DNA from: a phage
Direction: 5' to 3' (one strand)
Length of the DNA stretch: 64,000 nt
Assembly (NCBI GenBank): GCA_024683775.1
Contig: GCA_024683775.1_4106.1
Part shown: in pieces, positions 1 to 64,000 of the stretch
Layout: every line of letters begins with the position of its first letter
Numbering within the stretch: the stretch's first letter is position 1
Translations under genes and position numbers: made by a program
Notes under the pieces: model-generated
Databases searched by the model: none
What the model was told of the DNA's origin: nothing
What the model saw: the letters and a program-made list of their open reading frames with translations, nothing else

Positions 1-3
1 GAG

Positions 4-585
4 TTGGAAGAAGTTACCAAAGCACAAGATGCTGAATTGGTAGCAATGCAAGCGAACCCTGACGTTGATTCTTTTGCAATCCAGGAGCAAAAGATGATTT
101 GTGAAGCTCTTTCTAAACAGGAAGATAAGATTCGTCGTCTTATCATGATGTGTGAACTGAGCGGTCCTCGCCTGATGAGTATGAAGAAAGTAAACCTCAA
201 CACTGTTTCTAAGTTTGAGGATTTGAAATCAGTTGTTATTCCAGCATGGAAATCACAATTGGCTGAACAGTTGATTTCCGAACGTCAACGTAAAGACAAT
301 GAGTTGGGTAATCTGATTGACAATGAAACTAACCGTTTACTCGAAGTAAACTCTAAAATGGTAGCAACTAACATGTTGGATGCTGCTAAGGCAAATAATC
401 GTGGTATCGTGGATATTAAAACATTGCGTAATGTACACAAAACAATGATCGATAGCATCGAAGCAGTACTGATTGAAGAGAAGAAAGGTAAAGAAGAGCG
501 TGAGCGAGCTAAGATTGAAATCGCAAAACTCTCTCATGAACTTGAAGATACTCTTCGTGAAATTGCTGAAAAAGCTAACAAGTAA
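4..585 (+). CDS. hypothetical K/E-rich coiled-coil protein; probably 5'-truncated by the window edge
   Basis: ORF open to window start in frame; position 4 is TTG; no upstream context visible. Confidence 0.5.
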   Translation: MEEVTKAQDAELVAMQANPDVDSFAIQEQKMICEALSKQEDKIRRLIMMCELSGPRLMSMKKVNLNTVSKFEDLKSVVIPAWKSQLAEQLISERQRKDNELGNLIDNETNRLLEVNSKMVATNMLDAAKANNRGIVDIKTLRNVHKTMIDSIEAVLIEEKKGKEERERAKIEIAKLSHELEDTLREIAEKANK

Positions 586-588
586 TAG

Positions 589-645
589 TTGACACAAGAG
601 TGCGTTTTCGATATAATGTTCTTATTGAAACGCACTCTTTTTTAA
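589..645 (+). promoter_or_regulatory. sigma70-type promoter (TTGACA-N17-TATAAT) embedded in a 12-bp-stem hairpin followed by a T-run
   Basis: TTGACA 589-594, TATAAT 612-617; inverted repeat agagtgcgtttc / gaaacgcactct flanks the -10, then TTTTTT. Confidence 0.5.
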
Positions 646-666
646 TATACAGATAAGGAACGAAAT

Positions 667-1356
667 ATGAAACGCCGTCATGTTAGTGTTGATATTGAAG
701 CTCTCGGTACTCCTGAAAACTCTGGTTATGATATTATTATTCCAAATTATGCAGCAGTAGTTGTTCCAAGTAAACCTGAACATGATATCAGACAATTTGT
801 ATATGTTAAGTTACCATACCAAGCACAAGTCAACGCTGGGCTGAAATCAGATGCAGGTGCAATGGATTTCTGGATGAATACATGTCAGAAGGAATATCCT
901 AATGCATATGCTGAAGTTGCCAGTACTATGGCACTAGTTGCACCAGAATTGTACGGTCCTAATGGTAAATCCAAACAAATCTTTACTTCTAATGGTATTG
1001 TCGATTTCTGGAAAGATATCCGTTTTGATTGTTATGGTAAAGAGGTTGAACATTCAATTTGGGGAAATGGCTGCAACTTCGACTGTAGTATTTTACAAGC
1101 TAATCACTTAAAACTATTGAATGTTGGTGATTTGTGGAAATATGATGCTCCTGAAAACGCACGAACCCTGAAGCGTTTATTGAATGAAGAAGCTCGCACC
1201 GAAATGGATGAGATTGTGTCAGTGCAGTTAGCTAAATTCGTGAAGTATGTAGAAAAATGTGGTATTAATGGTTTGGAATTACATCACCCTCTGTATGATG
1301 CAGCACGTGAAGCTATCCAAATCTCCTATTGTCTCAATAAACTTAAACTGGACTAA
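667..1356 (+). CDS. DnaQ-like DEDDh 3'-5' exonuclease (DexA-like)
   Basis: 229 aa; SD aagga upstream; exo motifs VDIEALG (DxE), GNGCNFDCSIL, HHPLYDAAREA (H-x4-D). Confidence 0.7.
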   Translation: MKRRHVSVDIEALGTPENSGYDIIIPNYAAVVVPSKPEHDIRQFVYVKLPYQAQVNAGLKSDAGAMDFWMNTCQKEYPNAYAEVASTMALVAPELYGPNGKSKQIFTSNGIVDFWKDIRFDCYGKEVEHSIWGNGCNFDCSILQANHLKLLNVGDLWKYDAPENARTLKRLLNEEARTEMDEIVSVQLAKFVKYVEKCGINGLELHHPLYDAAREAIQISYCLNKLKLD

Positions 1357-1359
1357 TAC

Positions 1360-2454
1360 ATGAATTTTATTATTCTGTTGATTCCTTCACTTATCGTTGT
1401 ATTTGTTATGAAATACATGTATGATAAGCACATCAGTACTAAAGAACTGTTGATTCATATTGGTTGTTGTATAGTTGGTGCTGCTCTTGTGCTTGGTATC
1501 TCATATGCAATCAACTACAGTCAATTGTACGATGTAGAGATTCTAAATGGGCAGGTAACATCCAAATATAATCACAAGGAGTTTTGTACACAATCAAGCT
1601 CATGTAAGCATTACACGTGGCACGAGAAATGCAGAACTCGTTATGATAGTAAGGGGAAATCCCATCGTGAATGTGAGTCCTATAAGGTATTTGATTATAC
1701 ATACGAAGTTGACTGGTATGTAAAAAGTACTGTAGGGAAGTTTGAGATTGAGCGAGTAAACCGTCAGGGTACAATGACCCCTCCACGCTGGCAACAGGTT
1801 AACATTGGGGATTATGCTGCCGCAGAAAGTTCTTATATTAACTATCTGTTCGCTGATAAAAACTCATTGTTCAGTCCTGATGAATTACATGAAATGTATG
1901 ATGAGAAATATCTTAGTACTTTACCAGAATACCCAAGTGTGGTAGACTATTATAAAACACACCATGTAATCAACACTACTAATTATAATGTAGATGGTTA
2001 TGATGAGTATCTGCGTGAAGAACTAAAAACTATGGGTGCACGTAAACAAGTCAACATCCAAGTTTTGGTTTATGATTATAAAAACGTAGATTTTGTTGAG
2101 GCAACACTCGCTTCGTGGCGTGGTGGTAAGAAGAATGATGTTATTATGTTCTTTGGAATTGATAATGATGGGAAGATTGTTAAATTTGATAGCACTTCCT
2201 TTGCACAAGGCATGAAGAACGAAGAACTACATGCTAAGATGCGAATGGATGCATTAAATGAAAAATTAACTCTTGACTTGTTGAGCAAAGAAGTGCATAA
2301 TATTGACACAAAGTTTGAAAGACTCTCTAATAAAGAGTTCGAGTACTTGTCTGTAAAAATGGAACCACGTAAAGATGTTCTCATCGGTGCTTCTATTTTA
2401 TTACTGATTGTATCTATTTTCATTGGCCTTTATATGAGGGATAACAAGTTATGA
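1360..2454 (+). CDS. hypothetical membrane protein (N- and C-terminal hydrophobic segments, Cys-rich ectodomain)
   Basis: 364 aa ORF, tightly coupled to neighbours. Confidence 0.6.
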   Translation: MNFIILLIPSLIVVFVMKYMYDKHISTKELLIHIGCCIVGAALVLGISYAINYSQLYDVEILNGQVTSKYNHKEFCTQSSSCKHYTWHEKCRTRYDSKGKSHRECESYKVFDYTYEVDWYVKSTVGKFEIERVNRQGTMTPPRWQQVNIGDYAAAESSYINYLFADKNSLFSPDELHEMYDEKYLSTLPEYPSVVDYYKTHHVINTTNYNVDGYDEYLREELKTMGARKQVNIQVLVYDYKNVDFVEATLASWRGGKKNDVIMFFGIDNDGKIVKFDSTSFAQGMKNEELHAKMRMDALNEKLTLDLLSKEVHNIDTKFERLSNKEFEYLSVKMEPRKDVLIGASILLLIVSIFIGLYMRDNKL

Positions 2455-3005
2455 ATGGTAAAATTATTGCATTGATTGGTGTTGTTGTTGTATTCGGTCT
2501 TATGGCAATTGGTTCAGTTAGTATGTATGTAGATGCACATGACCGTGCTGTTGAATTTGAAGGTAATATTAAAAAGTACTATGATGCATCAGAAAGTCAA
2601 CTAAGTAAATACACTCTTGTCATTCAAGAAAAAGTACAAGTTTCTGATAAGTATAAGGATGCATTGAAAGAAACCATCGAAACATACTTTAAAGGTCGTG
2701 AAGGTGTTGACCAGAAGTTTGTGATGTCACAGATTCAACAACAGGTTCCTAATCTCGATCCTAAGATTTATCAAGAACTTATGGTAACTATCGAGTCAGG
2801 ACGTACACAGTTCAACAATCTTCAGAAAATGAAAATTGACCAGTGTACTGATTATGCTAAGTTCCGTAAAGGTTTCTGGAACTCCAAAATTCTTGATACT
2901 AACACATTCCCAAGTGAAAATATTGAACATTTATGTACAGTAGTTTCTGATACACGCACTAAGAAAGCAATGGATACTGGTATCCAAGAAGTAATTAAAC
3001 TATAA
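2451..3005 (+). CDS. hypothetical membrane-anchored protein (single N-terminal TM)
   Basis: 184 aa; start overlaps upstream stop (ATGA). Confidence 0.6.
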   Translation: MNGKIIALIGVVVVFGLMAIGSVSMYVDAHDRAVEFEGNIKKYYDASESQLSKYTLVIQEKVQVSDKYKDALKETIETYFKGREGVDQKFVMSQIQQQVPNLDPKIYQELMVTIESGRTQFNNLQKMKIDQCTDYAKFRKGFWNSKILDTNTFPSENIEHLCTVVSDTRTKKAMDTGIQEVIKL

Positions 3006-3052
3006 TCTAAATTTGGGAGTACATTGTACTCCCATTTTCTATAGGATTTATT

Positions 3053-3640
3053 ATGTTTTTAAAAAATACTTATGAATTAATTAAAATGCTTCAAAATATG
3101 AATTCCGGTGGTCTATTCCCGTATCACTCTGAGGATAAAACTCATCGTTTAGTTTTGAAATTGGATGAAACTGGGCGTATTGCATCACTAAGAACGGCTG
3201 TTCCAAATATAGATCAAGTAATTATGCCAACAACTCCGAATTCAGGAACTGCTGTTAATACACCACAAACATATAACTCAAACTACCAACACCCACAGAT
3301 GTATACGATTAGTACTCCATCTATTACAAGAGTTGCTTGTATTGTTAATATAAAAGTATCAAAAGACTATCGTGATTTAATATCAGTTGAATGGTCAGAA
3401 CTAACATCAGCATTTGCAAACAATGGGCTTGTTGTAACAAATGCTGGTATAGCAGTCAATGCAAAAGAAGGACAACAGATAATGAGTGCGTTGTATCTTA
3501 GCAATGGTTATGTTATCATTAATGGGAAGTTGTATTGTAACACCGAACCAGAAGCACTCACTGAAGATTTGATTAGTGAAAAAGAATATAGTCTTCTTGA
3601 AATTATGAATTTAAAAAAGGTATATGAAAACTGTGATTAG
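3053..3640 (+). CDS. hypothetical protein
   Basis: 195 aa ORF. Confidence 0.55.
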   Translation: MFLKNTYELIKMLQNMNSGGLFPYHSEDKTHRLVLKLDETGRIASLRTAVPNIDQVIMPTTPNSGTAVNTPQTYNSNYQHPQMYTISTPSITRVACIVNIKVSKDYRDLISVEWSELTSAFANNGLVVTNAGIAVNAKEGQQIMSALYLSNGYVIINGKLYCNTEPEALTEDLISEKEYSLLEIMNLKKVYENCD

Positions 3641-4205
3641 ATTTGATCAAGACGATTTGCCATTTATCCAAGAACTAGAAGAACTAGTTACGGTAACGAT
3701 GCAAGAAATTAGTTCATGGGATATAACAGTTTTTAGGAACGTATATGATAAAATCACAAACTTTAAAACTGTTAATATTGAGGTAAAACACAATAACTTT
3801 TACTTAACAAAAGAATTCATTCTAAAAAGACCAGGAACGATCCAACCGAAACGTAGTTTGTCTTTTGCTCAAGTTCTCGGTGCTAAGACAAGGGATGATG
3901 ATTTGAATGAATCAATATATTCGTATATTAAAGAGCGTTCTCCTGATGTTAAGAAGAGATATTACCTTTGTGTTACATTTGATGAACAAGGAAAACTAAA
4001 TGCGTATTCTATAAATTCATCAGCACACGTCCCATTACATTCAACGTCAATTGGTGATAAACAATTACTAATCGATTCATCAACATGGCATAATAGGGAA
4101 AATTTTGCCACTGAAACTTTTCAGTACTCGGTATCTGAACCAAAGTCTCCATTTGATTTTGTGTTTGTTAATAACATCCTTTTACGTTTTGGTGTAGGAG
4201 TCTAA
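3624..4205 (+). CDS. hypothetical protein
   Basis: 193 aa ORF overlapping upstream gene end. Confidence 0.55.
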   Translation: MKTVIRFDQDDLPFIQELEELVTVTMQEISSWDITVFRNVYDKITNFKTVNIEVKHNNFYLTKEFILKRPGTIQPKRSLSFAQVLGAKTRDDDLNESIYSYIKERSPDVKKRYYLCVTFDEQGKLNAYSINSSAHVPLHSTSIGDKQLLIDSSTWHNRENFATETFQYSVSEPKSPFDFVFVNNILLRFGVGV

Positions 4206-4207
4206 AT

Positions 4208-4561
4208 ATGCTAATTTATTTGAGTGTTCTTGTTATTTCATTACTAGTATCATTAGCAGTACTGAAAGTTGTTGCTATCGGTCGTAGTAAAATTGATAGT
4301 ACTGAAACCAGTTCTGTGTTGGACCTAATTATGGATCATCCAAAGATCTGTACTGGGATTGTTGTGTTTGTTCTTCTTATAGGAACATTCATTGTACGTA
4401 CACATTTATACAATATGTATGACTGTAGTGTTCGTTCAATTTCTCAGGGTGTTGAAACCGACTATAGCTGGTACTATGAGAAATGTCGCTTCAAAAACCA
4501 GCATGGTATTTGGGTTGATTTTGATAAACTGCGTGGTACACCATCTGGTGAAGAAGAGTAA
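4208..4561 (+). CDS. hypothetical small membrane protein
   Basis: 117 aa, two hydrophobic helices. Confidence 0.55.
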   Translation: MLIYLSVLVISLLVSLAVLKVVAIGRSKIDSTETSSVLDLIMDHPKICTGIVVFVLLIGTFIVRTHLYNMYDCSVRSISQGVETDYSWYYEKCRFKNQHGIWVDFDKLRGTPSGEEE

Positions 4562-4563
4562 TT

Positions 4564-5055
4564 ATGTTTGAATTTCCTGAAGAGTCATTTAACTATATTG
4601 ACCCTACTGATGACGGATACAGACACATTAATATCTATAGTAAAGCTAAAACTAAGTTAGGTAGGGATCTATCTAACTTTTCGTCACATAGTTTTACCTT
4701 AGAACCATACGGTTGGTTCCCATCGGTAGAAACTTTTTATTTTTGGTTTTTAACAGGCCAGAAACATGATGATCTTAGAAAAGTGTCGGGTGCTGCTGCA
4801 AAAGCAGCGGCGAACAAGTATATGCACGACCGTATTGAAATGACACCCGAATGCATTTCTCGTATCCAGGATGCAATATGTGCTAAGATATTTCAAAACC
4901 CAGAACTTGCTGAACGATTGAGGAAAAGTAAGTTACCCTTCTATCATTACTATGTTTATGGTGGGAAGGTGGTTGATGTATCTGATGAACATGACTGGTT
5001 TGTTAAAACATTCGAAGATATAAGAATTGTTTTGAAGGAGAACCACAATGAGTAA
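4564..5055 (+). CDS. hypothetical protein
   Basis: 163 aa ORF. Confidence 0.55.
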   Translation: MFEFPEESFNYIDPTDDGYRHINIYSKAKTKLGRDLSNFSSHSFTLEPYGWFPSVETFYFWFLTGQKHDDLRKVSGAAAKAAANKYMHDRIEMTPECISRIQDAICAKIFQNPELAERLRKSKLPFYHYYVYGGKVVDVSDEHDWFVKTFEDIRIVLKENHNE

Positions 5056-5326
5056 ATGTTGGGTATGTTGTAAGCAATTCGATGAAGATTATATTATTTC
5101 TTTGGATGTATTACCACAACAATACATGATATCTTCAGGGAAATATAAACTAGATACAGTTCCAACACCTAAGTATATGGGGATTTGTCCATTGTGTAAT
5201 GGGAATGGTGTATCGAATGAAGTTGTTGCATTCACAAATACACAAACTACTGATTGTGTCGCCGAATATATAAGAAAGAATCTGGCTTTTTTCACTAGGA
5301 GATTATATGAACGAGAGAATCTTTAA
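5048..5326 (+). CDS. hypothetical protein with two CxxC pairs (possible zinc ribbon)
   Basis: 92 aa; CWVCC ... CPLCNG. Confidence 0.5.
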   Translation: MSKCWVCCKQFDEDYIISLDVLPQQYMISSGKYKLDTVPTPKYMGICPLCNGNGVSNEVVAFTNTQTTDCVAEYIRKNLAFFTRRLYERENL

Positions 5327-5543
5327 TTCATATGATATGGAAGATTTACTAATACCATCTGATAACAGTACTGTTAAAATGCAAATGTATTGGTTAGTAA
5401 AAGATGGAAAGGTATTCCAGCACAAAGTTACAAAAGTATGGCAATGTAATAAAAACAAATCTATAGTTGATGCACTCGCAACTGCATATCCTGGGGTAGA
5501 GGTTGTATTTTTACCATTTGCTTACATTAAGGAAATAAAATGA
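5307..5543 (+). CDS. hypothetical protein
   Basis: 78 aa ORF. Confidence 0.5.
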   Translation: MNERIFNSYDMEDLLIPSDNSTVKMQMYWLVKDGKVFQHKVTKVWQCNKNKSIVDALATAYPGVEVVFLPFAYIKEIK

Positions 5544-5551
5544 AAAAAAAC

Positions 5552-5695
5552 ATGGACAATATTCGTAATACCTACTATAATGTTGTTATTGTCACTTACG
5601 GTCCCGCAAGGGCATGTTGTGGCACTGAATGTAGTAGAAATTATTCTTCTTGTAATTCACTGCATTGTATGTTACTATTATGTAAAATCGGATGA
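5552..5695 (+). CDS. possible Cys-rich mini-protein (47 aa), below ORF-track cutoff
   Basis: my translation MDNIRNTYYNVVIVTYGPARACCGTECSRNYSSCNSLHCMLLLCKIG; no clear SD. Confidence 0.25.
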   Translation: MDNIRNTYYNVVIVTYGPARACCGTECSRNYSSCNSLHCMLLLCKIG

Positions 5696-5704
5696 TAAAA
5701 AAAT

Positions 5705-6127
5705 ATGAAGTACTATCGAATTCGAGTTGGTGTAAGCTCTGGTTTTAGTAATTGGGTATATTATGATTTACCTGATAGCTATACCGTAGAAGATGTAATT
5801 GACTTATATTATGAAGAAGAGTCATGGGTATCCAGTACTGAAACACACAGTGTTGTGTGTGAAGAACTGAGTGCTGAAGATTACAAGCACTGTACCCAAG
5901 CAATGAAGTATTACAGTAAAGATGTGAAGATGTTATCTGAAAACGTTTTTCCTGTAAAAGAATGGGCAATTTTGCTTGCAAATCCTAACAAACCTGTTAG
6001 AATAGGTTATCCAAACAATCATATGGTTTATCGAATGAATGATAAACGTGAGCTAAGTTATCAGTATGATTACAGTGCTTCTAAGTTTGGAGTTCTAAAA
6101 CAATTTATGAAGGCTTATCCAGTATGA
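5705..6127 (+). CDS. hypothetical protein
   Basis: 140 aa ORF. Confidence 0.55.
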   Translation: MKYYRIRVGVSSGFSNWVYYDLPDSYTVEDVIDLYYEEESWVSSTETHSVVCEELSAEDYKHCTQAMKYYSKDVKMLSENVFPVKEWAILLANPNKPVRIGYPNNHMVYRMNDKRELSYQYDYSASKFGVLKQFMKAYPV

Positions 6128-6459
6128 GCAAAGACAGCAAAGAATTTATAGTGCGTTGTAGTTGTGGCGATAATACGGAACATTGTGTTCACATTTCACA
6201 ATTTGACTTGACACAAGAACATGGAGATGATAAACTTGGTCAATGTCTGGTGAGTATGCGTTTGAATCCTTTCTTAAAATGGTACAAACGTATATGGGTT
6301 GCATTGAAGTATATTTTCGGCGTAAACGACTTTCAATACAAAGAAGCAATGATTGATGTTGACATTCTGAAAGAAGTTGTGTTACAATTAGAAGATACCC
6401 GCTCCGATGAGGTAAAGAAAGAAGAAAGAGATAAACGTACTGATGTGAAGGTTTTATGA
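6124..6459 (+). CDS. hypothetical protein
   Basis: 111 aa ORF, ATGA overlap. Confidence 0.5.
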   Translation: MSKDSKEFIVRCSCGDNTEHCVHISQFDLTQEHGDDKLGQCLVSMRLNPFLKWYKRIWVALKYIFGVNDFQYKEAMIDVDILKEVVLQLEDTRSDEVKKEERDKRTDVKVL

Positions 6460-6650
6460 GTACTGAACTTTATGAAAAAAAGTACTGTACAAATTGTTCA
6501 ACCGAGTATACAATACAGGGTATGTTGATTTGTACAATATGCCAATCAAAACAGGCTGCCACTTTTATCGTTGATGATAGATTTGGTGATTTAAAACAGT
6601 TTAAAGCAAACCGTAATCTTCGTAACTTTAGCAATCTATATAAGGAATAA
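6456..6650 (+). CDS. hypothetical zinc-ribbon-like protein
   Basis: 64 aa; CTNCS ... CTICQ. Confidence 0.45.
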   Translation: MSTELYEKKYCTNCSTEYTIQGMLICTICQSKQAATFIVDDRFGDLKQFKANRNLRNFSNLYKE

Positions 6651-6653
6651 CAC

Positions 6654-7082
6654 ATGAATATCGAACAAACTATCCGTAACCACTCTTTCTTCGCTGCTGA
6701 AACTGGTCGTGTAATCGAGAGCGTCAAAATTGAAGAACTGATGATTAACGTTAAATATAAAGAACTGAATGATGAGATTAGCAGCACCATTTGTGCACTA
6801 CGTGCTCCATTCCGTTCTGAAGCAGCTAAGAAACCTGCCTATGTACTGGCGATTGCATTGGGTTGTGTAGTGAAATTGGTCGTTGATGAAAATCAACTAA
6901 ATATCAAAGTTGCTCCAACCAACGATGAAGAAAACATCGACCTGAACTTTGAAGGTAATCTGGCTGAAGACGTATTCTTCCAACAATCACTGGTTTATGA
7001 TTTCCGTACCGTAACTCATGACCATATCAACTTTGTCAATGAGATGGTTGACATTGTAGCTGAATACGAAGCTTCCCTATAA
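6654..7082 (+). CDS. FQxS-signature family protein
   Basis: 142 aa; motif AEDVFFQQSLVYDF near the C-terminus. Confidence 0.6.
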   Translation: MNIEQTIRNHSFFAAETGRVIESVKIEELMINVKYKELNDEISSTICALRAPFRSEAAKKPAYVLAIALGCVVKLVVDENQLNIKVAPTNDEENIDLNFEGNLAEDVFFQQSLVYDFRTVTHDHINFVNEMVDIVAEYEASL

Positions 7083-7095
7083 TTAGATTAACAAA

Positions 7096-7121
7096 AGCCT
7101 CCGTAATGGGGGCTTTTTCCA
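7096..7121 (+). terminator. rho-independent terminator
   Basis: agcctccgtaatgggggct hairpin followed by TTTTT. Confidence 0.5.
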
Positions 7122-7138
7122 ACATAAGGATATGAATA

Positions 7139-7690
7139 ATGATTGACCAAATTAAAATCCTAACTGAACAAATCACTGATTTTCTAGCAGATAAAGATGG
7201 ATTCAGTACTGAAGTTAAAATGCATGGTGTTAGTCTCGATGTAACTGCACCAAATGGTGAAACAACCAATTATGATATGTATGAAATCCTACTTTATACA
7301 TTGGCTGTTCGTAAACTTGGTAGTGATATTGAACTGAACATTAACAAAACCGAGAACGGTGACCAAGTGTTTGCAATCAACACTGGTGCACAAATGGACG
7401 TAGTAGCTGAAATCAACAAGATCAACCAATCTTTTGTGGGTTTCAAGCATGATACAATCCAATCTGTGTTCCTGGGTAAACAAACCGGAAACAGCCACTG
7501 TCCTTATTGTGTAATGACAACCTATAAAAATGGTAACTGGATGCGTCAGGATCTAGTACTTGCAGAAATGCTTTATGCAATCACTCACGGCCTAGAACTT
7601 GAACTTGATGATAGTGTTTACTGTTTCAAGAAAATCCGTAAACTTTCTGGTGATATACAAGCTCAATTAAAAGAATTAAATGATAAATAA
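7139..7690 (+). CDS. hypothetical protein
   Basis: 183 aa ORF. Confidence 0.6.
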   Translation: MIDQIKILTEQITDFLADKDGFSTEVKMHGVSLDVTAPNGETTNYDMYEILLYTLAVRKLGSDIELNINKTENGDQVFAINTGAQMDVVAEINKINQSFVGFKHDTIQSVFLGKQTGNSHCPYCVMTTYKNGNWMRQDLVLAEMLYAITHGLELELDDSVYCFKKIRKLSGDIQAQLKELNDK

Positions 7691-7801
7691 TTATACCAGT
7701 AATGGTTAACATTATCATGTTACTTTCCTCCCTTACATAATAATGATGCGTTATTATTTTATTGTATTATTCCCCTTTTTTGTACAAAATCTTTTTCGTA
7801 C

Positions 7802-7826
7802 TGCCCCGACCTTCGGGGCATTTTTC
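7802..7826 (+). terminator. rho-independent terminator
   Basis: tgccccg-acctt-cggggca hairpin followed by TTTTT. Confidence 0.55.
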
Positions 7827-7847
7827 TTGTCTAAATTTTGAGGTTCT

Positions 7848-8243
7848 ATGAATAATACTATTGGTAGTACAATATCTAAACCACTCTCTTATTACCTTGA
7901 AAAATTCAGAAGTACAAATGGTAAAAAATTTAATGGTATATACCAATTCTCACATAAAGAATATATCACAGTTGATTGTTATTCAAATAAACTTATGTAC
8001 GTAGATGATACTGAATACTGTATGAAATTGTCATTGGATGTAGAATTAGATAAGTTAACATTTATTGAATATACATCCAAAAGAACATCATTTCTTGGGA
8101 AATGTAATCGAAAAGTATATAAAAATATTTCAATGTACTTAAATGAAGATTACCACTTCCAACAAACAACGATTGAAGATGTTCTATTCAGTACTGAAGA
8201 ATTGAAAGAACTGTATCACTGGTATAAGCAATTCACATCTTGA
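7848..8243 (+). CDS. FQxS-signature family protein
   Basis: 131 aa; motif EDYHFQQTTIEDV. Confidence 0.6.
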   Translation: MNNTIGSTISKPLSYYLEKFRSTNGKKFNGIYQFSHKEYITVDCYSNKLMYVDDTEYCMKLSLDVELDKLTFIEYTSKRTSFLGKCNRKVYKNISMYLNEDYHFQQTTIEDVLFSTEELKELYHWYKQFTS

Positions 8244-8298
8244 CATTATCGTGGGTTTATCCTACAATGTAAGATAATGATACATAGAGGATAAATTT

Positions 8299-8709
8299 AT
8301 GAGTTTAGATTTACACAATGAACTAAAATATTATTTCGATTTGGATATATCACATTTGAACCAACACGTCAATTATATGACTAGTACTATGTGGTGGTCT
8401 GATGAGTTTGATGAACCAAAAATCCAACTTTGTGGTGATTTGTCTGTTTTGAGGTTGTATGCCCTTGATTCGGAAATGAATATCAAGATCACATACATCC
8501 CATACACAAACAAACTTATTGTAAACACCCTAAACCCAGTTACCGTATTGAAAATTTCTGATTTGGACACGATACAGTCAGATGAATCACTATTCCAACG
8601 TTCTTTGATTGATGATATGGGTGGTATTTTATATGAAGATATTGTACAATTGAAGAAGATGTATAGTGAATTGTTAGAAATTAAAAACACAGTAATTGTG
8701 GGGAGTTGA
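8299..8709 (+). CDS. FQxS-signature family protein
   Basis: 136 aa; motif DESLFQRSLIDD. Confidence 0.6.
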   Translation: MSLDLHNELKYYFDLDISHLNQHVNYMTSTMWWSDEFDEPKIQLCGDLSVLRLYALDSEMNIKITYIPYTNKLIVNTLNPVTVLKISDLDTIQSDESLFQRSLIDDMGGILYEDIVQLKKMYSELLEIKNTVIVGS

Positions 8710-9115
8710 TATGGTAAGTTTACTTGATATTGATAATACCAGTCTAGTACTGGTAAAAAAAGGTGTAATTCCCAATTCTACAAAAATTGATTATGCAGTT
8801 ATTGAAACAAATATTGGAAATATCTGGTATGACTCCGAAAGGGATATTGTGATTAGCTGCGTAGACAGTGACCGTGCTGAGTGTTGTAGGGTTGGTCATG
8901 ACGGGCAATTTATTTTCGAATTCCGTTACTGGAAAGATGCTAAATTCCATCATGAGCATGTTTCAATTACAGGTGTGTATTGCACCGAAGAATCGTTCTT
9001 CATGGATAGTACTGTTAATGATTTTGGTTCAGTTACATTTGAGTACTATAAAAAAGTATACAACGTATCCAGAGAAGTAATGCGAATCATCAGAAATGCT
9101 GAGGGTCAAGATTAA
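8696..9115 (+). CDS. FQxS-signature family protein (FMDS variant)
   Basis: 139 aa; motif EESFFMDSTVND. Confidence 0.55.
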   Translation: MWGVDMVSLLDIDNTSLVLVKKGVIPNSTKIDYAVIETNIGNIWYDSERDIVISCVDSDRAECCRVGHDGQFIFEFRYWKDAKFHHEHVSITGVYCTEESFFMDSTVNDFGSVTFEYYKKVYNVSREVMRIIRNAEGQD

Positions 9116-9491
9116 CATGACTACTATATATGACATTTTAGGTGACTTGAATAAAAATATAGATAATGATTTTGTTATTGTTCAAGATACTAGAAATTTA
9201 TTTCAACTACCAATAGGTTCACCAGATAGGTTAATTTTTAATAGATACGCAAAAACACTGACATACCTACACGATGGTATGGTTATATTGGTACTTGATA
9301 TTAAAGAAAATACAATACGATATGCATATGACTTCAAAGATTATTGGTCAAGAACCCATAGTATTGATATTGAGGAAGAGGAACTATTCCAATTGTCATT
9401 GATTGAGGAAAATGTAATAGGAATTACAGAAATTGATATTGTTAAAAAAGCATTAGACTATACAAATATAAAAATTAATGGTGAGCTATGA
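9096..9491 (+). CDS. FQxS-signature family protein
   Basis: 131 aa; motif EEELFQLSLIEE. Confidence 0.6.
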   Translation: MLRVKINMTTIYDILGDLNKNIDNDFVIVQDTRNLFQLPIGSPDRLIFNRYAKTLTYLHDGMVILVLDIKENTIRYAYDFKDYWSRTHSIDIEEEELFQLSLIEENVIGITEIDIVKKALDYTNIKINGEL

Positions 9492-9943
9492 TGGAAATTG
9501 ATGAAATAAAAAATCATTTTGAAATTGCATTGTCTTGTAAATTTGATGGCTCTTATGTTCCTGATCCAGAAGAGATAATTAGAATTTCCACATCGTTTTC
9601 GGAAGAGTACAATGTTCTTATTGAGAAAACATATGACAGTACGGAACTCGCATTTTACAATAAGAATTCACGAACAACAACATTTATATTATTATATAAC
9701 ACAACATCGGATTTAATAGAAATTATAACATGTAAAACAATCAAAGATGTACATTATGAGACTATATCAAATGTGAGTTATTGTTCAACTGAAGAAGGAT
9801 ACTTTCAGGAATCTCTTGTTAAAAATTTAACAGTTAGTTATTCTGATTTAAGCACTATAATCAATTGTGTTGAAAAGCTAAATGATTTCGTTCTATCTAT
9901 GTTTGATATCACAGAGCAAAACCCGAAGGTAATCAAATGCTAA
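9488..9943 (+). CDS. FQxS-signature family protein
   Basis: 151 aa; motif EEGYFQESLVKN. Confidence 0.6.
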   Translation: MMEIDEIKNHFEIALSCKFDGSYVPDPEEIIRISTSFSEEYNVLIEKTYDSTELAFYNKNSRTTTFILLYNTTSDLIEIITCKTIKDVHYETISNVSYCSTEEGYFQESLVKNLTVSYSDLSTIINCVEKLNDFVLSMFDITEQNPKVIKC

Positions 9944-10392
9944 ATCCAGGACAGTTTTTCCATTTACTTAGTATTACACCTATACCGGATTTAATCAGTG
10001 AAGCGAATCAATATCGTGATATAGGAATTGTATCTATGGAATACGATTCACCTGACTTTAAATGTTACGTAACATATGATTTGGTAGCCTATGAGTCAGA
10101 AACTGAGATAAAAAAACCATCATACATTTTTGTGTTCATATATAATGATTATAGTGGTGATCTACTCAATGATGTTCATATTGACACATTTGAAATATGT
10201 GATAATATTATAACAGATGATTCATCATGTACATTTGATTTATCAGAAAACAGTACTGAAGAGGCACTTTTTCAGTTGAGTACTGTTAGTGACACTGTAC
10301 TAACTCTTGATGACATTGAGAAATTTAAAGAACAGCTTGACGCAGTACGTGAGATGTTCTATAATCATTATCCAGAAATCGAGTTCAAATAA
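9937..10392 (+). CDS. FQxS-signature family protein
   Basis: 151 aa; motif EEALFQLSTVSD. Confidence 0.6.
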   Translation: MLNPGQFFHLLSITPIPDLISEANQYRDIGIVSMEYDSPDFKCYVTYDLVAYESETEIKKPSYIFVFIYNDYSGDLLNDVHIDTFEICDNIITDDSSCTFDLSENSTEEALFQLSTVSDTVLTLDDIEKFKEQLDAVREMFYNHYPEIEFK

Positions 10393-10406
10393 CTAAAGGT
10401 ATCAAA

Positions 10407-10667
10407 ATGACTAAAGTAGTTCGTAAACGCCACATGATGAACATGGATGAATTTCGCACCTTTGACAAATACCGTACTATGTTTCGTATGCTGTCACAGG
10501 GCCGTCCAATCGTCATTGTAACGGAGAATTACATGTCACCTGAGATGATGTTCGGTAATTATGAAAAGGTCTTCATGTTGTACGTGAAGCGTGAATTGCT
10601 AACGATTAAGACCTTAGCTGAAGCTACAGATGAAGATATGGATGGTGATAATACATTTACCATGTGA
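10407..10667 (+). CDS. hypothetical protein
   Basis: 86 aa ORF. Confidence 0.5.
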   Translation: MTKVVRKRHMMNMDEFRTFDKYRTMFRMLSQGRPIVIVTENYMSPEMMFGNYEKVFMLYVKRELLTIKTLAEATDEDMDGDNTFTM

Positions 10668-10745
10668 GGAAATATATGGCAGAAAAACCAAAAGAACCAT
10701 TGGACCGTGATGATGATTTTTACGACGAACGATATGGGGAATCAG

Positions 10746-10997
10746 ATGAGTGAACATCGTGCAGTACTTAAAAAGATTTTAAATGAACTTGGTGATGAGT
10801 TTAATGTTACTGAAGAAGAATATCAATGTTGGAAGAAGGATTTTGAACTCCTTGCTGAGTATGATAAAGTCTTCAATATGATTGGTGTCATTAGCCAGTA
10901 CTTACTTGGTGGTGGTCGAGCCAGTGCTTCAATTCTTGCATCTGCGATCATCTGTACTTCTCGATGGTGCGATGAAAAAAGTCTGGAAGATTTCTAA
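10746..10997 (+). CDS. hypothetical protein (start moved to an internal ATG with SD)
   Basis: ORF frame 10707-10997; gggga SD sits 6 nt before the ATG at 10746. Confidence 0.5.
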   Translation: MSEHRAVLKKILNELGDEFNVTEEEYQCWKKDFELLAEYDKVFNMIGVISQYLLGGGRASASILASAIICTSRWCDEKSLEDF

Positions 10998-11049
10998 ATA
11001 AGATGCTATAATGTATTATAGTACCTTAACAATATAAAAAGGATTTTAT

Positions 11050-11910
11050 ATGAAACCTATCAGAGTACTGTCACTTTTTAATGGAATGAGCGTTGGATAT
11101 ATGGCATTGGCAGATGCAGGTATTCCAGTTGAAAAATATTACTCATCTGAAATTGACAAGTACGCAATTGCTGAATCTTCCGAGAATTTTCCTGATATTA
11201 TCCAGTTAGGTGATGTGACTAAGTGGAAAGAATGGGATATTGAGTGGGATAAGATAGATTTACTCATGGGAGGATTCCCATGTCAAGCCTGGTCTGTTGC
11301 TGGTAAGCAAGGTGGCTTGAATGATATACGTGGACAGTTATTTTTGGTTATGGTTGATATTTTTGAGCACATCAAAAGTGTAAATCCAAACTTGCAATTT
11401 CTGTTCGAGAATGTTAAAATGAAGGAAGATTTCAAAGAATACATTAATAGTATTTTAGGAATCACACCAGTACTGATAAATTCCCAGCATTATACGCCTC
11501 ACTTCAGGCAGAGATACTACTGGTGCAGTACTGATAAGCTTTTTATACCACCTGCATTATCAAATGCCCCTAAACTTCAAGATATCATTGAAGATGGTTG
11601 GTATACTGACAGAACCGCTTCGTACTGTATAGATGCTAACTATTTTAAGGGTGGTGATTGTAACCAGTACTTTAATAAATCAAGACGACAGTTGGTGTTT
11701 CGTGACCCAACGATTAATCGTCAATATCTATTGGAGAATGGTAAAAGAAATATTGACTATAGACACTTAAGTGTAGTAGAATGTTGTAAATTACAGGGTA
11801 TTCCTGTAGATTTCTTTAAAGTGTCTAGTAAGACACAAGCATACAAAATGCTTGGGAATGGATGGACTATGCCAGTTATATCACACTTACTAAGAGAGAT
11901 ATTCTTTTGA
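11050..11910 (+). CDS. DNA (cytosine-5)-methyltransferase, apparently orphan
   Basis: 286 aa; m5C motifs LFNGMSVGYMAL (I), GGFPCQAWS (IV), ENV (VI), GNGWTMPV (X); no restriction endonuclease partner recognised nearby. Confidence 0.85.
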   Translation: MKPIRVLSLFNGMSVGYMALADAGIPVEKYYSSEIDKYAIAESSENFPDIIQLGDVTKWKEWDIEWDKIDLLMGGFPCQAWSVAGKQGGLNDIRGQLFLVMVDIFEHIKSVNPNLQFLFENVKMKEDFKEYINSILGITPVLINSQHYTPHFRQRYYWCSTDKLFIPPALSNAPKLQDIIEDGWYTDRTASYCIDANYFKGGDCNQYFNKSRRQLVFRDPTINRQYLLENGKRNIDYRHLSVVECCKLQGIPVDFFKVSSKTQAYKMLGNGWTMPVISHLLREIFF

Positions 11911-11912
11911 AC

Positions 11913-12392
11913 ATGAAGAACTACCCCACCTATACTGAACGTGTAATGAAATTTCAACGTCAGTCATCAAAGGAAGAATTAGAATTTAATTTGTACTATC
12001 CTAATATTGGTGATGAGGTATTCTATTGTTCTCATACAAAGAATGGAACTTTACTTAAATCTGGTAAAGGTATTATTGTTGATATGATTAGCACTTTCAA
12101 AGGTAAACTTAATGTAATGTACAAAGTACAAGATTCAAGTACTGAGTGCATTCATGAAGTGATGCATAATATACCTGCATATCCAAAGGATTTTGTTGAG
12201 CTAATATCTCGAAGGGAGAAACCTATGTTTTATTGTGGTTATGACAAACTAACCAAACAAATTATTCCTAATACTATGGGAAAATTTAAAAGTGATGTTA
12301 AAACTGAACTTAATAAGAAATTAGGTTCATCATGGGAAACTGAAAACGAATTCATCGAAATTCGTTTGATTGAAGTTACTATACTCGATTAA
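11913..12392 (+). CDS. hypothetical protein
   Basis: ORF frame 11862-12392; first ATG after the methyltransferase stop is 11913. Confidence 0.5.
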   Translation: MKNYPTYTERVMKFQRQSSKEELEFNLYYPNIGDEVFYCSHTKNGTLLKSGKGIIVDMISTFKGKLNVMYKVQDSSTECIHEVMHNIPAYPKDFVELISRREKPMFYCGYDKLTKQIIPNTMGKFKSDVKTELNKKLGSSWETENEFIEIRLIEVTILD

Positions 12393-12397
12393 TTACA

Positions 12398-12421
12398 GAT
12401 CCACGCTATGCGTGGATTTTT
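12398..12421 (+). terminator. rho-independent terminator
   Basis: atccacgc-tat-gcgtggat perfect 8-bp stem followed by TTTTT. Confidence 0.55.
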
Positions 12422-12434
12422 CATAGGTGCATAT

Positions 12435-12950
12435 ATGACAGTTCCTTATGTTAAAATTATTAATAATATCCTTGATTCGTGGGAAGATGTTATTACTGGT
12501 AAAAAGAACCCAATGCCAGTACACGCACTAACCGGAAGACTACAATTCAGAACGTCAAACAAAACTGAAACTTTTAATAATCATGATGTTCACATTACTA
12601 TAAAATCACCTGTACGTATTGTAATTAAAAAAAATCAAGATGATGAATTGACATTATCTATTGGTAGTGATAAAATCATTTTGAGTAATTTATCCGAAGA
12701 AGAATTCTTTCAACGTAGTACTATCATCGATATGAAAGATTTCACATATGAATCATTGGTTGAACTCAATACACGTTTCAACGATATTCAGGAACGATTG
12801 CGACCAATCCTCGGTAAAGAAGAGGAAGCCTGGAATGAAAGTGTGAGAAAGATGCAAGAAATGTTGAAAGAAAATATTAACAATCTGGGTAAAGCTACAA
12901 TGGAATTTGGTAAATCTTTTAAACTGAACTTTTCAAAGGATCGTAAATGA
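12435..12950 (+). CDS. FQxS-signature family protein
   Basis: start set at the ATG after the terminator hairpin (SD aggtg); motif EEEFFQRSTIID. Confidence 0.55.
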   Translation: MTVPYVKIINNILDSWEDVITGKKNPMPVHALTGRLQFRTSNKTETFNNHDVHITIKSPVRIVIKKNQDDELTLSIGSDKIILSNLSEEEFFQRSTIIDMKDFTYESLVELNTRFNDIQERLRPILGKEEEAWNESVRKMQEMLKENINNLGKATMEFGKSFKLNFSKDRK

Positions 12951-13402
12951 AAATTGATAATTTGATTCATGTCTTAGGGACTTTACATAAAATATTATCT
13001 CATGTAGATGAGATAAAGAAACTGGGACTTAACATCTCAAATTCAATTGAAACTACATTTAAATATCAATCAATTACTGGTGATGGTTATTACATAATCG
13101 AATATACTTATGAAACCGATCCAGACTTCTATCCTCTTACGTTGAGAATTTATCCAACAAATCCGAGAGGAATTCACGACATATCATCAATTTCACTTGA
13201 TCCAGATGGTGAAACGAGTATTGAATACAATAATGATTCAAAACCAGAATTTTACATTGATGATATTAAAAAGTTGTTCAATGATGAATATGTTTTCCAA
13301 CAAAGTACTGTGCATGATGTTGGTAGTACTACTGGGCAATTTTGGAATACATGTTATTATCATATGATTGAAATTTGTAAATTACTAAAAGGTGTTGAAT
13401 AA
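12947..13402 (+). CDS. FQxS-signature family protein
   Basis: 151 aa; motif DEYVFQQSTVHD. Confidence 0.6.
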   Translation: MKIDNLIHVLGTLHKILSHVDEIKKLGLNISNSIETTFKYQSITGDGYYIIEYTYETDPDFYPLTLRIYPTNPRGIHDISSISLDPDGETSIEYNNDSKPEFYIDDIKKLFNDEYVFQQSTVHDVGSTTGQFWNTCYYHMIEICKLLKGVE

Positions 13403-13785
13403 TGAAATACTGCATTGAAGTACATTACACTACAGGTGATACTGAAAATTGTTATGACGTTCTTAATACAATTGATATTCAATGGTCTTCTAAAGAGGAA
13501 GCAGTTGCTGCTTTACAGTGCCTAAAAGAGCATTGGGTGTTTTATATGAAGCAAGATAATTGCTATACAAAAGAACACGAAACGATCATGGAAAATGCTA
13601 AACAAAAAGAGTGGTTTGACCCAATATCACCAGAATATTCATTCTTAGTTAAAGTTGGTGATGTGACAGTTCCATTACGAACACCGTGGAACGGCTACTT
13701 TGAAACTCTTCATAATGCACGAGTTGTCGCTGTTGATAACCCTGAACAAATCGATTTCGATTCATTGGACTGGAAAAAACTATGA
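13402..13785 (+). CDS. hypothetical protein
   Basis: 127 aa ORF. Confidence 0.55.
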   Translation: MKYCIEVHYTTGDTENCYDVLNTIDIQWSSKEEAVAALQCLKEHWVFYMKQDNCYTKEHETIMENAKQKEWFDPISPEYSFLVKVGDVTVPLRTPWNGYFETLHNARVVAVDNPEQIDFDSLDWKKL

Positions 13786-14225
13786 CAGTACTGCACCGAT
13801 TGAAGAAGGTTAAGCATCCAGTTGTATATGAGGACTGGAAACGACAGAAGTTGCTGGGTGATTTTTATTACCCAAAATCTAAAGTTCTTGCGAATTCAAG
13901 ATGTACATATTGCACACATAATGATAAAGATACAGTATTTGTCGAAATGGGTTTCCATCCATCAAACACAATGTTCACTACTAACCAAACGTTTTACAAA
14001 TTTCATATACAAAAAGATTCATTTACTGTTATGATTATAAAACATTTAGTTGAAGATCTGGCATTCAGTGAAGAACGAGTACCTTTATCATTAGTGGATA
14101 TTCCTTATAATAATTTAGAGGAAATGTACTTCCAACAGTTGACAGTACAAGAAAACTTTGGTATGATAGGACTTCAAGAGTTAGAGATGATTAAGCAAAT
14201 TCGTGATATCTACTTTAAGGAGTAA
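13782..14225 (+). CDS. FQxS-signature family protein
   Basis: 147 aa; motif EEMYFQQLTVQE. Confidence 0.6.
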   Translation: MTVLHRLKKVKHPVVYEDWKRQKLLGDFYYPKSKVLANSRCTYCTHNDKDTVFVEMGFHPSNTMFTTNQTFYKFHIQKDSFTVMIIKHLVEDLAFSEERVPLSLVDIPYNNLEEMYFQQLTVQENFGMIGLQELEMIKQIRDIYFKE

Positions 14226-14227
14226 CT

Positions 14228-14371
14228 ATGCCAGTACGTAACAGTACTTCACGCTTTACGCTTCAACAGAAAGCAGATCTTTTGAATATGGCAAACAAAG
14301 ATTCTAATTTTCACTATCTAGTACTCGGTGGTTCAGTTGAAAAGATTGACCTACGTGAGTGTATGAAATAA
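14228..14371 (+). CDS. possible mini-protein (47 aa)
   Basis: my translation MPVRNSTSRFTLQQKADLLNMANKD...; fills an intergenic gap; below ORF-track cutoff. Confidence 0.3.
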   Translation: MPVRNSTSRFTLQQKADLLNMANKDSNFHYLVLGGSVEKIDLRECMK

Positions 14372-14387
14372 CAAAAAGGGGACTAAA

Positions 14388-14558
14388 ATGAGTCTACGTG
14401 AATCATGGGAACAATTTAAAGAAGAGATTGGTTATCGTGGTGTCAAAATCGAACCAATCAATCGCACCGAAAGCATCAAAGCTAGTACTAATGGCACTAC
14501 CTATGATCGTTATGATGAAAAGTATGGTTTACATTCTAAACCAAAGGATACTGAGTAA
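14388..14558 (+). CDS. possible mini-protein (56 aa)
   Basis: strong SD aaaagggga; MSLRESWEQFKEEIGYRGVKIEP... Confidence 0.4.
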   Translation: MSLRESWEQFKEEIGYRGVKIEPINRTESIKASTNGTTYDRYDEKYGLHSKPKDTE

Positions 14559-14701
14559 TGGTGTATACTAATATTTTTACTGGTATTATGCGTAAGTTTG
14601 TTAATGGTATTGGATATGTATCCAATGACAACGGTAGTACATGGGTAAAAAATAATACGTCAGAATCTTTAGTGAAAAGTCTTCCGTATTATAAAGCTTG
14701 A
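14558..14701 (+). CDS. possible mini-protein (47 aa)
   Basis: TAATG-coupled to the preceding mini-ORF. Confidence 0.3.
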   Translation: MVYTNIFTGIMRKFVNGIGYVSNDNGSTWVKNNTSESLVKSLPYYKA

Positions 14702-14743
14702 CACATGAAAATGGAGTATGTATAATACTCCTATATTAATCAA

Positions 14744-15331
14744 ATGAGGATATACGAAATGGCTGGTGTTGATAAAATTTGTGAATTCAGTGGCGATTAT
14801 GAAGGTTACGAAATGTACAAGTCCAAGCGTAATCACATTCAAGTTCTGTCAAAGTACCGTAAAGAATTCCGAGGACACAAAGCAACATTGTATGTTTTTG
14901 AGAATGGATATTCTGAAGTTTTCACAAGTGGTGGGTATAGTACAGCTAACATGGCACATATCAACCCAAACCCAACTGAAGATGATTGGAATAGTGGTAA
15001 CGCTTTTCGTATTTCAATTTTGAATAAAATGAATCGTTACGACCGTTATTGTACATTCTTTGAAAATATTTCAGAATACAAGCAAGCATTAAAGAAATAT
15101 AATCAACGCTTACTAATGAATTATGATTACATTCTTCATGTTCCTACTGTTCCAGGTCAGGTTAATGGTCTGTATACGAACAGTACACATGATTTAACTG
15201 CGGTGAAGCGTCGCCTCAAACGTATGTTGGGTTGTGGTAATTTAACAATCAAGGTTATGCGTAATGAATCAATGTATAACTTTTTAAATGTACTACAATA
15301 CACATTGAAGGATAATAATGGAAACGATTAA
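14744..15331 (+). CDS. hypothetical protein
   Basis: 195 aa ORF. Confidence 0.6.
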   Translation: MRIYEMAGVDKICEFSGDYEGYEMYKSKRNHIQVLSKYRKEFRGHKATLYVFENGYSEVFTSGGYSTANMAHINPNPTEDDWNSGNAFRISILNKMNRYDRYCTFFENISEYKQALKKYNQRLLMNYDYILHVPTVPGQVNGLYTNSTHDLTAVKRRLKRMLGCGNLTIKVMRNESMYNFLNVLQYTLKDNNGND

Positions 15332-15515
15332 GTTTATGTTTGAGGTGTTTGTTGCATTCATCTTATGTGCTGTATCTATTGCTATTGCTTTAATCCCAGT
15401 AATCGTTTACCAAGTTAATGGTGGTACAGACCCAACAGTTGATCTGTTTCTTCGTTGCGTGGGATTCTGCATATGGTTGGCGATGTTTATGTACTATATG
15501 CATCGTGAGGATTGA
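15318..15515 (+). CDS. hypothetical small membrane protein
   Basis: 65 aa, two TM helices. Confidence 0.5.
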   Translation: METIKFMFEVFVAFILCAVSIAIALIPVIVYQVNGGTDPTVDLFLRCVGFCIWLAMFMYYMHRED

Positions 15516-16348
15516 TTATGTCATTGGAAAAAGTAATTATTTCTGAATTCCGAAAGTACATCATTGATTGTGATAGAGATACCCAGCGTAAGTTCAATGA
15601 GTATCTTGACAAATATCCATATTTGATGTTTAATCCATTTGAAACTCAATCCGATGTTAATCTTGGATTTTACATTGGGTTTACACAACGAATTCTACAA
15701 CAATATGAGATGAAACAGCCAGAGGTTTGGGTAGAAACTGATTCGAATGAGACGAATGTTTTTTATCTGTACTCTTATTATGCGGAAATTGTTAGTTCAA
15801 TGACGCTAGAAGGGTATCTATTCGTCAAAACATCTGATATTGAAAAAATATACATAGAACCTGTATCTTTGGATATGGTTGCCCAGCTTCCAACAGTTCA
15901 ATATTTGGATGCAAATGAGTTGACATATTCGGTGTTTGAGTACCTTAACCGAGACGATTTAACTCAAGAAATTGAGAATATGGTTTCAAAATATACCACA
16001 ACTCTTATATCTAATGGTTCACTTAGAATAGAACTGATTTACGACGATACTAGTACTAATGCAGTACGAGGAACTCGAATTGGAAAAGTTACTATACGTG
16101 TTGTCCACAATGATGTAGTACTTGGTTATATTTCGAAACGTGGTCATGACTTGTGTTTGATTAACACATATGTTATTGAACGAAAAGAATGGAACGATTT
16201 AATGCAAAAAATCGTAGACGGAAGTGGAATTCGTGATATAATGTGTAATGAGGTAGTGACAATTAATCCTGACATTGACTGTGATGTATATTTCCCAGTT
16301 CCTGGATTTACTCTACGTAATTTTGGTACATTAAAGGGTACAAAATGA
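15512..16348 (+). CDS. hypothetical protein
   Basis: 278 aa ORF. Confidence 0.6.
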   Translation: MIMSLEKVIISEFRKYIIDCDRDTQRKFNEYLDKYPYLMFNPFETQSDVNLGFYIGFTQRILQQYEMKQPEVWVETDSNETNVFYLYSYYAEIVSSMTLEGYLFVKTSDIEKIYIEPVSLDMVAQLPTVQYLDANELTYSVFEYLNRDDLTQEIENMVSKYTTTLISNGSLRIELIYDDTSTNAVRGTRIGKVTIRVVHNDVVLGYISKRGHDLCLINTYVIERKEWNDLMQKIVDGSGIRDIMCNEVVTINPDIDCDVYFPVPGFTLRNFGTLKGTK

Positions 16349-16635
16349 AAATTTTAGAAGTCTTACTTGAAAAGGATGCATCTGGCACACTTTATGTTGG
16401 TAATGAGTTCAGTCCTGATCCAATTGATATGATGCAGCGTATTCAAACACTGACCCAATCAATTTCAGTTAAACAACCTTTCCTAAAAGAATTGGAAATT
16501 CACTGCGATAAAGATATGGAACAACATGATAATGTTATTTCTGATATCAAAAGTCTATTGACAAAGAATGGATATGTGGAGTATAATCCTTCTATCGTAA
16601 TCGTTATCCCTGACTTTATGAAAGGAACCTTGTAA
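16345..16635 (+). CDS. hypothetical protein
   Basis: 96 aa ORF. Confidence 0.55.
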   Translation: MKILEVLLEKDASGTLYVGNEFSPDPIDMMQRIQTLTQSISVKQPFLKELEIHCDKDMEQHDNVISDIKSLLTKNGYVEYNPSIVIVIPDFMKGTL

Positions 16636-16904
16636 TGACTAAAGAAGAAATGAAATCTCGCCTAAGCGAACTTAAGAAAGAACGAAAACTAGTCCGTTTG
16701 GACTGGGACATTCTTAACAAAAAAGATGAGCAATCATATGCTAACTGGAGTTCCGATAAAGTTCGTAACGACCGTTCCAAAGAAGACGCTAAACAGTTTA
16801 TGGCATTGACCAAACGTTTATCCTCACTGAACAGTGAAATTACAGGTCTTCAAAAGGAAATTATTTCAATTCTTCAATCGGAGATTAACTCACTGTATGA
16901 ATAA
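16635..16904 (+). CDS. hypothetical coiled-coil protein
   Basis: 89 aa ORF. Confidence 0.5.
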   Translation: MTKEEMKSRLSELKKERKLVRLDWDILNKKDEQSYANWSSDKVRNDRSKEDAKQFMALTKRLSSLNSEITGLQKEIISILQSEINSLYE

Positions 16905-17193
16905 GCATGAAGTGATTCATTTTGATGGTAAGATTTATGTACCAAACAATGATAGTACTGAATCTTATTATCTAATCAATGCAATTATGTCAGAAACACA
17001 AACATGTTGCCGTCAGCGTCCAGGTGAGTATGAGTTCAGTCAGACCATTGGTTATTATCGTTATACTGAACTTGATAAATTTACAATCGATTCTAAAAAA
17101 GTTATTGACGTTCTCACGAAGAACGGATATAATGAATCCGAATCAAACGAAACAGAGTTACCAGTTGTGAAATTTGTTCTAAAAAATAATTAA
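16897..17193 (+). CDS. hypothetical protein
   Basis: ORF frame 16834-17193; start set to the ATG overlapping the upstream stop. Confidence 0.5.
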   Translation: MNKHEVIHFDGKIYVPNNDSTESYYLINAIMSETQTCCRQRPGEYEFSQTIGYYRYTELDKFTIDSKKVIDVLTKNGYNESESNETELPVVKFVLKNN

Positions 17194-17310
17194 TTTTTGG
17201 GACAACGCTGAAAAGCATGATATAATGTATATTATCGGCAGATGTAAAAATGCAAACCATTCCTCAATGATGAGGGTTTTTCATAAAAAAGAAATAAAAG
17301 GGTATTAAAA

Positions 17311-17520
17311 ATGGCTAAAGAAACTAACGCACAAGTACTAGATATCACCGACTTCGACCGCACTGTGAACTACATTCAGTTCCAGATTCATCAAGCTGAA
17401 GAAGCTCTCGCAGTATTCCACGGTACTGGTGCAAGGCCAATCCGTTTTGCTCATCTAATTGCATGGAAGAAAAGTCTACAAGAAGAACTTTCTGAACTGC
17501 GTAAAGCAAACCGTAAGTAA
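17311..17520 (+). CDS. hypothetical protein
   Basis: 69 aa ORF followed by a terminator. Confidence 0.55.
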   Translation: MAKETNAQVLDITDFDRTVNYIQFQIHQAEEALAVFHGTGARPIRFAHLIAWKKSLQEELSELRKANRK

Positions 17521-17526
17521 TTGATT

Positions 17527-17556
17527 TCCCGCCTCATCAATGTTGATGGGGCTTTT
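17527..17556 (+). terminator. rho-independent terminator
   Basis: gcctcatcaa...ttgatggggc hairpin followed by TTTTTT. Confidence 0.5.
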
Positions 17557-17585
17557 TTAATAAAATACAAACTGAGGATATATTA

Positions 17586-18092
17586 ATGAGTGTTGAATAT
17601 TGGTTTTTGTTTATATGTCTTGGTACACTAGTACTGATTACATTGGGCTTAATCTTCAATACGGTAATCAGTGGTAGTAATTACTTCAAGTCCTTTCAAC
17701 TTCTAATGTCAGCTATGCAGTACAGTGACGAGGCAGAAGAAACCACTACATTGATTTTGAATAAACTTGAAGCTAACTTACTGGTTGCTAAAATTTCTTC
17801 GTGTAATACAAATATTGTATTTTATGCATCACCCGTGGACATTAATGGGTACGAAATGAGTTACCAGCCAGCCGTTGCTGAAATTTTTATTGGTTCTAAG
17901 TATTATGCATATGGATATATCCGAAAGTATTATACTGAAGCAAAAGCCGAGCTAACAAAGAAACGACCGTCAATTAAGACATTAAAGCGTATCATCGCAC
18001 TAGAAAAGAAACTACGAGGTGATGTGACAAAAAATGATTCACCCACTGTAGTAAATACAAAGAAAAAAAATAACGTAGTGGAGTTGGATTAA
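17586..18092 (+). CDS. hypothetical membrane-anchored protein
   Basis: 168 aa, N-terminal TM. Confidence 0.55.
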   Translation: MSVEYWFLFICLGTLVLITLGLIFNTVISGSNYFKSFQLLMSAMQYSDEAEETTTLILNKLEANLLVAKISSCNTNIVFYASPVDINGYEMSYQPAVAEIFIGSKYYAYGYIRKYYTEAKAELTKKRPSIKTLKRIIALEKKLRGDVTKNDSPTVVNTKKKNNVVELD

Positions 18093-18397
18093 TGGACGCA
18101 GATAAATCAAACAGTATTCTTATTGATGTACAAACGAAGTTATTAGATGTTATGGAAATCATCAAAGATTTACCACAAGGATATCAGTTTAAAGTTCGTG
18201 AAATGTTATCTTGTGCAGAAACGGTTGTGTCTATGTACAATGATGTGCAGCATGGAATTATCCCTGAAATTCTTCAAGATGGTCTAAATATTAACACAAA
18301 GATTCCAGCACAAGAGCCTGAAGAGGTTGTTCAGCCTGAACCAGAACCTCCTTTACGTAAAGTACTGGATCTGTCTGGCATCAAAATTAACATCTAA
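18092..18397 (+). CDS. hypothetical protein
   Basis: 101 aa ORF. Confidence 0.55.
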   Translation: MDADKSNSILIDVQTKLLDVMEIIKDLPQGYQFKVREMLSCAETVVSMYNDVQHGIIPEILQDGLNINTKIPAQEPEEVVQPEPEPPLRKVLDLSGIKINI

Positions 18398-18419
18398 AAT
18401 ACATTCAATAGGAGAAGTA

Positions 18420-18569
18420 ATGAGTAATCAAAAAATCGACTTAGTAGTAAAACTTCAAGAGATTCAAGCACTAGCTAAAGAACTTGATGAAAAACGTGCA
18501 GCAGCAGTTGATTCACTGTGTGCAACAATCCTGACTGTTTTTGCAGATTACGAAAAGAAATCTGATTAA
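18420..18569 (+). CDS. hypothetical small protein (49 aa)
   Basis: SD ataggagaagtaATG; ORF frame 18327-18569. Confidence 0.45.
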   Translation: MSNQKIDLVVKLQEIQALAKELDEKRAAAVDSLCATILTVFADYEKKSD

Positions 18570-18579
18570 ACATTACTTT

Positions 18580-18608
18580 ATACCCAGTCTAGTACTGGGT
18601 ATTTTTTT
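18580..18608 (+). terminator. rho-independent terminator
   Basis: tacccagt-ctagt-actgggta hairpin followed by TTTTTTT. Confidence 0.55.
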
Positions 18609-18619
18609 AAGGAAATAAA

Positions 18620-19012
18620 ATGACTGAATCTGAACTACGTGAAATGATAGATTTCATTTATGAAATGGTGCAAGATAAAAATAACATCAATACAATTATT
18701 TCTGGTCCAAGACAAATTGGTAACCAAATGACATATTCTTTATCTTTGTGGATAAACCAGAACTACAAAGTTGATTGTTTGTATTTTCGTCCTGATATTG
18801 ATGCTTATTATTTTGTAAATCATGATGCATTAATGAAACCAAATAAGCGTCCAGTTGATGATGCCTTTGTGACGCACCCATTTTATCTGGCTGATTCCGA
18901 AGAAGATGAGTTTCAAAAGAACACAACGTTAAGCCCAGGTGAAATTTGCATCCCTTACACACTAAAAGATAAAATGATTTACATCACAGAAGTTATGAAA
19001 ACATGCTGGTAA
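18620..19012 (+). CDS. hypothetical protein (weak FQ-family match)
   Basis: 130 aa; motif EEDEFQKNTTLS. Confidence 0.55.
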   Translation: MTESELREMIDFIYEMVQDKNNINTIISGPRQIGNQMTYSLSLWINQNYKVDCLYFRPDIDAYYFVNHDALMKPNKRPVDDAFVTHPFYLADSEEDEFQKNTTLSPGEICIPYTLKDKMIYITEVMKTCW

Positions 19013-19060
19013 GTGCAATGAAACTCTGATATAATACAAATAATGATAATAGGAGGATAT

Positions 19061-19279
19061 ATGAAATTTATTAATTTTGATATTTCTAAGGTCAAAGAAT
19101 TATTTGTAAGAAATGCAGTTTATGATATCATGTTACATAACGGTACTGTACAAGAAGATGTTGTATTGTTTTCGTTTGATGGTGAAAATCTCGAAACTAT
19201 ATATAAATTCAGCAACTTAGATGGTGACTTTTGGGAAACCAGTGCTGTTAAAATGTATAGAATTAAAAAGGAGCATTAA
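19061..19279 (+). CDS. hypothetical protein
   Basis: SD aggagg before the ATG at 19061. Confidence 0.5.
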   Translation: MKFINFDISKVKELFVRNAVYDIMLHNGTVQEDVVLFSFDGENLETIYKFSNLDGDFWETSAVKMYRIKKEH

Positions 19280-19280
19280 T

Positions 19281-19769
19281 ATGCCAATTCGTGGTGTCCC
19301 AGAACCATTAACTGAAGTTATTAAGCATGTTCGCATTGGAGATCGAGAAGTTAATCTGCGACGTGGTAATATATATTACTTTAAAACTTCAGATATGAGT
19401 TCTGTGCAGATTGTCATTGGTACATCTATTATGATTACTCGCGTACTTGATGGTAGTACTGACTTCGTTGGGTACAATGTACTTACTAATAAAGTAACAC
19501 ATACATATAAATGGAGTGGATATAAAACTATTAAGTATGAATTTGACTTAGCTAGAACTGAAGAAGAACGATTTATGCTGAGTACTATCAATCCAGCAAA
19601 CTATCCAGATCTTGATGCATTTTTGCTAATTTTAAAATTGTATAATGAAGCAAATCAGAAAGCTAAAGAGTATGATAGAATCATGTATGAACGCCGAAAA
19701 GAACGTGCACAAAAAAGTTATGATCTGTATGATAGCCCATACGTGAAATATAGTAAGGGGTCGAAATGA
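19281..19769 (+). CDS. FQxS-signature family protein (FMLS variant)
   Basis: motif EEERFMLSTINP; SD aaggag. Confidence 0.55.
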   Translation: MPIRGVPEPLTEVIKHVRIGDREVNLRRGNIYYFKTSDMSSVQIVIGTSIMITRVLDGSTDFVGYNVLTNKVTHTYKWSGYKTIKYEFDLARTEEERFMLSTINPANYPDLDAFLLILKLYNEANQKAKEYDRIMYERRKERAQKSYDLYDSPYVKYSKGSK

Positions 19770-20170
19770 ATAAAGAAGTTCAAATTATCATAACTCCACC
19801 TATACAAAGTCTGGATGTATCCATTAGTGATTTTTTGGAAAAATACTATGAATGGTTTAATGAAGATTCAGTAATTTATAACCATTCATTACCTGATGGT
19901 TTCGTTGAGCTTATTGAATTAAATGCCAAATCACTATACTTCTGTGTTGAATACAATGATTATATGACAGATGAAGCATATCGTTTTCGTTGTACATTGT
20001 ATCCTAACCATTTTTCCATTGGTTATAAAGACTATCAGTACTGCACCACAAACTATAGTGTAGAGGAAGAATTTCAGTACAATTTACTTTATCCTGATTT
20101 AGATTATACGATTGCAGTACTGTTGACTAAAATCATGGATTTTTATAAAGATAAATATAATGCATCCTAA
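19766..20170 (+). CDS. hypothetical protein (weak FQ-family match)
   Basis: 134 aa; motif EEEFQYNLLYPD. Confidence 0.5.
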   Translation: MNKEVQIIITPPIQSLDVSISDFLEKYYEWFNEDSVIYNHSLPDGFVELIELNAKSLYFCVEYNDYMTDEAYRFRCTLYPNHFSIGYKDYQYCTTNYSVEEEFQYNLLYPDLDYTIAVLLTKIMDFYKDKYNAS

Positions 20171-20345
20171 GACATTTGATGAGTGGTTTAATCTACACTA
20201 TAATATAAATGCAGCAGATATATACTATTTTAAGCTTGAATTGTATATATCATTGCGTAACCCAATCGAATACTATAACAACATCATCAATTGTGATGAT
20301 TTTGGTACATATTTTAGTATAGCAGTCATGGACAAAATAAGATGA
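20160..20345 (+). CDS. hypothetical protein
   Basis: 61 aa ORF. Confidence 0.45.
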   Translation: MHPKTFDEWFNLHYNINAADIYYFKLELYISLRNPIEYYNNIINCDDFGTYFSIAVMDKIR

Positions 20346-20512
20346 CACACAAAGAATGGTTAGATGAACTAAAATTTAAACATAATCCTTTTGGTTTTGG
20401 TATACGCCAAGGTCATTATGATGTGTTAAAAGATAAACAACTTTTCAAATCATTTGTACTTGATGAGGATAGTAATCACTGGTACATCTATGAGCTTGCA
20501 ATTAGGAAATAG
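20342..20512 (+). CDS. MTHxEW mini-protein (56 aa), related to the tandem trio at 21846-22332
   Basis: my translation MTHKEWLDELKFKHNPFGFG...; ATGA-coupled. Confidence 0.4.
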   Translation: MTHKEWLDELKFKHNPFGFGIRQGHYDVLKDKQLFKSFVLDEDSNHWYIYELAIRK

Positions 20513-20522
20513 AAGATATAGT

Positions 20523-20871
<349 letters not shown>

Positions 20872-20884
20872 CGAGGAATCCAAA

Positions 20885-21082
20885 GTGACTAAAGCAGAAC
20901 TTGTAGCATTATTGGAATCATATCCCGATGATGCATGTATTGAAGTTGTTCATAGTGCGAGACATTTTGACATTGAAGATGTAGTACGTTATAATGACAA
21001 AGGTGTGCTCATCATGGAACTATGTATTGGTGAAATGAAAACTATACCCGAATCAGAAAAACGTAAAAATAGTAAACCGTAA
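20885..21082 (+). CDS. hypothetical protein (GTG start)
   Basis: 65 aa; SD acgagga. Confidence 0.5.
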   Translation: MTKAELVALLESYPDDACIEVVHSARHFDIEDVVRYNDKGVLIMELCIGEMKTIPESEKRKNSKP

Positions 21083-21092
21083 GGAAAATAAA

Positions 21093-21311
21093 ATGGAATC
21101 TACTCTATTAGAAGTTATTAACTCATTAAACGCTGGCGACAATGTACAAGTACTCCTTCAGGGATACCGTGTAAAAGGTTCAGTAGTTTTAGTTAATGAC
21201 ACCACTGTTGTTGTAACTGAAACTAACCCGTTTGACAGTAATGAGCTTGCTAATATCCATATTGATATTAAAAGTATTATTGGTGTTGGTGTAACTAAAC
21301 CACAAGAATAA
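21093..21311 (+). CDS. hypothetical protein
   Basis: 72 aa ORF. Confidence 0.5.
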   Translation: MESTLLEVINSLNAGDNVQVLLQGYRVKGSVVLVNDTTVVVTETNPFDSNELANIHIDIKSIIGVGVTKPQE

Positions 21312-21332
21312 CAATTGTTATTGGGGATTACT

Positions 21333-21605
21333 ATGCATTTTGAAAAATTCAATACAAATCGTAACACACGCATTGACGTTCTTTATGAAACACAAGACTC
21401 AATAAGCATTCGTACACGTAGTGGTGATGTATATCATGACTGTACTATTGGTTGGGAACAGGGAAGAACACGTAGTGCAGAATTCGATAACTATCGCTTC
21501 TACCAAGGGGACACCACAATCTGGCCTGAACACGTAGAAGATATTGCGATTGAAGATGAACATAAAGATGAATTTATAAAATTTAATCCCGAAACCGAAT
21601 CATAA
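21333..21605 (+). CDS. hypothetical protein
   Basis: ORF frame 21315-21605. Confidence 0.5.
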   Translation: MHFEKFNTNRNTRIDVLYETQDSISIRTRSGDVYHDCTIGWEQGRTRSAEFDNYRFYQGDTTIWPEHVEDIAIEDEHKDEFIKFNPETES

Positions 21606-21622
21606 ATATTGGAACAGACTAT

Positions 21623-21737
<115 letters not shown>

Positions 21738-21741
21738 AAAA

Positions 21742-21828
<87 letters not shown>

Positions 21829-21845
21829 CAATTAAAGGTTAAACC

Positions 21846-22006
<161 letters not shown>

Positions 22007-22010
<4 letters not shown>

Positions 22011-22167
22011 CACATGAAGAATGGATGAATGACATTAATTTTAGATATTCGGGTATCGGTAAATGGCTAAAGTATCATTGGGAATTCATTTCAGAGCCAC
22101 ATCTGTATGATAAACTTATCAACGATCCAGCATATGAAATGTACTTAATTGAACTACTGGTACGAAT

Positions 22168-22171
<4 letters not shown>
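22007..22171 (+). CDS. MTHEEWM mini-protein, copy 2 (54 aa)
   Basis: ATGA-coupled; MTHEEWMNDINFRYSGIGKWLKYHWEFISEPHLYDKLINDPAYEMYLIELLVRI. Confidence 0.45.
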
Positions 22172-22763
<592 letters not shown>

Positions 22764-22767
<4 letters not shown>

Positions 22768-22792
22768 CTAAATAGTTCAGTACTGATATAAT
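22764..22792 (+). promoter_or_regulatory. class-B promoter TTGACT-aaatagttcagtactga-TATAAT
   Basis: TTGACT 22764-22769, TATAAT 22787-22792. Confidence 0.55.
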
Positions 22793-22867
22793 GAATTCCA
22801 CAATCAGACGTATATGGTGTAAGTTACGTCGATGTAATCCAGAACAAGATCTCTGGTACTCTAGGAA

Positions 22868-23077
22868 GTGGTGAATGTTAACCTAGACGGGTTTGATAAT
22901 TGGACGATAGGCAATTATTACTTGACTAGCAGGTTTAAACTAGAGGTGACAGTCCTTTACCAAACTGGAAAACCGGATGGACTTTTATTTAAAAGGGTAA
23001 GGCGTGGAAATATGTTTACAGTAGTTGCTTTTAGTAGCCTGTACGCCCCACGTAAAGGTAGCCGAAAGGCAAGTTAA
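22868..23077 (+). CDS. uncertain: 69-aa ORF or part of a structured non-coding transcript
   Basis: lies between a class-B promoter and a T-run at about 23125-23133; locally more GC-rich; weak SD. Confidence 0.3.
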   Translation: MVNVNLDGFDNWTIGNYYLTSRFKLEVTVLYQTGKPDGLLFKRVRRGNMFTVVAFSSLYAPRKGSRKAS

Positions 23078-23155
23078 AACGGGTGGTTATAAAGCTGAAT
23101 TAACAGCGGCGTTTAAAAGCGTCACCATCCATTTTTTTTAATTAAAGTTGGTGAT

Positions 23156-23533
<378 letters not shown>

Positions 23534-23544
23534 GATTAAGTACT

Positions 23545-24109
<565 letters not shown>

Positions 24110-24127
24110 ATCAGTACTTTATTATGA

Positions 24128-24258
<131 letters not shown>

Positions 24259-24261
24259 AAT

Positions 24262-24351
24262 CGGTCCCGTTGCCTAGCGTCCGAAGGCAGCCGACTCATA
24301 ATCGGTCACAGTTAATGACACACCACTGGTTAGAATCCAGTCGGGACCACC
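24262..24351 (+). tRNA. tRNA, anticodon CAT (Met or lysidine-Ile), unusually long variable region
   Basis: acceptor ggtcccg/cgggacc, anticodon arm gccga-ctCATaa-tcggt, T-arm actgg-TTAGAAT-ccagt, CCA. Confidence 0.5.
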
Positions 24352-24354
24352 AAT

Positions 24355-24428
24355 TAGACTCTGTAGTTCAGTTGGTAGAACGCTTCACTCATAATGAAGA
24401 AGTCGCTGGTTCAATCCCAGTACTGACC
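24355..24428 (+). tRNA. tRNA-like, anticodon CAT; acceptor stem does not pair (possible pseudo-tRNA)
   Basis: canonical D-arm ta-gttc-agttggta-gaac, anticodon arm cttca-ctCATaa-tgaag, T-arm gctgg-TTCAATC-ccagt; 5' gactctg versus 3' actgacc are non-complementary. Confidence 0.35.
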
Positions 24429-24438
24429 ACAAAAAAAA

Positions 24439-26136
<1,698 letters not shown>

Positions 26137-26254
26137 AATATTCTCCTGAATTTTCTAAAAGTTATAATAATATTTAGTTACAATATTTATGATATAGATT
26201 AAAAAGTTGAAATGTGTTCAAAAAATGTGGTATAATACCTCTGTTGTTCACGGA

Positions 26255-26484
<230 letters not shown>

Positions 26485-26493
26485 TCAAAATTC

Positions 26494-26575
<82 letters not shown>

Positions 26576-26584
26576 TAAAACAAA

Positions 26585-26668
26585 TGGTAGTTAGCATATC
26601 GGCCTTATGCAACGGACTGTTAATCCGTGTCAGAAATGACAAGACTGGTTCGACTCCAGTACTACCAG
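26585..26668 (+). tRNA. tRNA-Asn (anticodon GTT), extended variable region
   Basis: acceptor tggtagt/actacca, D-arm gcat...atgc, anticodon arm acgga-ctGTTaa-tccgt, T-arm actgg-TTCGACT-ccagt. Confidence 0.55.
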
Positions 26669-26733
26669 CAAAACAATCATGAACCTCGGAACAATAAATA
26701 ATATCATACAGGATATTATGAGGTCTAAGGTTC

Positions 26734-27276
26734 ATGGGACGAAAACAATCAGAAGAAACACGTAAAAAAATAGCTGAATCATTAAAGGCTAAAAGTTCTA
26801 AATTACCAGAGAATGAAATAATTCAAAAATATTTAAATGGTATGCCAATTTACGGTTTAGCCAAAGAATATAAGTGTAATAGATCAAGAATAAATGATAT
26901 CGTTGAATCACATGGTGTTAAACGACCAAAATCAACCAATGAAATGCGATTTTGTGAAATACACAATAAGAATTATGAATTAAATTCACAAGGTAAATGG
27001 AAATGTTTAAAATGTGACAGTCAACGTGTTTCTGATAGACGTAGAAAATTAAAAATACTAGCCGTTGAATACAAAGGCGGTTGTTGTGAAAAGTGTGGAT
27101 ATGATAAATGCATTGCCGCATTAGAATTCCATCATGTTGATCCTTCACAGAAAGATTATTCAATTAGTCAAGAAGGTGCAACTCGTTCTTTTGAAAAAAT
27201 TAAAATAGAACTGGATAAATGTATTATGGTTTGTGCAAATTGTCATCGTGAGATTCATGATGATGAACGACAATAA
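26734..27276 (+). CDS. HNH homing endonuclease with NUMOD3-like N-terminus
   Basis: 180 aa; KQSEETRKKIAESL; CEKCGY...HHVDP...CANCHREIH zinc-finger HNH. Confidence 0.8.
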   Translation: MGRKQSEETRKKIAESLKAKSSKLPENEIIQKYLNGMPIYGLAKEYKCNRSRINDIVESHGVKRPKSTNEMRFCEIHNKNYELNSQGKWKCLKCDSQRVSDRRRKLKILAVEYKGGCCEKCGYDKCIAALEFHHVDPSQKDYSISQEGATRSFEKIKIELDKCIMVCANCHREIHDDERQ

Positions 27277-27279
27277 TTT

Positions 27280-27549
<270 letters not shown>

Positions 27550-27557
27550 GAATTTAA

Positions 27558-27959
27558 ATGAAAAAGAATGACTTGATCAAAATGCTTCAAGAGATTGACG
27601 GCAATCCAGAGATTGTTATTTGGAATGGATATGTCGATGATTATATGAACATCGAAAAAGGCTTGACTAAAATCACTCTAGTCAAAGAAACTGAACAGTT
27701 CCTTCTGGAAGCATTAGTGCACGAATGGTGCAAACGTAACAATACATTCGACATTCCAGAAGATCAACGAACTAAGATTGCAGAACAAGCTAAAAAACTT
27801 CATAAGAAACGTGAATACGATTTCCAGAACCCACATGTTACTGAAGACGAATTCAATCACTGGTACGGTAAAAAGAAATTGACAAAATATGTCATTTCAC
27901 CTAAACTACGTGGTAAGACTTCACTTGGTGTCTTCAACGCCGCTGACTTAAACTACTAG
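27558..27959 (+). CDS. hypothetical protein
   Basis: 133 aa ORF. Confidence 0.55.
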   Translation: MKKNDLIKMLQEIDGNPEIVIWNGYVDDYMNIEKGLTKITLVKETEQFLLEALVHEWCKRNNTFDIPEDQRTKIAEQAKKLHKKREYDFQNPHVTEDEFNHWYGKKKLTKYVISPKLRGKTSLGVFNAADLNY

Positions 27960-27968
27960 CGGGTATTA

Positions 27969-28236
<268 letters not shown>

Positions 28237-28281
28237 GATTCCCGATTCAGTAGCTTATAAAGCAGTTCCGTGTGTGCCTAT

Positions 28282-28334
<53 letters not shown>

Positions 28335-28335
28335 T

Positions 28336-28373
<38 letters not shown>

Positions 28374-28392
28374 AGAGGTACTTCGAGTATGC

Positions 28393-28501
<109 letters not shown>

Positions 28502-28520
28502 AAATCTTAGTAAGAAAATA

Positions 28521-28602
<82 letters not shown>

Positions 28603-28681
28603 GAAGAAACTGCTAAACAGCTTGAAGTACTTTGTAGTGCTGCACCTATGCCGACACTTGGCTTAATCAAGTTGATGCGTA

Positions 28682-28723
<42 letters not shown>

Positions 28724-28774
28724 GCCTCCCCTCAATGCGAAAGAGTATAGAGACTTGTTGGTTATCTTACTTCT

Positions 28775-28852
<78 letters not shown>

Positions 28853-28870
28853 ACAAAATAAAGGTACACT

Positions 28871-29296
28871 ATGACATACAACATTGTTAAAATGGTGAAC
28901 TACGTATTAAAAAACAACGCATGGTCACTACATGATGTACAATTAAAAGATATTGGTGAAGTTAGAGTTTTTTGCTATGATGACGATTTGAACGAAACCA
29001 CTGATTTGAGTAAATGTTTTAATATTTTTCTTGGTTATGAAATCAATGATCATTTTTATTCATTTGATGTGTATTTTGAACGAGTTAAAATCAGAATTTA
29101 TTCAGTAGATAATGATTTTTATGATTATGATAACGAATCAATTGAATTGAATTTTAACGATATTGATACTGAAGAAAAATTCTTCCAGTACTGTCTCGTA
29201 AACGATCTAAATGGATTGACATTTGAGGACATTAGTGCTATCCTTAAAGTTAAAAGATTGATTCCAGAAGAGGTTCCAAATCCGTTTAATGACTAG
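28871..29296 (+). CDS. FQxS-signature family protein (FQYC variant)
   Basis: 141 aa; motif EEKFFQYCLVND. Confidence 0.6.
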   Translation: MTYNIVKMVNYVLKNNAWSLHDVQLKDIGEVRVFCYDDDLNETTDLSKCFNIFLGYEINDHFYSFDVYFERVKIRIYSVDNDFYDYDNESIELNFNDIDTEEKFFQYCLVNDLNGLTFEDISAILKVKRLIPEEVPNPFND

Positions 29297-29648
29297 TTTA
29301 ATAACTCGTATAATGCAAGATGTTCGTAAGAATCTTTATACTGGTAATTTTGATGATCCTAACATAAAAATATTATGTTATGATGTATTCACACTGGTAC
29401 ACCCATCTGAATCTAATAATATATACATAGCATATACTTCTCCTGATATTTTGTATCAATTTGATTTATATAGTACAATGGCTAAGATAACATTAGATGT
29501 TTCTAAGGAGCCATTTTTTATAGCAGTACATGATTTTGAGTACACAGAAGAGTCATTATTCCAGTACTCAATGATAAATGACATTGGTGACTTGACATTA
29601 GAAGAGATAAATGTTATAGTTGGTATGTGTCGTTTGATTAATCCATAA
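29289..29648 (+). CDS. FQxS-signature family protein
   Basis: 119 aa; motif EESLFQYSMIND. Confidence 0.6.
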   Translation: MTSLITRIMQDVRKNLYTGNFDDPNIKILCYDVFTLVHPSESNNIYIAYTSPDILYQFDLYSTMAKITLDVSKEPFFIAVHDFEYTEESLFQYSMINDIGDLTLEEINVIVGMCRLINP

Positions 29649-29661
29649 CTCGGAGCTTAAT

Positions 29662-29853
29662 ATGTTTTTGAATTTGTTATGCTTATTTGGTCGTACATTG
29701 GTTCTTGCTATTATTCATACACCTGGTATTCGTAATTATGTTTCTTATGAATTTAAGAAAAATTACCACAACAACACTGAAGTTCGTGTAACTAAGATGT
29801 GCAAAGACTTCAATGGAGATGTTCAACCATTCAAGAAGTACGAGGATGAATAA
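29662..29853 (+). CDS. hypothetical protein
   Basis: 63 aa ORF. Confidence 0.45.
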   Translation: MFLNLLCLFGRTLVLAIIHTPGIRNYVSYEFKKNYHNNTEVRVTKMCKDFNGDVQPFKKYEDE

Positions 29854-30137
29854 TGGAATTTATTGTTGCACCTGATGAACTAAAAACATTCACGTTCCGA
29901 GACAATAACAATTATCCTTATATAAATCATTCATTGAATTCATTGCATGTTATTTCAATCATTGCATCTGAATACAGAGACAATCCATGTATTGATTTTA
30001 AAACCACTGATGGTGAATATACATGGGTAGTTCCGAACGATAAATACAGTTATCAGGGTGCAGTGGAGATCCGCGACTCGATTCTAAAGCAAATCGAAGA
30101 TGGACATACTCATCCTAAACTAAACATTCAGTACTGA
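29853..30137 (+). CDS. hypothetical protein
   Basis: 94 aa ORF. Confidence 0.5.
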   Translation: MEFIVAPDELKTFTFRDNNNYPYINHSLNSLHVISIIASEYRDNPCIDFKTTDGEYTWVVPNDKYSYQGAVEIRDSILKQIEDGHTHPKLNIQY

Positions 30138-30150
30138 AATCGTTTAACCG

Positions 30151-30198
30151 GATAGCTTCTAGTCGGTACTGAATTCCTCCTTTTGTCTAGAAGCTATC
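30151..30198 (+). repeat. perfect 12-bp inverted repeat gatagcttctag / ctagaagctatc with a 24-nt loop
   Basis: read directly; intergenic, next to an ATTCAGTACTGAA palindrome at 30126-30138. Confidence 0.6.
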
Positions 30199-30342
30199 AC
30201 TCTTTTAAAGTATAATGATATCACCCTCATGGTTCATTATATTCGTTACCCTCTAACAGTATCTTTTTTATTCCTCTTTGATACTGTATTTTAGAAGTTG
30301 ACATTTTTACTTCTACTGTGTTATACTTAAGGCTGATTCATA

Positions 30343-30795
30343 ATGAATCGGCCTTTTTTTCTTGTGGGGATTAATGTAATGAATAAAGAAGTTATTAGTT
30401 TAATGGATGAGTATATCAACCAAACATATCGTTTTATATTTTTTAATGCATTTGAGTCCAGAACAACGTATTATTCTGGTGAATATGAGATAATAACTGG
30501 ATCATTTCTTAACGGATACATGGAGTTTTTAGAACAAAGCGATAATGTGTTCATTTCCATATCTGAAAAACATGGTAATGATTATGTTATTGATATGTGG
30601 CCTAATAAAGTAGAGATTGATACCACGCACAAAATCGTAATTGATGTGGATGAATCGTTGTATGATTTAACTGAAGATATGTACATGCAACTAAATTTCG
30701 TATACGATCTAACTAACATAAGTTATTCTAATCTAAGTAAATTATTTTATATTTGTGGTGTACTACATAAAAACGTACAACAAAATAAAGGATAA
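30343..30795 (+). CDS. FQxS-signature family protein (YMQL variant)
   Basis: 150 aa; motif EDMYMQLNFVYD. Confidence 0.5.
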   Translation: MNRPFFLVGINVMNKEVISLMDEYINQTYRFIFFNAFESRTTYYSGEYEIITGSFLNGYMEFLEQSDNVFISISEKHGNDYVIDMWPNKVEIDTTHKIVIDVDESLYDLTEDMYMQLNFVYDLTNISYSNLSKLFYICGVLHKNVQQNKG

Positions 30796-30803
30796 ACATT
30801 TAA

Positions 30804-31208
30804 ATGTTGAAAATTCCACCACATACACTATCTATGCTAATTGAAAATGGTGTAATATTTTCTGAAGGGTGTAGTTCATTCTATACATGTGACGTAGACC
30901 CGTATACATTTGAATACCGTTCATTTAAAAATACATTGAGTGTTCCATGTGAAGCTTCTGACAACATTGTACTTGTCGTTTCGTTCTATGGTGTGCCAAA
31001 ATTCTTCATTGATATATATTATGATTCTTTTAAGATACAAACATACGATCATTTTCTTGGTGAAGTGCTCTTGCAAATGCAGATTGAACATGTTACTATA
31101 GATGAAGATATGTTCTTTCAGCTATCTACATTATACGATATGTGTGGATTGTCAGTTGACAACATAAATGGTATATTTGAAATTGCCAGAAACCTACGAG
31201 GAAGATGA
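30804..31208 (+). CDS. FQxS-signature family protein
   Basis: 134 aa; motif DEDMFFQLSTLYD. Confidence 0.6.
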   Translation: MLKIPPHTLSMLIENGVIFSEGCSSFYTCDVDPYTFEYRSFKNTLSVPCEASDNIVLVVSFYGVPKFFIDIYYDSFKIQTYDHFLGEVLLQMQIEHVTIDEDMFFQLSTLYDMCGLSVDNINGIFEIARNLRGR

Positions 31209-31209
31209 T

Positions 31210-31617
31210 ATGAATAAAATTTTAAGTGATAATGAGGTTGATATTGTCATTGATGTGCTTGAAAACAGTAATACATTTGAGAAGAAACACAGTACTGTAT
31301 ACTTCGGTAAAGATTGCTGGTTGAGCTATATATCTGATAATTCGTTTGTAATTCGTGTTGAAACGGGTGATATTGGATTTACGGTACATGCGGCACATAC
31401 CAAAACTGATAAACAAATCACTGTTATTGCTGACACGCCAAGTATCTGGGATAGAATTGATGATTGTGAACACTACACGTCAACATTCTATGATACAGAA
31501 GAAGAACATTTCATGGATAGTACGGTCAAAGAATTAACTATTCCATTTAAACTTATGAAAGCAGCAAGAGATTTTATTTTAAAATACAAAAAAATAGGAG
31601 TTGATGATGCAATTTAA
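31210..31617 (+). CDS. FQxS-signature family protein (FMDS variant)
   Basis: ORF frame 31168-31617; SD gaggaag before the ATG at 31210; motif EEEHFMDSTVKE. Confidence 0.55.
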   Translation: MNKILSDNEVDIVIDVLENSNTFEKKHSTVYFGKDCWLSYISDNSFVIRVETGDIGFTVHAAHTKTDKQITVIADTPSIWDRIDDCEHYTSTFYDTEEEHFMDSTVKELTIPFKLMKAARDFILKYKKIGVDDAI

Positions 31618-32053
31618 TGGTAAGGTTTCTAAAGTAGGTTTAGTTTTTGAAAATTGTGAGTTCATTGAGATTGATGTAAAGAATGTTTTATGGATGCATA
31701 TTGCTGACGAGAAAACTCTTTGTAGTCGTTTTTCCAACGGTCTAACTATTAGTACTGGTATTGGTGAGTTTGGTATCGCATTACGTAGTGACACACCATC
31801 TGATTTCATGGATAACTCAACACTGCTAGAACGTTTAAAAATGCGTGATGTTACACACGTTTATCTTTATGATACTAATGGTGTTGAACAGCGTTATGTA
31901 GTTGAATGGGCTAATTATAACCTTAGTGATCAATATTCAGTAAATCAGCGTGTTCAACTCACCCCTGGTGGTAATATTGTGTTTGTTAGTTCAACTGGTA
32001 AATTAATCAGTGTAGATGATGAAAGTATCGATCTATTCACTTCATATAACTAA
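31604..32053 (+). CDS. hypothetical protein
   Basis: SD aggag; ORF frame 31601-32053. Confidence 0.55.
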   Translation: MMQFNGKVSKVGLVFENCEFIEIDVKNVLWMHIADEKTLCSRFSNGLTISTGIGEFGIALRSDTPSDFMDNSTLLERLKMRDVTHVYLYDTNGVEQRYVVEWANYNLSDQYSVNQRVQLTPGGNIVFVSSTGKLISVDDESIDLFTSYN

Positions 32054-32064
32054 TACGAGCTTCT

Positions 32065-32484
32065 ATGAAAACAATCAAAACACATTTCAAAGACACGTGG
32101 ACAGAAGTAAGTACTGGTAATATTCAAGATATTTTATACAGTACTGAAACTATTCATGTCTATGACGAAGAGACAGCAGCGGAGCAGTTAAAGGTATTGC
32201 ATCGTAGTGTAGGTGAACACACCGAGTACGGTGTTAAACATACTCGTGAATTGGTAAGTACTGATCATATTGACACCTGTACTGTAAATCTATCAAAAGA
32301 AGAAATGTTTGATTTTATTCTAAACAATACTTTAGCAATTCAACCAGATGGATCACTATACAGTAAAACAGATGGTACACAAGTTCATAAAAAGTACAAT
32401 GTGACCATCAATGATACGGTGATGTCTGGATATGATTTAGTTGATGCAATCAACGAGTACGTTTCTATGCAGAGGTTGAAATGA
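32065..32484 (+). CDS. hypothetical protein
   Basis: 139 aa ORF. Confidence 0.55.
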   Translation: MKTIKTHFKDTWTEVSTGNIQDILYSTETIHVYDEETAAEQLKVLHRSVGEHTEYGVKHTRELVSTDHIDTCTVNLSKEEMFDFILNNTLAIQPDGSLYSKTDGTQVHKKYNVTINDTVMSGYDLVDAINEYVSMQRLK

Positions 32485-32846
32485 TTAATCTGATATATTT
32501 TACAATTATTTGTTGCATTACTATTGTACTTTGTCGTCTAATTCATGTATACTCATATCATAAAGCGTTGAGAATCGAACAAGAGATTTACAACGAAAAC
32601 CGTGAGCCAGAGCCAGAGAAGCTACCCCGCTCACCATATGCATTGAAGCGTGAGATGCATTCGGTGAGTAAGAAGTGGGGTTATGCAATAACCAAGCATG
32701 GTTATATCGACACTGCTGCAAATGGCTATTTTCAAATTCACTATGATCTTTCAGTTGCGATTGGAATTTTATGGGAAATGGAGGATATAGGTGGTTATGA
32801 GCGTACTAAATTTCCAAACTTACAAAATGATCCAGGAACTTCATGA
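32481..32846 (+). CDS. hypothetical protein with N-terminal TM
   Basis: 121 aa ORF. Confidence 0.5.
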   Translation: MINLIYFTIICCITIVLCRLIHVYSYHKALRIEQEIYNENREPEPEKLPRSPYALKREMHSVSKKWGYAITKHGYIDTAANGYFQIHYDLSVAIGILWEMEDIGGYERTKFPNLQNDPGTS

Positions 32847-33000
32847 AGAACATGATATAATTATAGATGTAGAAAAGAAGGAAGTTGTTATGAAGAAGCA
32901 AGCATATCGCATCTTAGACAACTTCTATCTTAAGGCATTTATAATGAAGTTCTGTGCAGACGAGCACTTAACAGGACGTGTTATACGCAAGGAGTCGTAG
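32827..33000 (+). CDS. hypothetical small protein
   Basis: ORF frame 32791-33000; internal ATG chosen. Confidence 0.35.
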   Translation: MIQELHEEHDIIIDVEKKEVVMKKQAYRILDNFYLKAFIMKFCADEHLTGRVIRKES

Positions 33001-33342
33001 ATGGACATGAGTTCAACAATTCAGTACTTGAGCGAGAATTTTGTCAAAATCATTTCACGTGGTGGTATGATTGTGCATCCTGAAACTGAAGATATGTATA
33101 TCATTCGTTTTGATGCAAATTCTTATGATCAAGTACTTGTTGTTTCGAAATTAGTAGGTTATAATGAAGTCGTTCAGTTCTGCTGTACTGAGTTCGGTAT
33201 CTATATTAAAGATGCAGAAACCAATGAGATTTCACATTATTTTTATCACACACTGATGGGTACTAAAGATTTTGGATTGAAATTCAATGATTTAGTACAA
33301 TGTCACTATATGTTTAAAACATACCCAGCATCTGGGAAATAA
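33001..33342 (+). CDS. hypothetical protein
   Basis: 113 aa ORF. Confidence 0.55.
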   Translation: MDMSSTIQYLSENFVKIISRGGMIVHPETEDMYIIRFDANSYDQVLVVSKLVGYNEVVQFCCTEFGIYIKDAETNEISHYFYHTLMGTKDFGLKFNDLVQCHYMFKTYPASGK

Positions 33343-33353
33343 GGAGTAACAAT

Positions 33354-34169
33354 ATGAGCAACATTTTCTTCAAAACCATTTCCTTCAAAAAAGAATCTTA
33401 CTCTTACGCTTATGTAGATGGTAAAGTACTCAATATCGTTCTAGATGGTGTTGATGTACCTGTTCAATTTACCAGTCATCAAGAAGCGATTGAGGGTGCT
33501 CAAGAGCTTAACAGCTTACTAAATGGTATTGAGAAGAAACCTGAAGTTAAATCTGACCTTGATTTATTGGTTGACAAAATTAAAAGTGGTGAACTATTAT
33601 CAATTCTAGACCAGTGTAATGAAAAATTACGTGGTGTTGTTGGTGATGTACGTACTACAGTTCAAGATCGTCTACTTGAGCAAGCATTCAAAGAAGTTAC
33701 TAAGAAAACTGAAGAACGTGTTGAAGGTATGATTAAAAACATTGATGACGTTCTCACTCATATGTTCACCAAGCCATACGAATCAAGTACTGATTCTGAA
33801 GAGAAACAAGAAGAACCAGTAGAACGCACCAAGCCATCTATTGTTACTAAAGTTAAACATAGTTTTGGTTCACTGGATGATGTATTTGGATTTACAAATG
33901 TACGTGTTAGTACTGATGAAAAGCCAGAAGTTGATGAAATGCTAATTGGTGACATGACAACTGGACAACTCAAAAAAGAGATTGATACCTTTGTTAATGA
34001 ACTAATTAGTTCTGAACGTGCTGAAAATATGTTTAGCAGTATTTCAGCAAACTTCGGCAAAGAAGCAACTGAGCAAGCAGTACAGGCATTCAAAGATTTG
34101 ATTTACACTGTTGCAATTGCTAATCCAGAACAAACACTGGAAGAAGTTCTACGTAAAAACTTCAAATAA
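33354..34169 (+). CDS. hypothetical acidic protein
   Basis: 271 aa; SD aaggag. Confidence 0.6.
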   Translation: MSNIFFKTISFKKESYSYAYVDGKVLNIVLDGVDVPVQFTSHQEAIEGAQELNSLLNGIEKKPEVKSDLDLLVDKIKSGELLSILDQCNEKLRGVVGDVRTTVQDRLLEQAFKEVTKKTEERVEGMIKNIDDVLTHMFTKPYESSTDSEEKQEEPVERTKPSIVTKVKHSFGSLDDVFGFTNVRVSTDEKPEVDEMLIGDMTTGQLKKEIDTFVNELISSERAENMFSSISANFGKEATEQAVQAFKDLIYTVAIANPEQTLEEVLRKNFK

Positions 34170-34184
34170 GATATAGATAAAAGA

Positions 34185-34212
34185 AAAGCCACTACAATGT
34201 AGTGGCTTTTTT
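34185..34212. terminator. bidirectional rho-independent terminator between convergent genes
   Basis: agccactaca-atg-tagtggct hairpin with an A-run upstream and a T-run downstream. Confidence 0.6.
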
Positions 34213-34213
34213 G

Positions 34214-35371
34214 TTATGCGTTATAACCAACAATGACTACAGTACAGCCAAATGGTTCAACAACTTTTAATACAACATTATCATCTGCATCGAGTTCAAC
34301 TTCACTTAGAACAACATGATTGTCTTCAGCATAGACTTGAACTTGTGGGAGGATTTTACCATGTTCACTGGCAGGAATGGACAGTGTGTACATAGAATCA
34401 CCATCATCTACCCAATCACTATCGGTATACGTGTTGTGATATGGAGTGGTGTGTAAGGTTTTACCAATAATACTCAATGAGATTGGAGCATCATCAGTTT
34501 GGTACACAGTAATATTACCGCTAGGATCTACAATGAGGTCTACTCCAATTTGGAATAAATCACCACTGTATGCTTGTAGAGCAAGATACTCACCACGCTC
34601 ATGCACAGTAGCTGGTACAGTTGCCATGTACATACCATCGGACGTGTACTCAAACTGAGATAGAAGTACTGAAGTAACGAAGTCAATATCTTCGCCGCTT
34701 TCTAGTATATCAAATTCAATAGTTTTGGTATTATATATGTCAGAAGTGAGTATGATGGTTCCTTTACCGGATTGAGTAATTGGATCAACTGGAATACTAA
34801 AAACATCATCAATTATTTCAGTTGTGAAGTACTCGGTTCCGTCAGGAAGTATAACGGTAATACGCATTCCAGTTGTATCAATGGCTGAACCTGCGTTGAA
34901 TAGGCGACCACCTACCAAATCATCACCTACGAACGTTGGGAACATAAGGATGTTGTCTATATCTCTATCTATAATCCCGCATTCAGGGGTGTACATATTA
35001 TATAGTGTTTGTGAACTACCTAGAATTGTTTTGTGCAAAAGAAACTTATAAACAAACCCAGTAGGATCTGATTCAAGTTTAGCATCTGAGTATCCTCTTA
35101 CGAAAAAAGAGTTCTTTCTTATTTCACTTAGGATTTGGTCATTAGTTTTGTTGTAGTTTAATTGATATCCTTGTATATCCTTTGTTGTAATTTGTACTTT
35201 ACGATAAATTACATTACTTACAGGATCAAGTAAATCATATAATCTATGGCTTCTCTGACGATAGATTCGAACATTTTTGAGTTTAGTCCCATCGTTGAGA
35301 ATTGCACCATCGACTACATATCCACATTCACCGAACTTATATTGTCCAGCAGCAGCAATCGATCTTGACAT
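34214..35371 (-). CDS. hypothetical protein on the minus strand (possibly structural)
   Basis: 385 aa; ATG at 35371 preceded on the minus strand by SD ggaggg; convergent with 33354-34169. Confidence 0.6.
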   Translation of the reverse strand: MSRSIAAAGQYKFGECGYVVDGAILNDGTKLKNVRIYRQRSHRLYDLLDPVSNVIYRKVQITTKDIQGYQLNYNKTNDQILSEIRKNSFFVRGYSDAKLESDPTGFVYKFLLHKTILGSSQTLYNMYTPECGIIDRDIDNILMFPTFVGDDLVGGRLFNAGSAIDTTGMRITVILPDGTEYFTTEIIDDVFSIPVDPITQSGKGTIILTSDIYNTKTIEFDILESGEDIDFVTSVLLSQFEYTSDGMYMATVPATVHERGEYLALQAYSGDLFQIGVDLIVDPSGNITVYQTDDAPISLSIIGKTLHTTPYHNTYTDSDWVDDGDSMYTLSIPASEHGKILPQVQVYAEDNHVVLSEVELDADDNVVLKVVEPFGCTVVIVGYNA

Positions 35372-35487
35372 TCATCCCTCCATTGGTATAATTATTATAA
35401 CGTATTTATTCTAGATAGGTAAAAAAGCACCTTGACTGAGTTGTGTTTTTGACGTATACTTAAATGGAATATCAATAAGGGGATTTT

Positions 35488-36072
35488 ATGAGTGTTGTAG
35501 AAAAACGTTTAGTACTGAAAAATGGTAAAATGACTGTTAAGCTATACAAAGATGAAGCTGATTCTTTTATGGCTAAAGCAATTGAGAAATCCGAACGATA
35601 TAAAATTCTTGCACCTGCAAGTAAATCGCCGTATGGGTTTAATCACGCTCACAGTCATTTTGTTGGTATGGTATGTGAACATGCTTCATTTGTACTTTTT
35701 AATGAAATTGAAAACTATTCAGGTATTGCACTTAACATCGATCCAGCGTTCCAAAGTGATGGACGTGATGGGGAATGTGATATCAAAGTAAACAACTTAA
35801 GAATTGAAGTGAAAGGTATCAAGTACAAATCGTGGACCGACTTTGGACCATGTGTTAGTACTCGACAGTTAAAAAATATACAGAAAAAAGCTGACGTTAT
35901 TCTGTGGGTATTGTATAATGAGAAAAAGCAAGAATTCACATTTGAGGGATTCAACTATGTAAAAGACATTAGTTCGATTCCAGTTGTGCTAACAGGTGTA
36001 CCAGGGCGACCAATGATTGAAAATCACCCAGTACTGAGTATTATTAAACCACTTCAGGAGTTACCATTATGA
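35488..36072 (+). CDS. hypothetical protein; possible PD-(D/E)xK-like nuclease
   Basis: 194 aa; segment GRDGECDIKVNNLRIEVKG fits D...E-x-K spacing; weak. Confidence 0.5.
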   Translation: MSVVEKRLVLKNGKMTVKLYKDEADSFMAKAIEKSERYKILAPASKSPYGFNHAHSHFVGMVCEHASFVLFNEIENYSGIALNIDPAFQSDGRDGECDIKVNNLRIEVKGIKYKSWTDFGPCVSTRQLKNIQKKADVILWVLYNEKKQEFTFEGFNYVKDISSIPVVLTGVPGRPMIENHPVLSIIKPLQELPL

Positions 36073-36296
36073 TTACTGCCACTGTATATCAAGATATTAA
36101 TGAAGAATTTAATTCTAAAATTGCATTTTTATCCTTTCCCGTATTGCCAGCTATTGGTGCTACGTTGAATCTTACAATCTGTGGCTTTGAAAAATACTAT
36201 GAAGTACTAGATATTGAGTACTGTGCCGATGTTTATTCATGCAACAGTGAGATTGCTATTCCTGTGCAAATCGACATTATTGTAAAAGAGGTTTGA
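36069..36296 (+). CDS. hypothetical protein
   Basis: 75 aa ORF. Confidence 0.5.
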   Translation: MITATVYQDINEEFNSKIAFLSFPVLPAIGATLNLTICGFEKYYEVLDIEYCADVYSCNSEIAIPVQIDIIVKEV

Positions 36297-36757
36297 TTAT
36301 GTTTAAACACTTTCTAGTAATCACTGCTGTTGTATTCAGTACTTCCTGCTTCGTTGCACCAGTACATGCGGAAGACCAGCGTCAAACAATCAAGACGATT
36401 GGAACAGGGAAAGCCCAACCAAAACGTACTGCTGAAGAATACATGCCTGAGATGCGTGAACGTTACCGCCAGCAATACCGTGAAAAACATGCTAATGATA
36501 AGCCTATCAAAAAGCATAAATGGAATGTAGTCAAATCGCCATCGTTTTGTGCTGGGTATGCTAAGGTTAAGGATGAACAGCACAACAAGCAGTACTATAA
36601 AGATATGTACACATTCTATGATTCGAGGATCTCGGATGATGACATGATGGCTGCTAAGGTTGATAAAGAAGAATTTCTTCAGGGTTATGACATGACCGAT
36701 GATGACAAGATCATGGAATGTGTTGAAGTATATGAAAAATACAGAGGTTTTGAATGA
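36293..36757 (+). CDS. hypothetical secreted protein
   Basis: 154 aa; N-terminal signal-like segment ending ...APVHA. Confidence 0.55.
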   Translation: MIMFKHFLVITAVVFSTSCFVAPVHAEDQRQTIKTIGTGKAQPKRTAEEYMPEMRERYRQQYREKHANDKPIKKHKWNVVKSPSFCAGYAKVKDEQHNKQYYKDMYTFYDSRISDDDMMAAKVDKEEFLQGYDMTDDDKIMECVEVYEKYRGFE

Positions 36758-37197
36758 CACTTTTGCTGATTCTAGGTTTATTAGTGTCATATTTCATTTT
36801 TCTTAACATCTTCTCTGATGCATCACATTTTGCATATGCTTCAGCTATTGCAAAACACGAAGGGATAAAGAAGTATATTCCTGCATTGTTATTCTCATAT
36901 ATGTACCATCCAAGGTACTTTACACTAGGTGTGTTTGACAAGTATGTATACGACGAAAAAGCACTCAATGAAATTGAATACTTTGTAAGAACTCATGCTA
37001 ATAACAATCCAAAATCATTAATTAACTTTACTGATAATCGTAAACGTGTTAGTATTAGAAGTGACTTGTATCCTACCAGTCACTTTCATCTAGGCGATTG
37101 TAGTGTGTACAGAGTTAGATACGAAAACTTACTGTTACCACCATCACATATAAGATACATAGAAAAATACTTGTTGAAATGTGTTGACTCCAAATAG
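36754..37197 (+). CDS. hypothetical membrane-anchored protein
   Basis: 147 aa, N-terminal TM. Confidence 0.55.
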   Translation: MTLLLILGLLVSYFIFLNIFSDASHFAYASAIAKHEGIKKYIPALLFSYMYHPRYFTLGVFDKYVYDEKALNEIEYFVRTHANNNPKSLINFTDNRKRVSIRSDLYPTSHFHLGDCSVYRVRYENLLLPPSHIRYIEKYLLKCVDSK

Positions 37198-37250
37198 TAA
37201 ATGGCAGTATAATAGCTTCGTACCGCAATAACTGACAAGAGGATTTAACG

Positions 37251-37709
37251 ATGGACGTATTAGCTACTCAATTCAAACGCAACGCAGAAGAACGTGAAGG
37301 TTACCTAAGTATCAGTGAAGTGGTTGAAGATGGATTCAAGCAGTACATTTTCAACAGTGCAATTAAACTGAAGCCAACAAAAGATTCACCGGATCGCAGC
37401 TTCACAAAGTGGATTGCATTCTGGGAAGAGTCACCAATTGCAATCGAAATGACTGTCATTACTACAGTACTGGAAACTGGTTACATCAAAGCAATTGTAG
37501 TTGATAAGAAAGTTCGCACTCTTGATGAAATCGGGACATACCCAGCACGTAACTCTAAAGTATTTGGGTGTTTAGTTGATGGTAAGTTTATGATTGAAAA
37601 AGATGCTAAGAACTATGTAATTGATAAACTACAAACCAGTGCTACTAAACAGGAAGTCGTAGACCAGAACGCAGTGGATGCTATTAAAAAGGCATGGGGA
37701 CTGAAATAA
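37251..37709 (+). CDS. hypothetical protein
   Basis: 152 aa ORF. Confidence 0.55.
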   Translation: MDVLATQFKRNAEEREGYLSISEVVEDGFKQYIFNSAIKLKPTKDSPDRSFTKWIAFWEESPIAIEMTVITTVLETGYIKAIVVDKKVRTLDEIGTYPARNSKVFGCLVDGKFMIEKDAKNYVIDKLQTSATKQEVVDQNAVDAIKKAWGLK

Positions 37710-38131
37710 TGTTCACACTTAGCAATGCAAAGTATCTATTTCTTATTGCTATTATTGGTTGGGTTATGGCTCCAGTGCTTAATGCACTGGGGTTTCCAGA
37801 CGGACATAAACTTGTAAATGTTTCAGGTGTAATCCAGGGCATTTCATGGTATTCATTGATTATATTTTCTATATGTATTCATACATTTGCACGTGATTAC
37901 CGCCGTCTGCTTTTTGTTAAAGTATTCGGTACTAAGAGATATAGTTTTGTGTTTACATTTATTTTAATACCATGTATTATCTATGCTTTTGTATTTGATT
38001 ACTATACTTATCTGTGGGTGTGTGGTTCTATGTTTGTTATGTTGGAATATACAAGAACTGTTCAAAACTCATATGCTGATGAGTATTATGATCTTGAAGT
38101 TAAACGAAAATTAACGGAGCTAAACAAATGA
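37709..38131 (+). CDS. hypothetical multi-pass membrane protein
   Basis: ORF frame 37694-38131; TAATG overlap. Confidence 0.5.
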   Translation: MFTLSNAKYLFLIAIIGWVMAPVLNALGFPDGHKLVNVSGVIQGISWYSLIIFSICIHTFARDYRRLLFVKVFGTKRYSFVFTFILIPCIIYAFVFDYYTYLWVCGSMFVMLEYTRTVQNSYADEYYDLEVKRKLTELNK

Positions 38132-38553
38132 GGGGATACAATAAGATTTGTATTTTTGTATTTTTAGTTTGTGCAATCAATACATTTGGATATTACTGTA
38201 CTGAAAACAACATTTCATATGGTTTAAATCCTTTGTGGTTTACAATTGCCAATGTAGCACAAATTGGTATTGCTGTTATGTCTGCACTTATGTTCTGTCC
38301 AATTGTCACTATGGATACTGAACATGAAAGGCTTGGATTTATCCGTGATACTGGAGACGAACCTTACAGTAGATTGATTGTGTTGTATCCATTTATTGTT
38401 ATTTTAGGTACTAACATCCAACTTGGGTCTTTATCTAATAGTGTTACTTCAGCAGCCATTACAGTCTTTGCATTCACATTTTTTATGGTACACAAATCAG
38501 TACTCAAATGGCACATCACCAAAATGGCAGAGAAAGGTACAGAAAACAGTTGA
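38128..38553 (+). CDS. hypothetical multi-pass membrane protein
   Basis: 141 aa ORF. Confidence 0.55.
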   Translation: MRGYNKICIFVFLVCAINTFGYYCTENNISYGLNPLWFTIANVAQIGIAVMSALMFCPIVTMDTEHERLGFIRDTGDEPYSRLIVLYPFIVILGTNIQLGSLSNSVTSAAITVFAFTFFMVHKSVLKWHITKMAEKGTENS

Positions 38554-38612
38554 CGTGAGTTATTGAGTCATATATAATTATTACATCAAAACGGGGAAAT
38601 GGTAAGGAACTT

Positions 38613-38864
38613 ATGAACATCGATAAGGTCAAAGAACTTAGTGAAGCACTAATTAAGAACGAAGAAGCTTGTGAAGAACTTCGCAGTACTATCAAAGTTG
38701 AGTACGCACGTCTTCAAGCTATGCTTCAGGAATCCGAATGGGTTGTAACTAAATCAATCGAAGCTATCTATAAGGATATCGAATCCCTTTTCAATAAGAA
38801 AAGCAAGTTTGAATCTGATTCATATAACAAGCGTAAAGAATTGAATTCAGTACTCGGTATCTAA
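38613..38864 (+). CDS. hypothetical coiled-coil protein
   Basis: 83 aa ORF. Confidence 0.5.
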   Translation: MNIDKVKELSEALIKNEEACEELRSTIKVEYARLQAMLQESEWVVTKSIEAIYKDIESLFNKKSKFESDSYNKRKELNSVLGI

Positions 38865-38938
38865 AAGTATTTGACTTAACCAATAACATGGAGTACAATG
38901 TGCTCCTACTTTAATCAAAATCCTAAAAGGAAAACATT

Positions 38939-39199
38939 ATGAAATCTATCCTCGTTGCTGTAAACCTGGTTGCTTCCCCATCTTTCAACTTCAAACAAGT
39001 TGTTGCTGATAATCTGAAGAACATTTGCCCTAACGCTGAATTGACTTTCTGTGTGTTTGATTCAGAAAAAGTAACAACTGTTGATCTAAACTATCTTTTG
39101 AACGAAGTACAAAGTATTTCTGGTGAAAGTAATTTGGAAGTACTGAACTCCGTTGCTGATGACTATGATGATACACTTGTAATTTCGGAGAAATTCTAA
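38939..39199 (+). CDS. hypothetical protein
   Basis: 86 aa; SD aaaggaaa. Confidence 0.5.
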   Translation: MKSILVAVNLVASPSFNFKQVVADNLKNICPNAELTFCVFDSEKVTTVDLNYLLNEVQSISGESNLEVLNSVADDYDDTLVISEKF

Positions 39200-39204
39200 A
39201 TCCA

Positions 39205-39624
39205 ATGCTTAGATTTATACATTACTTAATCAGTAAGGTTTTTGGGTATCAAACTGTGGAGGACAAGGCTAATCTAGCACACAAAATCTTCACAGCTTTG
39301 TGTTCTGGTGATTATCCTGTATTGAATAAGTACTGTAAATCTAAAGCATGTATTGACATAATGGCACTTCGTATATATGAGTGCCAGTTCAATAGATACA
39401 ATTTTTACCAGTACAGATATGATAAAGATGATTTTGATAGCATTGTAATGCTAAAGAATTTATGTAATAATAAAAAGAATATTCATATATCTGAATTTGT
39501 TGCATTGTATTTTTATTTAAAAAGTTCATTGTATATGAATTCAATGCAACGATTTGATACTAGAATTAATGTATTCAACGATAAAGAATTTTATATCTAT
39601 GATAAATTTTTAGATAAGGTTTAA
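39205..39624 (+). CDS. hypothetical protein
   Basis: 139 aa ORF. Confidence 0.5.
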   Translation: MLRFIHYLISKVFGYQTVEDKANLAHKIFTALCSGDYPVLNKYCKSKACIDIMALRIYECQFNRYNFYQYRYDKDDFDSIVMLKNLCNNKKNIHISEFVALYFYLKSSLYMNSMQRFDTRINVFNDKEFYIYDKFLDKV

Positions 39625-39625
39625 T

Positions 39626-40123
39626 ATGACGACTGTTTATATTGATAAACGCTTGGGAGTATTACTTACTGATTCAAAAGTGACATCAACTGAGCAACGT
39701 TCATTTTTGAACCTATTCCCGTTGAAGCCAAAACTTAGTTATGGTGTAGTTTCACAAAAAACATTGTATGTACACGACCGACTGTTTAGTGCTTGCGGTG
39801 AAGTTAGTGAAATTAACAAAGTACTGAGATACTTGATTTCACAAGAGACTGTGATACCAGACCGCAAGGCGAGTTGTCACTGTGTTCTTGTGTCAAAAGA
39901 TTACATCATTCACTTAATCGTTAATAAGGGTAAGTTTACCAAGAAGATTGATTATCTCCATAATGATTATACATTCTTTATGGGTAGTGGTGGTGAATAC
40001 ATGCTTGATGCAGCAGTACATGAAGAGTATAATACTCTTCTTGATAAGGTATTTGATACCTTCATGGATGTTCATAACCATGATATCTATACCGATGATA
40101 ATATTAATGTATACCGTTTTTGA
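39626..40123 (+). CDS. hypothetical protein
   Basis: 165 aa ORF. Confidence 0.55.
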   Translation: MTTVYIDKRLGVLLTDSKVTSTEQRSFLNLFPLKPKLSYGVVSQKTLYVHDRLFSACGEVSEINKVLRYLISQETVIPDRKASCHCVLVSKDYIIHLIVNKGKFTKKIDYLHNDYTFFMGSGGEYMLDAAVHEEYNTLLDKVFDTFMDVHNHDIYTDDNINVYRF

Positions 40124-40145
40124 TTTCATTCATTAGGAGAAGTAA

Positions 40146-41111
40146 GTGAAAAAGCTTGATTTAAATGCAATTTCTGAAGAAGTACTGGATGAGTGTTTTG
40201 CTAGTGAAGAAGTCAACGTATTAGAGGCTCTTGATTCCGTCGAAGAAGAAGAACATGACGGTCACAAGTTTGAGAAACCAAAAACAGGTATCAGCTTAAC
40301 TCGCCCTAAAGGGATAACGAATGAAATGCTCATCCAAGCAGTGCGTGATGGTATTGACGTTGAAAAGAACATTGACCTTTTGGTTCGCTACAACTATCCA
40401 ATGGTAGTAAGTGTTGCACGTAAGTGTACATGTTTTATCCCATTTGAAGATAAGATTTCTTATGGTGTTGAAGGTTTAATGCGAGCAATTCATACGTTCG
40501 ACACTACCAAAAATGTTAAGTTCATTACATATGCAACAACAACTGTGTACATGACAATCTATAACGAAAGTGCAGATGCTAATTATCTAGTGCATTTCCC
40601 ACGTTATATGAGTGTTAATAACATTTATGTGAAACGTTGTGTAGAAGAGTATCAAAGGAAACATGGTAAATACCCAACTCCTGAGATGGTGTCAAAAGAG
40701 ACTGGTATTGAGATTCAACACGTTAAGAATTGTCTAACTTACAGTAACACTTATGTAGCATTGAATATGAAAATGAGTAATGATTCAGAAAGTACATTAT
40801 CTGACATTGTTACTTCAGTTGAACCTGATTACAACTTAGGCGTAGAAACTGTCAGTACCCCACTGGTACAAAGTATTGCAGAAATGATGAGTAACCTATC
40901 TGCCAAAGACCGTGAATTGATTGAACGTGTACATGGTATTGGTTCTTATTCTGAACCCGAAACGCTACGAGAAATCATTGAGAGTGGTTTTGAAGATGAG
41001 AAGGGTAAGGTCATGACTGCTCGTTCTTCATTGCACCGTAAGTACTCTGAAGCAATGGAACGACTGCGTAAGATGGTTAAGACAAAAGGTTATGAGTTCG
41101 AAGATTTTTAA
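40146..41111 (+). CDS. sigma-70 family RNA polymerase sigma factor (phage-encoded)
   Basis: 321 aa, GTG start with SD aggag; region-2-like NYPMVVSVARK...GVEGLMRAIHTFD...KFITYATTTVYMTI; region-4-like HTH ...LREIIESGFEDEKGKVMTARSSLHRKYSEAMERLRK. Confidence 0.7.
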   Translation: MKKLDLNAISEEVLDECFASEEVNVLEALDSVEEEEHDGHKFEKPKTGISLTRPKGITNEMLIQAVRDGIDVEKNIDLLVRYNYPMVVSVARKCTCFIPFEDKISYGVEGLMRAIHTFDTTKNVKFITYATTTVYMTIYNESADANYLVHFPRYMSVNNIYVKRCVEEYQRKHGKYPTPEMVSKETGIEIQHVKNCLTYSNTYVALNMKMSNDSESTLSDIVTSVEPDYNLGVETVSTPLVQSIAEMMSNLSAKDRELIERVHGIGSYSEPETLREIIESGFEDEKGKVMTARSSLHRKYSEAMERLRKMVKTKGYEFEDF

Positions 41112-41117
41112 GATTAA

Positions 41118-41145
41118 AGGGTTGACTTCGGTCAGCCTTTTTTTA
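41118..41145 (+). terminator. terminator-promoter cassette copy 1 (ggTTGACttcgGTCAgcc + T-run), -10 degenerate
   Basis: hairpin 41118-41137, T7 run; TTGACT 41122-41127. Confidence 0.55.
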
Positions 41146-41771
41146 TGGGACAAATTTATTAATGGTGATACAATGATCTATGTACAATCACAATGACAGT
41201 ACTGGTACTGACAATCTTCCCCTACTTCACTTGAAAATGTAAAGGATAGATGAGCTTTTCATTGTAGCGAACAGCAAAAGAAACCCGTTAGATGTGGGCA
41301 TAGTTTGAACCCCTCACGGCAATGCGGCTGTATAAAGAACCACGTTAGGATAGCTGGTGGTTCCTCGATAGACATATAAGGATAACACCTTACGAATTAT
41401 CTAAGGGAGAGTTATCGAATTTTGTACAGGAAAGTTGCGTCCAAAATTTGAGTACTCACATTAAGTATTTGATTGCATAGATACTTAATGAAGATACACT
41501 ATGTTTAAAAGTGTAGACCGTCATATGAAACTGAAGTAGAGAGAAACAGGATGACCCGCTTTCGCACTCGTTATGAGTAATCTTCAATGCAATAGCTCTG
41601 ATACCATCAGCGTCAAATTTCCCTCCGTGCGGGGGGAAGAAAAATCCCTTCCTCAAATCCCGTCAATATTAAAAGTCCTTGACAGTTATGATTCATTCGC
41701 GTAGAATACGTAGTATTAGAAGCGAACAGACATCTCGAAGAGATGGATGATTAACCATTGAGGAATATCTA

Positions 41772-41981
41772 ATGAATTCAGTAATCTTTTTAATTATTGC
41801 TCTTTCACCACAATCTGGTGTACAAATCACCCCAATGAATTCAATGAATCAATGCATTGCAGTACGTGACAGTACGTATGAACAAGTAAACAGCGTTTCA
41901 CTTAGAACAGTTGGTGAAGAATTAATGTGGTGTTACAATAGTAATACTAAAGAAAAACTAATTGTTGGACAAACAGAATGA
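41772..41981 (+). CDS. hypothetical secreted or membrane protein
   Basis: 69 aa, hydrophobic N-terminus. Confidence 0.5.
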   Translation: MNSVIFLIIALSPQSGVQITPMNSMNQCIAVRDSTYEQVNSVSLRTVGEELMWCYNSNTKEKLIVGQTE

Positions 41982-42208
41982 GTTATGGTGTTCGTTTTGA
42001 GATTCGTTCTATTGTTATCAATGACGAGAAACAAGCATCGTTGGATGGCGATATACGAGAACTATATCTATCATGTATCCGTGCGAAATCTGAAGCAGAT
42101 GCCTTAGTACAAATGTATAGTTTTAACTTTTCAAATGGATTCTATTTGGTACGAGTTATTGAAGTGAAAAAAGTACTTATTGGTTGTAGCATAGAAGGAT
42201 TAATGTAA
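41978..42208 (+). CDS. hypothetical protein
   Basis: 76 aa ORF. Confidence 0.5.
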   Translation: MSYGVRFEIRSIVINDEKQASLDGDIRELYLSCIRAKSEADALVQMYSFNFSNGFYLVRVIEVKKVLIGCSIEGLM

Positions 42209-42209
42209 A

Positions 42210-43004
42210 ATGAGCACTATAGATGAATTGATTCGCCGGAATTCAAAATACTACGACCCATCAGAAATTGTCGGCAACATTACTAAATCTGAGTTCGGCC
42301 CAAATACTCGAAAACTCATTCATGTAATGTCACGTGATGGCTTTAAATGTGATTGTTGTGGTGAATCCAATGTGGTATTCACTTTACATAAGCACAGTAC
42401 TAAAGACCGTTATAAATTCAGACCTTATGTACTTAAAGGGAAACGCCTTGTACGCATGACGTTAGACCATAATGTACTGGACTGTCTTCAGGGCGGTAAT
42501 GATAAAGAGAACATGACCGCATTGTGTGAGGATTGTAACGCATTACGCCAGCATAAGTTTGCTGAGTACAGTGAGTTTAAGCACTGGTATCATAACGCTG
42601 ATCGTTCTATCGAGCCTGACGTTAACTACTGCTTCATTGAGTATATTAAGAATGCTAAAGATACGTACATTCTTAAATCAATGTCACCTATTACAGTGTT
42701 CCCTGAGAATCTATTCAGTACTATGCAGCGTGATTTTAAACGTGGTATCATTAATGCATTCAAACATTTAGACAAAGGTATCAAGCACTTTGAGGTGCAA
42801 TGCTTAAATGAAGGAATGAATCGTTTAGTACAAATTTACATGAAATCATTTATAGGTGTTGACACCGCACGTCTACCAGTATATAATTACTTTATTGAAA
42901 GCGAAGAAGGTGAATCACTTCGTGATTATGGTGAAAGATTTAATAATAAAGTTTTCACTGCAATCGCAAACGAGATTCATTACTATAAACCATATGTAAT
43001 TTAA
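42210..43004 (+). CDS. HNH-motif protein (putative HNH endonuclease)
   Basis: 264 aa; CDCCGE...H...LDHN...GGNDKENMTALCEDCNALRQHKF. Confidence 0.5.
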   Translation: MSTIDELIRRNSKYYDPSEIVGNITKSEFGPNTRKLIHVMSRDGFKCDCCGESNVVFTLHKHSTKDRYKFRPYVLKGKRLVRMTLDHNVLDCLQGGNDKENMTALCEDCNALRQHKFAEYSEFKHWYHNADRSIEPDVNYCFIEYIKNAKDTYILKSMSPITVFPENLFSTMQRDFKRGIINAFKHLDKGIKHFEVQCLNEGMNRLVQIYMKSFIGVDTARLPVYNYFIESEEGESLRDYGERFNNKVFTAIANEIHYYKPYVI

Positions 43005-43018
43005 TTAGAGGATATATC

Positions 43019-43201
43019 ATGCAAATCATCATTCTTATCGTAGGTATCATTCTTGGTGTATATGGTCACTCCTGGATGAACGAGAAGTTCCCTAATACCC
43101 GTCCTGAGTATTGCAGTACTAATGTATTCCAGAATGGTGAGAAACCAAAGGATAGTATTGGTAAGAAACTGGACAAAGTACTTGACGTAATCAACGAATA
43201 A
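43019..43201 (+). CDS. hypothetical small membrane protein
   Basis: 60 aa ORF. Confidence 0.45.
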   Translation: MQIIILIVGIILGVYGHSWMNEKFPNTRPEYCSTNVFQNGEKPKDSIGKKLDKVLDVINE

Positions 43202-43210
43202 GGGTAAAGT

Positions 43211-43411
43211 ATGTTTAAATCAAATACAAATGTTGGTAAGAAGGTTCAATTACTTGAGGATGTATCCACCTTGAGTGGAATTTTCCCAAGAGGTCACATC
43301 ATGACTATTATTGCCGAAACATCCCGTGGGTGGGATTTGGAAGATGCTGATGGTAATCGCATCCTTGAGGCTGGATTCTATGGTCATCGTGAATATAAAA
43401 TCATTGATTAA
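43211..43411 (+). CDS. hypothetical protein
   Basis: 66 aa ORF. Confidence 0.5.
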   Translation: MFKSNTNVGKKVQLLEDVSTLSGIFPRGHIMTIIAETSRGWDLEDADGNRILEAGFYGHREYKIID

Positions 43412-43420
43412 GGATGCAAC

Positions 43421-43504
43421 ATGACTTTAGAGATTGTCTTTGGTATTGTTAGCTTAGTCGTCTGTGTGGGTTGGTTTGGGTATCTGATGATTTTTGGTGA
43501 TTAA
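43421..43504 (+). CDS. possible hydrophobic mini-peptide (27 aa)
   Basis: SD aagga; my translation MTLEIVFGIVSLVVCVGWFGYLMIFGD. Confidence 0.3.
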   Translation: MTLEIVFGIVSLVVCVGWFGYLMIFGD

Positions 43505-43507
43505 TAC

Positions 43508-43535
43508 TTGACATAAGATATCAGTACTGTATAAT
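43508..43535 (+). promoter_or_regulatory. class-B promoter TTGACA...cagtactg-TATAAT
   Basis: TTGACA 43508-43513, TATAAT 43530-43535. Confidence 0.5.
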
Positions 43536-43628
43536 GTTTATATCAAAGGGAATGCAGTGAAAGGAAAGACAGCATAATCGTACTCGTCACTGCGTTTCCA
43601 CCCTTTTAAATTAAATGAGGAATTAACT

Positions 43629-43937
43629 ATGTTTCAAACTAACACTCAAGGTTTTGTAATCATCGATTTGAACCAAAACAGCGGTTATTGGATGAAACCT
43701 ACTGACGCATGTATGCAGTTTGATTTTTTAGGTTACAGGATTAGTGTAAGTACTGGTGCTTCTGTACTGCGTGGTGGTTGTATCGTTGAACATCTGGTAA
43801 CAGATCCTGAAGGCCGTGAGTATGAAATCGCAGGTTCAGTACAAGATGCCATTATGTTTGTATGTCAGCGTGAAATGAATAGTTCGAATTCAAATGCACT
43901 GACTCATGCTCTTTCTCAAGAAGTGGAGGTTCGTTAA
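43629..43937 (+). CDS. hypothetical protein
   Basis: 102 aa ORF. Confidence 0.55.
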   Translation: MFQTNTQGFVIIDLNQNSGYWMKPTDACMQFDFLGYRISVSTGASVLRGGCIVEHLVTDPEGREYEIAGSVQDAIMFVCQREMNSSNSNALTHALSQEVEVR

Positions 43938-44188
43938 TGAAATATATCGTAGCAGTACTCGTTGCATTTTTACTCACTGCATGTGACGCTTCAACCAAAG
44001 AACGCACAAGTGATTTTATTCTCCCTATTGAATTACAAGAAGCAGGATGTAAGATTTATCGTATGCAAAAGGACGGTGCTGGCGTAACCTTGTATACAGT
44101 TTATTGCCCTAATGCAAATACCAGTACTGGATACAGCAGCGGTAAAACACGAATCAATACTTCAGTGATTAATGGAGTACAACAATGA
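43937..44188 (+). CDS. putative lipoprotein
   Basis: 83 aa; signal peptide with lipobox LTAC. Confidence 0.55.
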   Translation: MKYIVAVLVAFLLTACDASTKERTSDFILPIELQEAGCKIYRMQKDGAGVTLYTVYCPNANTSTGYSSGKTRINTSVINGVQQ

Positions 44189-44553
44189 GCCTTGATACAA
44201 CCCGTGCAACAGATTTATTAACTCGTCTGAATGATGAAGAATATCTTGCTGAAATAAAGTACAAGCTTGAAAAACTGGCACGAAGTGCTGAAGTAATTGA
44301 AGTTAAAGGTCATTTACCAATGGATCAATTCCATACGTTCAAAGAAGATATGGTTTATTATCCAAATGAAATTTGGATTGAGTGGGAACATTGGACTAAC
44401 AAAACTCTACGCATTGAAGGTTATTGTGTAAATTATGAATCTGAACCTGGTGATGTTACAAAAACTCTCTCCATTTGGTGTACAAAAACACATGAACTAG
44501 TTGAGGTGAATTTGAATTATATGAAAGGTTTCCGTTGGGGTGATGTTAAATGA
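44185..44553 (+). CDS. hypothetical protein
   Basis: 122 aa ORF. Confidence 0.55.
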   Translation: MSLDTTRATDLLTRLNDEEYLAEIKYKLEKLARSAEVIEVKGHLPMDQFHTFKEDMVYYPNEIWIEWEHWTNKTLRIEGYCVNYESEPGDVTKTLSIWCTKTHELVEVNLNYMKGFRWGDVK

Positions 44554-44825
44554 TTAAAAAACTATTGACAGTTGTCTTTGTATTCTGTACAATGTTTCTT
44601 ACAGCATGTAATGATGACGGCAGGTTTAGTGCAAAAGACTTAGTTCGTCAGGATTGTACATTCACAGGTAAGTCTTTTATTAACGAGTATGAGGTATGTA
44701 CACAATCAGGCCGTATCTGTGGTGGTTGGGAAAAACGTCAGGAGAGATTGTATGTATATGAATGCCCTGGACATCTCAACAAAGTACTAAGCACACACAA
44801 ACTTGTTTATGATAAGGTTGAATAA
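44550..44825 (+). CDS. putative lipoprotein
   Basis: 91 aa; signal peptide with lipobox LTAC. Confidence 0.55.
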   Translation: MIKKLLTVVFVFCTMFLTACNDDGRFSAKDLVRQDCTFTGKSFINEYEVCTQSGRICGGWEKRQERLYVYECPGHLNKVLSTHKLVYDKVE

Positions 44826-45040
44826 TGACTACCAATGAAATGATGCAGGTTATTTGGGATAAAGGTTGTGATATTAAAATCACTAGTACTGATGTTCGTG
44901 TATTCAAAACTGAATATATGGAGTACTTGGACCTTGATACTTATAATAATATTGTATCAATTGAACACAAAGGTGCAGTACTGGAAACAATTGACGTAGT
45001 ACTGAAGAAAGCTACCGACCTATTAGGAGCGGCAGTGTGA
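44825..45040 (+). CDS. hypothetical protein
   Basis: 71 aa ORF. Confidence 0.5.
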   Translation: MTTNEMMQVIWDKGCDIKITSTDVRVFKTEYMEYLDLDTYNNIVSIEHKGAVLETIDVVLKKATDLLGAAV

Positions 45041-45183
45041 ATAACAAAGAGTGGGAAGAGTACCGTAAGAAGTGCAGGGAGTTTGATAAAGAACTAACTG
45101 GTACAGTGAATGCAGTAATGTGGGTATCTGTAATTATTGCAGTTCTTGCGTTGGGTGCTATTATTATTAATAAATTATTCTAA
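45037..45183 (+). CDS. possible C-tail-anchored mini-protein (48 aa, GTG start)
   Basis: GTGA overlap with upstream stop; my translation VNNKEWEEYRKKCREFDKELTGTVNAVMWVSVIIAVLALGAIIINKLF. Confidence 0.3.
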   Translation: MNNKEWEEYRKKCREFDKELTGTVNAVMWVSVIIAVLALGAIIINKLF

Positions 45184-45193
45184 GGCGAATATC

Positions 45194-45394
45194 ATGTTTA
45201 CTTTATATCTCGCAGTAGTTCTCACCAATGGTGAAATCACTCGTACTATTGGTGAAGGTGTATATAAAACACCAGACCAGTGCTACTCTGCTACTCATTG
45301 GCCTCGCGATAGTGGGGATGAAACTCGCACTGAATTCAAATGCATGAAAGTAAAAGGTGATTTTGTTAACCTTAAGGTTATCGAGGCGAAATAA
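45194..45394 (+). CDS. hypothetical secreted protein
   Basis: ORF frame 45137-45394; hydrophobic N-terminus. Confidence 0.45.
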   Translation: MFTLYLAVVLTNGEITRTIGEGVYKTPDQCYSATHWPRDSGDETRTEFKCMKVKGDFVNLKVIEAK

Positions 45395-45909
45395 TGGATA
45401 TTAATGAGTTGTTGATCTTATTGTTTAATCGTGGAAATGATGTAAGACGTTCTGAATATCAAGACAAAATTCACATTGAAACTGATAAATGTTATGGTAA
45501 AACAACTCATGAGATTTTGAAGCCAAATGGCAAACGATATGCCGATGTATGTTTTCATGAACGAAGTGATGGTAGTGAAATAATCAGTACTGAAATTGTG
45601 TTTTATGATAGATCCTCGGCAGGTTCGTATGAAATAGAACTTATATATTGCCCTGGTTCAGAAACACACAATAAACGTCAGATATTATATGATGTTTATT
45701 CACCTCCAGGTGTAGCTGAATATTTTGTTATTGATTACAGTACTGAAGAAAGTGTGTTTCAACAGAGCTTGATTCATAACTTCCAGTTGAATGATCCAAA
45801 TGTACCAAAGTTGTTCAAACTACTCGATACTATCGATGTTGATTTTGAATTTGTTATGTGCATTAGAACTTCCTTGATCGATGAATTTATGGAACTACTT
45901 AATATATGA
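45394..45909 (+). CDS. FQxS-signature family protein
   Basis: 171 aa; motif EESVFQQSLIHN. Confidence 0.6.
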   Translation: MDINELLILLFNRGNDVRRSEYQDKIHIETDKCYGKTTHEILKPNGKRYADVCFHERSDGSEIISTEIVFYDRSSAGSYEIELIYCPGSETHNKRQILYDVYSPPGVAEYFVIDYSTEESVFQQSLIHNFQLNDPNVPKLFKLLDTIDVDFEFVMCIRTSLIDEFMELLNI

Positions 45910-46127
45910 ATCGTTACTACATTGTGTATGAGCATGTATCTGAGTTTAATAATGTACGTGGTTATAAGAAAGAAGTACAGAAGATTGATGTATTTGTTCG
46001 TGCATTAAGTCCAACACATGCACTATTTAAATTGTTTGATGAAGTAACTAAGTACAACACATCAAAAACACAACGCTATATTGAAACAGTACATAGTGTA
46101 ATACTCACTGAATATGATGGAGAATGA
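45906..46127 (+). CDS. hypothetical protein
   Basis: 73 aa ORF. Confidence 0.5.
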   Translation: MNRYYIVYEHVSEFNNVRGYKKEVQKIDVFVRALSPTHALFKLFDEVTKYNTSKTQRYIETVHSVILTEYDGE

Positions 46128-46130
46128 CAA

Positions 46131-46349
46131 ATGAATTTATATCTAGTTGAAGGGTCAGTACAAGTATCCAAGCAAGACGGAGAAGGGTATCGTTTTTCAC
46201 ATGTAGAATATTTTAAGTACGTAGTAAAGGCCGATGGTCAGTACGACGCAGAAATTCAGGTTGAAGAATCATTCCGTAAGAAGAATGATATTGGTAAATT
46301 TGAATACCAAGACTTACAATTCACTGTATGGCCTAGTATTAATGACTAA
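46131..46349 (+). CDS. hypothetical protein
   Basis: 72 aa ORF. Confidence 0.5.
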   Translation: MNLYLVEGSVQVSKQDGEGYRFSHVEYFKYVVKADGQYDAEIQVEESFRKKNDIGKFEYQDLQFTVWPSIND

Positions 46350-46350
46350 G

Positions 46351-46557
46351 ATGTGGTGGTGTCATGGTGTCTACAATGTCTATGAATATGGTAGATTCAA
46401 AATGAGCAGTACCTATGCCAGACGTGTTAATGCGAAAACCCAAGTTGATGCTGCTTGTGAGATTGTAGAGTGGTATGCAGAGTTCAATGCAATTGAATAT
46501 ATGTACGAAATAGTTACAATAAATGTTGTACAAATTGACACGTCTTTGATACAATAA
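46351..46557 (+). CDS. hypothetical protein
   Basis: ORF frame 46234-46557; internal start chosen after the upstream stop. Confidence 0.4.
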   Translation: MWWCHGVYNVYEYGRFKMSSTYARRVNAKTQVDAACEIVEWYAEFNAIEYMYEIVTINVVQIDTSLIQ

Positions 46558-46590
46558 CTACATCAAAAAACAACTGCAACTGAGGATACT

Positions 46591-47253
46591 ATGTTAGTTA
46601 ATCTTAATTTCATCACTTCTCCTGATTGGGCATTGCGTGGTGTTTCTTTGAACTTTAAAGAAACTAATTTCGACTACATTGGTGATTGTACTTTAGTTAA
46701 TGCTAAATTTGATCCTCATCATCCTTTTTGGGCTGAAATTCATGATCCTAATGTAAACAATAGTACATCTGTTATGACTATTGTACAGACGAAACATACA
46801 GGTATCCTCGCAGGTTACAGACCAGGACATGCGATTGAACACTTCACTGATTATGATGTAGTAGATGAGTATCCAATGATCCATGAAGATGGAAGTTTAT
46901 ACACGTCAGAAGACTTCCGTGCTATCTTTAATAGTACTGATGACATTCTACCAAGTGGTCGTCCACGTCCTGAGTCTTATCTTATGCACTCGTCTTATGG
47001 TGTAGCAGATACGCTTGAACAGATTTTGACGAAGTACAAGAACCTTATTGAAGGTCCAGAAGAAATTGTCATGTGCTATCATCCAGTACTGAAGTCTGAC
47101 CAACCAGAGAGTGGTGGGTGGCGTTGGCATAAGAATGGTGAGTACATCGGTACTAAGCGTAGTAAAGAACGCTTTGAGTACTTGTATGATGAGCCAGATG
47201 TTGAGGTTGTTTTATGTTATAATTTTCTTAAGGTGAAAAAGAAATGTATCTAG
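46591..47253 (+). CDS. hypothetical protein
   Basis: 220 aa; SD gagga. Confidence 0.6.
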   Translation: MLVNLNFITSPDWALRGVSLNFKETNFDYIGDCTLVNAKFDPHHPFWAEIHDPNVNNSTSVMTIVQTKHTGILAGYRPGHAIEHFTDYDVVDEYPMIHEDGSLYTSEDFRAIFNSTDDILPSGRPRPESYLMHSSYGVADTLEQILTKYKNLIEGPEEIVMCYHPVLKSDQPESGGWRWHKNGEYIGTKRSKERFEYLYDEPDVEVVLCYNFLKVKKKCI

Positions 47254-47486
47254 TATTGAGTTTTGTAGTTGCATTATTGTTTATGTTCTACCCTACACTA
47301 GTAGCAGTAGCCACTAAACGAAAGCTGGTGGATATCACTACTGTATTCTTGCTAAACGTGGCACTCGTTCTAGTGTCTATTATCATTCCCGTGAGCTTTA
47401 CGGTTATTGATATGGCATCTGTATTACTATTCGTCTTCAGTTATCTTATGCTTATTGAAGAAAAACCTGTTGACAAACGTTTGTAG
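47244..47486 (+). CDS. hypothetical small membrane protein
   Basis: 80 aa, two TM helices. Confidence 0.5.
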   Translation: MYLVLSFVVALLFMFYPTLVAVATKRKLVDITTVFLLNVALVLVSIIIPVSFTVIDMASVLLFVFSYLMLIEEKPVDKRL

Positions 47487-47497
47487 TACTGTATAAT
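47470..47497 (+). promoter_or_regulatory. class-B promoter TTGACA...gtagtactg-TATAAT
   Basis: TTGACA 47470-47475, TATAAT 47492-47497. Confidence 0.5.
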
Positions 47498-47544
47498 GGT
47501 TCTTGTAGTCTGAAACTTAACACTTAAACTTGAGGATATAAAAC

Positions 47545-47871
47545 ATGTTATCAGTTCTAATTTCAATTCCTGCTCTAATTCTGTTATGGGTTATGGTTTT
47601 CGAATTCTTCATTAAAGACGAAACCGAGCGTGATGAGTTTCGTGAGTTGTTTATGCTAGACTCACCTATTGCACGAATCTTCTTTGTTGTAGTACTTATT
47701 TCAGTACTGTCATGGTTAGTAAGTTTTGTATTACCAATTGGACCATTTGTTTCAATTATGAATTTAGTTGAGAACATTGTCGGTATTGTGTGGTTTATTA
47801 ATGCATTGTTTGCTGGTAAAGTTTCCATTTGGTTTGATATCTTGAAAGATAAACTAACTAGTAAGAAGTAA
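47545..47871 (+). CDS. hypothetical membrane protein
   Basis: 108 aa, three hydrophobic helices. Confidence 0.55.
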   Translation: MLSVLISIPALILLWVMVFEFFIKDETERDEFRELFMLDSPIARIFFVVVLISVLSWLVSFVLPIGPFVSIMNLVENIVGIVWFINALFAGKVSIWFDILKDKLTSKK

Positions 47872-47949
47872 CGTTCAAAAAGTCTCTAATAGTATTAAAT
47901 ACTTCTGTACAAATAATATGTGCAGAAGTATTGCTCGTTAGAGGTTATA

Positions 47950-48315
47950 ATGAAAAAATATATAAGAATGATAATGGTGTTTGTAGTATTCATGCTTTAT
48001 TCAAGGTTCAGTACAGCCGTACCTGCTTACCTTGATTGTATGGGAAACGATGGAACATGGCATGTACTTTCTAATGACCCACAAAATGGAAACAATATTG
48101 TCGTAGATAATGAGGTTTACCGTTTCAGGGCCGAGAGTTTGATTGGGAATAAAAAGGTATCGACATATAAATCAGATGCTGGTATAATAGCAAATGTAAT
48201 ATTGATAGTGGACCCCAAGACAAAGGATGGGGATATTTACATAGTCATTTATCAAGATTCGTCGAACAAACGCGATCAGGATATTGATAAATTGAATATT
48301 CATTGTGAACTTTAA
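47950..48315 (+). CDS. hypothetical secreted protein
   Basis: ORF frame 47920-48315; signal-peptide-like N-terminus. Confidence 0.5.
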   Translation: MKKYIRMIMVFVVFMLYSRFSTAVPAYLDCMGNDGTWHVLSNDPQNGNNIVVDNEVYRFRAESLIGNKKVSTYKSDAGIIANVILIVDPKTKDGDIYIVIYQDSSNKRDQDIDKLNIHCEL

Positions 48316-48325
48316 GGTATAACAA

Positions 48326-48709
48326 ATGATCAACGATGTAATGCTTTATGTATTAATTACTCCGATTCTTATTAACTCAGTAATAACTATTTCAATGGCA
48401 TTATTTGGTATAGTAGCAATTGTTTATGCGGTTAGTACTGGAAAGTATACTTTAATTAGTAAGGTTGATTCATGGTTCGCATCTGATAGTGTACCATATT
48501 CAGCTAGTATGATTACGATTGGTATTCTAATCGTTGCATTTACACTGCACTGTATTGGTTTTATTAATACAAGTATTTTTTCAGTTTTTATTGGTCTATC
48601 ATTATATCCATCACTTTGGTACTTGATTTATGTAATCGATGTTTGGTATAATAACTACAAGCAGTACAAAGTGAAGAAATCCATTTTATCCAAAGGAAAC
48701 AAATCATGA
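48326..48709 (+). CDS. hypothetical multi-pass membrane protein
   Basis: 127 aa ORF. Confidence 0.55.
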   Translation: MINDVMLYVLITPILINSVITISMALFGIVAIVYAVSTGKYTLISKVDSWFASDSVPYSASMITIGILIVAFTLHCIGFINTSIFSVFIGLSLYPSLWYLIYVIDVWYNNYKQYKVKKSILSKGNKS

Positions 48710-49056
48710 AAGTAATTTTGTTTTTTGTTTGTATGATTATATGTGGTATGTCTTATGCAGAACCATTACCTGGACTAGTCTGTACTGAAGGTGATATTAA
48801 ACACATTTACCAAGGTGATAGCGATGACCATACTATCGTTTATATCGATGGTGAAGTGTATAATTTTGTTAAAGAACATACTGTAGGTGACATTAGTTTT
48901 ACGCAGTACTCGAATGATACTGATCCCAATATGCTTGCATTTCTTCAAGTTGATGTATATGAAGAAAGTAATGGCGAACAGTATGTTAAACTTGTGATGA
49001 TGCGTAAGGCAGCAAAACAGGCAACATTCGGTGGCTTGTGTAAATATGAGGACTAA
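48706..49056 (+). CDS. hypothetical secreted protein
   Basis: 116 aa; signal-like N-terminus; shares a D-x-V-Y-x-F motif with 47950 and 53301. Confidence 0.5.
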   Translation: MKVILFFVCMIICGMSYAEPLPGLVCTEGDIKHIYQGDSDDHTIVYIDGEVYNFVKEHTVGDISFTQYSNDTDPNMLAFLQVDVYEESNGEQYVKLVMMRKAAKQATFGGLCKYED

Positions 49057-49060
49057 ACAT

Positions 49061-49252
49061 ATGTTGATTTATCAATGTGATAACATTCGTGTTATGCAGC
49101 ATCCCTACTTACAAATCTTTGATGTGCAGCAGTATATGGAAGGTGATGATCCAAGAACCTATGGTCGTAAGTATGATTACTTCACTGTAAAGCAGTGTCG
49201 TGACATCAAAGAAGTACGACAATTAGTTCAAGAACTTCAAAATAAAGGTTGA
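49061..49252 (+). CDS. hypothetical protein
   Basis: ORF frame 49031-49252; SD gagga. Confidence 0.45.
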   Translation: MLIYQCDNIRVMQHPYLQIFDVQQYMEGDDPRTYGRKYDYFTVKQCRDIKEVRQLVQELQNKG

Positions 49253-49278
49253 CTTCGGTCAACCTTTTTTGTTATAAT
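49246..49278 (+). promoter_or_regulatory. terminator-promoter cassette copy 2
   Basis: hairpin aggTTGAC-ttcg-GTCAacct 49246-49265, T-run, TATAAT 49273-49278; -35 TTGACT inside the 5' arm. Confidence 0.6.
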
Positions 49279-49307
49279 TATTTCATCAACTACTGGGGAT
49301 TTTAATT

Positions 49308-49748
49308 ATGTACGTATATCGTTTTGAACTTAAATTCAGTTATATTGAACCTAACTTAGATCCAGCAAAAACAGTAGGGCCGTTCGCACGGTACTCTTCA
49401 CGATACAGTACTAAAAATGGATTTGACCGTTTGTGCATGACCACGCCTTCGCAATTCCAACCAGAACCAACTGAAGATGGAATCTATTCAATCAAACGTG
49501 GCTGGGCATTTGGCTGTCAGAGTTTGAATGATTTGTTTAAGTTCTTTACTATGGACTTGGGTAAATTACATCGTGCAGGGTTTGCTGTATCAGTATATGA
49601 AGTTCCTGATAATCATGTTGACATTGGTCGTAGTCAGGTTCAGTACTATTGTGGTAGTGCCAATCTGGTTCGTATCATGTCAGTGAGAGAAGCAAAGGAT
49701 GAGTACCGCCAAAGTAAAAGAGTAATACATGAGGCTGTATATGGATAA
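49308..49748 (+). CDS. hypothetical protein
   Basis: 146 aa ORF. Confidence 0.55.
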   Translation: MYVYRFELKFSYIEPNLDPAKTVGPFARYSSRYSTKNGFDRLCMTTPSQFQPEPTEDGIYSIKRGWAFGCQSLNDLFKFFTMDLGKLHRAGFAVSVYEVPDNHVDIGRSQVQYYCGSANLVRIMSVREAKDEYRQSKRVIHEAVYG

Positions 49749-50085
49749 GACTCAAATAGAATTAAAAAAATTTGTATCGTTTTATCTACCCAATGACCCA
49801 CGTTGTACACAATATGATGTTGCATATTACAATGCATTGACTACGCAGTTAATGAAGAAATTCAAACAATGTTTGACTGTATTCAATGATGATGGTAGAC
49901 GTAGATATAGAATCATTCCAATGAATGATGAAAACGATAACTACTTTGACTTTGATGTTGTTTTTAGAGCATACAGTGATGATAGAATAAAATTAAATTA
50001 TGAGCAAATAATGCTTGACCTGAGTGTTATCTGTGTTATAATTACTCACATAGCCGAACTTGATGGTTTAAAAGAATGGTATTAA
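49741..50085 (+). CDS. hypothetical protein
   Basis: ORF frame 49729-50085. Confidence 0.5.
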   Translation: MDKTQIELKKFVSFYLPNDPRCTQYDVAYYNALTTQLMKKFKQCLTVFNDDGRRRYRIIPMNDENDNYFDFDVVFRAYSDDRIKLNYEQIMLDLSVICVIITHIAELDGLKEWY

Positions 50086-50099
50086 CTTAGAGGATAATC

Positions 50100-50366
50100 A
50101 TGAAGCTTAAATTACAATACAATGGTTTTACTTTGCGTAACGACACTGAGTTTGTCAATCGTTCACCAGGTGCCGAGTTGTTTTTGCGAGAGATGAACAT
50201 TCCTTTCGTCATCACTACTGTTGGTGACCGTGAAGTGCTACAATACGCAGAGCATCCAGTTATTGATGTTCCGTGGTATTCTGAGCATATGTATATGGAT
50301 ATGGCCCGTCGCTACGACTGTAAGTTCGTAGTTGAAGGTGATAAAATTACAGTCCAATTCAAATAA
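50100..50366 (+). CDS. hypothetical protein
   Basis: 88 aa; SD agagga. Confidence 0.5.
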   Translation: MKLKLQYNGFTLRNDTEFVNRSPGAELFLREMNIPFVITTVGDREVLQYAEHPVIDVPWYSEHMYMDMARRYDCKFVVEGDKITVQFK

Positions 50367-50377
50367 GGTAACTTAAA

Positions 50378-50671
50378 ATGATCAGTACTTCAGTAAATGC
50401 AAGCATCGTGGCAGACGTAGAAATGGTTAAAGAATGTACAGACGAAACCCTTCGCAACATGTACATCAATGATTTGATTTCAGAGTACGGAAGTCGTGGT
50501 GTTCATGAGTTTGTTCGCCTAAGCGGTGAATTGATGAAGAATCGCATTCGTATGAAGCTTAATGTGCATCCAAAAGCATGGGCGTTTACAATGAAGTACG
50601 CTGAAGATATTGTTGAATTGCGTCGCAATGATGTGTATAATCGTTTACACAATGGTACATTAAAGGACTAA
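50378..50671 (+). CDS. hypothetical protein
   Basis: 97 aa ORF. Confidence 0.5.
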   Translation: MISTSVNASIVADVEMVKECTDETLRNMYINDLISEYGSRGVHEFVRLSGELMKNRIRMKLNVHPKAWAFTMKYAEDIVELRRNDVYNRLHNGTLKD

Positions 50672-50676
50672 ATTAT

Positions 50677-50705
50677 AGGAATCCGTAAAAGGATTCCTGT
50701 TCTTG
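50677..50705 (+). terminator. rho-independent terminator
   Basis: aggaatcc-gtaaaa-ggattcct hairpin followed by a T-rich tract. Confidence 0.5.
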
Positions 50706-50721
50706 TTTATAAGGTAATAAA

Positions 50722-50946
50722 ATGAAATATCTAGTACTAGTACTGCTATTCTTGAGTACTGTTGTATGTGCTAAACCAAAGTATCATGTAGTGTGTATCA
50801 ACGAGATGGAAGGGTATACTGAAACATATAAGAACCATATTGTTGAAGTTGCAGCCCAAGGTTCCTATGGGACCATCATCTTCCTTAAGAACAATGTGAT
50901 TGTTCAGTACAAAAAAGATTCAAATTGTAAAGTGACTAAAAATTGA
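50722..50946 (+). CDS. hypothetical small secreted protein
   Basis: 74 aa, signal-like N-terminus. Confidence 0.5.
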   Translation: MKYLVLVLLFLSTVVCAKPKYHVVCINEMEGYTETYKNHIVEVAAQGSYGTIIFLKNNVIVQYKKDSNCKVTKN

Positions 50947-51016
50947 TCTAGATCAATTTTTCAGATATTCTCTGTAAATAATAGCAGTACAGAACATTAT
51001 TTTACGGAGGTGTAAT

Positions 51017-51253
51017 ATGGAAACTATAATCATCATATGTGCGTTGTTTGCATTTTTGGTAATGTGGTCACCAACATTCATTGCATATAAAATGAAAAAT
51101 AAAAATGCAGAAGCAATTATGTACGTAAACTTATGTTGCATACTAACTTATGGAATACTTTTATTCTTTACTGAATTTACATTAATCCCAGTAGTAGTTT
51201 GTTCATCAATGTTTATTTGGTTGTTTCTGCTTTATGAATCTATTAAAAAATAA
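51017..51253 (+). CDS. hypothetical small membrane protein
   Basis: 78 aa ORF. Confidence 0.5.
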   Translation: METIIIICALFAFLVMWSPTFIAYKMKNKNAEAIMYVNLCCILTYGILLFFTEFTLIPVVVCSSMFIWLFLLYESIKK

Positions 51254-51307
51254 AAGATATAGGGTTGGTAATATGCCATCCCTTTTACTTTATGTGGGGT
51301 TTAATTA

Positions 51308-51880
51308 ATGAATAGAAAAGGTAAGTTTAAAGTATCAAAGAAGAACAAAAGTTCTAGATTTAGACCTATAACTTTAACTTTTAAGGCTAAAGAAGAATTA
51401 ACTGCACTTAGTAAAAAGATAATTTCATCTAAGATTAAAGTATCATACGTAAATTCGGTAAAATTTCAGAAGGTTAAACCACAAGACAAACTCATTTCAC
51501 TTATATTTAAACGTAATGATTTTGAGATATTAGTAGATGATTATAGAGCCTATAATGCTGGATTCATTCATGTCACTTGTAATACCGAACTAACTGAGTT
51601 GGAACATTTGACATGTATCATAAGTGTAGATAACGGTGTGGTGAAGTACAATTTTTTACATTTTACCAATATCAATAATGGAATGGGTGTACAATCCAGA
51701 CCTATAGTACCTACATGTGATGTAACTAATTTAGCAAAGCTCAATGAAGAAGAATATTTTCAAGAAAGCATTGTAACTGAGCATTTAGATGCTATAATAG
51801 CAACTTACAAAGAATGCATATGGGTTTTGAATGCGATAAAGCCCAAATTGTGTTTAATGAATGTCGTTCGTGATTTATAA
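51308..51880 (+). CDS. FQxS-signature family protein
   Basis: 190 aa; motif EEEYFQESIVTE. Confidence 0.6.
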   Translation: MNRKGKFKVSKKNKSSRFRPITLTFKAKEELTALSKKIISSKIKVSYVNSVKFQKVKPQDKLISLIFKRNDFEILVDDYRAYNAGFIHVTCNTELTELEHLTCIISVDNGVVKYNFLHFTNINNGMGVQSRPIVPTCDVTNLAKLNEEEYFQESIVTEHLDAIIATYKECIWVLNAIKPKLCLMNVVRDL

Positions 51881-51893
51881 CTGGAGATGAAGT

Positions 51894-52337
51894 ATGGGTT
51901 GGATTAACGTTAATAGCATTGAGCTAAATGAGCAAGACATATTTGCCTTTGTTAATTTGGTAGAGAACATTGCTATTAAAGGTCGTCTGTTTAGTTCATC
52001 GGACGGTAAAAAATGGATCTCTCTTATGAACGACAATGGCGAGATTTATGACGTTATGCAACTACCTCATTGGGCTTATAAGAATACATCTGATGATGTG
52101 ATGGCTGCTGTTATGCGTGAGTTTGAGAAGCTGCCAGGTGGTGATATTAAGAACATCGTATTCAATGCAGAACGCATGAACTACACACCAGAGCAGCTTC
52201 AACAGTTGGCAATTGCTGCCTATCAAGCTGCCATTAAGAAACCTGAATGTGTGATATTAAAGTACACACCGAACTTGAAGTTAACACTAGAAGATATGGA
52301 TTCCTTTATCTTCAGTTCAGAACTTAAACAGTACTGA
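51894..52337 (+). CDS. hypothetical protein
   Basis: 147 aa ORF. Confidence 0.55.
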   Translation: MGWINVNSIELNEQDIFAFVNLVENIAIKGRLFSSSDGKKWISLMNDNGEIYDVMQLPHWAYKNTSDDVMAAVMREFEKLPGGDIKNIVFNAERMNYTPEQLQQLAIAAYQAAIKKPECVILKYTPNLKLTLEDMDSFIFSSELKQY

Positions 52338-52448
52338 TTTGACTTTGGAACAACCATTTCATATGTGATATAATCTTAAGTGTCTGTTGAAATAAACAGC
52401 ACATGAAGTATAAATATTAAAGTAATTTATCTCTTTAAGGAGTATGAA

Positions 52449-52832
52449 ATGGTTGATAAATGGAATAAGAAAGATCCATCGCATGATGTGGATATTTCTG
52501 GAATTGATAATGCACATAAGCATAAGTATCTTGATTCACTAGGTCTACTAAAGCCTGACCAAAGTCTTGCACATGATCGTCCTTCACGTGAAAAAGCTTT
52601 CAGTCTAGAATCACTAGGCCATGAATTGAATCGTGTATTTGAAGATCATCCAATTTATGTACGTGATATCATTGAGAAACTTAAAGTGACTCCTAAAGAG
52701 CACTTCAAGGCAACAGTACACGCAGCATTCCGTGCACTACATGAAGCACTAAAGAAAACTCATAACCTTCGCAAGATTCATGATGACATCGTGAACTCTA
52801 TTGAAGGCGAAAAACATAAGTTTAAAAAATAA
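52449..52832 (+). CDS. hypothetical basic protein; shares a YLDSLGLL-type motif with 54195-55688
   Basis: 127 aa; SD aaggag. Confidence 0.55.
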   Translation: MVDKWNKKDPSHDVDISGIDNAHKHKYLDSLGLLKPDQSLAHDRPSREKAFSLESLGHELNRVFEDHPIYVRDIIEKLKVTPKEHFKATVHAAFRALHEALKKTHNLRKIHDDIVNSIEGEKHKFKK

Positions 52833-52839
52833 TTAAAAG

Positions 52840-52872
52840 GGGTTGACTTCAGTCAGCCCTTTGTCGTATAAT
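52840..52872 (+). promoter_or_regulatory. terminator-promoter cassette copy 3
   Basis: hairpin gggTTGAC-ttca-GTCAgccc, TATAAT 52867-52872. Confidence 0.6.
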
Positions 52873-52919
52873 ATTTTCATCAAGTGATACAAAATACAAA
52901 CAACGTGAGGTATTAAATT

Positions 52920-53030
52920 ATGCAAGGTACTAAATTCATCATCGCTGCCCTAATCGCTGCTGTTGTAGTGGGTACAGTATGTTATTCAATTGACACCTAT
53001 ATCAATACACCTAGTGTTGAACAAACCAAA
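52920..53030 (+). CDS. possible membrane mini-protein (36 aa)
   Basis: SD tgagg; my translation MQGTKFIIAALIAAVVVGTVCYSIDTYINTPSVEQTK. Confidence 0.35.
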
Positions 53031-53041
53031 TAAGGGATATC

Positions 53042-53299
53042 ATGGCTGAAACATTATCACTATATGCGTTAGTACTGTTATTTGTCGGATTTCTTCCCGC
53101 ACTCATTACAGCCATTCGTGTTGTTAAACATGAAGCTGCATTGATTGTATGTAGTATTGGGTCGAACATTCTATTGTATTTCTTTTTGACAAATACTATT
53201 GTACTGTTTGCTTTCTTTATCATGATTCTGTGGGTACTTGTAATTCTCGGATTCTTCATTTGGTCATTGGTTGATCCTAAGAAAAAACAGGAGAAGTGA
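53042..53299 (+). CDS. hypothetical membrane protein
   Basis: 85 aa ORF. Confidence 0.5.
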   Translation: MAETLSLYALVLLFVGFLPALITAIRVVKHEAALIVCSIGSNILLYFFLTNTIVLFAFFIMILWVLVILGFFIWSLVDPKKKQEK

Positions 53300-53300
53300 A

Positions 53301-53597
53301 ATGAAATTAATTATTGTAATGATGATGTGTTTGGCTTTCCCAGTACTGGCTACTCCTAATCTGGACTGCACACTGTTGCGTTCAGATGGTGACACACTTG
53401 AAATCAACACATATGAACTCTTTGGTCCAAGTGTAGTGGAGAATGAAACCACCTACAATTTCAAAGCTATTGACTTTGAAGGTAATGTTCCAGTACTAAC
53501 TACAATGACTATTGACAAAACTACTTTACTCGGACGAATCACCACACAACGCGGAGAAAGTAAAACATTCACAGCGAAAGCTGACTGTAACTACTAA
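53301..53597 (+). CDS. hypothetical secreted protein
   Basis: ORF frame 53271-53597; SD aggagaag; signal-like N-terminus. Confidence 0.5.
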   Translation: MKLIIVMMMCLAFPVLATPNLDCTLLRSDGDTLEINTYELFGPSVVENETTYNFKAIDFEGNVPVLTTMTIDKTTLLGRITTQRGESKTFTAKADCNY

Positions 53598-53619
53598 TGG
53601 TATAGTACAGTGAAAATAG

Positions 53620-53649
53620 GGTTGACTTCGGTCAACCTTTATATATAAT
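53620..53649 (+). promoter_or_regulatory. terminator-promoter cassette copy 4
   Basis: hairpin ggTTGAC-ttcg-GTCAacc, TATAAT 53644-53649. Confidence 0.6.
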
Positions 53650-53662
53650 GGAAGAAATAAAC

Positions 53663-54190
53663 ATGGAACGTTGGAAATTAATTCCTGATTATGACTATTC
53701 AATTTCTGATCATGGAAGAGTAAGAAACGAACAAACTGGATATATAAGTTGTGGATTTAAAAATAAAGATGGGTATGTGAAGGTCGATTTGTATCGCAAT
53801 TCTGTGAAAAATAGAAAGGCGATTCATCGACTAGTAGCTGAAGCATTTTTACCACCACCCACACAGAAACAGTTACAGTGGGCAAGTAGAACAAAGAAAA
53901 AAGTTGTTCACATAAACCATAAAGATTGTAATAGAAGTAACAATCACTATTTGAATTTGGAATGGAACACAGCATCTGAAAACGTACTATATTCTTATTC
54001 ACATGGTAACGCAACAACTAATCGTGGTGCTGCTGTGTTGACATGGGAAATTGTAAGAGAAATAAGAAAAGATTATAATGATAATTATAATGATGTGATA
54101 GAATATGCACGAGAAAATTGTAATAAATACCGTGTATGTAAAAAAACAATACGTCGTATTTTATACAATCAAACATGGATAGAGGATTAA
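53663..54190 (+). CDS. HNH homing endonuclease (NUMOD4-like plus HNH_3)
   Basis: ORF frame 53648-54190, start moved past the promoter -10; WKLIPDYDYSISDHGRVRN...; INHKDCNRSNNHYLNLEW. Confidence 0.8.
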   Translation: MERWKLIPDYDYSISDHGRVRNEQTGYISCGFKNKDGYVKVDLYRNSVKNRKAIHRLVAEAFLPPPTQKQLQWASRTKKKVVHINHKDCNRSNNHYLNLEWNTASENVLYSYSHGNATTNRGAAVLTWEIVREIRKDYNDNYNDVIEYARENCNKYRVCKKTIRRILYNQTWIED

Positions 54191-54194
54191 AAAT

Positions 54195-55688
54195 ATGCCA
54201 CAAGATAATGGGGATATGAAACATCGTAATGGTGGACTAGTACAACACTCGGATAAATGGGCCGACCGAAATCGTCGCAAAAATAGTTATCAAGCAGGAC
54301 AAGGTTCACGTGGTTCACGTAATCAAGGGACAGGTTTAGCTGGTAAGGCAAACGCAGAAGCAGGTGAAGTTAAGAGTACTGAGAACATGACTGAGCTAGA
54401 AAAGCTACGTTATGTTAACTCATTAGGTCTTCTTAACGCAACACAGAAACAACGCCTTGCTGATATGGAACGTGCTGAGAAAGAACAAGCAGTTCCTAAA
54501 GAAGAACCAAAACCAGAAGCTCCTAAAGCAGCTAACCCTGTTAAAGAGTTATCTGATAACTTAGGTAAGATCTTTGCTAACAAACCACAGTTGATTCAGG
54601 GTATTGTCAAAGCACTACAGGCAGTTCCTAAAGAAGAACTCAAAGGTAAAGCACAAGCTGTACTTGATGCAATGAAAGGTAATAAGAGCACTGAACCCAC
54701 TGAAGTATTCAGTACTATCATGCGTGCACTTGAAGGTACACACAAAGAAGATTCGAAAGAACCTGAACAGGGTGAAGCAAGTCTTGATGGTATTCTTAAA
54801 ACTTTTGATAGTATTGGTAAAGCAGACCGTGCTAATGCCCAGCAAGTCAAGAATGTACTGGCTAAACTTGAAAACCGTTTAGAAGGTAAAGACGATAAGG
54901 TTAAGCTCGTATCAGATGCAGTTAACAGTGCACTTAAATCTTATGTACAAGGTGAGAAAAGTCGCTTCGTAACAGCTATGGATGCTGCATTCAACACTAT
55001 GAAAAAGTATGAAGCAGAACATGGTGAGAAAGTGACACCTGATGGATATCTACTACGTAAAGATGAAGAAGGTGCAGTTGAACAGAAAGATGTTGAGCCT
55101 GAGCAAGAAGATCTACCTGATACCGTTGATATGGATGGATACATTCATCGTCCTGAGATGGAAGAGTTTGGGTCAGATAAAGAAGGTTTTGAACATGCAA
55201 TGGCAGTATATAAAGCATTAGTTAAAAATCCAGATTATGCTAACCGTTTTGTTGACGAGTTTGATAGTGCATGGAATAACTACAAAGACAAAGGTTATGA
55301 CTTCCCTGCTGAAGCTGCATTCTTTGAACTTGGTAAACTATTAGCTAAACATGGAATTGACGTTGGTTCATCTGATTCTGACGGTATGGAAGAAGAACAT
55401 CTTGAAATGACTGATAAATCAATTCATGAACTTCAAAAGTTAATGATGTGGATATCCGAGATTGGTAAAAAAGCAGGTGCTGATAGTAAAAGTATCAACA
55501 AAAATATTAGTTGGATTAAAGATAATGTTGGTAACAATGCTCGTAAACTTCAAAAGGCTTGGGCTGATTTAGTAAATGGTGCAGATGATGTTGACATTGA
55601 ATCACCAGAAGCATATGAGTATGCACTAACTACACTTGATAACTCATTCAAAGAGTACGACCGTGGTGTTGGAAAGGATAAAAAATAA
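54195..55688 (+). CDS. hypothetical large charged protein (K/E-rich)
   Basis: 497 aa; N-terminal LRYVNSLGLLNATQ resembles 52449-52832. Confidence 0.6.
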   Translation: MPQDNGDMKHRNGGLVQHSDKWADRNRRKNSYQAGQGSRGSRNQGTGLAGKANAEAGEVKSTENMTELEKLRYVNSLGLLNATQKQRLADMERAEKEQAVPKEEPKPEAPKAANPVKELSDNLGKIFANKPQLIQGIVKALQAVPKEELKGKAQAVLDAMKGNKSTEPTEVFSTIMRALEGTHKEDSKEPEQGEASLDGILKTFDSIGKADRANAQQVKNVLAKLENRLEGKDDKVKLVSDAVNSALKSYVQGEKSRFVTAMDAAFNTMKKYEAEHGEKVTPDGYLLRKDEEGAVEQKDVEPEQEDLPDTVDMDGYIHRPEMEEFGSDKEGFEHAMAVYKALVKNPDYANRFVDEFDSAWNNYKDKGYDFPAEAAFFELGKLLAKHGIDVGSSDSDGMEEEHLEMTDKSIHELQKLMMWISEIGKKAGADSKSINKNISWIKDNVGNNARKLQKAWADLVNGADDVDIESPEAYEYALTTLDNSFKEYDRGVGKDKK

Positions 55689-55697
55689 ACATTTAAA

Positions 55698-55730
55698 AGG
55701 TTGACTTCGGTCAACCTTTTTTTGTAAATA
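55698..55730 (+). promoter_or_regulatory. terminator-promoter cassette copy 5 (weak -10)
   Basis: hairpin aggTTGAC-ttcg-GTCAacct plus T7 run. Confidence 0.55.
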
Positions 55731-55759
55731 TTGTAGAGGGTTTTATAAGAGGTAATGCA

Positions 55760-56011
55760 ATGTTTAAATATGTTTTATTTTCACTTGTATTGTTTACTGA
55801 TATAGTTTATAGTACTGAATACCAGTGCTCTATTGCTAGACAGGAGTTTAGAAACGGTGAGTTCTATACCAAGTCTTACACTAGAGGATTGGTACATGAC
55901 AATAATAAAACTATAGGGTTCAATGCATTTGATAACAAAGATCGATATACGTCTGGAATACTATCTGAACGTAAGTCGGATGTAATAGGTATCGAGCATG
56001 AATTCCGGTGA
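55760..56011 (+). CDS. hypothetical secreted protein
   Basis: 83 aa, signal-like N-terminus. Confidence 0.5.
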   Translation: MFKYVLFSLVLFTDIVYSTEYQCSIARQEFRNGEFYTKSYTRGLVHDNNKTIGFNAFDNKDRYTSGILSERKSDVIGIEHEFR

Positions 56012-56372
56012 CACAGTTGCAATGTGTAATGATATTGAGAGTACTAAGAAAGTATATACTAATGGTGAAAATACCTTTAGATTCCACAATCTTACTACCA
56101 ATGAAAGTTTATACTTCTACAACTGTAAAGAGTTCATTAAACCTGTGGATAACTCATGTGATATGCCGGAGCCAAAAGCTGCTGTATGTGAGGAACCACA
56201 ATCCAAAGCTGACAAAGATTCAAAAGATAAGAAAGACAAAGCTGACAAATTGGATAAAAAAGAAAACAAAAAGAAAGCTAAAGATGATAAAGATAAAAAG
56301 TCCCCTAAGCCAAATCCATTTGAAAAGCCAAAGAATGAAAAGCCAAAACCAGACATGACATGTAAAATATAA
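55998..56372 (+). CDS. hypothetical protein with K/D-rich low-complexity C-terminus
   Basis: 124 aa; overlaps 55760-56011 by 14 nt in a different frame; alternative ORF 56008-56358 covers the same DNA. Confidence 0.4.
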   Translation: MNSGDTVAMCNDIESTKKVYTNGENTFRFHNLTTNESLYFYNCKEFIKPVDNSCDMPEPKAAVCEEPQSKADKDSKDKKDKADKLDKKENKKKAKDDKDKKSPKPNPFEKPKNEKPKPDMTCKI

Positions 56373-56379
56373 AAGAAAA

Positions 56380-56412
56380 GGGTTGACTTCGGTCGGCCCT
56401 TTTTGCTATAAT
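56380..56412 (+). promoter_or_regulatory. terminator-promoter cassette copy 6
   Basis: hairpin gggTTGAC-ttcg-GTCggccc, TTTTT, GCTATAAT (TATAAT 56407-56412). Confidence 0.6.
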
Positions 56413-56438
56413 CATTTCATCAACTACTGGAGGCAAAC

Positions 56439-56852
56439 ATGTTAAAAGTTATTTTCCGTTCTATCAGTTCATTACTTCTTATGATTAGTTCAGTTTCTTA
56501 TGCAAATGAAGTATCTGACTTGTTTGAGAAGAATTACCCAACTGCACAAGAGATGGGTGTTTTAAAATGCAAGCTAACTTCGTACAACATCATCGGCAGT
56601 AAACTTGTACTGGAACATGAACGTAGTACACCAATCCCTCTAGTAGAAGAAGGCAGTACCTTTAGCTTCAAGTACGGGGTGAACGTAACATCTGGTGTAA
56701 TGAACAATGTTGATGCAGAGACTGGTTCAACATGGAGTACTAGCGGTAAAGATGTGTTTCATCGTATGCGTGAAAATGGTAAACTGAAGTACGTATATGA
56801 AAGTTCATTCATGAAACGTGTATTCATTATAAAAAATTGTGTACCAGCATAA
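56439..56852 (+). CDS. hypothetical secreted protein
   Basis: 137 aa, signal-like N-terminus. Confidence 0.55.
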   Translation: MLKVIFRSISSLLLMISSVSYANEVSDLFEKNYPTAQEMGVLKCKLTSYNIIGSKLVLEHERSTPIPLVEEGSTFSFKYGVNVTSGVMNNVDAETGSTWSTSGKDVFHRMRENGKLKYVYESSFMKRVFIIKNCVPA

Positions 56853-56863
56853 GGAACAACATC

Positions 56864-57139
56864 ATGCGTTCATTTGAAAACTTAATCGGTAAACTTCGCT
56901 TACAAGAAATTGAAGATGATGTGAAGGAATTATCTGAAACTAAGAGTTACATTCATTTAGATGAACTGTTTATTAAGTACGGTGAGATTGGTTTTAAGTC
57001 ATTATTTGTTTTTGTCATGAAGGTGCATAGTTTAAAGTACTTTGATTTGAGTTCAAAAGACGGACAACCAAATCTGTATTACATGTATTATCTTAAGAAC
57101 ATAGACGAAGCTAATACATTATTCTTAGAATATATGTAG
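56864..57139 (+). CDS. hypothetical protein
   Basis: ORF frame 56837-57139; SD aaggaa. Confidence 0.5.
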   Translation: MRSFENLIGKLRLQEIEDDVKELSETKSYIHLDELFIKYGEIGFKSLFVFVMKVHSLKYFDLSSKDGQPNLYYMYYLKNIDEANTLFLEYM

Positions 57140-57148
57140 GGGGTAAAA

Positions 57149-57487
57149 ATGGAACATCATTTTGAATTAATTAATAAGGTATCATTTTATGTAGTATCGT
57201 TAATTTGGGTGTATTACATGTTTTGTTACATTATTGCATTCTTCCGATACACAACCTTGTATCAACGCATATACTACGATGCACCCATTTCATTTATGAT
57301 GTTCTGTGCATGTACGTGGGGGATAATTGAAGCACTGGTATGTGGATATAGTACTGACGAATTAAATCTCGTATCGGGGTTGACATTACTAACAATTGCC
57401 ATTATGATAGCTACTGTTCCGATATTTTTGCTCTTTAAACTGCTTCATCGTATTGATGAGTGGCGTAATAAAATCCCTGAAAAGTAA
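57149..57487 (+). CDS. small membrane protein, paralog family M (C-terminal R-x-K-I-P-E)
   Basis: 112 aa; three hydrophobic helices; tail ...RNKIPEK. Confidence 0.55.
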   Translation: MEHHFELINKVSFYVVSLIWVYYMFCYIIAFFRYTTLYQRIYYDAPISFMMFCACTWGIIEALVCGYSTDELNLVSGLTLLTIAIMIATVPIFLLFKLLHRIDEWRNKIPEK

Positions 57488-57490
57488 GGA

Positions 57491-57838
57491 TTGATAATGA
57501 TTTTTTACACTAATGCGTTTGCTTATGCCGTTGCATCAATCTACATTGTGTACTTCTTATTTGGTGGAGTACTGTACTTCTTTAAGTACAAAACATTGTT
57601 TAACCGAATGTATCCAAATCATCCAATTGTAGTAGTACTTTTGATTATTTCTGTTGCTCACATCATTGTAGAAACAATAATGGGTATCAGTGCAGTACAT
57701 TACAGTCTAGGTACTATTGTAATTATTACTATGATCATCGCATACATTTTAGTAATGGGTTTTGGTTTATTTGGAAATGTAGCAATGAAATTGTATAATC
57801 GAATCAAAACATTACGTGATAATCTACCGGAGCGTTGA
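57491..57838 (+). CDS. small membrane protein, paralog family M
   Basis: 115 aa; tail ...RDNLPER. Confidence 0.55.
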   Translation: MIMIFYTNAFAYAVASIYIVYFLFGGVLYFFKYKTLFNRMYPNHPIVVVLLIISVAHIIVETIMGISAVHYSLGTIVIITMIIAYILVMGFGLFGNVAMKLYNRIKTLRDNLPER

Positions 57839-57839
57839 G

Positions 57840-58184
57840 ATGTATAATTTAAATTTAATATCATATATCATAACAACACTGTTTACTTTCTATGCCTTTG
57901 TTGGTATACTCCTACTGTACTTTAAATTTTATAAACTTTTTGATCGTTTTTATCCGTCATTAGAACATGAATTCTTATTAGTGATGTACATATGTCTAAC
58001 GTTTATGTCTACATTTTTCACTGCATCTGATGGTATCATTGGTATTAAAGCTGAAGAACCAAATGGGAGTACGCTTGTTGCCTTTATTCTGGTAGGATTT
58101 TTCAGTACTTATATTACCTTTATTTCAGGATGTACCGTGATTGATTATCTTGTGAAATTACGAGATAAAATGCCAAATCGATAG
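57840..58184 (+). CDS. small membrane protein, paralog family M
   Basis: ORF frame 57816-58184; tail ...RDKMPNR. Confidence 0.5.
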   Translation: MYNLNLISYIITTLFTFYAFVGILLLYFKFYKLFDRFYPSLEHEFLLVMYICLTFMSTFFTASDGIIGIKAEEPNGSTLVAFILVGFFSTYITFISGCTVIDYLVKLRDKMPNR

Positions 58185-58193
58185 GGGATTGCT

Positions 58194-58451
58194 ATGTTTG
58201 CATTGCGTAATAAAAATACAAAAGAGATTCTGTGTATCTCAACAGTATGGGATTGTGCAGGAAGTGAAATGATTCTCGAAGAAGGTTCAGGTGATTGTGT
58301 TTATGTTGTTCAGGATCGTCGCGAACTGGAATCATTACTTGACGAATTTAATGCTGGTGGAAATCCTAAAAGTACTCAATTCCCTGAGATCAGGAATCCA
58401 GCACCACCAGGCTCTTATGAAATTCTACAACTGTGGGAGATGGATAAGTAA
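58194..58451 (+). CDS. hypothetical protein
   Basis: 85 aa ORF. Confidence 0.5.
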   Translation: MFALRNKNTKEILCISTVWDCAGSEMILEEGSGDCVYVVQDRRELESLLDEFNAGGNPKSTQFPEIRNPAPPGSYEILQLWEMDK

Positions 58452-58831
58452 TGCGTCAAATGCACAAAGTAACCGAGCTAAACAAGCGTCTGATTAAACA
58501 ATCAATGTTTGAGGATAAAGAGTCTTACTATAACTTCAAACGTGCTGTAGAGGCTGCTATCCACATTCAGAAGCTTAAAGATAGTGGATGTATTATTCTC
58601 GAAAATGGTTCTGACGTTGTTACTGATGACTTCAGTGTAGCGTTTGATGTTTCACCTGATGGTTCGCTATCAATGCCACGCTTAGGGACTGGTGACATGA
58701 CTGTGTGGGTAGGTTTCACTATGGGGAATGTACCAGGCACGGTGTATGTAGATGATGCTGAGTTGAAAGAAAGCTTCAAAAACTTATCGCATCTTGAACC
58801 ACAATACGCACATGAAATGAATTTATTTTGA
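58451..58831 (+). CDS. hypothetical protein
   Basis: 126 aa ORF. Confidence 0.55.
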   Translation: MRQMHKVTELNKRLIKQSMFEDKESYYNFKRAVEAAIHIQKLKDSGCIILENGSDVVTDDFSVAFDVSPDGSLSMPRLGTGDMTVWVGFTMGNVPGTVYVDDAELKESFKNLSHLEPQYAHEMNLF

Positions 58832-58833
58832 GT

Positions 58834-58860
58834 TGACAAACTCATTCAGTACTGTATAAT
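58834..58860 (+). promoter_or_regulatory. class-B promoter TTGACA...ttcagtactg-TATAAT
   Basis: TTGACA 58834-58839, TATAAT 58855-58860. Confidence 0.5.
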
Positions 58861-58907
58861 GTTTATCAAGGGGATGAACTTCTCATCCCCACAATCGAGG
58901 AATTGTC

Positions 58908-59462
58908 ATGATTACTTTTAAGAAAACTGCTAACCACATCCATGAGATCTACATTAACGGTCACAAAGCTGGCCTTCTTCGTTTACTCGCCCATCATCCG
59001 AATATTACCGTATCTGATAATGAACCTAAAGATTGGCGTGTATTTTTCTTTGGAAAGTACAGTGATTTTCAAGTATCAAACCTGAAGAACATTCGTTCAG
59101 TATGCACGTTAACTGAAATTAAAGAAAAGTTAACCAAAGCATTGAAAACTAATCCAGATAGTGTTCTTCCACCTGATAACTTTGTAGAGAAAGGATATGC
59201 CTTAGCTCATTTCAAAGATGGTACTATTCAATCTATCAGTACTGAATATGAATATCAATGGACTGAGTACTTCACTTATGGATCGCGTAATACATTGATG
59301 GCTTCACGTAGTAAATTGGAAGAAGTACTGACTCGTATGAATGAACGCGAGCGTCAATTTTATGACAAACCAGAAATGTGGAGTTCAACTTACATTGACC
59401 GTATTGACTATGTTATTATGACTCCAATCTTTGACACTGCTTACTATGATTCTTTGAAATAA
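58908..59462 (+). CDS. hypothetical protein
   Basis: 184 aa ORF. Confidence 0.55.
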   Translation: MITFKKTANHIHEIYINGHKAGLLRLLAHHPNITVSDNEPKDWRVFFFGKYSDFQVSNLKNIRSVCTLTEIKEKLTKALKTNPDSVLPPDNFVEKGYALAHFKDGTIQSISTEYEYQWTEYFTYGSRNTLMASRSKLEEVLTRMNERERQFYDKPEMWSSTYIDRIDYVIMTPIFDTAYYDSLK

Positions 59463-59473
59463 GGATAACTTAT

Positions 59474-59650
59474 ATGAAACTACGTACTCGTAATCGACTG
59501 ATGGATGCACTGTACCATGAACAGCTTTCACTGAATGAAGTGAAGCGTCAGTTAATGTACACATATCTGTTACCCGCTCGCATTGCAAAACAACGTGCTA
59601 AAGAATTGCTGAAAGAAGCAATCGAGTACTGGGAATCTGATTCGTACTAA
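59474..59650 (+). CDS. possible small protein (58 aa)
   Basis: SD aaggata; my translation MKLRTRNRLMDALYHEQLSLNEVKRQLMYTYLLPARIAKQRAKELLKEAIEYWESDSY. Confidence 0.45.
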   Translation: MKLRTRNRLMDALYHEQLSLNEVKRQLMYTYLLPARIAKQRAKELLKEAIEYWESDSY

Positions 59651-59678
59651 TTGTCACGTTAATTAAGTGAGGCGATAA

Positions 59679-59930
59679 ATGAAAATTTTATTAGTTCTAA
59701 TACTACTAATTGTTTTACCATTTACGTTAGTATCCCCTGAACTTGCATGGAATGTGTTTGTGTACTTACTATGTACTATTGTAGTAAATGGTATCTTGTT
59801 CTTAGTTCTATTCATAAATGGAATAGGACACGGTGGAGGATGGACCAGTACTGCTGATATTGTACATAAAACCACTATGTCTTTATTTGTAGTGTGGAAT
59901 TTATTCTGGACTTGGTTTGTGTTCTTCTAA
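59679..59930 (+). CDS. hypothetical membrane protein
   Basis: 83 aa ORF. Confidence 0.5.
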   Translation: MKILLVLILLIVLPFTLVSPELAWNVFVYLLCTIVVNGILFLVLFINGIGHGGGWTSTADIVHKTTMSLFVVWNLFWTWFVFF

Positions 59931-59939
59931 TTAAAAAAT

Positions 59940-60311
59940 ATGAATATAGATTTGAAAGGTGCAACCCGAACTGTCATACTCATTGGGGAATATGCTATCA
60001 AGATTCCAACCTTTAAAAGTTGGAAGCTATTCTTAACAGGGATGATAGCTAACCTCAATGAACGTTCTTGGATGCAGTACTCCAAGCGTAGTGATAGTGG
60101 TATCTGCCCTACGTTGTGGTCATCATGTACTGGACTAGTAACTGTACAGAAACGTTGTAAGCCAGTACAACATAGGGGTTTATTTTGGGTGGAGTTGTGT
60201 GCTTTAGCATTGGATTCAGAGTTGAGTACTGACTTCTTCTATTCAGATGCGAAGCCAGAAAACTTTGGGTATCTGGGTGGTAAGTTAGTTAAACTTGATT
60301 ATGGAGATTAA
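59940..60311 (+). CDS. hypothetical protein
   Basis: 123 aa ORF. Confidence 0.5.
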   Translation: MNIDLKGATRTVILIGEYAIKIPTFKSWKLFLTGMIANLNERSWMQYSKRSDSGICPTLWSSCTGLVTVQKRCKPVQHRGLFWVELCALALDSELSTDFFYSDAKPENFGYLGGKLVKLDYGD

Positions 60312-60312
60312 T

Positions 60313-60600
60313 ATGTACGCACTGTATAATAAAGAAAAGAAACAATTTGCTAAGGTTGAAAAATCGATTGATACATTTGGCATGTTTAAGTACTGTATTG
60401 TGACGGACCCATATGCTAACTTGTATTACGTTCTTGATGACGTATCAGTACTGCAACGATTGCTTGAACGTTCCAAAAGCCAATGCCAAGGTATCCATGA
60501 TGGTTCAACTTATGAAACACCTGAGTGTTCCTATGGCTATCTGGATGGGTATGAGATTGTGAAGTTGGGTGCATTGTTGAATAAATGGATTAAACAATGA
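60313..60600 (+). CDS. hypothetical protein
   Basis: ORF frame 60295-60600. Confidence 0.5.
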   Translation: MYALYNKEKKQFAKVEKSIDTFGMFKYCIVTDPYANLYYVLDDVSVLQRLLERSKSQCQGIHDGSTYETPECSYGYLDGYEIVKLGALLNKWIKQ

Positions 60601-61010
60601 AGAAGTGTATCACGTGTAATATTGAAAAAGACATTAGTGAATTTGGTATAAGAAGTGATACTGGGAAACATAGAAATACATGCAAAGGTTGTAGTAATAT
60701 TACCAGTAAGAGAACCAGAAATAAAAAAACTGATGTAAAAACACTTGAAGAAATCAAAAGAAAAAATAAAGATTTCATGACCAGAGTTAAATCATTTTAT
60801 GGTTGTAGTGTTTGTATGATGAAGTATCCAGAATGTTTAGACTTTCACCATCTTGACCCTAATACCAAAGAACATACACCAAGTTCTATGTTCAGTAAAA
60901 GTCGAGAATCTATCAAAGATGAAATTCGAAAGTGTATGATTCTTTGTTCTAATCACCATCGCATGGTACATTCTGGTAGACTATGTTTGATTGAAAGAAA
61001 AAAGGGTTGA
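60597..61010 (+). CDS. HNH endonuclease
   Basis: 137 aa; CITC...C..C...CSVCMM...FHHLDPNTK...CSNHHRMVH. Confidence 0.75.
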   Translation: MKKCITCNIEKDISEFGIRSDTGKHRNTCKGCSNITSKRTRNKKTDVKTLEEIKRKNKDFMTRVKSFYGCSVCMMKYPECLDFHHLDPNTKEHTPSSMFSKSRESIKDEIRKCMILCSNHHRMVHSGRLCLIERKKG

Positions 61011-61036
61011 CTTCGGTCAGCCCTTTTTGCTATAAT
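61004..61036 (+). promoter_or_regulatory. terminator-promoter cassette copy 7
   Basis: hairpin gggTTGAC-ttcg-GTCAgccc 61004-61023, TTTTT, TATAAT 61031-61036. Confidence 0.6.
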
Positions 61037-61064
61037 CATTTCATCGAAACGAGAGGATGAATAC

Positions 61065-61580
61065 ATGACACGCATTAACTTAGTACACGTTAAAGAACTT
61101 GCTGACCAACATCTGATGGCTGAATATCGTGAACTCCCACGTGTGTTTGGTGCTGTACAAAAACATGTTCAAGCACGTAAGCGAGTCCGTGATTTCAAAA
61201 TTAACAGTACTTACCTGTTAGGTTCAGGTCATGTAACATTCTTCTACAACAAGTTATTGTACTTACAGAAGCGTCATATTGATATTGTTAACGAATGTTT
61301 GCGTCGTGGGATGAAGATTCAAAACACTGAAGTAAACGACATTAGCGGATTCCCTACTGAGTTTTGTAATGACTACGTACCATCGGAGTCAGAGATTAAA
61401 ATGTCTCGTGAGCGTTTGATTGAGAAGCTACAGATGAAGCCTACGTGGTATAAGTTTACTGATGTTGAACGCCCACAGTACGTTAAAGATATGCAGGACG
61501 TAAGTAGTAATATAGAATCTAGTACTGATATGTTCGACGAAATTGAAGAACAAATCAAAGATGAAATGAATAATTATTAA
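61065..61580 (+). CDS. denV: pyrimidine-dimer DNA glycosylase/AP lyase (T4 endonuclease V family)
   Basis: 171 aa; N-terminus [31 protein letters not shown]... recalled as near-identical to the T4 EndoV N-terminus (active-site Thr2 and Glu23 context). Confidence 0.85.
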
Positions 61581-61586
61581 AGGTAA

Positions 61587-61619
61587 GGGTTGACTTCGGT
61601 CAGCCCTTTTTGCTATAAT
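61587..61619 (+). promoter_or_regulatory. terminator-promoter cassette copy 8
   Basis: hairpin gggTTGAC-ttcg-GTCAgccc 61587-61606, TTTTT, TATAAT 61614-61619. Confidence 0.6.
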
Positions 61620-61647
61620 TATTTCATCAACTGATGAGGATAACGAA

Positions 61648-62418
61648 ATGACCAGAGAAGCCCGTAGCATTCAAATCCAGAAAAACTTCAACTCCATGAT
61701 GGTTGCTCTTGAGTGTTTGCTCGATGATAGCAGTACTGTAAAAAGTATGGTTGTCAGCGGTGCACCTGGTGTTGGTAAGACTTACACCCTGTCACAACGC
61801 CTCCAGAAAGCTCATGACGCAGCAGAATGGAACGTAGCTACTATCAGTGGTAAGATGACTACTCTTGCTCTGTATGAAGTTCTGTACAAGAATCGTCACA
61901 GCACCAACGTATTAGTACTGGATGATATGGACAGCATCTTTGATTCAGAAGACGGTATGAACCTGCTCAAAGCAGTACTGGACAGCGGTAAACGTACTGT
62001 GTCTTACATGACTAGCTCTAAGTACTTAACTACCAACGGTATCCCTAACAGCTTTGATTTTAACGGTCGTATCGTATTCATTACTAACAAAGATTTGGCA
62101 CTGAATGCTAAAGCTAAAACCAAAATGTCTGCTCACTATGCTGCTCTTATGTCTCGCTCTGTGTATGTTGACTTACAGATCCAGACTAAAAGCGATATCA
62201 TGATTCACATTGAAAACGTAATGAACAAGACCAACATCCTGTCAACTAAAGGTGTTAATAGTAATGGTAGCAAAGCAATCCTGAATTGGATGCTGAAACA
62301 TGAAGATGCACTTCGTGCTCCTTCACTGCGTATGCCTCTGTTGATTTCAGCAGTATACAACAACAACCCGTATGATTGGGAAGAGCAGTGCGAAAACTTG
62401 TTCCTTGAGAAAATTTAA
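61648..62418 (+). CDS. P-loop NTPase (AAA-like ATPase)
   Basis: 256 aa; Walker A GAPGVGKT; Walker B-like VLVLDDMD. Confidence 0.6.
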   Translation: MTREARSIQIQKNFNSMMVALECLLDDSSTVKSMVVSGAPGVGKTYTLSQRLQKAHDAAEWNVATISGKMTTLALYEVLYKNRHSTNVLVLDDMDSIFDSEDGMNLLKAVLDSGKRTVSYMTSSKYLTTNGIPNSFDFNGRIVFITNKDLALNAKAKTKMSAHYAALMSRSVYVDLQIQTKSDIMIHIENVMNKTNILSTKGVNSNGSKAILNWMLKHEDALRAPSLRMPLLISAVYNNNPYDWEEQCENLFLEKI

Positions 62419-62485
62419 TTACATGTATTGACAGTACTACCATAGTGTAGTACTATAACTTAATATTCACCACCGGAGATACGAT

Positions 62486-62824
62486 ATGCTTGAGTTTTTT
62501 AATTCAGATACAATGCTTAGTATTACTTTGATTTATCTGTTTGGTTTTTTCTTTTATCATGCACTAGTTGTAGTACTATGGTATTTTAAAAAGAAAATCG
62601 TTTTCAAACTGTATCCTGATGGAAACATTTCACTACTTCTTTTCACTATTATCCAAGGTATGTTTGCAATTGTTGGTCTTATCGCACACTTAATTTATTG
62701 TGCTAATCCACAGTTGAACTCAATATCACAATATATTGTATTCCTTGGATTACTAATTTGGGTGCTGATATACTTGTTTAATCTCATCATTAATGGTAGA
62801 GCAAAAATTCGTGGGGACTTCTAA
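62486..62824 (+). CDS. small membrane protein, paralog family M
   Basis: 112 aa, three TM helices. Confidence 0.55.
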   Translation: MLEFFNSDTMLSITLIYLFGFFFYHALVVVLWYFKKKIVFKLYPDGNISLLLFTIIQGMFAIVGLIAHLIYCANPQLNSISQYIVFLGLLIWVLIYLFNLIINGRAKIRGDF

Positions 62825-63171
62825 TGTTTGAATCTTATCTTGAGTTTTTAAAGAGTAGTTCTGTTGCACATTCAATTGCAGGGATTATTCTAACAGGTTA
62901 TGTAACATTTTGGGTAGTTATGTTTCTAGGATGGTATTTTAAACGACAATTCTATAAGCGTAATGGTGAAGATTTTATGAATTCTTTCATTAATCAATCG
63001 TTGTTTGCATCAACATTGATAGCATGTATTGTAGCAACACTCACAGGAAAGGTACTGCCAGCATTCTCCGCAGTTTACGGTACATTGGGTATGATATGTG
63101 TAGTTTTTTACTTGACCATTAAACTTTGTTGTGTTATGATTGAACTTCGAAACAAGATACCGGAGGAATGA
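62824..63171 (+). CDS. small membrane protein, paralog family M
   Basis: 115 aa; tail ...LRNKIPEE. Confidence 0.55.
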   Translation: MFESYLEFLKSSSVAHSIAGIILTGYVTFWVVMFLGWYFKRQFYKRNGEDFMNSFINQSLFASTLIACIVATLTGKVLPAFSAVYGTLGMICVVFYLTIKLCCVMIELRNKIPEE

Positions 63172-63506
63172 TGGAATATTTTTTACACTTACTGCCGTGG
63201 TATATGAAAGTTAGTACTATGTACTATATTCTTAGTGCTGGATTCTACTTTCTGATGTGGTTCTTCAAACGACCAATTTCAGTATTCATCTCTGATAACA
63301 TGCTGCAATTAAAATTACACGCATGGTTTGGTATGGCGATGTTCATGCCTATTATTCACTACTCAATGATTAGTAGAGGGTTCCGTTCCAATGGTGAACC
63401 AATTATATTAGTATTCTATTGGGGTTCAACTATTGCATATGTAAGTTTGTTGTTGTTCCCAGTCGTTCATAAATTACGTGCTAAAGTTCCTGATGCGAGG
63501 TACTAA
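63168..63506 (+). CDS. small membrane protein, paralog family M
   Basis: 112 aa; tail ...LRAKVPDARY. Confidence 0.55.
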   Translation: MMEYFLHLLPWYMKVSTMYYILSAGFYFLMWFFKRPISVFISDNMLQLKLHAWFGMAMFMPIIHYSMISRGFRSNGEPIILVFYWGSTIAYVSLLLFPVVHKLRAKVPDARY

Positions 63507-63820
63507 TGGATATCGTAACATTGATTTACACGCTTTATTCATTCTATTTTATTATGTGTTGGGTTGGATTTTTATTTGTATTGAAGATGTTTGATTATGT
63601 TGAAAAACAGATAAAAGAATTTTGTATTCCTTTTATTGGGTCAACCATAATTAGTATTACTTGTTTGTATTATTTGGTATGTGATCCACCTGTTAATACA
63701 GCAATGATTGACTTCATGTTATTACCAACAACTGTTATTTTTTTATGTAGTCTGATGCCACCGATTAGTCGTGGGCTAACCGAATTTAGACGCAATCAAA
63801 AGCGTAAACGAGGGATGTGA
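63506..63820 (+). CDS. small membrane protein, paralog family M
   Basis: 104 aa, TM helices. Confidence 0.5.
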   Translation: MDIVTLIYTLYSFYFIMCWVGFLFVLKMFDYVEKQIKEFCIPFIGSTIISITCLYYLVCDPPVNTAMIDFMLLPTTVIFLCSLMPPISRGLTEFRRNQKRKRGM

Positions 63821-64000
63821 TGGAAATTGCACTTATTATATTAACTGCTATGTTGTTTATTAGTACAATTGTTATTATTGGCAAGTTCTTCTGTGTATCC
63901 TTCTTGGAAACCGTATACGATGAAATTGCTGATGACTATGAATTACATGCAGGATTTTTTACTACGTATTGGATTAGTTTATTACTACTTATCACTGTAT
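63820..64000 (+). CDS. small membrane protein, 3'-truncated by the window edge
   Basis: ATG 63820 overlapping the upstream stop; hydrophobic. Confidence 0.4.
   Translation, partial: MEIALIILTAMLFISTIVIIGKFFCVSFLETVYDEIADDYELHAGFFTTYWISLLLLITV

Follow-up and report, generated by a model that had tools for sequence, protein, structure and literature searches.

The window, by which we mean the whole 64,000-nucleotide stretch analysed here, derives from an Asteriusvirus-type E. coli jumbo phage, and slurp01, an 85%-identical relative, served as the reference for conservation. The palindrome AGTACT is dispersed throughout the window, which harbours the following features:

1..64000, unstranded: dispersed array of 171 AGTACT sites, consensus cAGTACTg with core GTAC, characterised by positions, frames, flanks, spread and conservation
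11050..11910, plus strand: C5-cytosine DNA methyltransferase, 286 aa, DNMT3-like (Pfam PF00145, TIGR00675)
20691..20708, unstranded: perfect 18-bp palindrome TTCTTCAGTACTGAAGAA within ORF 20463-20735
22343..22370, plus strand: sigma-70-type promoter TTGACT-N9-AGTACT-G-TATAAT, AGTACT one base upstream of the -10; identical in slurp01
22764..22792, plus strand: sigma-70-type promoter TTGACT...AGTACTGATATAAT, AGTACT two bases upstream of the -10; identical in slurp01
28207..28220, unstranded: perfect 14-bp intergenic palindrome ATTCAGTACTGAAT, an extended AGTACT; conserved in slurp01
30127..30138, unstranded: 12-bp palindrome TTCAGTACTGAA at the stop codon of ORF 29853-30137
35488..36072, plus strand: PD-(D/E)XK-fold nuclease, 194 aa, the best-conserved protein of the region
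43508..43535, plus strand: sigma-70-type promoter TTGACA-N9-AGTACT-G-TATAAT; identical in slurp01
47470..47497, plus strand: sigma-70-type promoter TTGACA-N9-AGTACT-G-TATAAT; spacer one base different in slurp01, AGTACT kept
58833..58860, plus strand: sigma-70-type promoter TTGACA-N9-AGTACT-G-TATAAT; spacer one base different in slurp01, AGTACT kept
62433..62454, unstranded: two non-coding AGTACT sites 16 bp apart (TTGACAGTACT...AGTACTATAACT), the first overlapping a -35-like TTGACA

An exact count gave 171 AGTACT sites (2.67 per kb), which makes it the top hexamer of the window, followed by AAAGAA with 120 copies. The preliminary description had proposed a roughly ten-fold excess from sampled stretches. 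Its spot counts were exact (4 in 60001-60600, 3 in 43441-44040 and 3 in 47401-48000), and the excess was borne out and is stronger than first thought (171 against 21.6 expected from base composition). Markov models of order 1, 2 and 3 predicted 18.6, 35.9 and 64.9 sites, respectively, and the expectation of 141 at order 4 is reached only because AGTAC and GTACT are also enriched. Codon-aware null models were run on 147 self-called ORFs, which hold 154 sites. Synonymous shuffling with the amino acids kept gave 40.6 +/- 6.0 sites (3.8-fold excess, z = 18.8) and codon permutation gave 21.8 +/- 4.3 (7.1-fold, z = 30.6), so both values exceed the two-fold deviation from a codon-shuffled expectation that the preliminary description had taken as its limit. 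The sites are spread evenly (7-14 per 4 kb) with a spacing like random, and no periodicity of their positions was found in the window. As suggested earlier, the palindrome is enriched amid palindrome avoidance, since 28 of the 64 possible six-base palindromes do not occur in the window at all. The Rak2-like lineage avoids most GC-rich six-base palindromes yet multiplies AGTACT. A literature search found no published report of AGTACT hyper-abundance, and the excess in this lineage is apparently undescribed so far.

The AGTACT excess is genuine and is a matter of the nucleic acid rather than of the proteins. Plus-strand ORFs hold 148 sites in the frames AGT-ACT (70), NAG-TAC-T (29) and NNA-GTA-CT (49), minus-strand ORFs hold six, and 17 lie in non-coding DNA or at ORF edges. 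The earlier statement that sites occur inside coding sequence was thus confirmed, but all three frames are enriched and the densities in coding and non-coding DNA are similar (2.7 versus 2.3 sites per kb). Ser-Thr dipeptides number 138 against 76 expected (73 for the reverse dipeptide), 52% of them are spelled AGT-ACT against 14% expected, and Val-Leu as GTA-CTN occurs 71 times against 31 expected. Outside the sites, usage of the codons AGT and ACT is ordinary. The inflation of Ser-Thr itself indicates that the proteins follow the DNA word rather than dictate it.

When compared to slurp01, 102 of 132 sites (77%) are kept, versus 47.5% for all hexamers. Conservation at synonymous third positions is 0.926 inside and 0.781 outside sites (p = 4e-8), and at non-coding positions 0.947 in sites versus 0.854. 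AGTACT sites evolve at about half the rate of their flanks, and about three times more slowly at synonymous positions. Between genera, positions turn over while density is maintained; 5 of 35 sites coincide, against 0.10 expected. The gains and losses relative to slurp01 involve many kinds of substitution, both transitions and transversions, with no one type dominant. The positive selection postulated in the preliminary description is supported at the DNA level by enrichment in all frames and in non-coding DNA, symmetric flanks, synonymous conservation and bent amino-acid sequences, and the comparison of related genomes, both with slurp01 and clade-wide, agrees. A continuing sequence-directed drive would give conserved AGTACT sites too.

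The left and right flanks of AGTACT are statistically alike, with the same top flanking triplet on both sides (TTC/GAA), and in nine of ten clade loci neither of the one-sided variants, AGTACV and BGTACT, outweighs the other. The near-site excess is limited to the outer positions, the GTAC core being enriched 2.0-3.2-fold throughout the clade, and at position -1 C is enriched and G depleted in every genus. One-mismatch neighbours show mild depletion at most (0.6-1.6-fold). Joint palindromic extension past the hexamer is barely above chance, so that a long operator-type site is not the rule. Two extended palindromes had been described as intergenic; this holds for ATTCAGTACTGAAT at 28207-28220, whereas ATTCAGTACTGAA at 30126-30138 is present but not purely intergenic, as it overlaps the stop codon of ORF 29853-30137 in our own ORF calls.

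AGTACT was also correctly placed by the preliminary description in spacers just 5' of the -10, where it forms AGTACTGTATAAT in the promoters at 22358, 43523, 47485 and 58848. Of 24 promoters in the window, 4 have the arrangement AGTACT-N1-TATAAT; it also occurs in 9 of 17 promoters within 1-50 kb of fEgEco12 and in 3 of 7 in GAP32, against about 0.3-0.4% expected by chance. In two genera there is a class of strong, presumably early sigma-70-type promoters in which AGTACT sits at a constant place (-19 to -14); the pieces read from four sampled genera contained no promoter-embedded AGTACT. Promoters account for only about 3% of the sites in the window.

The word is enriched 7-15-fold in every Rak2-like genus sampled (Asterius-, Alcyoneus-, Mimas- and Eneladusvirus), as well as in SE_PL and in Xanthomonas phage XbC2 (9.4-fold). 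PA5oct, T4, Lak-A1 and Vibrio jumbo phage 2.275.O are without enrichment (0.1-1.0-fold), and the unrelated Salmonella phage UAB_1 has zero sites in the sampled 25 kb. The trait tracks phage lineage, not host, and AGTACT ranks first among hexamers in the lineage as it does in the window. A single 50-kb sample of E. coli K-12 contained three sites, i.e. 0.06 per kb versus 2.7 in the phage, a difference of about 45-fold between phage DNA and this one sample of host DNA. The phyletic pattern amounts to one origin by descent, and therefore no single gene can be picked out by it. In the first 20 kb of two records AGTACT is denser (about 6.6 per kb); in fEgEco12 this stretch is the terminal repeat. 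fEgEco12 also carries a 10-kb island with 37 copies of strand-specific AGTACA and none of TGTACT or AGTACT. A second signature of the clade is the complete absence of GCGC (0 versus 6.8 per kb in the E. coli sample), for which our literature search likewise found no published report.

We tentatively propose, at somewhat less than an even chance, that AGTACT (graded consensus c-A-GTAC-T-g) is a genome-wide selected word read by a symmetric factor of the Rak2-like phage lineage. The duplex would be read by a two-fold-symmetric factor encoded by the phages themselves, most likely a dimeric sequence-specific DNA-binding protein, which we favour because recognition looks graded and not all-or-none. 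As host DNA is nearly without AGTACT, such a factor would occupy phage DNA selectively, and its occupancy could serve as a sequence-encoded 'self' mark in a lineage without base hypermodification. Occupancy between -35 and -10 would gate early promoters, and the bound factor may protect or compact the DNA or recruit the replication or transcription machinery. The word thus has the appearance of a tag built into phage DNA. Digestion of fEgEco12 DNA with ten enzymes produced the patterns predicted, which argues against bulk base modification in this phage (PMC13070987), while the sister lineage PA5oct has momylation and deazaguanine systems (PMC7824862). A binding site for a phage DNA-binding or transcription factor, as suggested in the preliminary description, is still the best reading, but the window yielded no identified reader. 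Some observations count against a duplex reader: the AGTACA island of fEgEco12 is not explained by a purely symmetric one, a strict enzyme with flank preferences would give a similar pattern, and only one candidate in the window stands out by its conservation, a generic PD-(D/E)XK nuclease with remote homologues in genomes that lack AGTACT.

Alternatively, AGTACT might be recognised by an orphan DNA methyltransferase or another site-specific modification enzyme of the phage, so that the mark matters and not a bound protein. Such a system would parallel cyanobacterial HIP1 and its orphan methylases, and could, for example, shield the DNA from ScaI/RsaI-type and other nucleases, distinguish parental from new DNA, or make early promoters methylation-sensitive. 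We consider it unlikely, although a six-base palindrome is of the classical type II kind, at least two methyltransferases occur in all clade genomes (RaK2 paper, CBB paper, Sharanji paper), GAP32 carries a Dam-family enzyme (PF05869), and HIP1 offers a precedent (PMC4390886, PMC5861425). At the sampled densities, each genome has more than 1,000 ScaI and several thousand RsaI (GTAC) sites and would be very exposed unless protected; moreover, AGTACT is scarce in the UAB_1 piece and the E. coli sample, and methylation adjoining a -10 can alter promoter strength. However, modification alone gives no reason why more sites are better, and the C-to-T decay products AGTATT and AATACT are not dominant among lost sites, which argues against 5-methylcytosine at AGTACT. 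The sole methyltransferase of the window does not track the trait. It aligns full length with the catalytic domain of DNMT3A/3B, a CpG-type C5 enzyme, AGTACT contains no CpG, and a 50%-identical homologue is present in UAB_1 amid zero AGTACT; it is an unlikely reader of AGTACT, and the earlier idea that it protects ScaI/RsaI sites is not supported. Quite unlikely, too, is a preferred processing site of a phage DNA-metabolism enzyme, such as a sequence-selective Holliday-junction resolvase or a nicking or cutting nuclease that seeds or resolves recombination-dependent replication, possibly the PD-(D/E)XK protein, or alternatively a primase start site (template 5'-cAGTA giving pppACUG-type primers). 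With a palindrome, one site would do for both strands, and such processing fits the even genome-wide spread, the higher density in terminal repeats, where concatemers form, and a core-plus-flank graded pattern typical of enzyme cleavage preferences; the strand-specific AGTACA island fits a process of fixed direction. The PD-(D/E)XK protein shows 64-70% identity between genera and a likeness to Hjc resolvases and to type II enzymes that cut blunt. It accompanies the trait in 10 of 10 clade genomes checked, but by common descent only. Of the 72 phage records that contain it, all are Rak2-like bar one, Vibrio jumbo phage 2.275.O (33% identity), which lacks the AGTACT and GCGC signatures; homologues of 33-41% identity occur in genomes where AGTACT is not strongly enriched, and proteins of this fold are common among phages. 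We name it with low confidence as a candidate reader of AGTACT or of the forbidden GCGC. A processing site leaves the fixed promoter position unexplained, and known primases read three-base sites, which need no enrichment. In addition, RaK2 already has an endonuclease VII-like debranching enzyme (RaK2 paper).

The word could also have no function and pile up by neutral molecular drive, near-sites being continually converted to sites by sequence-directed mismatch repair (Vsr-like) or by biased gene conversion in intense T4-like phage recombination. CCWGG is over-represented in E. coli through Vsr, and a drive model exists for uptake sequences. Continuing drive also predicts conserved sites and a held density, and two neighbours, AGTATT and AATACT, fall slightly short of the synonymous-shuffle expectation (0.74 and 0.68 of it). 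Drive is nevertheless improbable. The neighbours are not strongly depleted though sites exceed expectation by more than 110, gains and losses are not of one mismatch type, and the neighbour excess is limited to the outer two positions, as in graded recognition. Neither the fixed promoter position nor the two- to three-fold denser terminal repeat is predicted by drive, and biased repair was rejected for HIP1 on the same argument (PMC5861425). A signal at the level of codon pairs, dipeptides or RNA (a preference for Ser-Thr or Gln-Tyr, the supply of tRNAs, a motif for mRNA cleavage or structure) is very improbable and largely refuted. Frame 0 is indeed the commonest, with 70 of the 154 sites in ORFs, a tRNA-Ser that reads AGT (anticodon ACT) is encoded by both the window and slurp01, and the AGTACA island is strand-specific. 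But every frame and non-coding DNA are enriched, codon usage outside the sites is ordinary, flank symmetry is not required by an RNA signal, and fEgEco12 has tRNA-Ser(GCT) in place of anticodon ACT; the codon-pair effect considered in the preliminary description is not supported, as AGTACT raises Ser-Thr use rather than following it. We give hardly any credence to a host protein site (nucleoid-occlusion factor SlmA, or LexA-/TrpR-like operators). The SlmA box GTGAGTACTCAC has AGTACT as its core and the clade's hosts are mostly Enterobacterales, but 1,036 AGTACT sites included no full and three relaxed SlmA boxes, GAGTACTC is the rarest flank combination (7 of 1,036), and LexA-type boxes were absent. 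The piece of the unrelated enterobacterial phage UAB_1 has no sites. These box counts, together with the trait's presence in XbC2, refute SlmA and LexA as binders.

HIP1 (GCGATCGC) of cyanobacteria is likewise a short perfect palindrome, hyper-abundant genome-wide within and between genes and in all frames, conserved between relatives beyond background, common to a whole lineage and ascribed to selection over biased repair, its function being unresolved (PMC5861425, PMC4390886). However, HIP1 is an octamer of a cellular phylum, enriched 15-300-fold, whereas AGTACT, six bases long with GTAC as its core, belongs to a virus lineage and is enriched 7-20-fold. HIP1 has a reported 10-90 kb periodicity, whereas none was found for AGTACT, and two known orphan methylases read its inner sequence, while no cognate methylase was identified for AGTACT. 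AGTACT also differs in its constant position within presumed early promoters and in being densest in the terminal repeat. ScaI-type (AGTACT) and RsaI-type (GTAC) sites have the same sequence and the same two-fold symmetric logic. Restriction-type sites are normally lost by phages, whereas the Rak2-like lineage multiplies AGTACT, and neither a methylase nor an endonuclease specific for it was found. SlmA boxes, Noc sites, matS and GATC/SeqA are scattered palindromic sites as well, dimer-bound and acting on the whole DNA molecule, but they number tens per megabase and AGTACT thousands; its flanks disfavour the SlmA box, and the trait is independent of host order.

Chi (GCTGGTGG), KOPS and DNA uptake sequences are, like AGTACT, short words far above expectation across coding DNA, at some protein cost. 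Through these over-represented 'self' words a trans-acting machine (RecBCD, FtsK and the uptake machinery, respectively) treats own and foreign DNA differently. They are asymmetric, strand- or orientation-biased and read directionally by these known readers, in contrast to a palindrome with symmetric flanks. T4-type phages distinguish self from non-self by hydroxymethylcytosine together with cytosine-specific nucleases and Alc. The Rak2-like lineage, which is related to T4, must likewise tell own from host DNA, and AGTACT (2.7 versus 0.06 per kb) and GCGC (0 versus 6.8 per kb) separate phage from host almost perfectly. RaK2 is devoid of hydroxymethylase and glucosyltransferase genes (RaK2 paper), and fEgEco12 DNA is cut normally by common enzymes (PMC13070987). 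Were a phage protein to use these words, the sequence of the DNA and not its chemistry would carry the distinction.

Positions 30000-38000 of the window were compared by megablast and showed 98-99% identity to WPEC5, WPEC3, CMSTMSU, TH47 and fEgEco12, which are E. coli jumbo phages of 350-386 kb; phages of the PBECO4/121Q/slurp01 group matched at about 80%. Judged by sequence, these matches belong to the Asteriusvirus type within the Rak2-like jumbo myoviruses. The window has a G+C content of 34.5%. Of the 147 ORFs that we called, 141 are encoded on the plus strand, and ORFs cover 88.5% of its length. The palindrome AGTACT occurs 171 times, 7.9-fold more often than the 21.6 copies expected from base composition (order 0), and is the commonest hexamer of the window, followed by AAAGAA with 120 copies. 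Markov models of orders 1, 2 and 3 predicted 18.6, 35.9 and 64.9 copies, respectively; the rise of the expectation to 141 at order 4 is solely an effect of the pentamers AGTAC (269) and GTACT (253), which are inflated as well. When the amino-acid sequence and the codon usage of each gene were held fixed (synonymous shuffle), 40.6 +/- 6.0 copies were expected in the ORFs and 154 were observed (3.8-fold, z = 18.8), and codon permutation gave an expectation of 21.8 +/- 4.3 (7.1-fold, z = 30.6). In a repeat of the codon-aware shuffles, CAGTACTG stood at 34 against 4.3. The models of orders 0-3 and the two codon-aware shuffles rule out an artefact of composition or Markov structure. The preliminary description had estimated an approximately ten-fold excess from spot counts; its counts and coordinates were all exact, and the over-representation itself is confirmed, as the observed number is not within about two-fold of either codon-aware expectation.

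Related and unrelated genomes were sampled for the same word.

AGTACT in sampled pieces of Rak2-like phages and outgroups (copies; fold over expectation or expected number)
fEgEco12, 276-324 kb: 127; 7.9-fold
fEgEco12, 1-50 kb: 204; 12.3-fold
slurp01: 144; 8.5-fold
RaK2 (Klebsiella): 119; 7.1-fold
GAP32 (Cronobacter): 253; 15.2-fold
CBB (Pectobacterium): 72; 8.6-fold
fHe-Yen9-04 (Yersinia): 77; 9.3-fold
SE_PL (Salmonella): 65; 7.8-fold
XbC2 (Xanthomonas): 75; 9.4-fold
PA5oct (outgroup): 1; 8.4 expected
T4 (outgroup): 8; 8.3 expected
Lak-A1 (outgroup): 3; 7.8 expected
Vibrio jumbo phage 2.275.O (outgroup): 2; 8.0 expected
UAB_1 (outgroup, unrelated AT-rich Salmonella phage): 0; 8.4 expected

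All six sampled clade groups were positive and all five outgroups negative. This distribution marks the excess, on these sequences, as a shared derived character that unites the Rak2-like phages and does not depend on host order. One 50-kb sample of E. coli K-12 contained three copies (0.06 per kb) against 11.6 expected, so that the density in the phage DNA exceeds that of this sample about 45-fold. AGTACT is thus under-represented in the host sample as well as in the UAB_1 piece, which suggests that this host environment disfavours the word outside the Rak2-like lineage.

In plus-strand genes the word was read as AGT-ACT 70 times, as NAG-TAC-T 29 times and as NNA-GTA-CT 49 times; six further sites lie in minus-strand genes and 17 are non-coding or at ORF edges. 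Its density in the window is 2.7 per kb in coding and 2.3 per kb in non-coding DNA, and the profile along genes is flat, with the word absent only from the final 30 bp ahead of start codons. Spacing could not be told from random up to 400 bp, both in the window and in a pool of clade sequences of about 313 kb, apart from a slight excess of pairs separated by 20-22 bp, and neither clustering nor periodicity nor regular spacing was found over that range. The base at -1 is C in 42% of the sites and the base directly after the word is G in 54%; left flanks do not differ from reverse-complemented right flanks (chi-square p = 0.15), and TTC is the top flanking triplet on both sides. Enrichment of C and depletion of G at -1 hold in all genera. 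The half-sites are independent of each other, and joint palindromic extension past the hexamer is barely above chance, which argues against long palindromic operators as the rule. All clade members have the GTAC core at 2.0-3.2 times expectation; variants whose outer bases are A or T reach 2.2-2.7-fold, those with a broken core are at expectation, and GGTACC and CGTACG have no copy in the window. Recognition of the word looks graded.

The window ORFs contain 138 Ser-Thr dipeptides against 76 expected from amino-acid frequencies (Thr-Ser, 73). Ser-Thr pairs are written AGT-ACT 72 times against 18.7 expected, and Val-Leu is written GTA-CTN 71 times against 30.6. Away from the sites, the usage of AGT and ACT codons is ordinary. 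Taken together, the inflated Ser-Thr pairs, their AGT-ACT spelling and the ordinary use of these codons elsewhere indicate that the DNA word shapes the protein and not the reverse. The codon-pair or dipeptide effect proposed earlier does not account for the excess, which is found in all frames and in non-coding DNA and of which 3.8-fold is left with amino acids and codon usage fixed. A codon-pair or RNA signal is ruled out by the frame, non-coding and flank-symmetry tests. Among host factors, SlmA recognises a box with AGTACT at its core and GTGAGTACTCAC-type flanks. The 1,036 AGTACT sites that we inspected included no full and three relaxed SlmA boxes, GAGTACTC being the rarest flank combination; these mismatched flanks and the excess in a Xanthomonas phage rule SlmA out as the reader. 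LexA or another host factor was likewise rejected, as no flanks matched and the Xanthomonas phage carries the excess. Readings in terms of codons, RNA or a host factor are all but excluded. The window also encodes a tRNA-Ser with the unusual anticodon ACT (24164-24255, plus strand), an exact reader of the word-inflated AGT codon. It is present in slurp01 too, and the same place in fEgEco12 is taken by tRNA-Ser(GCT); as fEgEco12 lacks it, this tRNA is not a clade-wide adaptation.

To follow the fate of the sites, 45.6 kb of the window were aligned to slurp01 at 84.9% identity. In slurp01, 102 of 132 sites were kept (77%), compared to 47.5% for all hexamers, and identity per base was 0.90-0.96 within sites and about 0.86 in their flanks. 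The effect was seen in each frame and in non-coding DNA. Third codon positions with the first two bases unchanged were 92.6% identical within sites and 78.1% elsewhere (p = 4e-8); for non-coding bases the values were 94.7% and 85.4% (p = 0.02). Gains and losses of sites between the window and slurp01 were balanced (30 versus 27). Between genera, in orthologues with 39-46% amino-acid identity, five of 35 window sites were shared in both codon and frame, where 0.10 would be expected; turnover had affected the majority of positions, at equal density on both sides.

The word is also found at a fixed position in promoters. With the pattern TTGAC[ACT]-N15-18-TA[TAG]AAT, AGTACT lay exactly one base 5′ of the -10 element in four of 24 consensus promoters of the window, and in one more at two bases. 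The same arrangement was present in nine of 17 promoters of fEgEco12 1-50 kb and in three of seven of GAP32, where the junction base differs; no promoter-embedded AGTACT was seen in the shorter RaK2, CBB, Yen9-04 and SE_PL pieces. In the promoters of three loci the word occupies -19 to -14, with a chance of about 0.3-0.4% at one offset. The five window examples are all conserved in slurp01, two of them with an altered spacer base yet an intact word. Only about 3% of the window sites lie in promoters, and the others are evenly distributed through genes. Density reaches 6.6 per kb in the 21-kb terminal repeat of fEgEco12 and 6.7 per kb in the first 20 kb of GAP32, compared to 2-3 per kb elsewhere in the genomes and 1.5-2.3 per kb in conserved structural genes of RaK2. 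Positions 1-20000 of both phages, which in fEgEco12 fall in the terminal repeat, are thus two to three times as dense as the genome remainder, and there the word adjoins the -10 in most consensus promoters, which are presumed to be early. Two other promoter-related features were observed. A cassette of about 30 bases, GGTTGACTTCGGTCAGCCCTTTTTGCTATAAT, is repeated on the plus strand of the window at 49249, 52843, 53622, 56383, 61007 and 61590, and is shared with a Yersinia phage (L007:13298); it comprises a terminator-like hairpin with the -35 TTGACT in its stem, a T-run in the spacer and then TATAAT, and this layout suggests a terminator and a promoter fused into one element. A sigma-70-family factor in which regions 2 and 3 were detected is encoded at 40326-41111 (plus strand); it is only 33-60% identical within the clade and has homologues in Vibrio and Lak phages without AGTACT excess.

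Many other palindromes follow the opposite trend. GCGC, the HhaI/HinP1I site, has no copy in the window, where composition predicts about 56 and the synonymous shuffle 26.9. It is likewise absent from loci L002-L008 and L014, and from all 313 kb of non-redundant clade DNA. PA5oct, T4, Vibrio phage 2.275.O and UAB_1 contain it at normal frequency, and the E. coli sample has 6.8 copies per kb. The absence of GCGC has the same phyletic pattern as the AGTACT excess. Of the 64 six-base palindromes, 28 have no copy in the window, including GGTACC, CGTACG, CTGCAG, CAGCTG, CCATGG and GCATGC with 6-12 expected each, and CGCG, CCGG, GGCC, CTAG and GATC fall to 0.2-0.5 of their expected numbers. The absent palindromes and the zero count of GCGC indicate a strong general avoidance of restriction sites in the lineage, with GCGC absolutely forbidden, and AGTACT is multiplied nonetheless. 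Another genome with extreme palindrome usage is a JGI metagenome contig that encodes a remote homologue of the nuclease described below; it is small and temperate-phage-like, lacks TTAA completely and has GTAC at 0.24 of expectation.

The main rivals to binding by a dedicated factor are neutral drive, enzymatic processing and methylation by an orphan enzyme. Accumulation by neutral drive is highly improbable. A repair drive of the Vsr/CCWGG type can be rejected, as the donor words are not strongly depleted and the gain and loss substitutions are mixed: one-mismatch neighbours are at 0.6-1.6 of the synonymous-shuffle expectation (AGTATT 0.74, AATACT 0.68), and substitutions of many kinds make or break sites. 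Together with the conservation of sites and their turnover at held density, these findings point to selection on the word rather than to a mismatch-specific repair drive; the same reasoning has been applied to HIP1 of cyanobacteria (PMC5861425). That an enzyme of recombination or replication processes DNA at AGTACT is quite improbable in our view. One-sided variants are balanced in nine of ten clade loci, and no strand or orientation bias like that of oriented words (Chi, KOPS, uptake sequences) was found for this palindrome with its symmetric flanks. On the other side, fEgEco12 contains a 10-kb island at 27-38 kb, outside the window, without AGTACT or TGTACT; at 29-36 kb it carries 37 AGTACA, all on the coding strand and in all three frames, a strand-specific variant present nowhere else among the loci read. 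Such an island is not expected of a purely symmetric reader, whereas it would be expected of a process with a fixed direction.

It is also unlikely that AGTACT is the target of an orphan methylase, as HIP1 is. A 286-aa C5 methyltransferase is encoded at 11050-11910 (plus strand), 74% identical in GAP32 and about 50% in Justusliebigvirus phages. It aligns over its full length to the catalytic domain of eukaryotic DNMT3A/3B and is closer to it than to the HhaI or HaeIII methylases. CpG methylation has been reported for RaK2 (PMC3622015), in agreement with the DNMT3-like assignment, and the published behaviour of fEgEco12 DNA towards ClaI, NruI and SmaI speaks against CpG methylation as a general feature (PMC13070987). 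Whether the enzyme protects ScaI/RsaI sites had been raised earlier; this idea was not borne out and the enzyme was set aside as an unlikely reader, since it is DNMT3-like, AGTACT contains no CpG, and its presence does not follow the excess, a 50%-identical enzyme being encoded in the UAB_1 piece that has no AGTACT. Bulk hypermodification is ruled out by digests of fEgEco12 DNA with ten enzymes other than ScaI and RsaI, which cut it in the predicted patterns (PMC13070987); PA5oct, by contrast, encodes momylation and deazaguanine systems (PMC7824862). A further candidate reader, put forward with low confidence, is a PD-(D/E)XK-fold protein (35488-36072, plus strand; phrog_16175), which is 64-70% identical across genera, far above its neighbours, and whose invariant His55, His57, Cys97 and Cys122 could bind metal. 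Homologues at 33-41% identity sit in genomes without the AGTACT/GCGC signatures, and many uncharacterised phage proteins share this fold, so its link to AGTACT is one of co-occurrence by descent. No methylase adjoins this gene in the window. In CBB, Yen9-04 and XbC2 a 180-aa class-I methyltransferase-like gene lies two genes upstream of the nuclease, and it is absent from that position in the window and SE_PL; as this gene is not kept and its fold is generic, a restriction-modification module around the nuclease is not supported.

AGTACT is a selected, lineage-specific word with two-fold symmetry that acts at the nucleic-acid level and whose recognition looks graded. The host sample contains few copies, the density is highest in the terminal repeat, and a class of presumed early promoters carries the word at one set position. 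Very probably, a factor of the phage lineage reads AGTACT on duplex DNA. More tentatively, a dimeric phage protein may bind the word and thereby act selectively on phage DNA, and occupancy by the same protein may gate the presumed early promoters. A wider reading, which we regard as doubtful, is a sequence-encoded identity in two words: AGTACT is present in thousands and GCGC at zero, the host has the opposite, and phage proteins would tell the two DNAs apart by both. The words would then replace the base modifications of T4 or PA5oct in discriminating phage from host; one factor would occupy or activate AGTACT-rich DNA and also gate early promoters, and a nuclease would shred GCGC-rich host DNA. 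If so, genome-wide word usage would be part of the infection machinery, co-evolving with its readers, and a 350-kb virus would have an alternative to base modification. Such a reading would also provide a simple metagenome signature for members of the lineage, make their behaviour towards ScaI, RsaI and HhaI predictable and give design rules for engineering these therapeutic-candidate phages.

In a full-text literature search we found no published report on AGTACT, ScaI, RsaI, GCGC or HhaI for these phages, and the publications describing the RaK2, CBB, Sharanji and fEgEco12 genomes mention neither AGTACT nor GCGC. Phages are known to lose restriction-type palindromes; here one has been multiplied to the commonest hexamer at a measurable cost to proteins, which implies a strong use. 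The HIP1 puzzle of cyanobacteria, which is about 30 years old (PMC5861425), would thereby gain its first counterpart in a virus, and in a far more tractable system, since the phage grows on E. coli K-12, its sites are open to synonymous recoding and readers could be captured with oligonucleotides. Like HIP1, AGTACT is many-fold over-represented, occurs in all frames and in intergenic DNA, is conserved beyond background and extends throughout a lineage. For HIP1 a periodicity of 10-90 kb has been reported; the spacing of AGTACT is random as far as 400 bp. HIP1 is the nearest known thing, and AGTACT is a highly iterated palindrome in a virus, with promoter and terminal-repeat features in addition.

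Follow-up and report, generated by a model that had tools for sequence, protein, structure and literature searches.

A probable stand-alone DNA cytosine-5 methyltransferase with a short recognition domain in an Asteriusvirus jumbo coliphage

Introduction

What does a jumbo coliphage gain from a cytosine-5 methyltransferase gene that stands alone, and which sequence might the enzyme modify? The question arises from a 64,000-nucleotide stretch of phage DNA (GCA_024683775.1, contig GCA_024683775.1_4106.1; hereafter the window), whose source is an Asteriusvirus jumbo coliphage of the 121Q/PBECO4 type. The gene itself is already known, and its recognition in the window is correct but ordinary. More than 40 GenBank phage records carry its annotation and several genome papers name it as a presumed protective methylase, so the discovery value is small; in the fEgEco12 and WPEC5 records, the identical protein is labelled DNA (cytosine) methyltransferase. 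We consider it probable that the gene encodes an active, stand-alone, S-adenosylmethionine-dependent DNA cytosine-5 methyltransferase, whose activity, target and role we infer from the comparisons below.

Results

A conserved and probably active methyltransferase

The gene opens with ATG, closes with TGA (counted within its coordinates) and encodes 286 amino acids (Table 1). In the 52-nt gap upstream, we found no good -35 element to accompany the possible extended -10 element TGCTATAAT, and the upstream region holds no more promoter-like sites than shuffled sequence does. As judged by profile comparison, the predicted family membership is far beyond chance: the protein matches PF00145 (E 4.7e-37, 128.6 bits against a Pfam cut-off of 22), TIGR00675 (dcm; E 1.2e-33, 117.2 bits against a curated cut-off of 100.65) and phrog_116 of PHROGs (E 1.2e-58). 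Motifs I, IV, VI, VIII, IX and X follow one another in the canonical, non-permuted order, and their key residues are invariant in an alignment of 55 homologues at 48–96% identity. The original prediction that all core m5C motifs are present is thereby confirmed, with one amendment: motif I, described as FxGxxG-like, is indeed there, but it takes the form FxGxxxG, as in DNMT3. By analogy with the structures of M.HhaI and CmoX, E34 of motif II would serve the cofactor ribose.

Table 1. Features of the methyltransferase locus, in window coordinates.
Feature	Coordinates	Strand	Conservation or basis
CDS, DNA cytosine-5 methyltransferase	11050..11910	+	
Putative extended -10 element TGCTATAAT, within the 52-nt upstream gap	11004..11012	+	consensus match only
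Ribosome-binding site AAGGA, 6 nt 5' of ATG	11039..11043	+	sequence
Motif I LSLFNGMSVG (FxGxxxG), predicted S-adenosylmethionine binding loop	11068..11097	+	S8, L9, F10, G12 invariant
Motif II SSEID, E34 the putative acidic residue for the cofactor ribose	11143..11157	+	E34, D36 invariant
Motif IV GGFPCQAWS, predicted catalytic nucleophile Cys78 (11281-11283)	11269..11295	+	G75, P77, C78 invariant
Motif VI FLFENV, Glu predicted to protonate cytosine N3	11398..11415	+	E120, N121, V122 invariant
Motif VIII RQRYYW (RxR)	11506..11523	+	R153, R155, Y157, W158 invariant
Short target-recognition domain (TRD), 78 aa	11524..11757	+	alignments
Motif IX YRHLSVVECCKLQGIP	11758..11805	+	R238, L240, E244 invariant
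Motif X YKMLGNGWTMPV, includes LGNGWTMPV	11842..11877	+	G269, N270, G271 invariant

The target-recognition domain is built around the conserved core DRxxSYCIDANYFKGGxxxQYFNKSRRQ. Within the 55-sequence alignment, its residues Y198, K200 and R212 are invariant; conservation is 90% or higher at D187, R188, K190, S191, C193, D195, A196, N197, G201, G202, Y207, K210, R213 and Q214. An insertion of about 45 amino acids that phi92-like and ICP1 homologues carry in this domain is absent from the protein in these alignments. AlphaFold gives a confident model (pLDDT 94) with two domains, a Rossmann-type catalytic domain and a small recognition domain. The gene appears to be under purifying selection, with a dN/dS of 0.11 against UE-S1 and 0.09 against CBB, and on this value of about 0.1 we rejected a pseudogene reading. 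Family, modelled fold, invariant catalytic residues and purifying selection together point to, and support, an active DNA cytosine-5 methyltransferase.

Full-length orthologues with 100% amino acid identity occur in fEgEco12, WPEC5, WPEC3, Ecwhy_1, BF17, EC.P1 and vB_Ec-M-J, and those of 121Q (gp91), PBECO4, phAPEC6 and G17 are 95–96% identical over their full length; most Asteriusvirus records fall between 95 and 100%, with a few divergent ones at 76–92%. Every Rak2-like jumbo-phage genus has an orthologue. Identity is 74–77% for the Mimasvirus pair CBB (CBB_399) and GAP32, for Erwinia phages and for XbC2, and 63% for RaK2 (gp194) and K64-1, and in Asteriusvirus, CBB/GAP32 and RaK2 alike the gene is set among small early-type genes. 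In substance, the gene in the window is no different from these annotated phage genes. The RaK2 orthologue differs in having PCT instead of PCQ, plus an 8-aa insertion after motif IV. In five relatives (UE-S1 and four others), an intein lies directly before the catalytic Cys; inteins typically occupy essential active-site positions.

Relation to characterised methyltransferases

The nearest solved relatives are the catalytic domains of DNMT3A/B (PDB 6U8P, 6KDA and 4U7T), to which the phage catalytic domain is closest. Whereas DNMT3A/B add PWWP and ADD domains, the 286-aa phage protein is a catalytic domain only, with PCQ in motif IV, where DNMT3 has PCN, and Asn in motif X, where DNMT3 has Arg. 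Similarity to M.HhaI (GCGC) and M.HaeIII (GGCC) is essentially confined to the N-terminal 120–200 residues. Compared with these two enzymes, the recognition domain is shorter, and the segment with the canonical T-L loop, kept by homologues with the insertion of about 45 amino acids, is missing from it; an HhaI-type target would be pointless because GCGC is absent from the window, as are about twenty 6-bp palindromes. The label 'HaeIII' is a best-hit name rather than a tested specificity. The multispecific enzymes of the Bacillus phages SPR, phi3T and SPbeta are about 440–500 aa long and carry several tandem target-recognising modules in a long region, in contrast to the 78-aa region here; by tblastn, the protein matches SPR over residues 1–157 only and SPbeta-type phages over shorter N-terminal stretches. 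As phage orphan C5 methyltransferases with short motifs, we also compared M.CviPI, S-B43 CmoX (PDB 8YF3) and the GpC-specific phage enzymes that occur with TET (PMC8256090). In size, the protein ranks among the smallest C5 methyltransferases found in nature and represents a minimal form of the family.

Orphan status and the nature of the reaction

Unlike classical type II m5C enzymes, the methyltransferase has no recognisable endonuclease partner in the window or beside its homologues in 75 of 80 bacterial loci, which supports its description as an orphan. Scans of the 10 flanking ORFs (Pfam, PHROGs and PADLOC) and of 10 of the window's longest ORFs (Pfam) detected no nuclease or restriction family. 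We fetched 80 bacterial loci and identified the homologue ORF in 75; no recurrent restriction enzyme lay beside it in these, and the recurrent neighbours were SSB, helicases and N6-methyltransferases, the make-up of prophage replication modules. The claim that no recognisable restriction partner lies nearby thus holds for both sets. With no recurrent endonuclease among the fetched loci, we also set aside the idea of reading the specificity from a neighbouring restriction enzyme with a known site. The methyltransferase could still supply the modification activity of a restriction-modification or toxin-like pair whose nuclease sits among the adjacent unannotated small ORFs, given that none of the 10 flanking ORFs has an assigned function and that type II endonucleases are well known for escaping recognition by sequence. 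We regard this as highly improbable, however: those ORFs form part of arrays of small phage-specific PHROG families in which PADLOC finds no defence-system protein, the neighbourhood differs between genera (window/WPEC5, CBB and RaK2) while the methyltransferase is conserved, and across the bacterial loci only replication proteins and other methyltransferases co-occur with the homologues. It is also extremely unlikely that the enzyme does something other than methylate DNA. It might transfer a non-methyl group in the manner of CmoX, starting a hypermodification, and carboxymethyl-transferring phage homologues of C5 methyltransferases do exist, with Arg at the position of HhaI N304 (PMC12783734). 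CmoX is characterised by this carboxyl-binding Arg in place of the motif X Asn and by a co-encoded Cx-SAM synthase, CmoA, whereas here Asn270 is canonical and invariant, on which ground we rejected a CmoX-like enzyme; a methyl rather than a carboxymethyl donor is what Asn270, the counterpart of M.HhaI Asn304, would predict. Nor were CmoA, CmoY, TET or glycosyltransferase families found in the 20 ORFs scanned (flanking and longest in the window), and the DNA of fEgEco12 is cut normally by nine enzymes. A DNMT2-like enzyme acting on cytosine-38 of phage tRNAs would fit a window that encodes seven tRNAs, but similarity to DNMT2 reaches E 6.5e-10 at best and covers the N-terminal half only, as against E 1e-23 over the full length for DNMT3. 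The CFT motif of the recognition domain, which defines DNMT2, is absent from the sequence, and we rejected the DNMT2-like form on its absence.

Target specificity

Comparing the recognition domain with characterised enzymes, as had been suggested for finding the target, did yield relatives, but none close enough in that domain for a specificity to be transferred. Sequence and fold searches against the PDB gave only DNMT3 (CG), M.MpeI (CG), HhaI (GCGC), HaeIII (GGCC) and CmoX (GC), and the names returned by a search of 5.8 billion proteins were generic or best-hit labels, such as 'HpaII' and 'HaeIII'. The window shows no depletion of GGCC, ACGT or TGCA; a target read from C-containing palindromes that are not avoided was discarded, as the pattern is inconsistent across CBB and RaK2 and is confounded by host differences. 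Our search of the published literature found no methylome data for Asteriusvirus phages. Two reports bear on the question. The RaK2 paper reports, as data not shown, methylated CpG by bisulfite analysis and resistance of the DNA to methylation-sensitive enzymes (PMC3622015). For fEgEco12, the supplementary digests cover EcoRI, NsiI, SpeI, SexAI, PshAI, ClaI, AflIII, NruI and HindIII, and the authors state that all digests matched the in silico patterns (PMC13070987). These digests argue against blanket CpG, GpC, AGCT or CCWGG methylation. HindIII, NsiI and NruI are informative about GpC methylation by virtue of their sensitivities, and ClaI and NruI are blocked by CpG methylation. Because the first three cut fEgEco12 DNA as predicted, GpC-wide methylation is unlikely. 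As to the CpG specificity known from DNMT3, the two experimental hints disagree: RaK2 is said to carry m5CpG, whereas ClaI and NruI cut the DNA of fEgEco12. A narrower target site is most likely, possibly one that contains CpG, as reported for the RaK2 orthologue.

Two rival proposals for the target were weighed. The first, that the enzyme resembles DNMT3, M.SssI or M.MpeI in methylating CpG generally, at every CG in the phage genome, is unlikely, even though CpG is the target of all three of its best structural neighbours (DNMT3B, DNMT3A and M.MpeI), the invariant Lys200 aligns in HMMER with K777 of the DNMT3B recognition loop, and methylated CpG is reported for RaK2, whose orthologue is 63% identical. 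The window is also depleted of CpG (observed/expected 0.77) with TpG/CpA in excess (1.26), but this combination is common in AT-rich genomes and recurs in ICP1 and PHB05. Against general CpG methylation, fEgEco12, whose enzyme is 100% identical, gave the predicted ClaI (ATCGAT) and NruI (TCGCGA) patterns, and the window still avoids palindromes that contain CpG (CGCG 0.46, CCGG 0.56 and GCGC 0), which would be unnecessary if the sites were protected. E. coli K-12 restricts CpG-methylated DNA through McrA, McrBC and Mrr, yet a K-12 strain, MG1655, was the isolation host of Asteriusviruses such as Sharanji and slurp01. The other proposal is that the enzyme methylates the cytosine of AGTACT (or GTAC), the motif being a genome-wide epigenetic mark rather than a protected restriction site; the original prediction went only as far as saying that the target may relate to these sites or to another motif. 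The enrichment is real and strong at the DNA level: where composition predicts about 22 AGTACT sites, the window has 171, and synonymous-codon shuffles give 34 ± 5 where 151 are observed (z = 22.8); the excess spans all three reading frames, AGTACT encodes 71 of the 129 Ser-Thr dipeptides, GTAC occurs once per 130 bp, and in Rak2-like genomes the motif is 8–10-fold above expectation. Each of the three Rak2-like genera sampled (the window, CBB and RaK2) has both the excess and a short-TRD orthologue, and the published digests used neither ScaI nor RsaI. This co-occurrence is confined to one clade, however, and therefore amounts to one evolutionary event only. In three small, unrelated phages, short-TRD homologues share the recognition core at about 50% identity, yet neither AGTACT nor GTAC is in excess (1, 4 and 1 sites against 6.4, 3.8 and 4.5 expected). 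No link between the enrichment and the methyltransferase emerged. AGTACT is missing altogether from the phi92-like phage PHB05 and ICP1 has no excess either, a weak comparison because both enzymes carry the 45-aa TRD insertion. The RaK2 paper, the sole report on an orthologue, names CpG, and AGTACT does not contain CpG. Finally, GTA(m5C) is an R-m5C site and hence a McrBC target, and the density of GTAC would turn the genome into a dense McrBC substrate in K-12 hosts, on which this phage group plates. We therefore hold methylation of AGTACT or GTAC to be very unlikely. The still bolder idea that a minimal-TRD, DNMT3-like enzyme shared by all Rak2-like jumbo phages writes m5C on these sites so that motif and enzyme form a genome-wide epigenetic 'self' mark, not a simple anti-restriction patch, has a very small chance of being right; if true, the mark would serve packaging or transcription, or would set phage DNA apart from that of the host.

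Discussion

Our preferred explanation remains a stand-alone DNA cytosine-5 methyltransferase that would act on newly replicated phage DNA during infection. In the proposed mechanism, the cytosine would be flipped out and attacked at C6 by Cys78, and its C5 would receive the methyl group from S-adenosylmethionine. As the enzyme is proposed to act on newly replicated DNA, a short target sequence in progeny genomes would bear 5-methylcytosine, making these genomes resistant to host restriction enzymes whose sites contain the methylated target. Such an anti-restriction role is plausible and is the standard inference; the genome papers on phAPEC6, CBB, UE-S1 and Sharanji draw it as well, from annotation alone. 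Heavy avoidance of sites by the phage suggests that methylation may contribute little to its defence against restriction, and the enzyme may instead serve regulation or act on host DNA. A tblastn search of the window with CBB gp365 found no Arn-like anti-McrBC gene.

Once mapped, the target would help to foresee from which restriction systems these jumbo phages, candidates for therapy, are safe, and it would show whether their DNA becomes a substrate for methylation-dependent defences such as McrBC or methylation-sensing retrons. With its small size and with DNMT3A/B as its closest solved relatives, the enzyme could, once its specificity is mapped, also provide a convenient minimal model or tool enzyme.

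An intact and conserved cytosine-5 methyltransferase gene

Its matches place the window in an Asteriusvirus, a jumbo coliphage of the 121Q/PBECO4 type (350–385 kb) within the Rak2-like group: the 5-kb stretch around the gene matches 37 phage records, the closest being Escherichia phage WPEC5 (99.2% identity), followed by fEgEco12, Turkey3 and Ecwhy_1 (~98%) and then 121Q, G17 and Sharanji (~91%). The window is AT-rich (~35% G+C), with almost all of its genes on the + strand. It also encodes a sigma factor carrying both the Sigma70 region 2 and the Sigma70 region 3 domain, whose annotated counterpart is RaK2 ORF244, and seven clustered tRNA genes, three of them tRNA-Met.

The original prediction of a cytosine-5 methyltransferase with all core m5C motifs is supported: its ORF coordinates were exact, and the whole ten-motif set is present, although motif I has the FxGxxxG spacing of DNMT3 rather than the FxGxxG first described. 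The motif residues are invariant in an alignment with 54 homologues (48–96% identity), and the protein matches PF00145 (E 4.7e-37), phrog_116 (E 1.2e-58), TIGR00675 above its curated cut-off and the PADLOC models 'Type II methyltransferase' and 'orphan methyltransferase'. Promoter-like sites are not enriched in the region upstream of the gene.

Features of the methyltransferase gene and of the surrounding window (window coordinates unless stated)
Feature	Position	Strand	Detail
Methyltransferase ORF	11050-11910	+	286 codons, ATG to TGA
Ribosome-binding site	6 nt 5' of ATG	+	AAGGA
Candidate promoter element	52-nt intergenic gap 5' of gene		TGCTATAAT; consensus match only
Motif I			LSLFNGMSVG
Motif II			E34
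Motif IV			GGFPCQAWS (contains Cys78)
Motif VI			FLFENV
Motif VIII			RQRYYW
Motif IX			YRHLSVVECCKLQGIP
Motif X			LGNGWTMPV
Small-ORF arrays	8696-10392, 12408-14225; also 22684, 29187, 29563
tRNA gene cluster	21649-28854
tRNA-Ser (anticodon ACT)	24164-24255		ARAGORN
Sigma factor	40146-41111
AGTACT, examples	464, 921, 10279, 11063, 11526, 22358, 43523
AGTACT-spacer promoters	22343-22370, 22764-22792, 24125-24153, 43508-43535, 47470-47497, 58833-58860	+
Intein-bearing UE-S1 gene	1501-3381 of the UE-S1 segment compared

The gene is under purifying selection, with a dN/dS of 0.11 when compared with its UE-S1 orthologue and 0.09 with that of Pectobacterium phage CBB, and every Rak2-like genus sampled retains it. 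Identity is 95–100% in most Asteriusvirus records and 76–92% in a few divergent ones, 74–77% in CBB, GAP32, two Erwinia phages and Xanthomonas XbC2, and 63% in RaK2, K64-1 and Muenster. The structure that AlphaFold2 predicts from the alignment has high confidence (pLDDT 94.4, pTM 0.91). In five related phages (UE-S1, ph0011, TH47, JNE01 and A4) the gene carries an in-frame 340-aa intein with Hint and LAGLIDADG homing-endonuclease domains (Pfam), placed directly in front of the catalytic cysteine (GGFP / CFPAGT...VVHN / CQAWS), which thus serves as the +1 extein residue.

The absence of a restriction partner, likewise remarked on at the outset, held in the 20 ORFs scanned. The ten flanking ORFs matched no significant Pfam family, their PHROGs were all of 'unknown function', and PADLOC recognised none as a defence protein. 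Ten of the window's longest ORFs contained no restriction enzyme either; what they yielded was an exoribonuclease-like domain, the sigma factor and an AAA ATPase. Neighbours differ among WPEC5, CBB and RaK2. Across 185,579 reference genomes, 541 loci with relatives were retrieved, and in the 75 of the best 80 where the homologue ORF could be located, nothing recurred within 3 kb except SSB, helicases and N6/N4 methyltransferases, a gene content typical of prophage replication modules. Because only such genes recur, the family as a whole appears to be phage-borne and solitary, although the small ORFs could in principle hide a nuclease of unrecognisable type. Arrays of small ORFs (130–180 aa) flank the gene, and their C-termini have in common the motif E-E-x-x-F-Q-x-S-T-[VI]-x-D (as in LFQLSTVSD, FFQRSTIID, VFQQSTVHD and YFQTSTVQE); each belongs to a separate 'unknown function' PHROG, and the common motif suggests an expanded paralogous family.

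A compact enzyme with a DNMT3-like catalytic domain

The methyltransferase is unusually compact. Among solved structures, the closest in sequence are human DNMT3B and DNMT3A, whose catalytic domains align with its residues 2–282 (E 1e-23), whereas M.HhaI and M.HaeIII match chiefly over the N-terminal 120–200 residues (E 1e-15 to 1e-17); fold comparison agrees, the first 50 Foldseek matches all being DNMT3 chains. The resemblance is confined to the catalytic domain, and membership of the DNMT3 family is ruled out by the missing PWWP and ADD domains, PCQ in place of PCN and, in motif X, an Asn where DNMT3 has Arg.

Motifs VIII and IX enclose a recognition region of 78 aa, whose core, DRxxSYCIDANYFKGGxxxQYFNKSRRQ, is close to invariant across the family. 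Small phages carry similarly short versions (269–283 aa), whereas in the 50% identical enzymes of phi92-like coliphages (PHB05) and of Vibrio phage ICP1 this core is followed by an additional insertion of ~45 aa, and other homologues have longer and different insertions.

Some phage C5-methyltransferase homologues, termed CmoX, transfer a carboxymethyl group; what determines this is a motif X Arg where HhaI has Asn304, along with a phage CmoA (PMC12783734). The window enzyme has Asn270 at that position, invariant in the family, and no CmoA, CmoY, TET or glycosyltransferase family was found among the 20 window ORFs scanned; CmoX-like transfer was rejected on these grounds, which support ordinary methyl transfer from SAM as the predicted activity.

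Constraints on the target sequence

Published digests narrow the target. ClaI and NruI are blocked by m5CpG, HindIII by AAG(m5C)TT, NruI also by TCG(m5C)GA and SexAI by Dcm-type methylation. The fEgEco12 protein is 100% identical to the window enzyme. Its authors report that every restriction digest matched the in-silico band pattern, with EcoRI, NsiI, SpeI, SexAI, PshAI, ClaI, AflIII, NruI and HindIII in the supplementary set (PMC13070987). Given these sensitivities, blanket CpG, GpC, AGCT or CCWGG methylation is unlikely. In addition, E. coli K-12 MG1655 was the isolation host of Sharanji and slurp01, and K-12 has McrA, McrBC and Mrr, so dense R-m5C or m5CpG methylation would be costly unless countered; a homologue of the CBB protein annotated 'anti-restriction nuclease' was not found in the window.

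RaK2 may be different. Its paper states, as data not shown, that the DNA was cut by methylation-insensitive enzymes only and that bisulfite sequencing gave a 'methylated CmpG at nucleotide position 5'-' (PMC3622015). RaK2 gp194, the 63% identical orthologue, has PCT and an 8-aa insertion in its catalytic loop. CpG palindromes are avoided in the window (CGCG 0.46 and CCGG 0.56 of Markov expectation; 11 versus 23.7 and 17 versus 30.4) but not in 75 kb of RaK2 (1.04 and 0.85; 27 versus 26 and 29 versus 34), a contrast that agrees with both the RaK2 claim and the working CpG-sensitive digests of fEgEco12. It fits wider CpG protection in RaK2 than in Asteriusvirus, although different hosts could equally explain it, and hints that specificity may differ between the orthologues. 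For the window enzyme, the target is most likely a specific site of at least four bases, possibly with a CpG, that does not overlap the sites of the enzymes tested.

AGTACT excess and palindrome avoidance

AGTACT is selected at the DNA level. The window holds 171 copies against 21.9 expected from base composition; within 144 + strand ORFs there are 151 against 34 ± 5 in 300 synonymous-codon shuffles (z = 22.8), spread over all three reading frames (71 encode Ser-Thr, 50 xVL and 30 xYx), and 20 more lie outside called ORFs. Of the 129 Ser-Thr dipeptides, 71 are written as AGTACT where codon usage predicts 17.8, and CAGTACTG, the extended form of the palindrome, is present in 41 copies (0.7 expected). 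This 8–10-fold excess is common to the window, CBB (130 versus 13.6 in 40 kb) and RaK2 (244 versus 25.5 in 75 kb). None of the papers searched mentions the motif for these phages.

The suggestion that the methyltransferase targets these AGTACT/GTAC sites thus began from a real enrichment, but the link to the enzyme is unsupported and we consider it very improbable. No ScaI or RsaI digest has been published for these phages, which leaves the idea some room. Against it, the excess and the enzyme co-occur within one clade and so represent a single evolutionary event, and the excess is absent from ICP1, from three small phages with homologues lacking the ~45-aa insertion and from PHB05, which has zero copies. 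Moreover, AGTACT contains no CpG, and GTA(m5C) would be a McrBC target.

Six near-consensus sigma70-type promoters carry the palindrome in their spacer, adjoining an extended −10 (TTGACa-N9-CAGTACTG(a)TATAAT); in three of the six the spacer is identical (TAAATAGTTCAGTACTG). One tRNA-Ser in the tRNA cluster has an unusual anticodon, ACT, and would read AGT; this first half of AGTACT is, with TCA, the most used serine codon in the window (31% versus 30%).

GCGC is missing altogether from the window (where a Markov model predicts 26 copies, base composition 57 and codon shuffles 28 ± 5), from 40 kb of CBB and from 75 kb of RaK2; the compared phages that do not belong to the Rak2-like clade have it at a normal frequency. 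Also wholly missing from the window are some twenty G/C-rich 6-bp palindromes, including CTGCAG, CCATGG, GGATCC, CAGCTG, GCATGC, GGTACC, CTCGAG, GTCGAC, GAGCTC and GACGTC; CACGTG and GTGCAC occur as often as expected, and GATC is at 0.43 of expectation. The pattern indicates strong and selective restriction-site avoidance.

Overall, the cytosine-5 methyltransferase finding is correct but already known, because most of the 54 phage records with a close homologue are annotated 'DNA methyltransferase', 'DNA cytosine methyltransferase', 'Dcm' or 'modification methylase HaeIII', and the phAPEC6, CBB, UE-S1, Sharanji and RaK2 (PMC3622015) papers mention a presumed protective methylase; cytosine methylases are also recorded for these groups in a comparative study of jumbo phages (PMC7824862). 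The gene is less unusual than some of the observations made alongside it, in particular the surplus of AGTACT, the complete lack of GCGC and the intein that relatives carry at the catalytic cysteine.

Follow-up and report, generated by a model that had tools for sequence, protein, structure and literature searches.

Comparative analysis of a 388-nt gap in the tRNA region of a jumbo coliphage shows a discrete, horizontally shared candidate RNA gene of ~190 nt, here termed A (positions 22794-22986, plus strand), whose predicted fold, with seven hairpins and three pseudoknots, has been preserved by compensatory base changes. The locus stands above chance on two counts, namely, the conservation of a discrete block in unrelated phages and strong covariation. 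In the 64,000-nt stretch of DNA that was analysed (the window), A is followed by a second RNA, B, and the gap as a whole is probably a noncoding RNA operon, in which a strong predicted sigma-70 promoter leads through A and B to a branched, terminator-like element that ends in eight T. The original prediction had envisaged this promoter-to-T-run unit as a structured RNA rather than, or as well as, a 69-aa open reading frame (ORF). Its preference for RNA is borne out by a covarying fold and by an ORF that is broken in most homologues, whereas its single unit resolves into two RNAs.

Stable RNAs of phage tRNA clusters, such as T4 rnaC/rnaD, the T5 RNAs, GOLLD, and ROOL, have long been known, and to our knowledge none has an assigned role. 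A is predicted to be a new RNA family of this known kind, the stable RNAs of phage tRNA regions, and it is a compact addition that covariation supports very strongly.

The locus and its predicted promoter

The phage behind the window is a 121Q/PBECO4-type jumbo coliphage (Asteriusvirus), and the 501 bases round the locus are 99.6% identical to Escherichia phage vB_Ec-M-J (BLAST, phage records). A and B occupy the 388 nt that separate ORF 22402-22767 from ORF 23156-23533. This gap itself sits within the phage tRNA region: tRNA genes occur at 21649 and at 24164-28854 (ARAGORN reports seven tRNAs in the window). The GC content rises from 0.30-0.33 on either side to 0.39-0.41 over 22800-23100, as had been noticed from the letters alone. 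A T-run had likewise been noticed; it is real and consists of eight T, but its coordinates are 23132-23139, shifted rightward by about 7 nt from the 23125-23133 first given.

A class-B promoter had been placed at 22764, and the site holds up well. A predicted sigma-70-type promoter spans 22764-22792 on the plus strand, with a −35 element TTGACT (22764-22769), a 17-nt spacer (16-18 nt accepted), and a −10 element TATAAT (22787-22792) preceded by TG at 22784-22785; judged from sequence only, 11 of its 12 consensus positions match. It ranks among the top two sites of 21000-25000, an interval in which the total count of promoter-like sites does not exceed the shuffled expectation. The predicted transcription start falls at 22798-22800. 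In phage ELP-22, an identical promoter cassette precedes both a tRNA-Gly gene and A, and a near-identical cassette precedes B in RaK2 and in L024. A NUMOD4/HNH_3 homing endonuclease is encoded 400 nt downstream of the A/B unit in the window, and homing endonucleases also occur in the tRNA regions of RaK2, SdyM006, and T5.

Distribution of module A

A sensitive BLAST of the locus against 50,697 phage records outlines a small family, with about 70 records carrying A; homologues occur across six phage lineages. Positions ~22794-23137 are conserved, and unannotated, in RaK2/K64-1-type jumbo phages of Klebsiella, and A itself is 94-95% identical in Alcyoneusvirus. Of positions ~22794-23137, only the leading ~190 nt are found, at 85-91% identity, in Bragavirus, which is T4-like (Proteus PM2 and Pm5461, Morganella vB_Mm5, Shigella vB_SdyM_006), and in Novosibvirus, which is T5-like (Proteus phages 1 and 2); these carriers share with the window no DNA other than A. 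A 64-nt core is matched in the T4-like Aeromonas phages (Emmerichvirinae), in which wider alignment reveals the whole element. Scans of metagenomes and IMG/VR added further members, as did Klebsiella phage KP13-16 (Stephanstirmvirinae). Throughout, the borders of A are sharp and the flanks are unrelated among carriers. Its occurrence in six lineages at unusually high nucleotide identity implies horizontal transfer together with strong selection on A.

As far as seen, the family is phage-specific. BLAST against 5,426 complete E. coli genomes returned no match to A or B, and A is thus not host-derived at that sensitivity. A pattern scan also produced 15 loci on bacterial genome contigs, none confirmed by nhmmer or a covariance model and all attributed to chance; most of the 26 metagenome loci from the pattern scan are likewise chance matches, and the metagenome locus L027/L029 proved to be NRPS coding sequence.

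A is accessory and dispensable: phage G17 and its relatives bear a clean, natural deletion of ~310 nt that removes both A and B. The deletion variant G17 retains the 22764-22792 promoter.

Association of A with tRNA genes

The suggestion that the position within the tRNA region fits a stable small RNA is strengthened by other phages, in which A lies exactly between tRNA genes. A is always oriented like the flanking tRNAs, and where it has no promoter of its own it forms part of a tRNA array and shares the strand of the tRNAs. In most arrays (T4-like, T5-like, and Stephanstirmvirinae), A starts 0-3 nt past the CCA of the upstream tRNA, with the next tRNA 10-130 nt beyond it. Such a precise junction between tRNA-CCA and A recurs in five independent contexts.

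The identity of the neighbors varies. A is set between tRNA-Gly and tRNA-Asp in PM2 and in SdyM006, between tRNA-Leu and tRNA-Ser in Proteus phage 1 and in Klebsiella phage KP13-16, and between tRNA-Leu and tRNA-Met in the 13-tRNA cluster of L039, while L030 carries two diverged copies of A on either side of a tRNA-Arg gene. In all six of these (PM2, Proteus phage 1, SdyM006, L030, L039, and KP13-16), A resides in a phage tRNA cluster, on the same strand, and abuts tRNAs. In Aeromonas phage 65 and in L062 (a 120-kb IMG/VR contig), A is followed by a tRNA-Thr run, ~85 nt and ~200 nt downstream, respectively. The window's own A lies within the tRNA region, behind its promoter and with no tRNA directly upstream.

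Architecture and covariation of A

The fold of A was derived from its divergent members. A covariance model of the nested helices, R1, recovered all A members at 73-240 bits, and its alignment of 17 distinct sequences provides the pair counts given below; a second model, R2, was built from all lineages. Covariance-model hits on A at 22794-22986 score 225-240 bits.

The 5′ portion of the predicted fold, all on the plus strand, consists of four hairpins and one pseudoknot. H1 (22807-22830) pairs GACGUA (22807-22812) with UACGUC (22825-22830) and shows both-sided changes in six of six pairs; its loop, L1, bears a conserved GGYGYR motif. H2 (22839-22856; CCAGA with UCUGG) varies in length among homologues and has both-sided changes in four of five pairs, and H3 (22860-22887; UCUAGG with CCUAGA) has them in all six. 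H4 (22895-22919) joins GAUAAUUG to CAAUUAUU, with both-sided changes in five of eight pairs, and closes on a loop, L4, that carries an invariant GACGAUA. The first pseudoknot, PK1, connects CCAC (22798-22801) at the 5′ end with GUGG (22868-22871) in the H3 loop, the latter coinciding with the GTG start of the 69-aa ORF. A C-G pair of PK1 is replaced by G-C in the Aeromonas phages and, as judged by eye, the helix reads CCUCA/UGAGG in L039 and KP13-16 and CUAC/GUAG in L062, with a U-A pair present in both forms.

The 3′ half comprises two consecutive H-type pseudoknots, H5/PK2 and H6/PK3, separated by one nucleotide. H5 (22920-22943) pairs ACUUG (22920-22924) with CAGGU (22930-22934), in which A-U changes to C-G, and C-G to G-C or A-U. 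PK2 pairs CUAG of the H5 loop (22926-22929) with CUAG at 22940-22943, where U-A changes to A-U and A-U to G-C. H6 (22945-22982) pairs GGUGA (22945-22949) with UUACC (22957-22961), and PK3 pairs GUCC of its loop (22952-22955) with the 3′-terminal GGAC (22979-22982), with pair types G-C/A-U/U-A and U-A/C-G. Within the H6/PK3 span lies H7 (CUGG/CCGG, 22965-22976), which displays little covariation in the 17-sequence alignment; in the Aeromonas phages, H7 is degenerate and the 3′ region poorly conserved. By analogy with tmRNA, the two 3′ pseudoknots could be stacked as a rod.

Collectively, 98.7% of 848 cells are paired over the 51 proposed pairs (17 sequences), as compared with 24-40% when the partners are slid by 1-3 columns. 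Compensatory double changes occur in 30 of the 51 pairs, all three pseudoknots covary, and the observed values exceed those of all 500 shuffles. Even members with ~60% identity (L039, L062, and the Aeromonas phages) retain the fold. These comparisons show a predicted fold that PK1 anchors at the 5′ end of A and PK3 at its 3′ end. The strand is also fixed, because invariant G-U pairs, such as a U-G found in 17 of 17 sequences at columns 137/147, would become A-C on the opposite strand, and because the orientation with tRNAs is constant.

The invariant residues of A include GACGAUA in L4, GGYGYR in L1, CGGG in the H3-H4 junction, UUGAC..GCAG, GAGGU, and GAUGG. Such constancy in loops and junctions suggests functional surfaces beyond the scaffold. 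The GNRA-like loops that had first drawn attention to the region are present in part, as a GUAA in L1 and a GCC-GAAA-GGC hairpin in B; most of the conserved loops, however, are not GNRA.

Single-sequence folding gives minimum free energy (MFE) z-scores of −0.73 for A, which is not unusual, and −1.68 for the whole unit, values that are uninformative because the real fold is pseudoknotted. The nested-only MFE structure of A differs from the covariation structure. Three other pairings were considered and set aside. RNAalifold on the first seven sequences paired CUAG (22940-22943) with the CUGG of H7, an arrangement against which L030a and L039 favor PK2. A helix between AAUUCC of the 5′ leader and GGGAUU of the H3-H4 junction was rejected because position 99 varies as U, A, or C without compensation, and a long-range helix GGUUUG/CAAAC was dropped for its absence of covariation.

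Module B and a putative branched terminator

B extends over 22996-23131 and was tracked by nhmmer and BLAST, with homologues in Asteriusvirus, Alcyoneusvirus, L023, and a few Kuravirus podophages. Its 5′ part, B1 (22996-23075, plus strand), is predicted to form a long irregular hairpin (23001-23054), in which 23001-23007 pairs with 23048-23054 and 23014-23028 with 23034-23046, followed by the GCC-GAAA-GGC hairpin at 23061-23070. In a five-sequence alignment of about four lineages, one of them a Kuravirus podophage, 95.8% of the B1 cells are paired, as against 25-47% when slid, and double changes are found in 4 of 19 pairs. The MFE z-score of B is −2.5.

The separation of the two modules is evident in relatives of the window. 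RaK2 carries a 42-nt insert with a TTGAAC-17-TATAAT promoter between A and B, and the metagenomic contig L023 a tRNA-Arg gene plus a promoter in the same place. It follows that A and B are two distinct RNA genes, placed in tandem in the window, and these rearrangements show B to be a second, independent candidate RNA with a promoter of its own in RaK2.

The unit is closed by a branched, terminator-like element (T element; 23081-23139, plus strand). Its outer stem of 7 bp (GGGUGGU, 23081-23087, with ACCAUCC, 23124-23130) encloses two hairpins (23094-23107 and 23108-23123), which makes a three-way junction, and the T8 run follows directly. Owing to its branched hairpin, the element escapes a simple terminator scan. 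In RaK2 and L024, its paralogues stand behind tRNA genes and have compensated outer stems (GGAUAGU/ACUAUCC and GGAUGAU/AUUAUCC), and we read the T element as the putative terminator of stable-RNA units in this phage group. One of the RaK2/L024 paralogues overlaps the promoter of A.

Relation to known RNAs

The Rfam/Infernal scan that accompanied the original prediction as a proposed check finds no match on A or B, because the family of A is undescribed. At gathering thresholds, the 4227 models of Rfam 15 yield only tRNAs in the window. At E values up to 10, the sole match in 22600-23300 is P31, on B, with 17.5 bits against a threshold of 40, which is the level of chance. Rfam searches of four divergent homologue loci also return nothing on A, and a full-text literature search with keywords and sequence strings retrieved no description of A or B RNAs and no RNA-seq or northern blot from a phage that carries them.

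The nearest kind comprises the T4 rnaC/rnaD RNAs (species 1 and 2) and the T5 RNAs termed RNAI, RNAIII, RNAIV, RNA2H, RNAX, RNA1, and RNA2. These are noncoding and about 100-190 nt in length (RNAX, 719 nt), a range that includes the ~190 nt of A. Like A, they reside among phage tRNA genes, often abutting a tRNA on the same strand; they are annotated as "stable RNAs with unknown functions," and homing endonuclease genes occur in the same regions. They also differ from A. T4 rnaC and T5 RNA1/RNA2 are tRNA-like and A is not; A is common to several phage families, whereas the T4/T5 stable RNAs are lineage-specific as far as seen; and A has no sequence or profile similarity to them, with R1, R2, and nhmmer finding nothing like A or B in the tRNA regions of T4 (L015) or T5 (L072).

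A second point of reference is provided by GOLLD and ROOL, which are encoded by phages or prophages, often beside tRNA islands, adopt pseudoknotted folds with covariation, and have no known protein partner and an unknown function (10.1101/2024.12.08.627333). A shares with them the nearness to tRNA islands, but neither sequence nor fold, and the Rfam GOLLD and ROOL models do not match it. GOLLD and ROOL are 500 to more than 800 nt long, as opposed to ~190 nt; they occur mostly in Firmicutes, Actinobacteria, and environmental phages, as opposed to virulent phages of Enterobacterales and Aeromonas; and they form multimeric nanocages. In PA5oct, which belongs to a related jumbo-phage clade, RNA-seq uncovered two highly transcribed, ORF-free regions, ncRNA001 and ncRNA002 (PMC7318152). 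Their place is the terminal repeat, not a tRNA cluster, and the covariance models of A find no match there or in the Kuravirus locus.

The consecutive H-type pseudoknots in the 3′ half of A are reminiscent of tmRNA PK2-PK4 and of viral tRNA-like structures (TLS). Unlike these, A possesses no tRNA-like domain, tag reading frame, or CCA end, and the Rfam tmRNA and TLS models do not match it; a resemblance to E. coli tmRNA PK4 received no support from BLAST or Rfam. The location in a tRNA cluster, the B terminus ...CACCAUCCA, and the T5 "tRNA-like stable RNAs" in a similar place could nevertheless invite the view that A or B represents a decayed or atypical tRNA, a tmRNA, an RNase P RNA, or a remnant of a group I intron. 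We give this view almost no credence. ARAGORN detects no tRNA in 22780-23150 and no tmRNA in the window; the Rfam tRNA clan has no match on 22600-23300; the Rfam tRNA, tmRNA, RNase P, and intron models find nothing at E values up to 10 in the window and the four divergent loci; neither module has a cloverleaf or T-loop; and, at the sensitivity of BLAST, the absence of an E. coli match rules out a likeness to host ssrA or rnpB.

Alternative explanations

The longest ORF of the region is 22868-23077 on the plus strand, with 69 aa and a GTG start only 2 nt beyond an AGGA; it begins on the 3′ strand of PK1 and crosses from A into B. Could nucleotide conservation reflect coding constraint on a 69-aa protein? 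The frame is intact in the window, 121Q, ELP-22, and L021, and a "hypothetical protein" is annotated over it in several GenBank records. Intact copies are confined to Asteriusvirus-type closest relatives, however, and a stop, a frameshift, or a lost start disrupts the frame in 8 of the 12 homologues that could be scored (in L030b, the homologous start was not located), including homologues at 85-95% nucleotide identity. A stop occurs at codon 2 in PM2, Pm5461, and SdyM006 and after 15-16 codons in RaK2 and L030a; in L023, a 1-nt deletion shifts the frame, which then ends after 4 codons; and the start codon is missing from L024. The ORF is impossible in the five contexts in which A has tRNA genes at its borders, and in RaK2 and L023 the two modules that it spans are apart. 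No Pfam or PHROG family matches, and the substitutions are pairwise compensatory rather than codon-patterned. The coding explanation, already largely refuted, is exceedingly unlikely, and we judge from these comparisons that the ORF is probably not a gene. Conservation might instead act on the DNA, as a homing-endonuclease target or a recombination hotspot between tRNA regions, with an RNA devoid of function. Homing endonuclease genes are indeed nearby, and the block moves among unrelated phages and can be lost. This too is extremely improbable: compensatory changes in 30 of 51 pairs and strand-specific invariant G-U pairs indicate selection on an RNA fold, which L039, L062, and the Aeromonas phages keep at such low identity.

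Two further explanations accept a selected RNA and differ in its mode of action. If A and B formed a cis-acting 5′ leader, that is, a riboswitch or attenuator of ORF 23156-23533, this same-strand downstream ORF, the complex, pseudoknotted, aptamer-like fold, and a T element that is possibly a conditional terminator and contains a promoter-like TTAACA-17-CACCAT would all find a place. Yet tRNA genes flank A in most lineages, with no ORF downstream, and G17 has kept the downstream ORF despite deletion of A and B. With no Rfam riboswitch match and no alternative A/terminator pairing seen, a leader is very improbable. Catalysis would offer another account of the exact junctions with the upstream tRNA CCA in five independent contexts, with A as a self-cleaving or tRNA-processing ribozyme that frees itself or neighboring tRNAs from a polycistronic precursor; its pseudoknot-locked termini recall HDV-like ribozymes, and the invariant loop nucleotides GACGAUA, GGYGYR, and CGGG would be in keeping with it. 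The host RNase E and RNase P suffice for such junctions, however, and a 2′,3′-cyclic phosphate at the CCA would block tRNA aminoacylation. Furthermore, A matches no known ribozyme family, its helix order differs from those of HDV, twister, hatchet, pistol, and glmS, and in the window A stands behind a promoter and has no tRNA to set free. We consider a ribozyme very unlikely.

Proposed biogenesis and function

The preferred reading remains that of a noncoding RNA operon, the transcript of which, containing A and B, would originate at the window's promoter or by read-through from upstream. Both RNAs would then be matured like phage tRNAs by host enzymes: RNase E would cleave the A/U-rich linker that follows the CCA, RNase P would act at the next tRNA, and 3′ exonucleases would remove the remaining tail as far as the structure of A or B. 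By hiding the termini, PK1 and PK3 would leave a compact, exonuclease-resistant A to accumulate. The predicted start at 22798-22800 lies inside the PK1 5′ strand, and transcripts from the window's promoter may consequently hold only two to four PK1 pairs. Read-through from a promoter at 22343, followed by processing, may be needed for full-length A.

As to function, our guess, tentative and held with somewhat less than even confidence, is that A serves as a trans-acting, high-affinity ligand or decoy for a conserved gammaproteobacterial factor of tRNA metabolism, translation, or RNA turnover, or for a tRNA-directed defence. It fits the accessory nature of A seen in G17, the strong purifying selection on its loops, and its mobility in regions rich in homing endonucleases. 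A bolder proposal, which we regard as unlikely, makes A a new functional RNA class, be it an anti-defence decoy for tRNA-targeting or RNA-sensing host immunity, a ribozyme, or a ROOL/GOLLD-like self-assembling RNA, spread among unrelated virulent phages by homing-endonuclease-driven exchange of tRNA regions. If true, A would, through its ~190-nt size, its three-pseudoknot fold, and its occurrence in coliphages that can be cultured, be the most tractable entry yet to the 50-year-old question of what the stable RNAs do.

For annotation, the consequence is that dozens of GenBank phage records carry a spurious "hypothetical protein" over A, for which Rfam has no model. The carriers of A include easily grown phages of E. 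coli, Klebsiella, Proteus, and Aeromonas, and such culturable carriers, together with the natural deletion variant G17, make the function of A directly testable.

Natural deletion of both RNA modules

Phage vB_EcoM_G17 provides a natural knockout of the two RNA modules, the pseudoknotted module A (~190 nt; window 22794-22986, plus strand) and its 3′ neighbor B (window 22996-23131, plus strand). When its locus (L070 1595-1640; L-numbers denote comparison loci in their own coordinates) is aligned with window 22830-23150, a clean deletion of ~310 nt is evident, which takes out all of B and A from position 37 on, and fuses the promoter to the following ORF. BLAST revealed the same ~310-nt deletion in Sharanji and other phages.

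Repeated promoter and terminator-like elements

The T element, a branched, terminator-like structure of ~55 nt, is found repeatedly, following tRNA genes and closing module B (window 23081-23139; L002, apparently Klebsiella phage RaK2, 1944-2000 and 3591-3646; L024, a comparison locus carrying A, 345-422 and 1738-1813). It reads GGAUAGUUAUAAAGYUGAAUUGACAGCGAC..UUAAAA..GUCACUAUCC, followed by an A/U-rich tail, and its DNA can also be read as a promoter, TTGACA-17-TATTAT or CACTAT. One copy of the T element appears to constitute the promoter of A in RaK2 and L024, and the element may unite terminator and promoter in a single module.

Phage BAU.Micro_ELP-22 (L001) harbors three copies of a promoter cassette, TTGACTAAATA(A/G)TTCAGTACTG(A)TATAAT, within 400 nt. 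The first (1565-1592) lies immediately 5′ of a tRNA-Gly gene; the second (1872-1895) is degenerate and now forms the RBS-like site of a small ORF; and the third (1946-1973) precedes A.

Annotations and genomic neighborhood

The "hypothetical protein" CDSs deposited across A or B (Aeromonas phage 65, L005 1243-1443; ELP-22, L001 2051-2257; and several GenBank records) are probably spurious gene calls. Closely upstream in the tRNA region, three paralogous 54-aa ORFs, each beginning MTHEEWM, are arranged in tandem with overlapping ends (window 21846-22332). A homing endonuclease ORF carrying NUMOD4 and HNH_3 domains is situated 400 nt 3′ of B (window 23545-24102), and the tRNA regions of RaK2, Shigella phage SdyM006, and T5 likewise contain homing endonuclease genes. 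Further on, in window 24164-24430, ARAGORN predicts, in this order, a tRNA-Ser whose anticodon, ACT, is unusual; a 90-nt "tRNA-Met" (CAT) that has a long variable arm; and another tRNA-Met, whose Rfam match spans model positions 8-63 only. All of these genes are unusual and may be degenerate.

Additional candidate RNAs

Kuravirus vB-EcoP-XT18 has a G+C-rich, non-coding region of ~600 nt (L008 1150-1780), which may encode additional unannotated RNAs. It includes a hairpin resembling B1, the 5′ part of B, at about 1499-1562, and a 3′ segment at about 1564-1600 with a T-arm-like CCAGG-UGGAAUC-CCUGG; this segment also occurs in many phages of Escherichia and Klebsiella, N4-like ones and others. 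In Aeromonas phages 65 (L005 1584-1669) and AS-sw (L006 1584-1680), A is separated from the tRNA-Thr that follows it by a conserved spacer of ~85 nt, which has two good hairpins and may be another small RNA.

Follow-up and report, generated by a model that had tools for sequence, protein, structure and literature searches.

A probable late virion surface protein with predicted Ig-like domains, encoded by an inverted gene of an Asteriusvirus jumbo phage

Described decoration proteins and the orthologues of the inverted gene

Ig-like domains are displayed by several phage decoration proteins (Hoc, pb10, Hex-Dec), which are believed to influence where phages persist, for example by mucus adherence, and which serve as display scaffolds. 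Hoc of phage T4, a protein of ~40 kDa, consists of three Ig-like domains and one small capsid-binding domain, sits at the hexamer centers and has been proposed to let the phage adhere to glycans or mucus. The hexamer center is also the site of T5 pb10, Bas63 Hex-Dec and Sf14 gp20. Hex-Dec of phage Bas63 and gp20 of phage Sf14 share a plan in which Ig-like domains, variable in number, follow an N-terminal anchor of ~120 aa. Bas63 has two decoration proteins, and the gene for one of them lies more than 10 kb outside the structural module. In most Felixounavirus genomes, both Ounavirinae decoration proteins were wrongly labeled as tail proteins. For the jumbo phages phAPEC6 and 121Q, a fiber anchored at each hexamer center was described without a protein assignment; it was seen as density at 10 Å and, according to the authors, resembled none of the known decoration proteins.

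We analyzed a 64-kb stretch of phage DNA, here called the window, in which a minus-strand gene for a protein of 385 aa lies opposite to its neighbors (Table 1). It is a genuine gene of an Asteriusvirus jumbo phage. The 3.5 kb around it were 99.7% identical to Escherichia phage vB_Ec-M-J and ~78% identical to the group of 121Q, PBECO4 and phAPEC6, jumbo myophages of the genus Asteriusvirus with genomes of 350-385 kb. The gene was present in 35 of 35 matching genomes, and the matches listed were single collinear pieces. It is annotated as inverted in vB_Ec-M-J (EcMJ_493), 121Q (gp155), fEgEco12 (g507) and phAPEC6 (gp077), and gp483 of the Mimasvirus CBB, a distant orthologue with ~41% identity, is inverted as well. 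The inverted position beside the gene of a second virion protein is common to 121Q, phAPEC6 and CBB. Because the inverted placement is conserved in the 35 independent phage genomes and in CBB, an orientation artefact of assembly, which a sequence-only reading of the window had raised, is excluded, and recent acquisition is disfavored. The same reading had suggested that the gene was possibly acquired horizontally. Apart from its constant place and orientation, the presence of an orthologue in GAP32 and a G+C content of 0.36-0.39, near that of the flanks (0.33-0.36), speak against this for 34214-35371.

By homology, the protein falls into the orthologue group of 121Q gp155. Orthologues were 41-99% identical at 99-100% coverage. 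The proteins 121Q gp155, phAPEC6 gp077, CBB gp483 and the one from GAP32 are direct orthologues with 41-76% identity over the full length; the window's copy is the same in kind and belongs to the subgroup of vB_Ec-M-J and fEgEco12 (99% identity). Homology to phrog_10468, "virion structural protein," likewise covered the full length (E 4.6e-157, positions 1-384 of 384 in the profile). The 121Q protein is annotated as "virion structural protein; Ig-domain," and the GAP32 orthologue (gp475 according to a note in the CBB record) as "virion structural protein." ESI-MS/MS of purified phAPEC6 virions detected the 76%-identical orthologue gp077 with 10 unique peptides and 37.8% coverage, which shows virion association only, and also gp078c, the orthologue of the convergent neighbor (PMC7247149). 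The annotation of the gene as a virion protein in relatives is already known; new here are the domain dissection, the jumbo-phage-specific anchor module without a solved relative, the proposal of the protein as a candidate for the head fiber and the interleaved layout of putative early and late promoters.

Table 1. Features of the inverted gene and its surroundings in the window (positions of the whole stretch)
Feature	Position	Strand	Remarks
Minus-strand CDS	34214..35371	-	385 aa, ATG start; from ORF list and translation
Shine-Dalgarno GGAGGG	35376..35381	-	4 nt before the ATG; kept in 121Q and phAPEC6
Convergent neighbor	33354..34169	+	271 aa; phrog_14991; orthologue of phAPEC6 gp078c; also a virion protein
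Putative bidirectional intrinsic terminator	34184..34212	both	8-bp GC-rich stem lengthened by A/T runs
N-terminal module, residues 1-126, proposed virion anchor	34994..35371	-	beta-rich, one short helix
Ig-like beta-sandwich domain 1, residues 139-224	34700..34957	-	predicted structure
Ig-like beta-sandwich domain 2, residues 225-303	34463..34699	-	predicted structure
Ig-like beta-sandwich domain 3, residues 304-385	34217..34462	-	predicted structure
Other inverted gene	24439..26136	-	565 aa; tail-fiber/hydrolase-like PHROG matches
Putative late-promoter motif ATAAATA	35403..35409	-	AATAAATA when 35410 is included; first base 38 nt upstream of the ATG
Putative early promoter, perfect sigma-70 match TTGACA-16-TGgTATAAT	35365..35392	+	reads rightwards into 35488-36072
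Second, weaker sigma-70-like promoter TTGACT-17-TATACT	35432..35460	+	upstream of 35488; -35 kept in 121Q

Putative opposed promoters and a putative bidirectional terminator

The ATG of the gene lies at 35371-35369, and only 44 nt separate its stop codon (34216-34214, minus strand) from that of the convergent neighbor (34167-34169, plus strand). The 385-aa ORF, the GGAGGG Shine-Dalgarno sequence and a hairpin with A and T runs, as described in the sequence-only reading, were all present in the sequence and are shared by about 35 Asteriusvirus genomes of the 121Q/phAPEC6 group. Its description of two genes converging across a shared hairpin was also borne out. The hairpin arms GCCACTAC (34188-34195) and GTAGTGGC (34199-34206) enclose the loop AAT. 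When the A/T runs are included, a perfect 12-bp palindrome extends over 34184-34210 (AAAAGCCACTAC-AAT-GTAGTGGCTTTT), and the T run continues to 34212; the hairpin takes up the 44-nt gap between the stop codons. On the plus strand the terminator tail is U6; on the minus strand it is UUUUCUUUU. Predicted folding energies were -20.9 kcal/mol on the plus strand (z -5.7) and -16.2 kcal/mol on the minus strand (z -5.0), with 0 of 200 shuffles equally stable for either strand. A terminator scan called the hairpin on the minus strand. On the plus strand the scan took the U tract into the stem; the GC stem with U6 is nonetheless canonical. A GC stem and a U tract were thus found on both strands between convergent genes, and the hairpin can act as a putative intrinsic terminator in both directions. 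It is base-for-base the same in 121Q and phAPEC6, although the genes are only ~78% identical.

A motif described for late genes was found upstream of the start codon. In CBB and GAP32, ATAAATA upstream of structural genes was described as a late promoter and a relative of T4 TATAAATA; CBB encodes a gp55-like sigma factor, and no T4 gp33 or gp45 homologue was detected there (PMC5259590). The sequence-only reading had proposed looking for a late-type promoter on the minus strand at about 35372-35487, and ATAAATA was seen inside this interval. The motif is depleted in the window, with 12 copies compared with 36.9 ± 6.0 expected. Only two of the copies in the 64 kb are on the minus strand, and they lie 38 and 54 nt upstream of the starts of the two minus-strand genes. 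We estimate the chance that two random positions both fall at most 60 nt upstream of those starts at ~1e-5 to 1e-6. In the structural region of phAPEC6 (49 kb), eight of nine copies of ATAAATA were located 23-85 nt upstream of gene starts on the coding strand, mostly at a distance of 37-43 nt, and the genes preceded by the motif include the baseplate and virion genes gp238, gp244, gp245 and gp253. Upstream of CBB gp483, the AATAAATAC-TTATAATAA context recurs at an equal distance, although the proteins are only ~41% identical.

With regard to the T4-type late promoter (TATAAATA, gp55 sigma), the motif agrees with that of the phAPEC6 and CBB structural genes, as does its distance from the start codon; in contrast to the T4 octamer, the first T is not required in the window (AATAAATA, CATAAATA). 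The structural region of phAPEC6 carries an annotated "sigma factor for late transcription" (gp237c); this gene lies outside the 64-kb window. Together with the virion mass spectrometry of the orthologue phAPEC6 gp077, the coding-strand motif at a fitting distance (-38) supports late expression of the minus-strand gene, which the sequence-only reading had called possible; the timing is inferred from the 7-nt motif. Another candidate for the main promoter, the minus-strand sigma-70-like sequence TTTACC-18-TATAAT (35423-35394), was rejected: 121Q does not share its -35 hexamer, and the minus strand of the whole window is devoid of strong sigma-70 promoters.

On the opposite strand, the same short segment carries a perfect sigma-70 match reading rightwards. 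Its -35 hexamer coincides in part with codons 1-3 of the minus-strand gene, whose Shine-Dalgarno sequence falls within the promoter spacer. This promoter is kept in 121Q and phAPEC6. Sigma-70 promoters with at least 11 of 12 consensus positions numbered 39 on the plus strand and 0 on the minus strand of the window, and all 12 perfect matches, the one at 35365-35392 among them, were on the plus strand. Judged from its sequence, the window would be an early region transcribed with the host sigma-70 factor, and the minus-strand gene would lie backwards within it. The regulatory block at 35360-35411, which contains both promoters and the Shine-Dalgarno sequence, was identical to 121Q and phAPEC6 at 51 of 52 positions, compared with 78% for the surrounding genes.

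We propose the following course of transcription. Early in infection, the host polymerase would start near 35399 and read rightwards. Later, a polymerase presumably equipped with the phage gp55-like late sigma factor would start near 35396 and read leftwards through the gene to the hairpin, so that the same 45 bp would drive first rightward early and then leftward late transcription. The hairpin would also stop convergent plus-strand transcripts and insulate the gene downstream. The locus would then be a compact example of a late gene insulated within an early region, with interleaved promoters on opposite strands and a bidirectional terminator at the far end.

In the window, 24439-26136 and 34214-35371 were the only free-standing minus-strand ORFs of at least 100 aa. 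The former sits between tRNA genes, inside a tRNA cluster, and its own ATAAATA is the copy at 26190-26184. Among close relatives, it was found only in JNE01 and UE-S1; the others have an HNH endonuclease or nothing at this place. Because of this sporadic presence, the proposed horizontal acquisition fits 24439-26136, and not 34214-35371. The two genes were also compared as possible paralogues and were unrelated. The sequence-only reading had joined them as an orientation-inverted island. Both are indeed on the minus strand; they are 8 kb apart, however, and appear to be two separately insulated late genes, of which 24439-26136 would be a sporadic cassette.

Domain architecture and the N-terminal module

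Sequence searches of Pfam, NCBIfam and the PDB with the protein and two profiles yielded nothing significant. For these three collections, the earlier statement that the product has no recognizable motif holds. The product itself was not new to the databases, which already describe it as a virion structural protein with an Ig domain. AlphaFold2 prediction of the full-length protein from 14 orthologues (pLDDT 82) gave a module at residues ~17-126 followed by three beta-sandwiches (Table 1). The N-terminal module, predicted from 57 sequences, reached a pLDDT of 86.6 and a pTM of 0.81. Residues 1-15 were predicted with low confidence and possibly form an arm. A profile of the N-terminal module gave no match to any PDB sequence. 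Ig-like domain 3 also exists as a stand-alone domain in small proteins.

An exhaustive profile search for the wider family of the protein returned 171 clusters. In ~75 of these, only the first ~120 residues were shared, and the shared part began nearly always at the cluster's own residue 1. The proteins with this module span 102-1859 aa; in many of them the module is followed by Big_2 or other Ig-like arrays, and several clusters consist of the module alone. The module of ~125 aa heads proteins with very different numbers of Ig-like domains. It is more conserved (51-83%) than the Ig domains (28-76%). In cultured phages, the module was found only in RaK2-like jumbo phages (70-71 genomes, one to four copies each). 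A scan of IMG/VR with a single distant member gave one 109-kb contig with two tandem family genes and one short, weak partial match.

One of the module-only proteins, phAPEC6 gp347, was located and translated. It comprises 125 aa, the N-terminal module alone, and is 33% identical to residues 3-125 of the 385-aa protein (E 1e-14). In the phAPEC6 virions it was detected as a protein of 14.1 kDa with eight peptides and 75.2% coverage (PMC7247149). Mainly because a protein that consists of the module alone is incorporated into virions, we regard the N-terminal module as the probable virion anchor. A point against the proposed late expression is that the nearest TATAAATA is 195 nt upstream of phAPEC6 gp347 and not at about -40.

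The comparison with the described decoration proteins showed likeness in plan and differences in the anchor. As in Bas63 Hex-Dec and Sf14 gp20, a conserved N-terminal anchor is followed by a variable Ig part, here in ~75 clusters; a homologous fold of the capsid-binding domain was not found. A string of Ig-like domains is shared with T4 Hoc. The binding domain of Hoc, however, is C-terminal and unrelated, and no homology to it was found in sequence or fold. T5 pb10 differs by its single Ig-like domain, and similarity to its anchor was not detected. By analogy, the protein would work like Hoc and Hex-Dec, yet it belongs to neither family, as the anchors match neither in sequence nor in fold. 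Two possible links were rejected. RaK2_00496, annotated as "similar to phiEa21-4 gp38," was considered as a sequence link to the Felixounavirus Hex-Dec, which the anchor profile search did not support. The Hoc-like protein of PMBT63 is a true T4 Hoc homologue, unrelated to the family of the 385-aa protein.

Site on the virion and alternative readings

We consider it likely that the gene encodes a surface protein of the virion, made late, which is anchored by its N-terminal module and displays Ig-like domains. The N-terminal module would hold the protein on the virion, and the string of Ig-like domains would project outwards as a fiber. For three Ig domains, we estimate a fiber length of ~15 nm, by analogy with the 18-nm Hoc fiber. 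The most likely site would be the center of the capsid hexamers, as for T4 Hoc, T5 pb10 and Bas63 Hex-Dec, and we place the protein there tentatively, with somewhat less than even confidence. The 385-aa protein, perhaps sharing sites with the anchor-only paralogue, would then form the hexamer fiber of phAPEC6 and 121Q. Its function may be weak multivalent adhesion to glycans of the host surface or of mucus, as proposed for Hoc, and not that of a primary receptor binder. When compared by sequence and fold with solved capsid-binding domains, the anchor module showed no detectable similarity. The assignment to the capsid therefore rests on the analogy in architecture and on the 10-Å density. A point against the capsid site is that the density at the hexamer center looked dimeric or trimeric, whereas Hoc-type proteins are monomers. 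Surface protein and capsid site taken together are, in our moderately confident judgment, the best explanation overall.

Attachment to the tail was weighed as the main alternative and is considered rather unlikely. In that case the sheath, collar or baseplate would be the docking site of the N-terminal module; the protein might, for instance, be the decoration at two levels of the phAPEC6 tail or the base of the "hairs," and the Ig-like domains would aid adsorption. phAPEC6 and CBB do carry tail hairs and a tail decoration protein without a gene assignment, and homologues are labeled "major tail protein" (K64-1) or "possible surface protein responsible for cell interaction" (fHe-Yen9-04). Such labels, however, are the kind of misannotation documented for the Ig decoration proteins of Felixounavirus. 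The tail hairs of CBB measure ~119 nm, far more than the ~15 nm estimated for three Ig domains. An orthologue is present in GAP32, a phage without reported tail hairs, and the CBB authors reasoned that GAP32 should lack the hair genes. The 75.2% coverage of gp347 fits, weakly, the high copy number expected for 270 hexamers.

We regard a primary receptor-binding protein, that is, a determinant of host range essential for infection, as improbable. A surface-exposed, adhesin-like Ig string whose distal domains diverge faster than the anchor would suit such a role; yet no trimerization, beta-helix or knob domains were predicted, the model is a monomeric string, and the family has anchor-only members without any binding domain. 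O157 hosts are on record for some phages of both the window's subgroup and the 121Q subgroup; the Ig domains nevertheless differ by 24-33% from one subgroup to the other. The phage also encodes separate large tail-fiber proteins. The least probable reading by far, which we give hardly any weight, is that of a recent moron or accessory gene, or of an assembly or annotation artefact, without a virion role in this phage. The orientation opposite to the neighbors and the absence of a Pfam match could be taken in its favor, but the position and orientation kept in the 35 genomes and CBB, the GAP32 orthologue, the flank-like G+C content, the conserved regulatory block and the peptides of the orthologue in virions all argue against it.

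With the protein read as a surface fiber on the capsid, a further proposal can be made, which we offer as speculative. The N-terminal module might be a new hexamer-center docking family specific to RaK2-like jumbo phages, a universal plug for interchangeable Ig-like arrays, from none at all up to more than 1,700 aa. Paralogues with the anchor alone, phAPEC6 gp347 for instance, might compete for the sites and in this way set the fiber density on the T=28 head. The hexamer fiber of 121Q and phAPEC6 would thereby be identified. We nominate the protein and its 125-aa docking module as candidates for the fibers on the giant T=28 heads of 121Q-type phages. If true, the docking module would be a new attachment tag for jumbo-phage display. 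For specialists, the findings are not unexpected.

The locus of the gp347 type adjoins the genes for dCMP deaminase and ClpP. In 121Q, phage A4, RaK2 and an IMG/VR contig, this locus is inverted as well. Gene turnover was observed there: besides single copies, the locus can hold fragments or tandem genes (306 and 640 aa).

Early promoters and late motifs

Near-consensus sigma-70 promoters, the early class, showed an extreme strand bias across the window (positions 1-64000). The plus strand has 39, including 12 that match the consensus perfectly (12/12), and the minus strand has none. The window in its entirety appears to be an early region transcribed by the host RNA polymerase. For the T4-type late-promoter motif ATAAATA, the count in the window was depleted three-fold. 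Some of its plus-strand copies lie 39-40 nt upstream of ORFs 26734-27276 and 52449-52832, 47 nt upstream of a tRNA-Ser gene (21649) and 77 nt upstream of a tRNA-Thr gene (28781). The ORFs and tRNAs behind these copies may be late-expressed genes within the early region.

The convergent neighbour of the 385-residue virion protein gene (ORF 34214-35371) also encodes a virion protein and sits on the early strand. No ATAAATA was found near it, and a sigma-70-like promoter (11/12) lies inside it at 33571-33600. On the other side, the early promoter at the 5' end of ORF 34214-35371 reads into gene 35488-36072. Comparison of its product with Pfam yielded only a weak NOV_C match (E 0.066); the fEgEco12 counterpart is annotated as 'putative endonuclease'.

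Features in the window and in related stretches
Feature	Stretch	Position	Strand	Remarks
Some ATAAATA copies	window	21602, 26694, 28704, 52410	+	
tRNA-Ser, anticodon ACT	window	24164-24255	+	ARAGORN; unusual anticodon
Tail-fibre/hydrolase-like gene	window	24439-26136	-	565 aa; own late motif
Convergent neighbour	window	33354-34169	+	phrog_14991; phAPEC6 gp078c by mass spectrometry
Cys130 codon	window	34982-34984	-	in ORF 34214-35371
Cys15 codon	window	35327-35329	-	in ORF 34214-35371
First gene downstream of early promoter	window	35488-36072	+	194 aa; phrog_16175
Second N-terminal-module locus	RaK2 (L006)	4001-4639		RaK2_00496
Second N-terminal-module locus	121Q (L007)	8870-9375		gp472/gp471
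Second N-terminal-module locus	phage A4 (L008)	2168-5375		
Second N-terminal-module locus	IMG/VR contig (L010)	5020-7923		

The inverted tail-fibre/hydrolase-like gene

Gene 24439-26136 is flanked on both sides by tRNA genes (24164-24430 and 26494-26669). It was found only in phages vB_EcoM_JNE01 (99.7%) and UE-S1 (96.7%); in most relatives the site holds an HNH endonuclease or is empty. The gene has the look of a host-range cassette of sporadic occurrence, and its presence shows the window's phage to be mosaic, with JNE01-like and vB_Ec-M-J-like lineages combined. The tRNA-Ser(ACT) at 24164-24255 shares only 80% identity with the tRNA-Ser(gct) at the matching place in vB_Ec-M-J.

Conserved cysteines and a second locus of the N-terminal module

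In the product of ORF 34214-35371, Cys15 and Cys130 are invariant among the orthologues (14/14), and they are not conserved in the wider family sharing its N-terminal module (residues 1-126, the proposed virion anchor). The two residues might form a disulfide, which would fasten the N-terminal arm to the place where the anchor domain ends.

Genes carrying this module also occur at a second, likewise inverted locus, which adjoins genes for dCMP deaminase and ClpP and appears to be absent from the window's own subgroup. Gene turnover at this locus is clear. 121Q gp472 is a 43-residue piece of the module, the phage A4 genome matches the module in four places (at least two of them in the second locus), and the metagenomic IMG/VR contig carries a tandem pair of genes there, encoding 306 and 640 residues.
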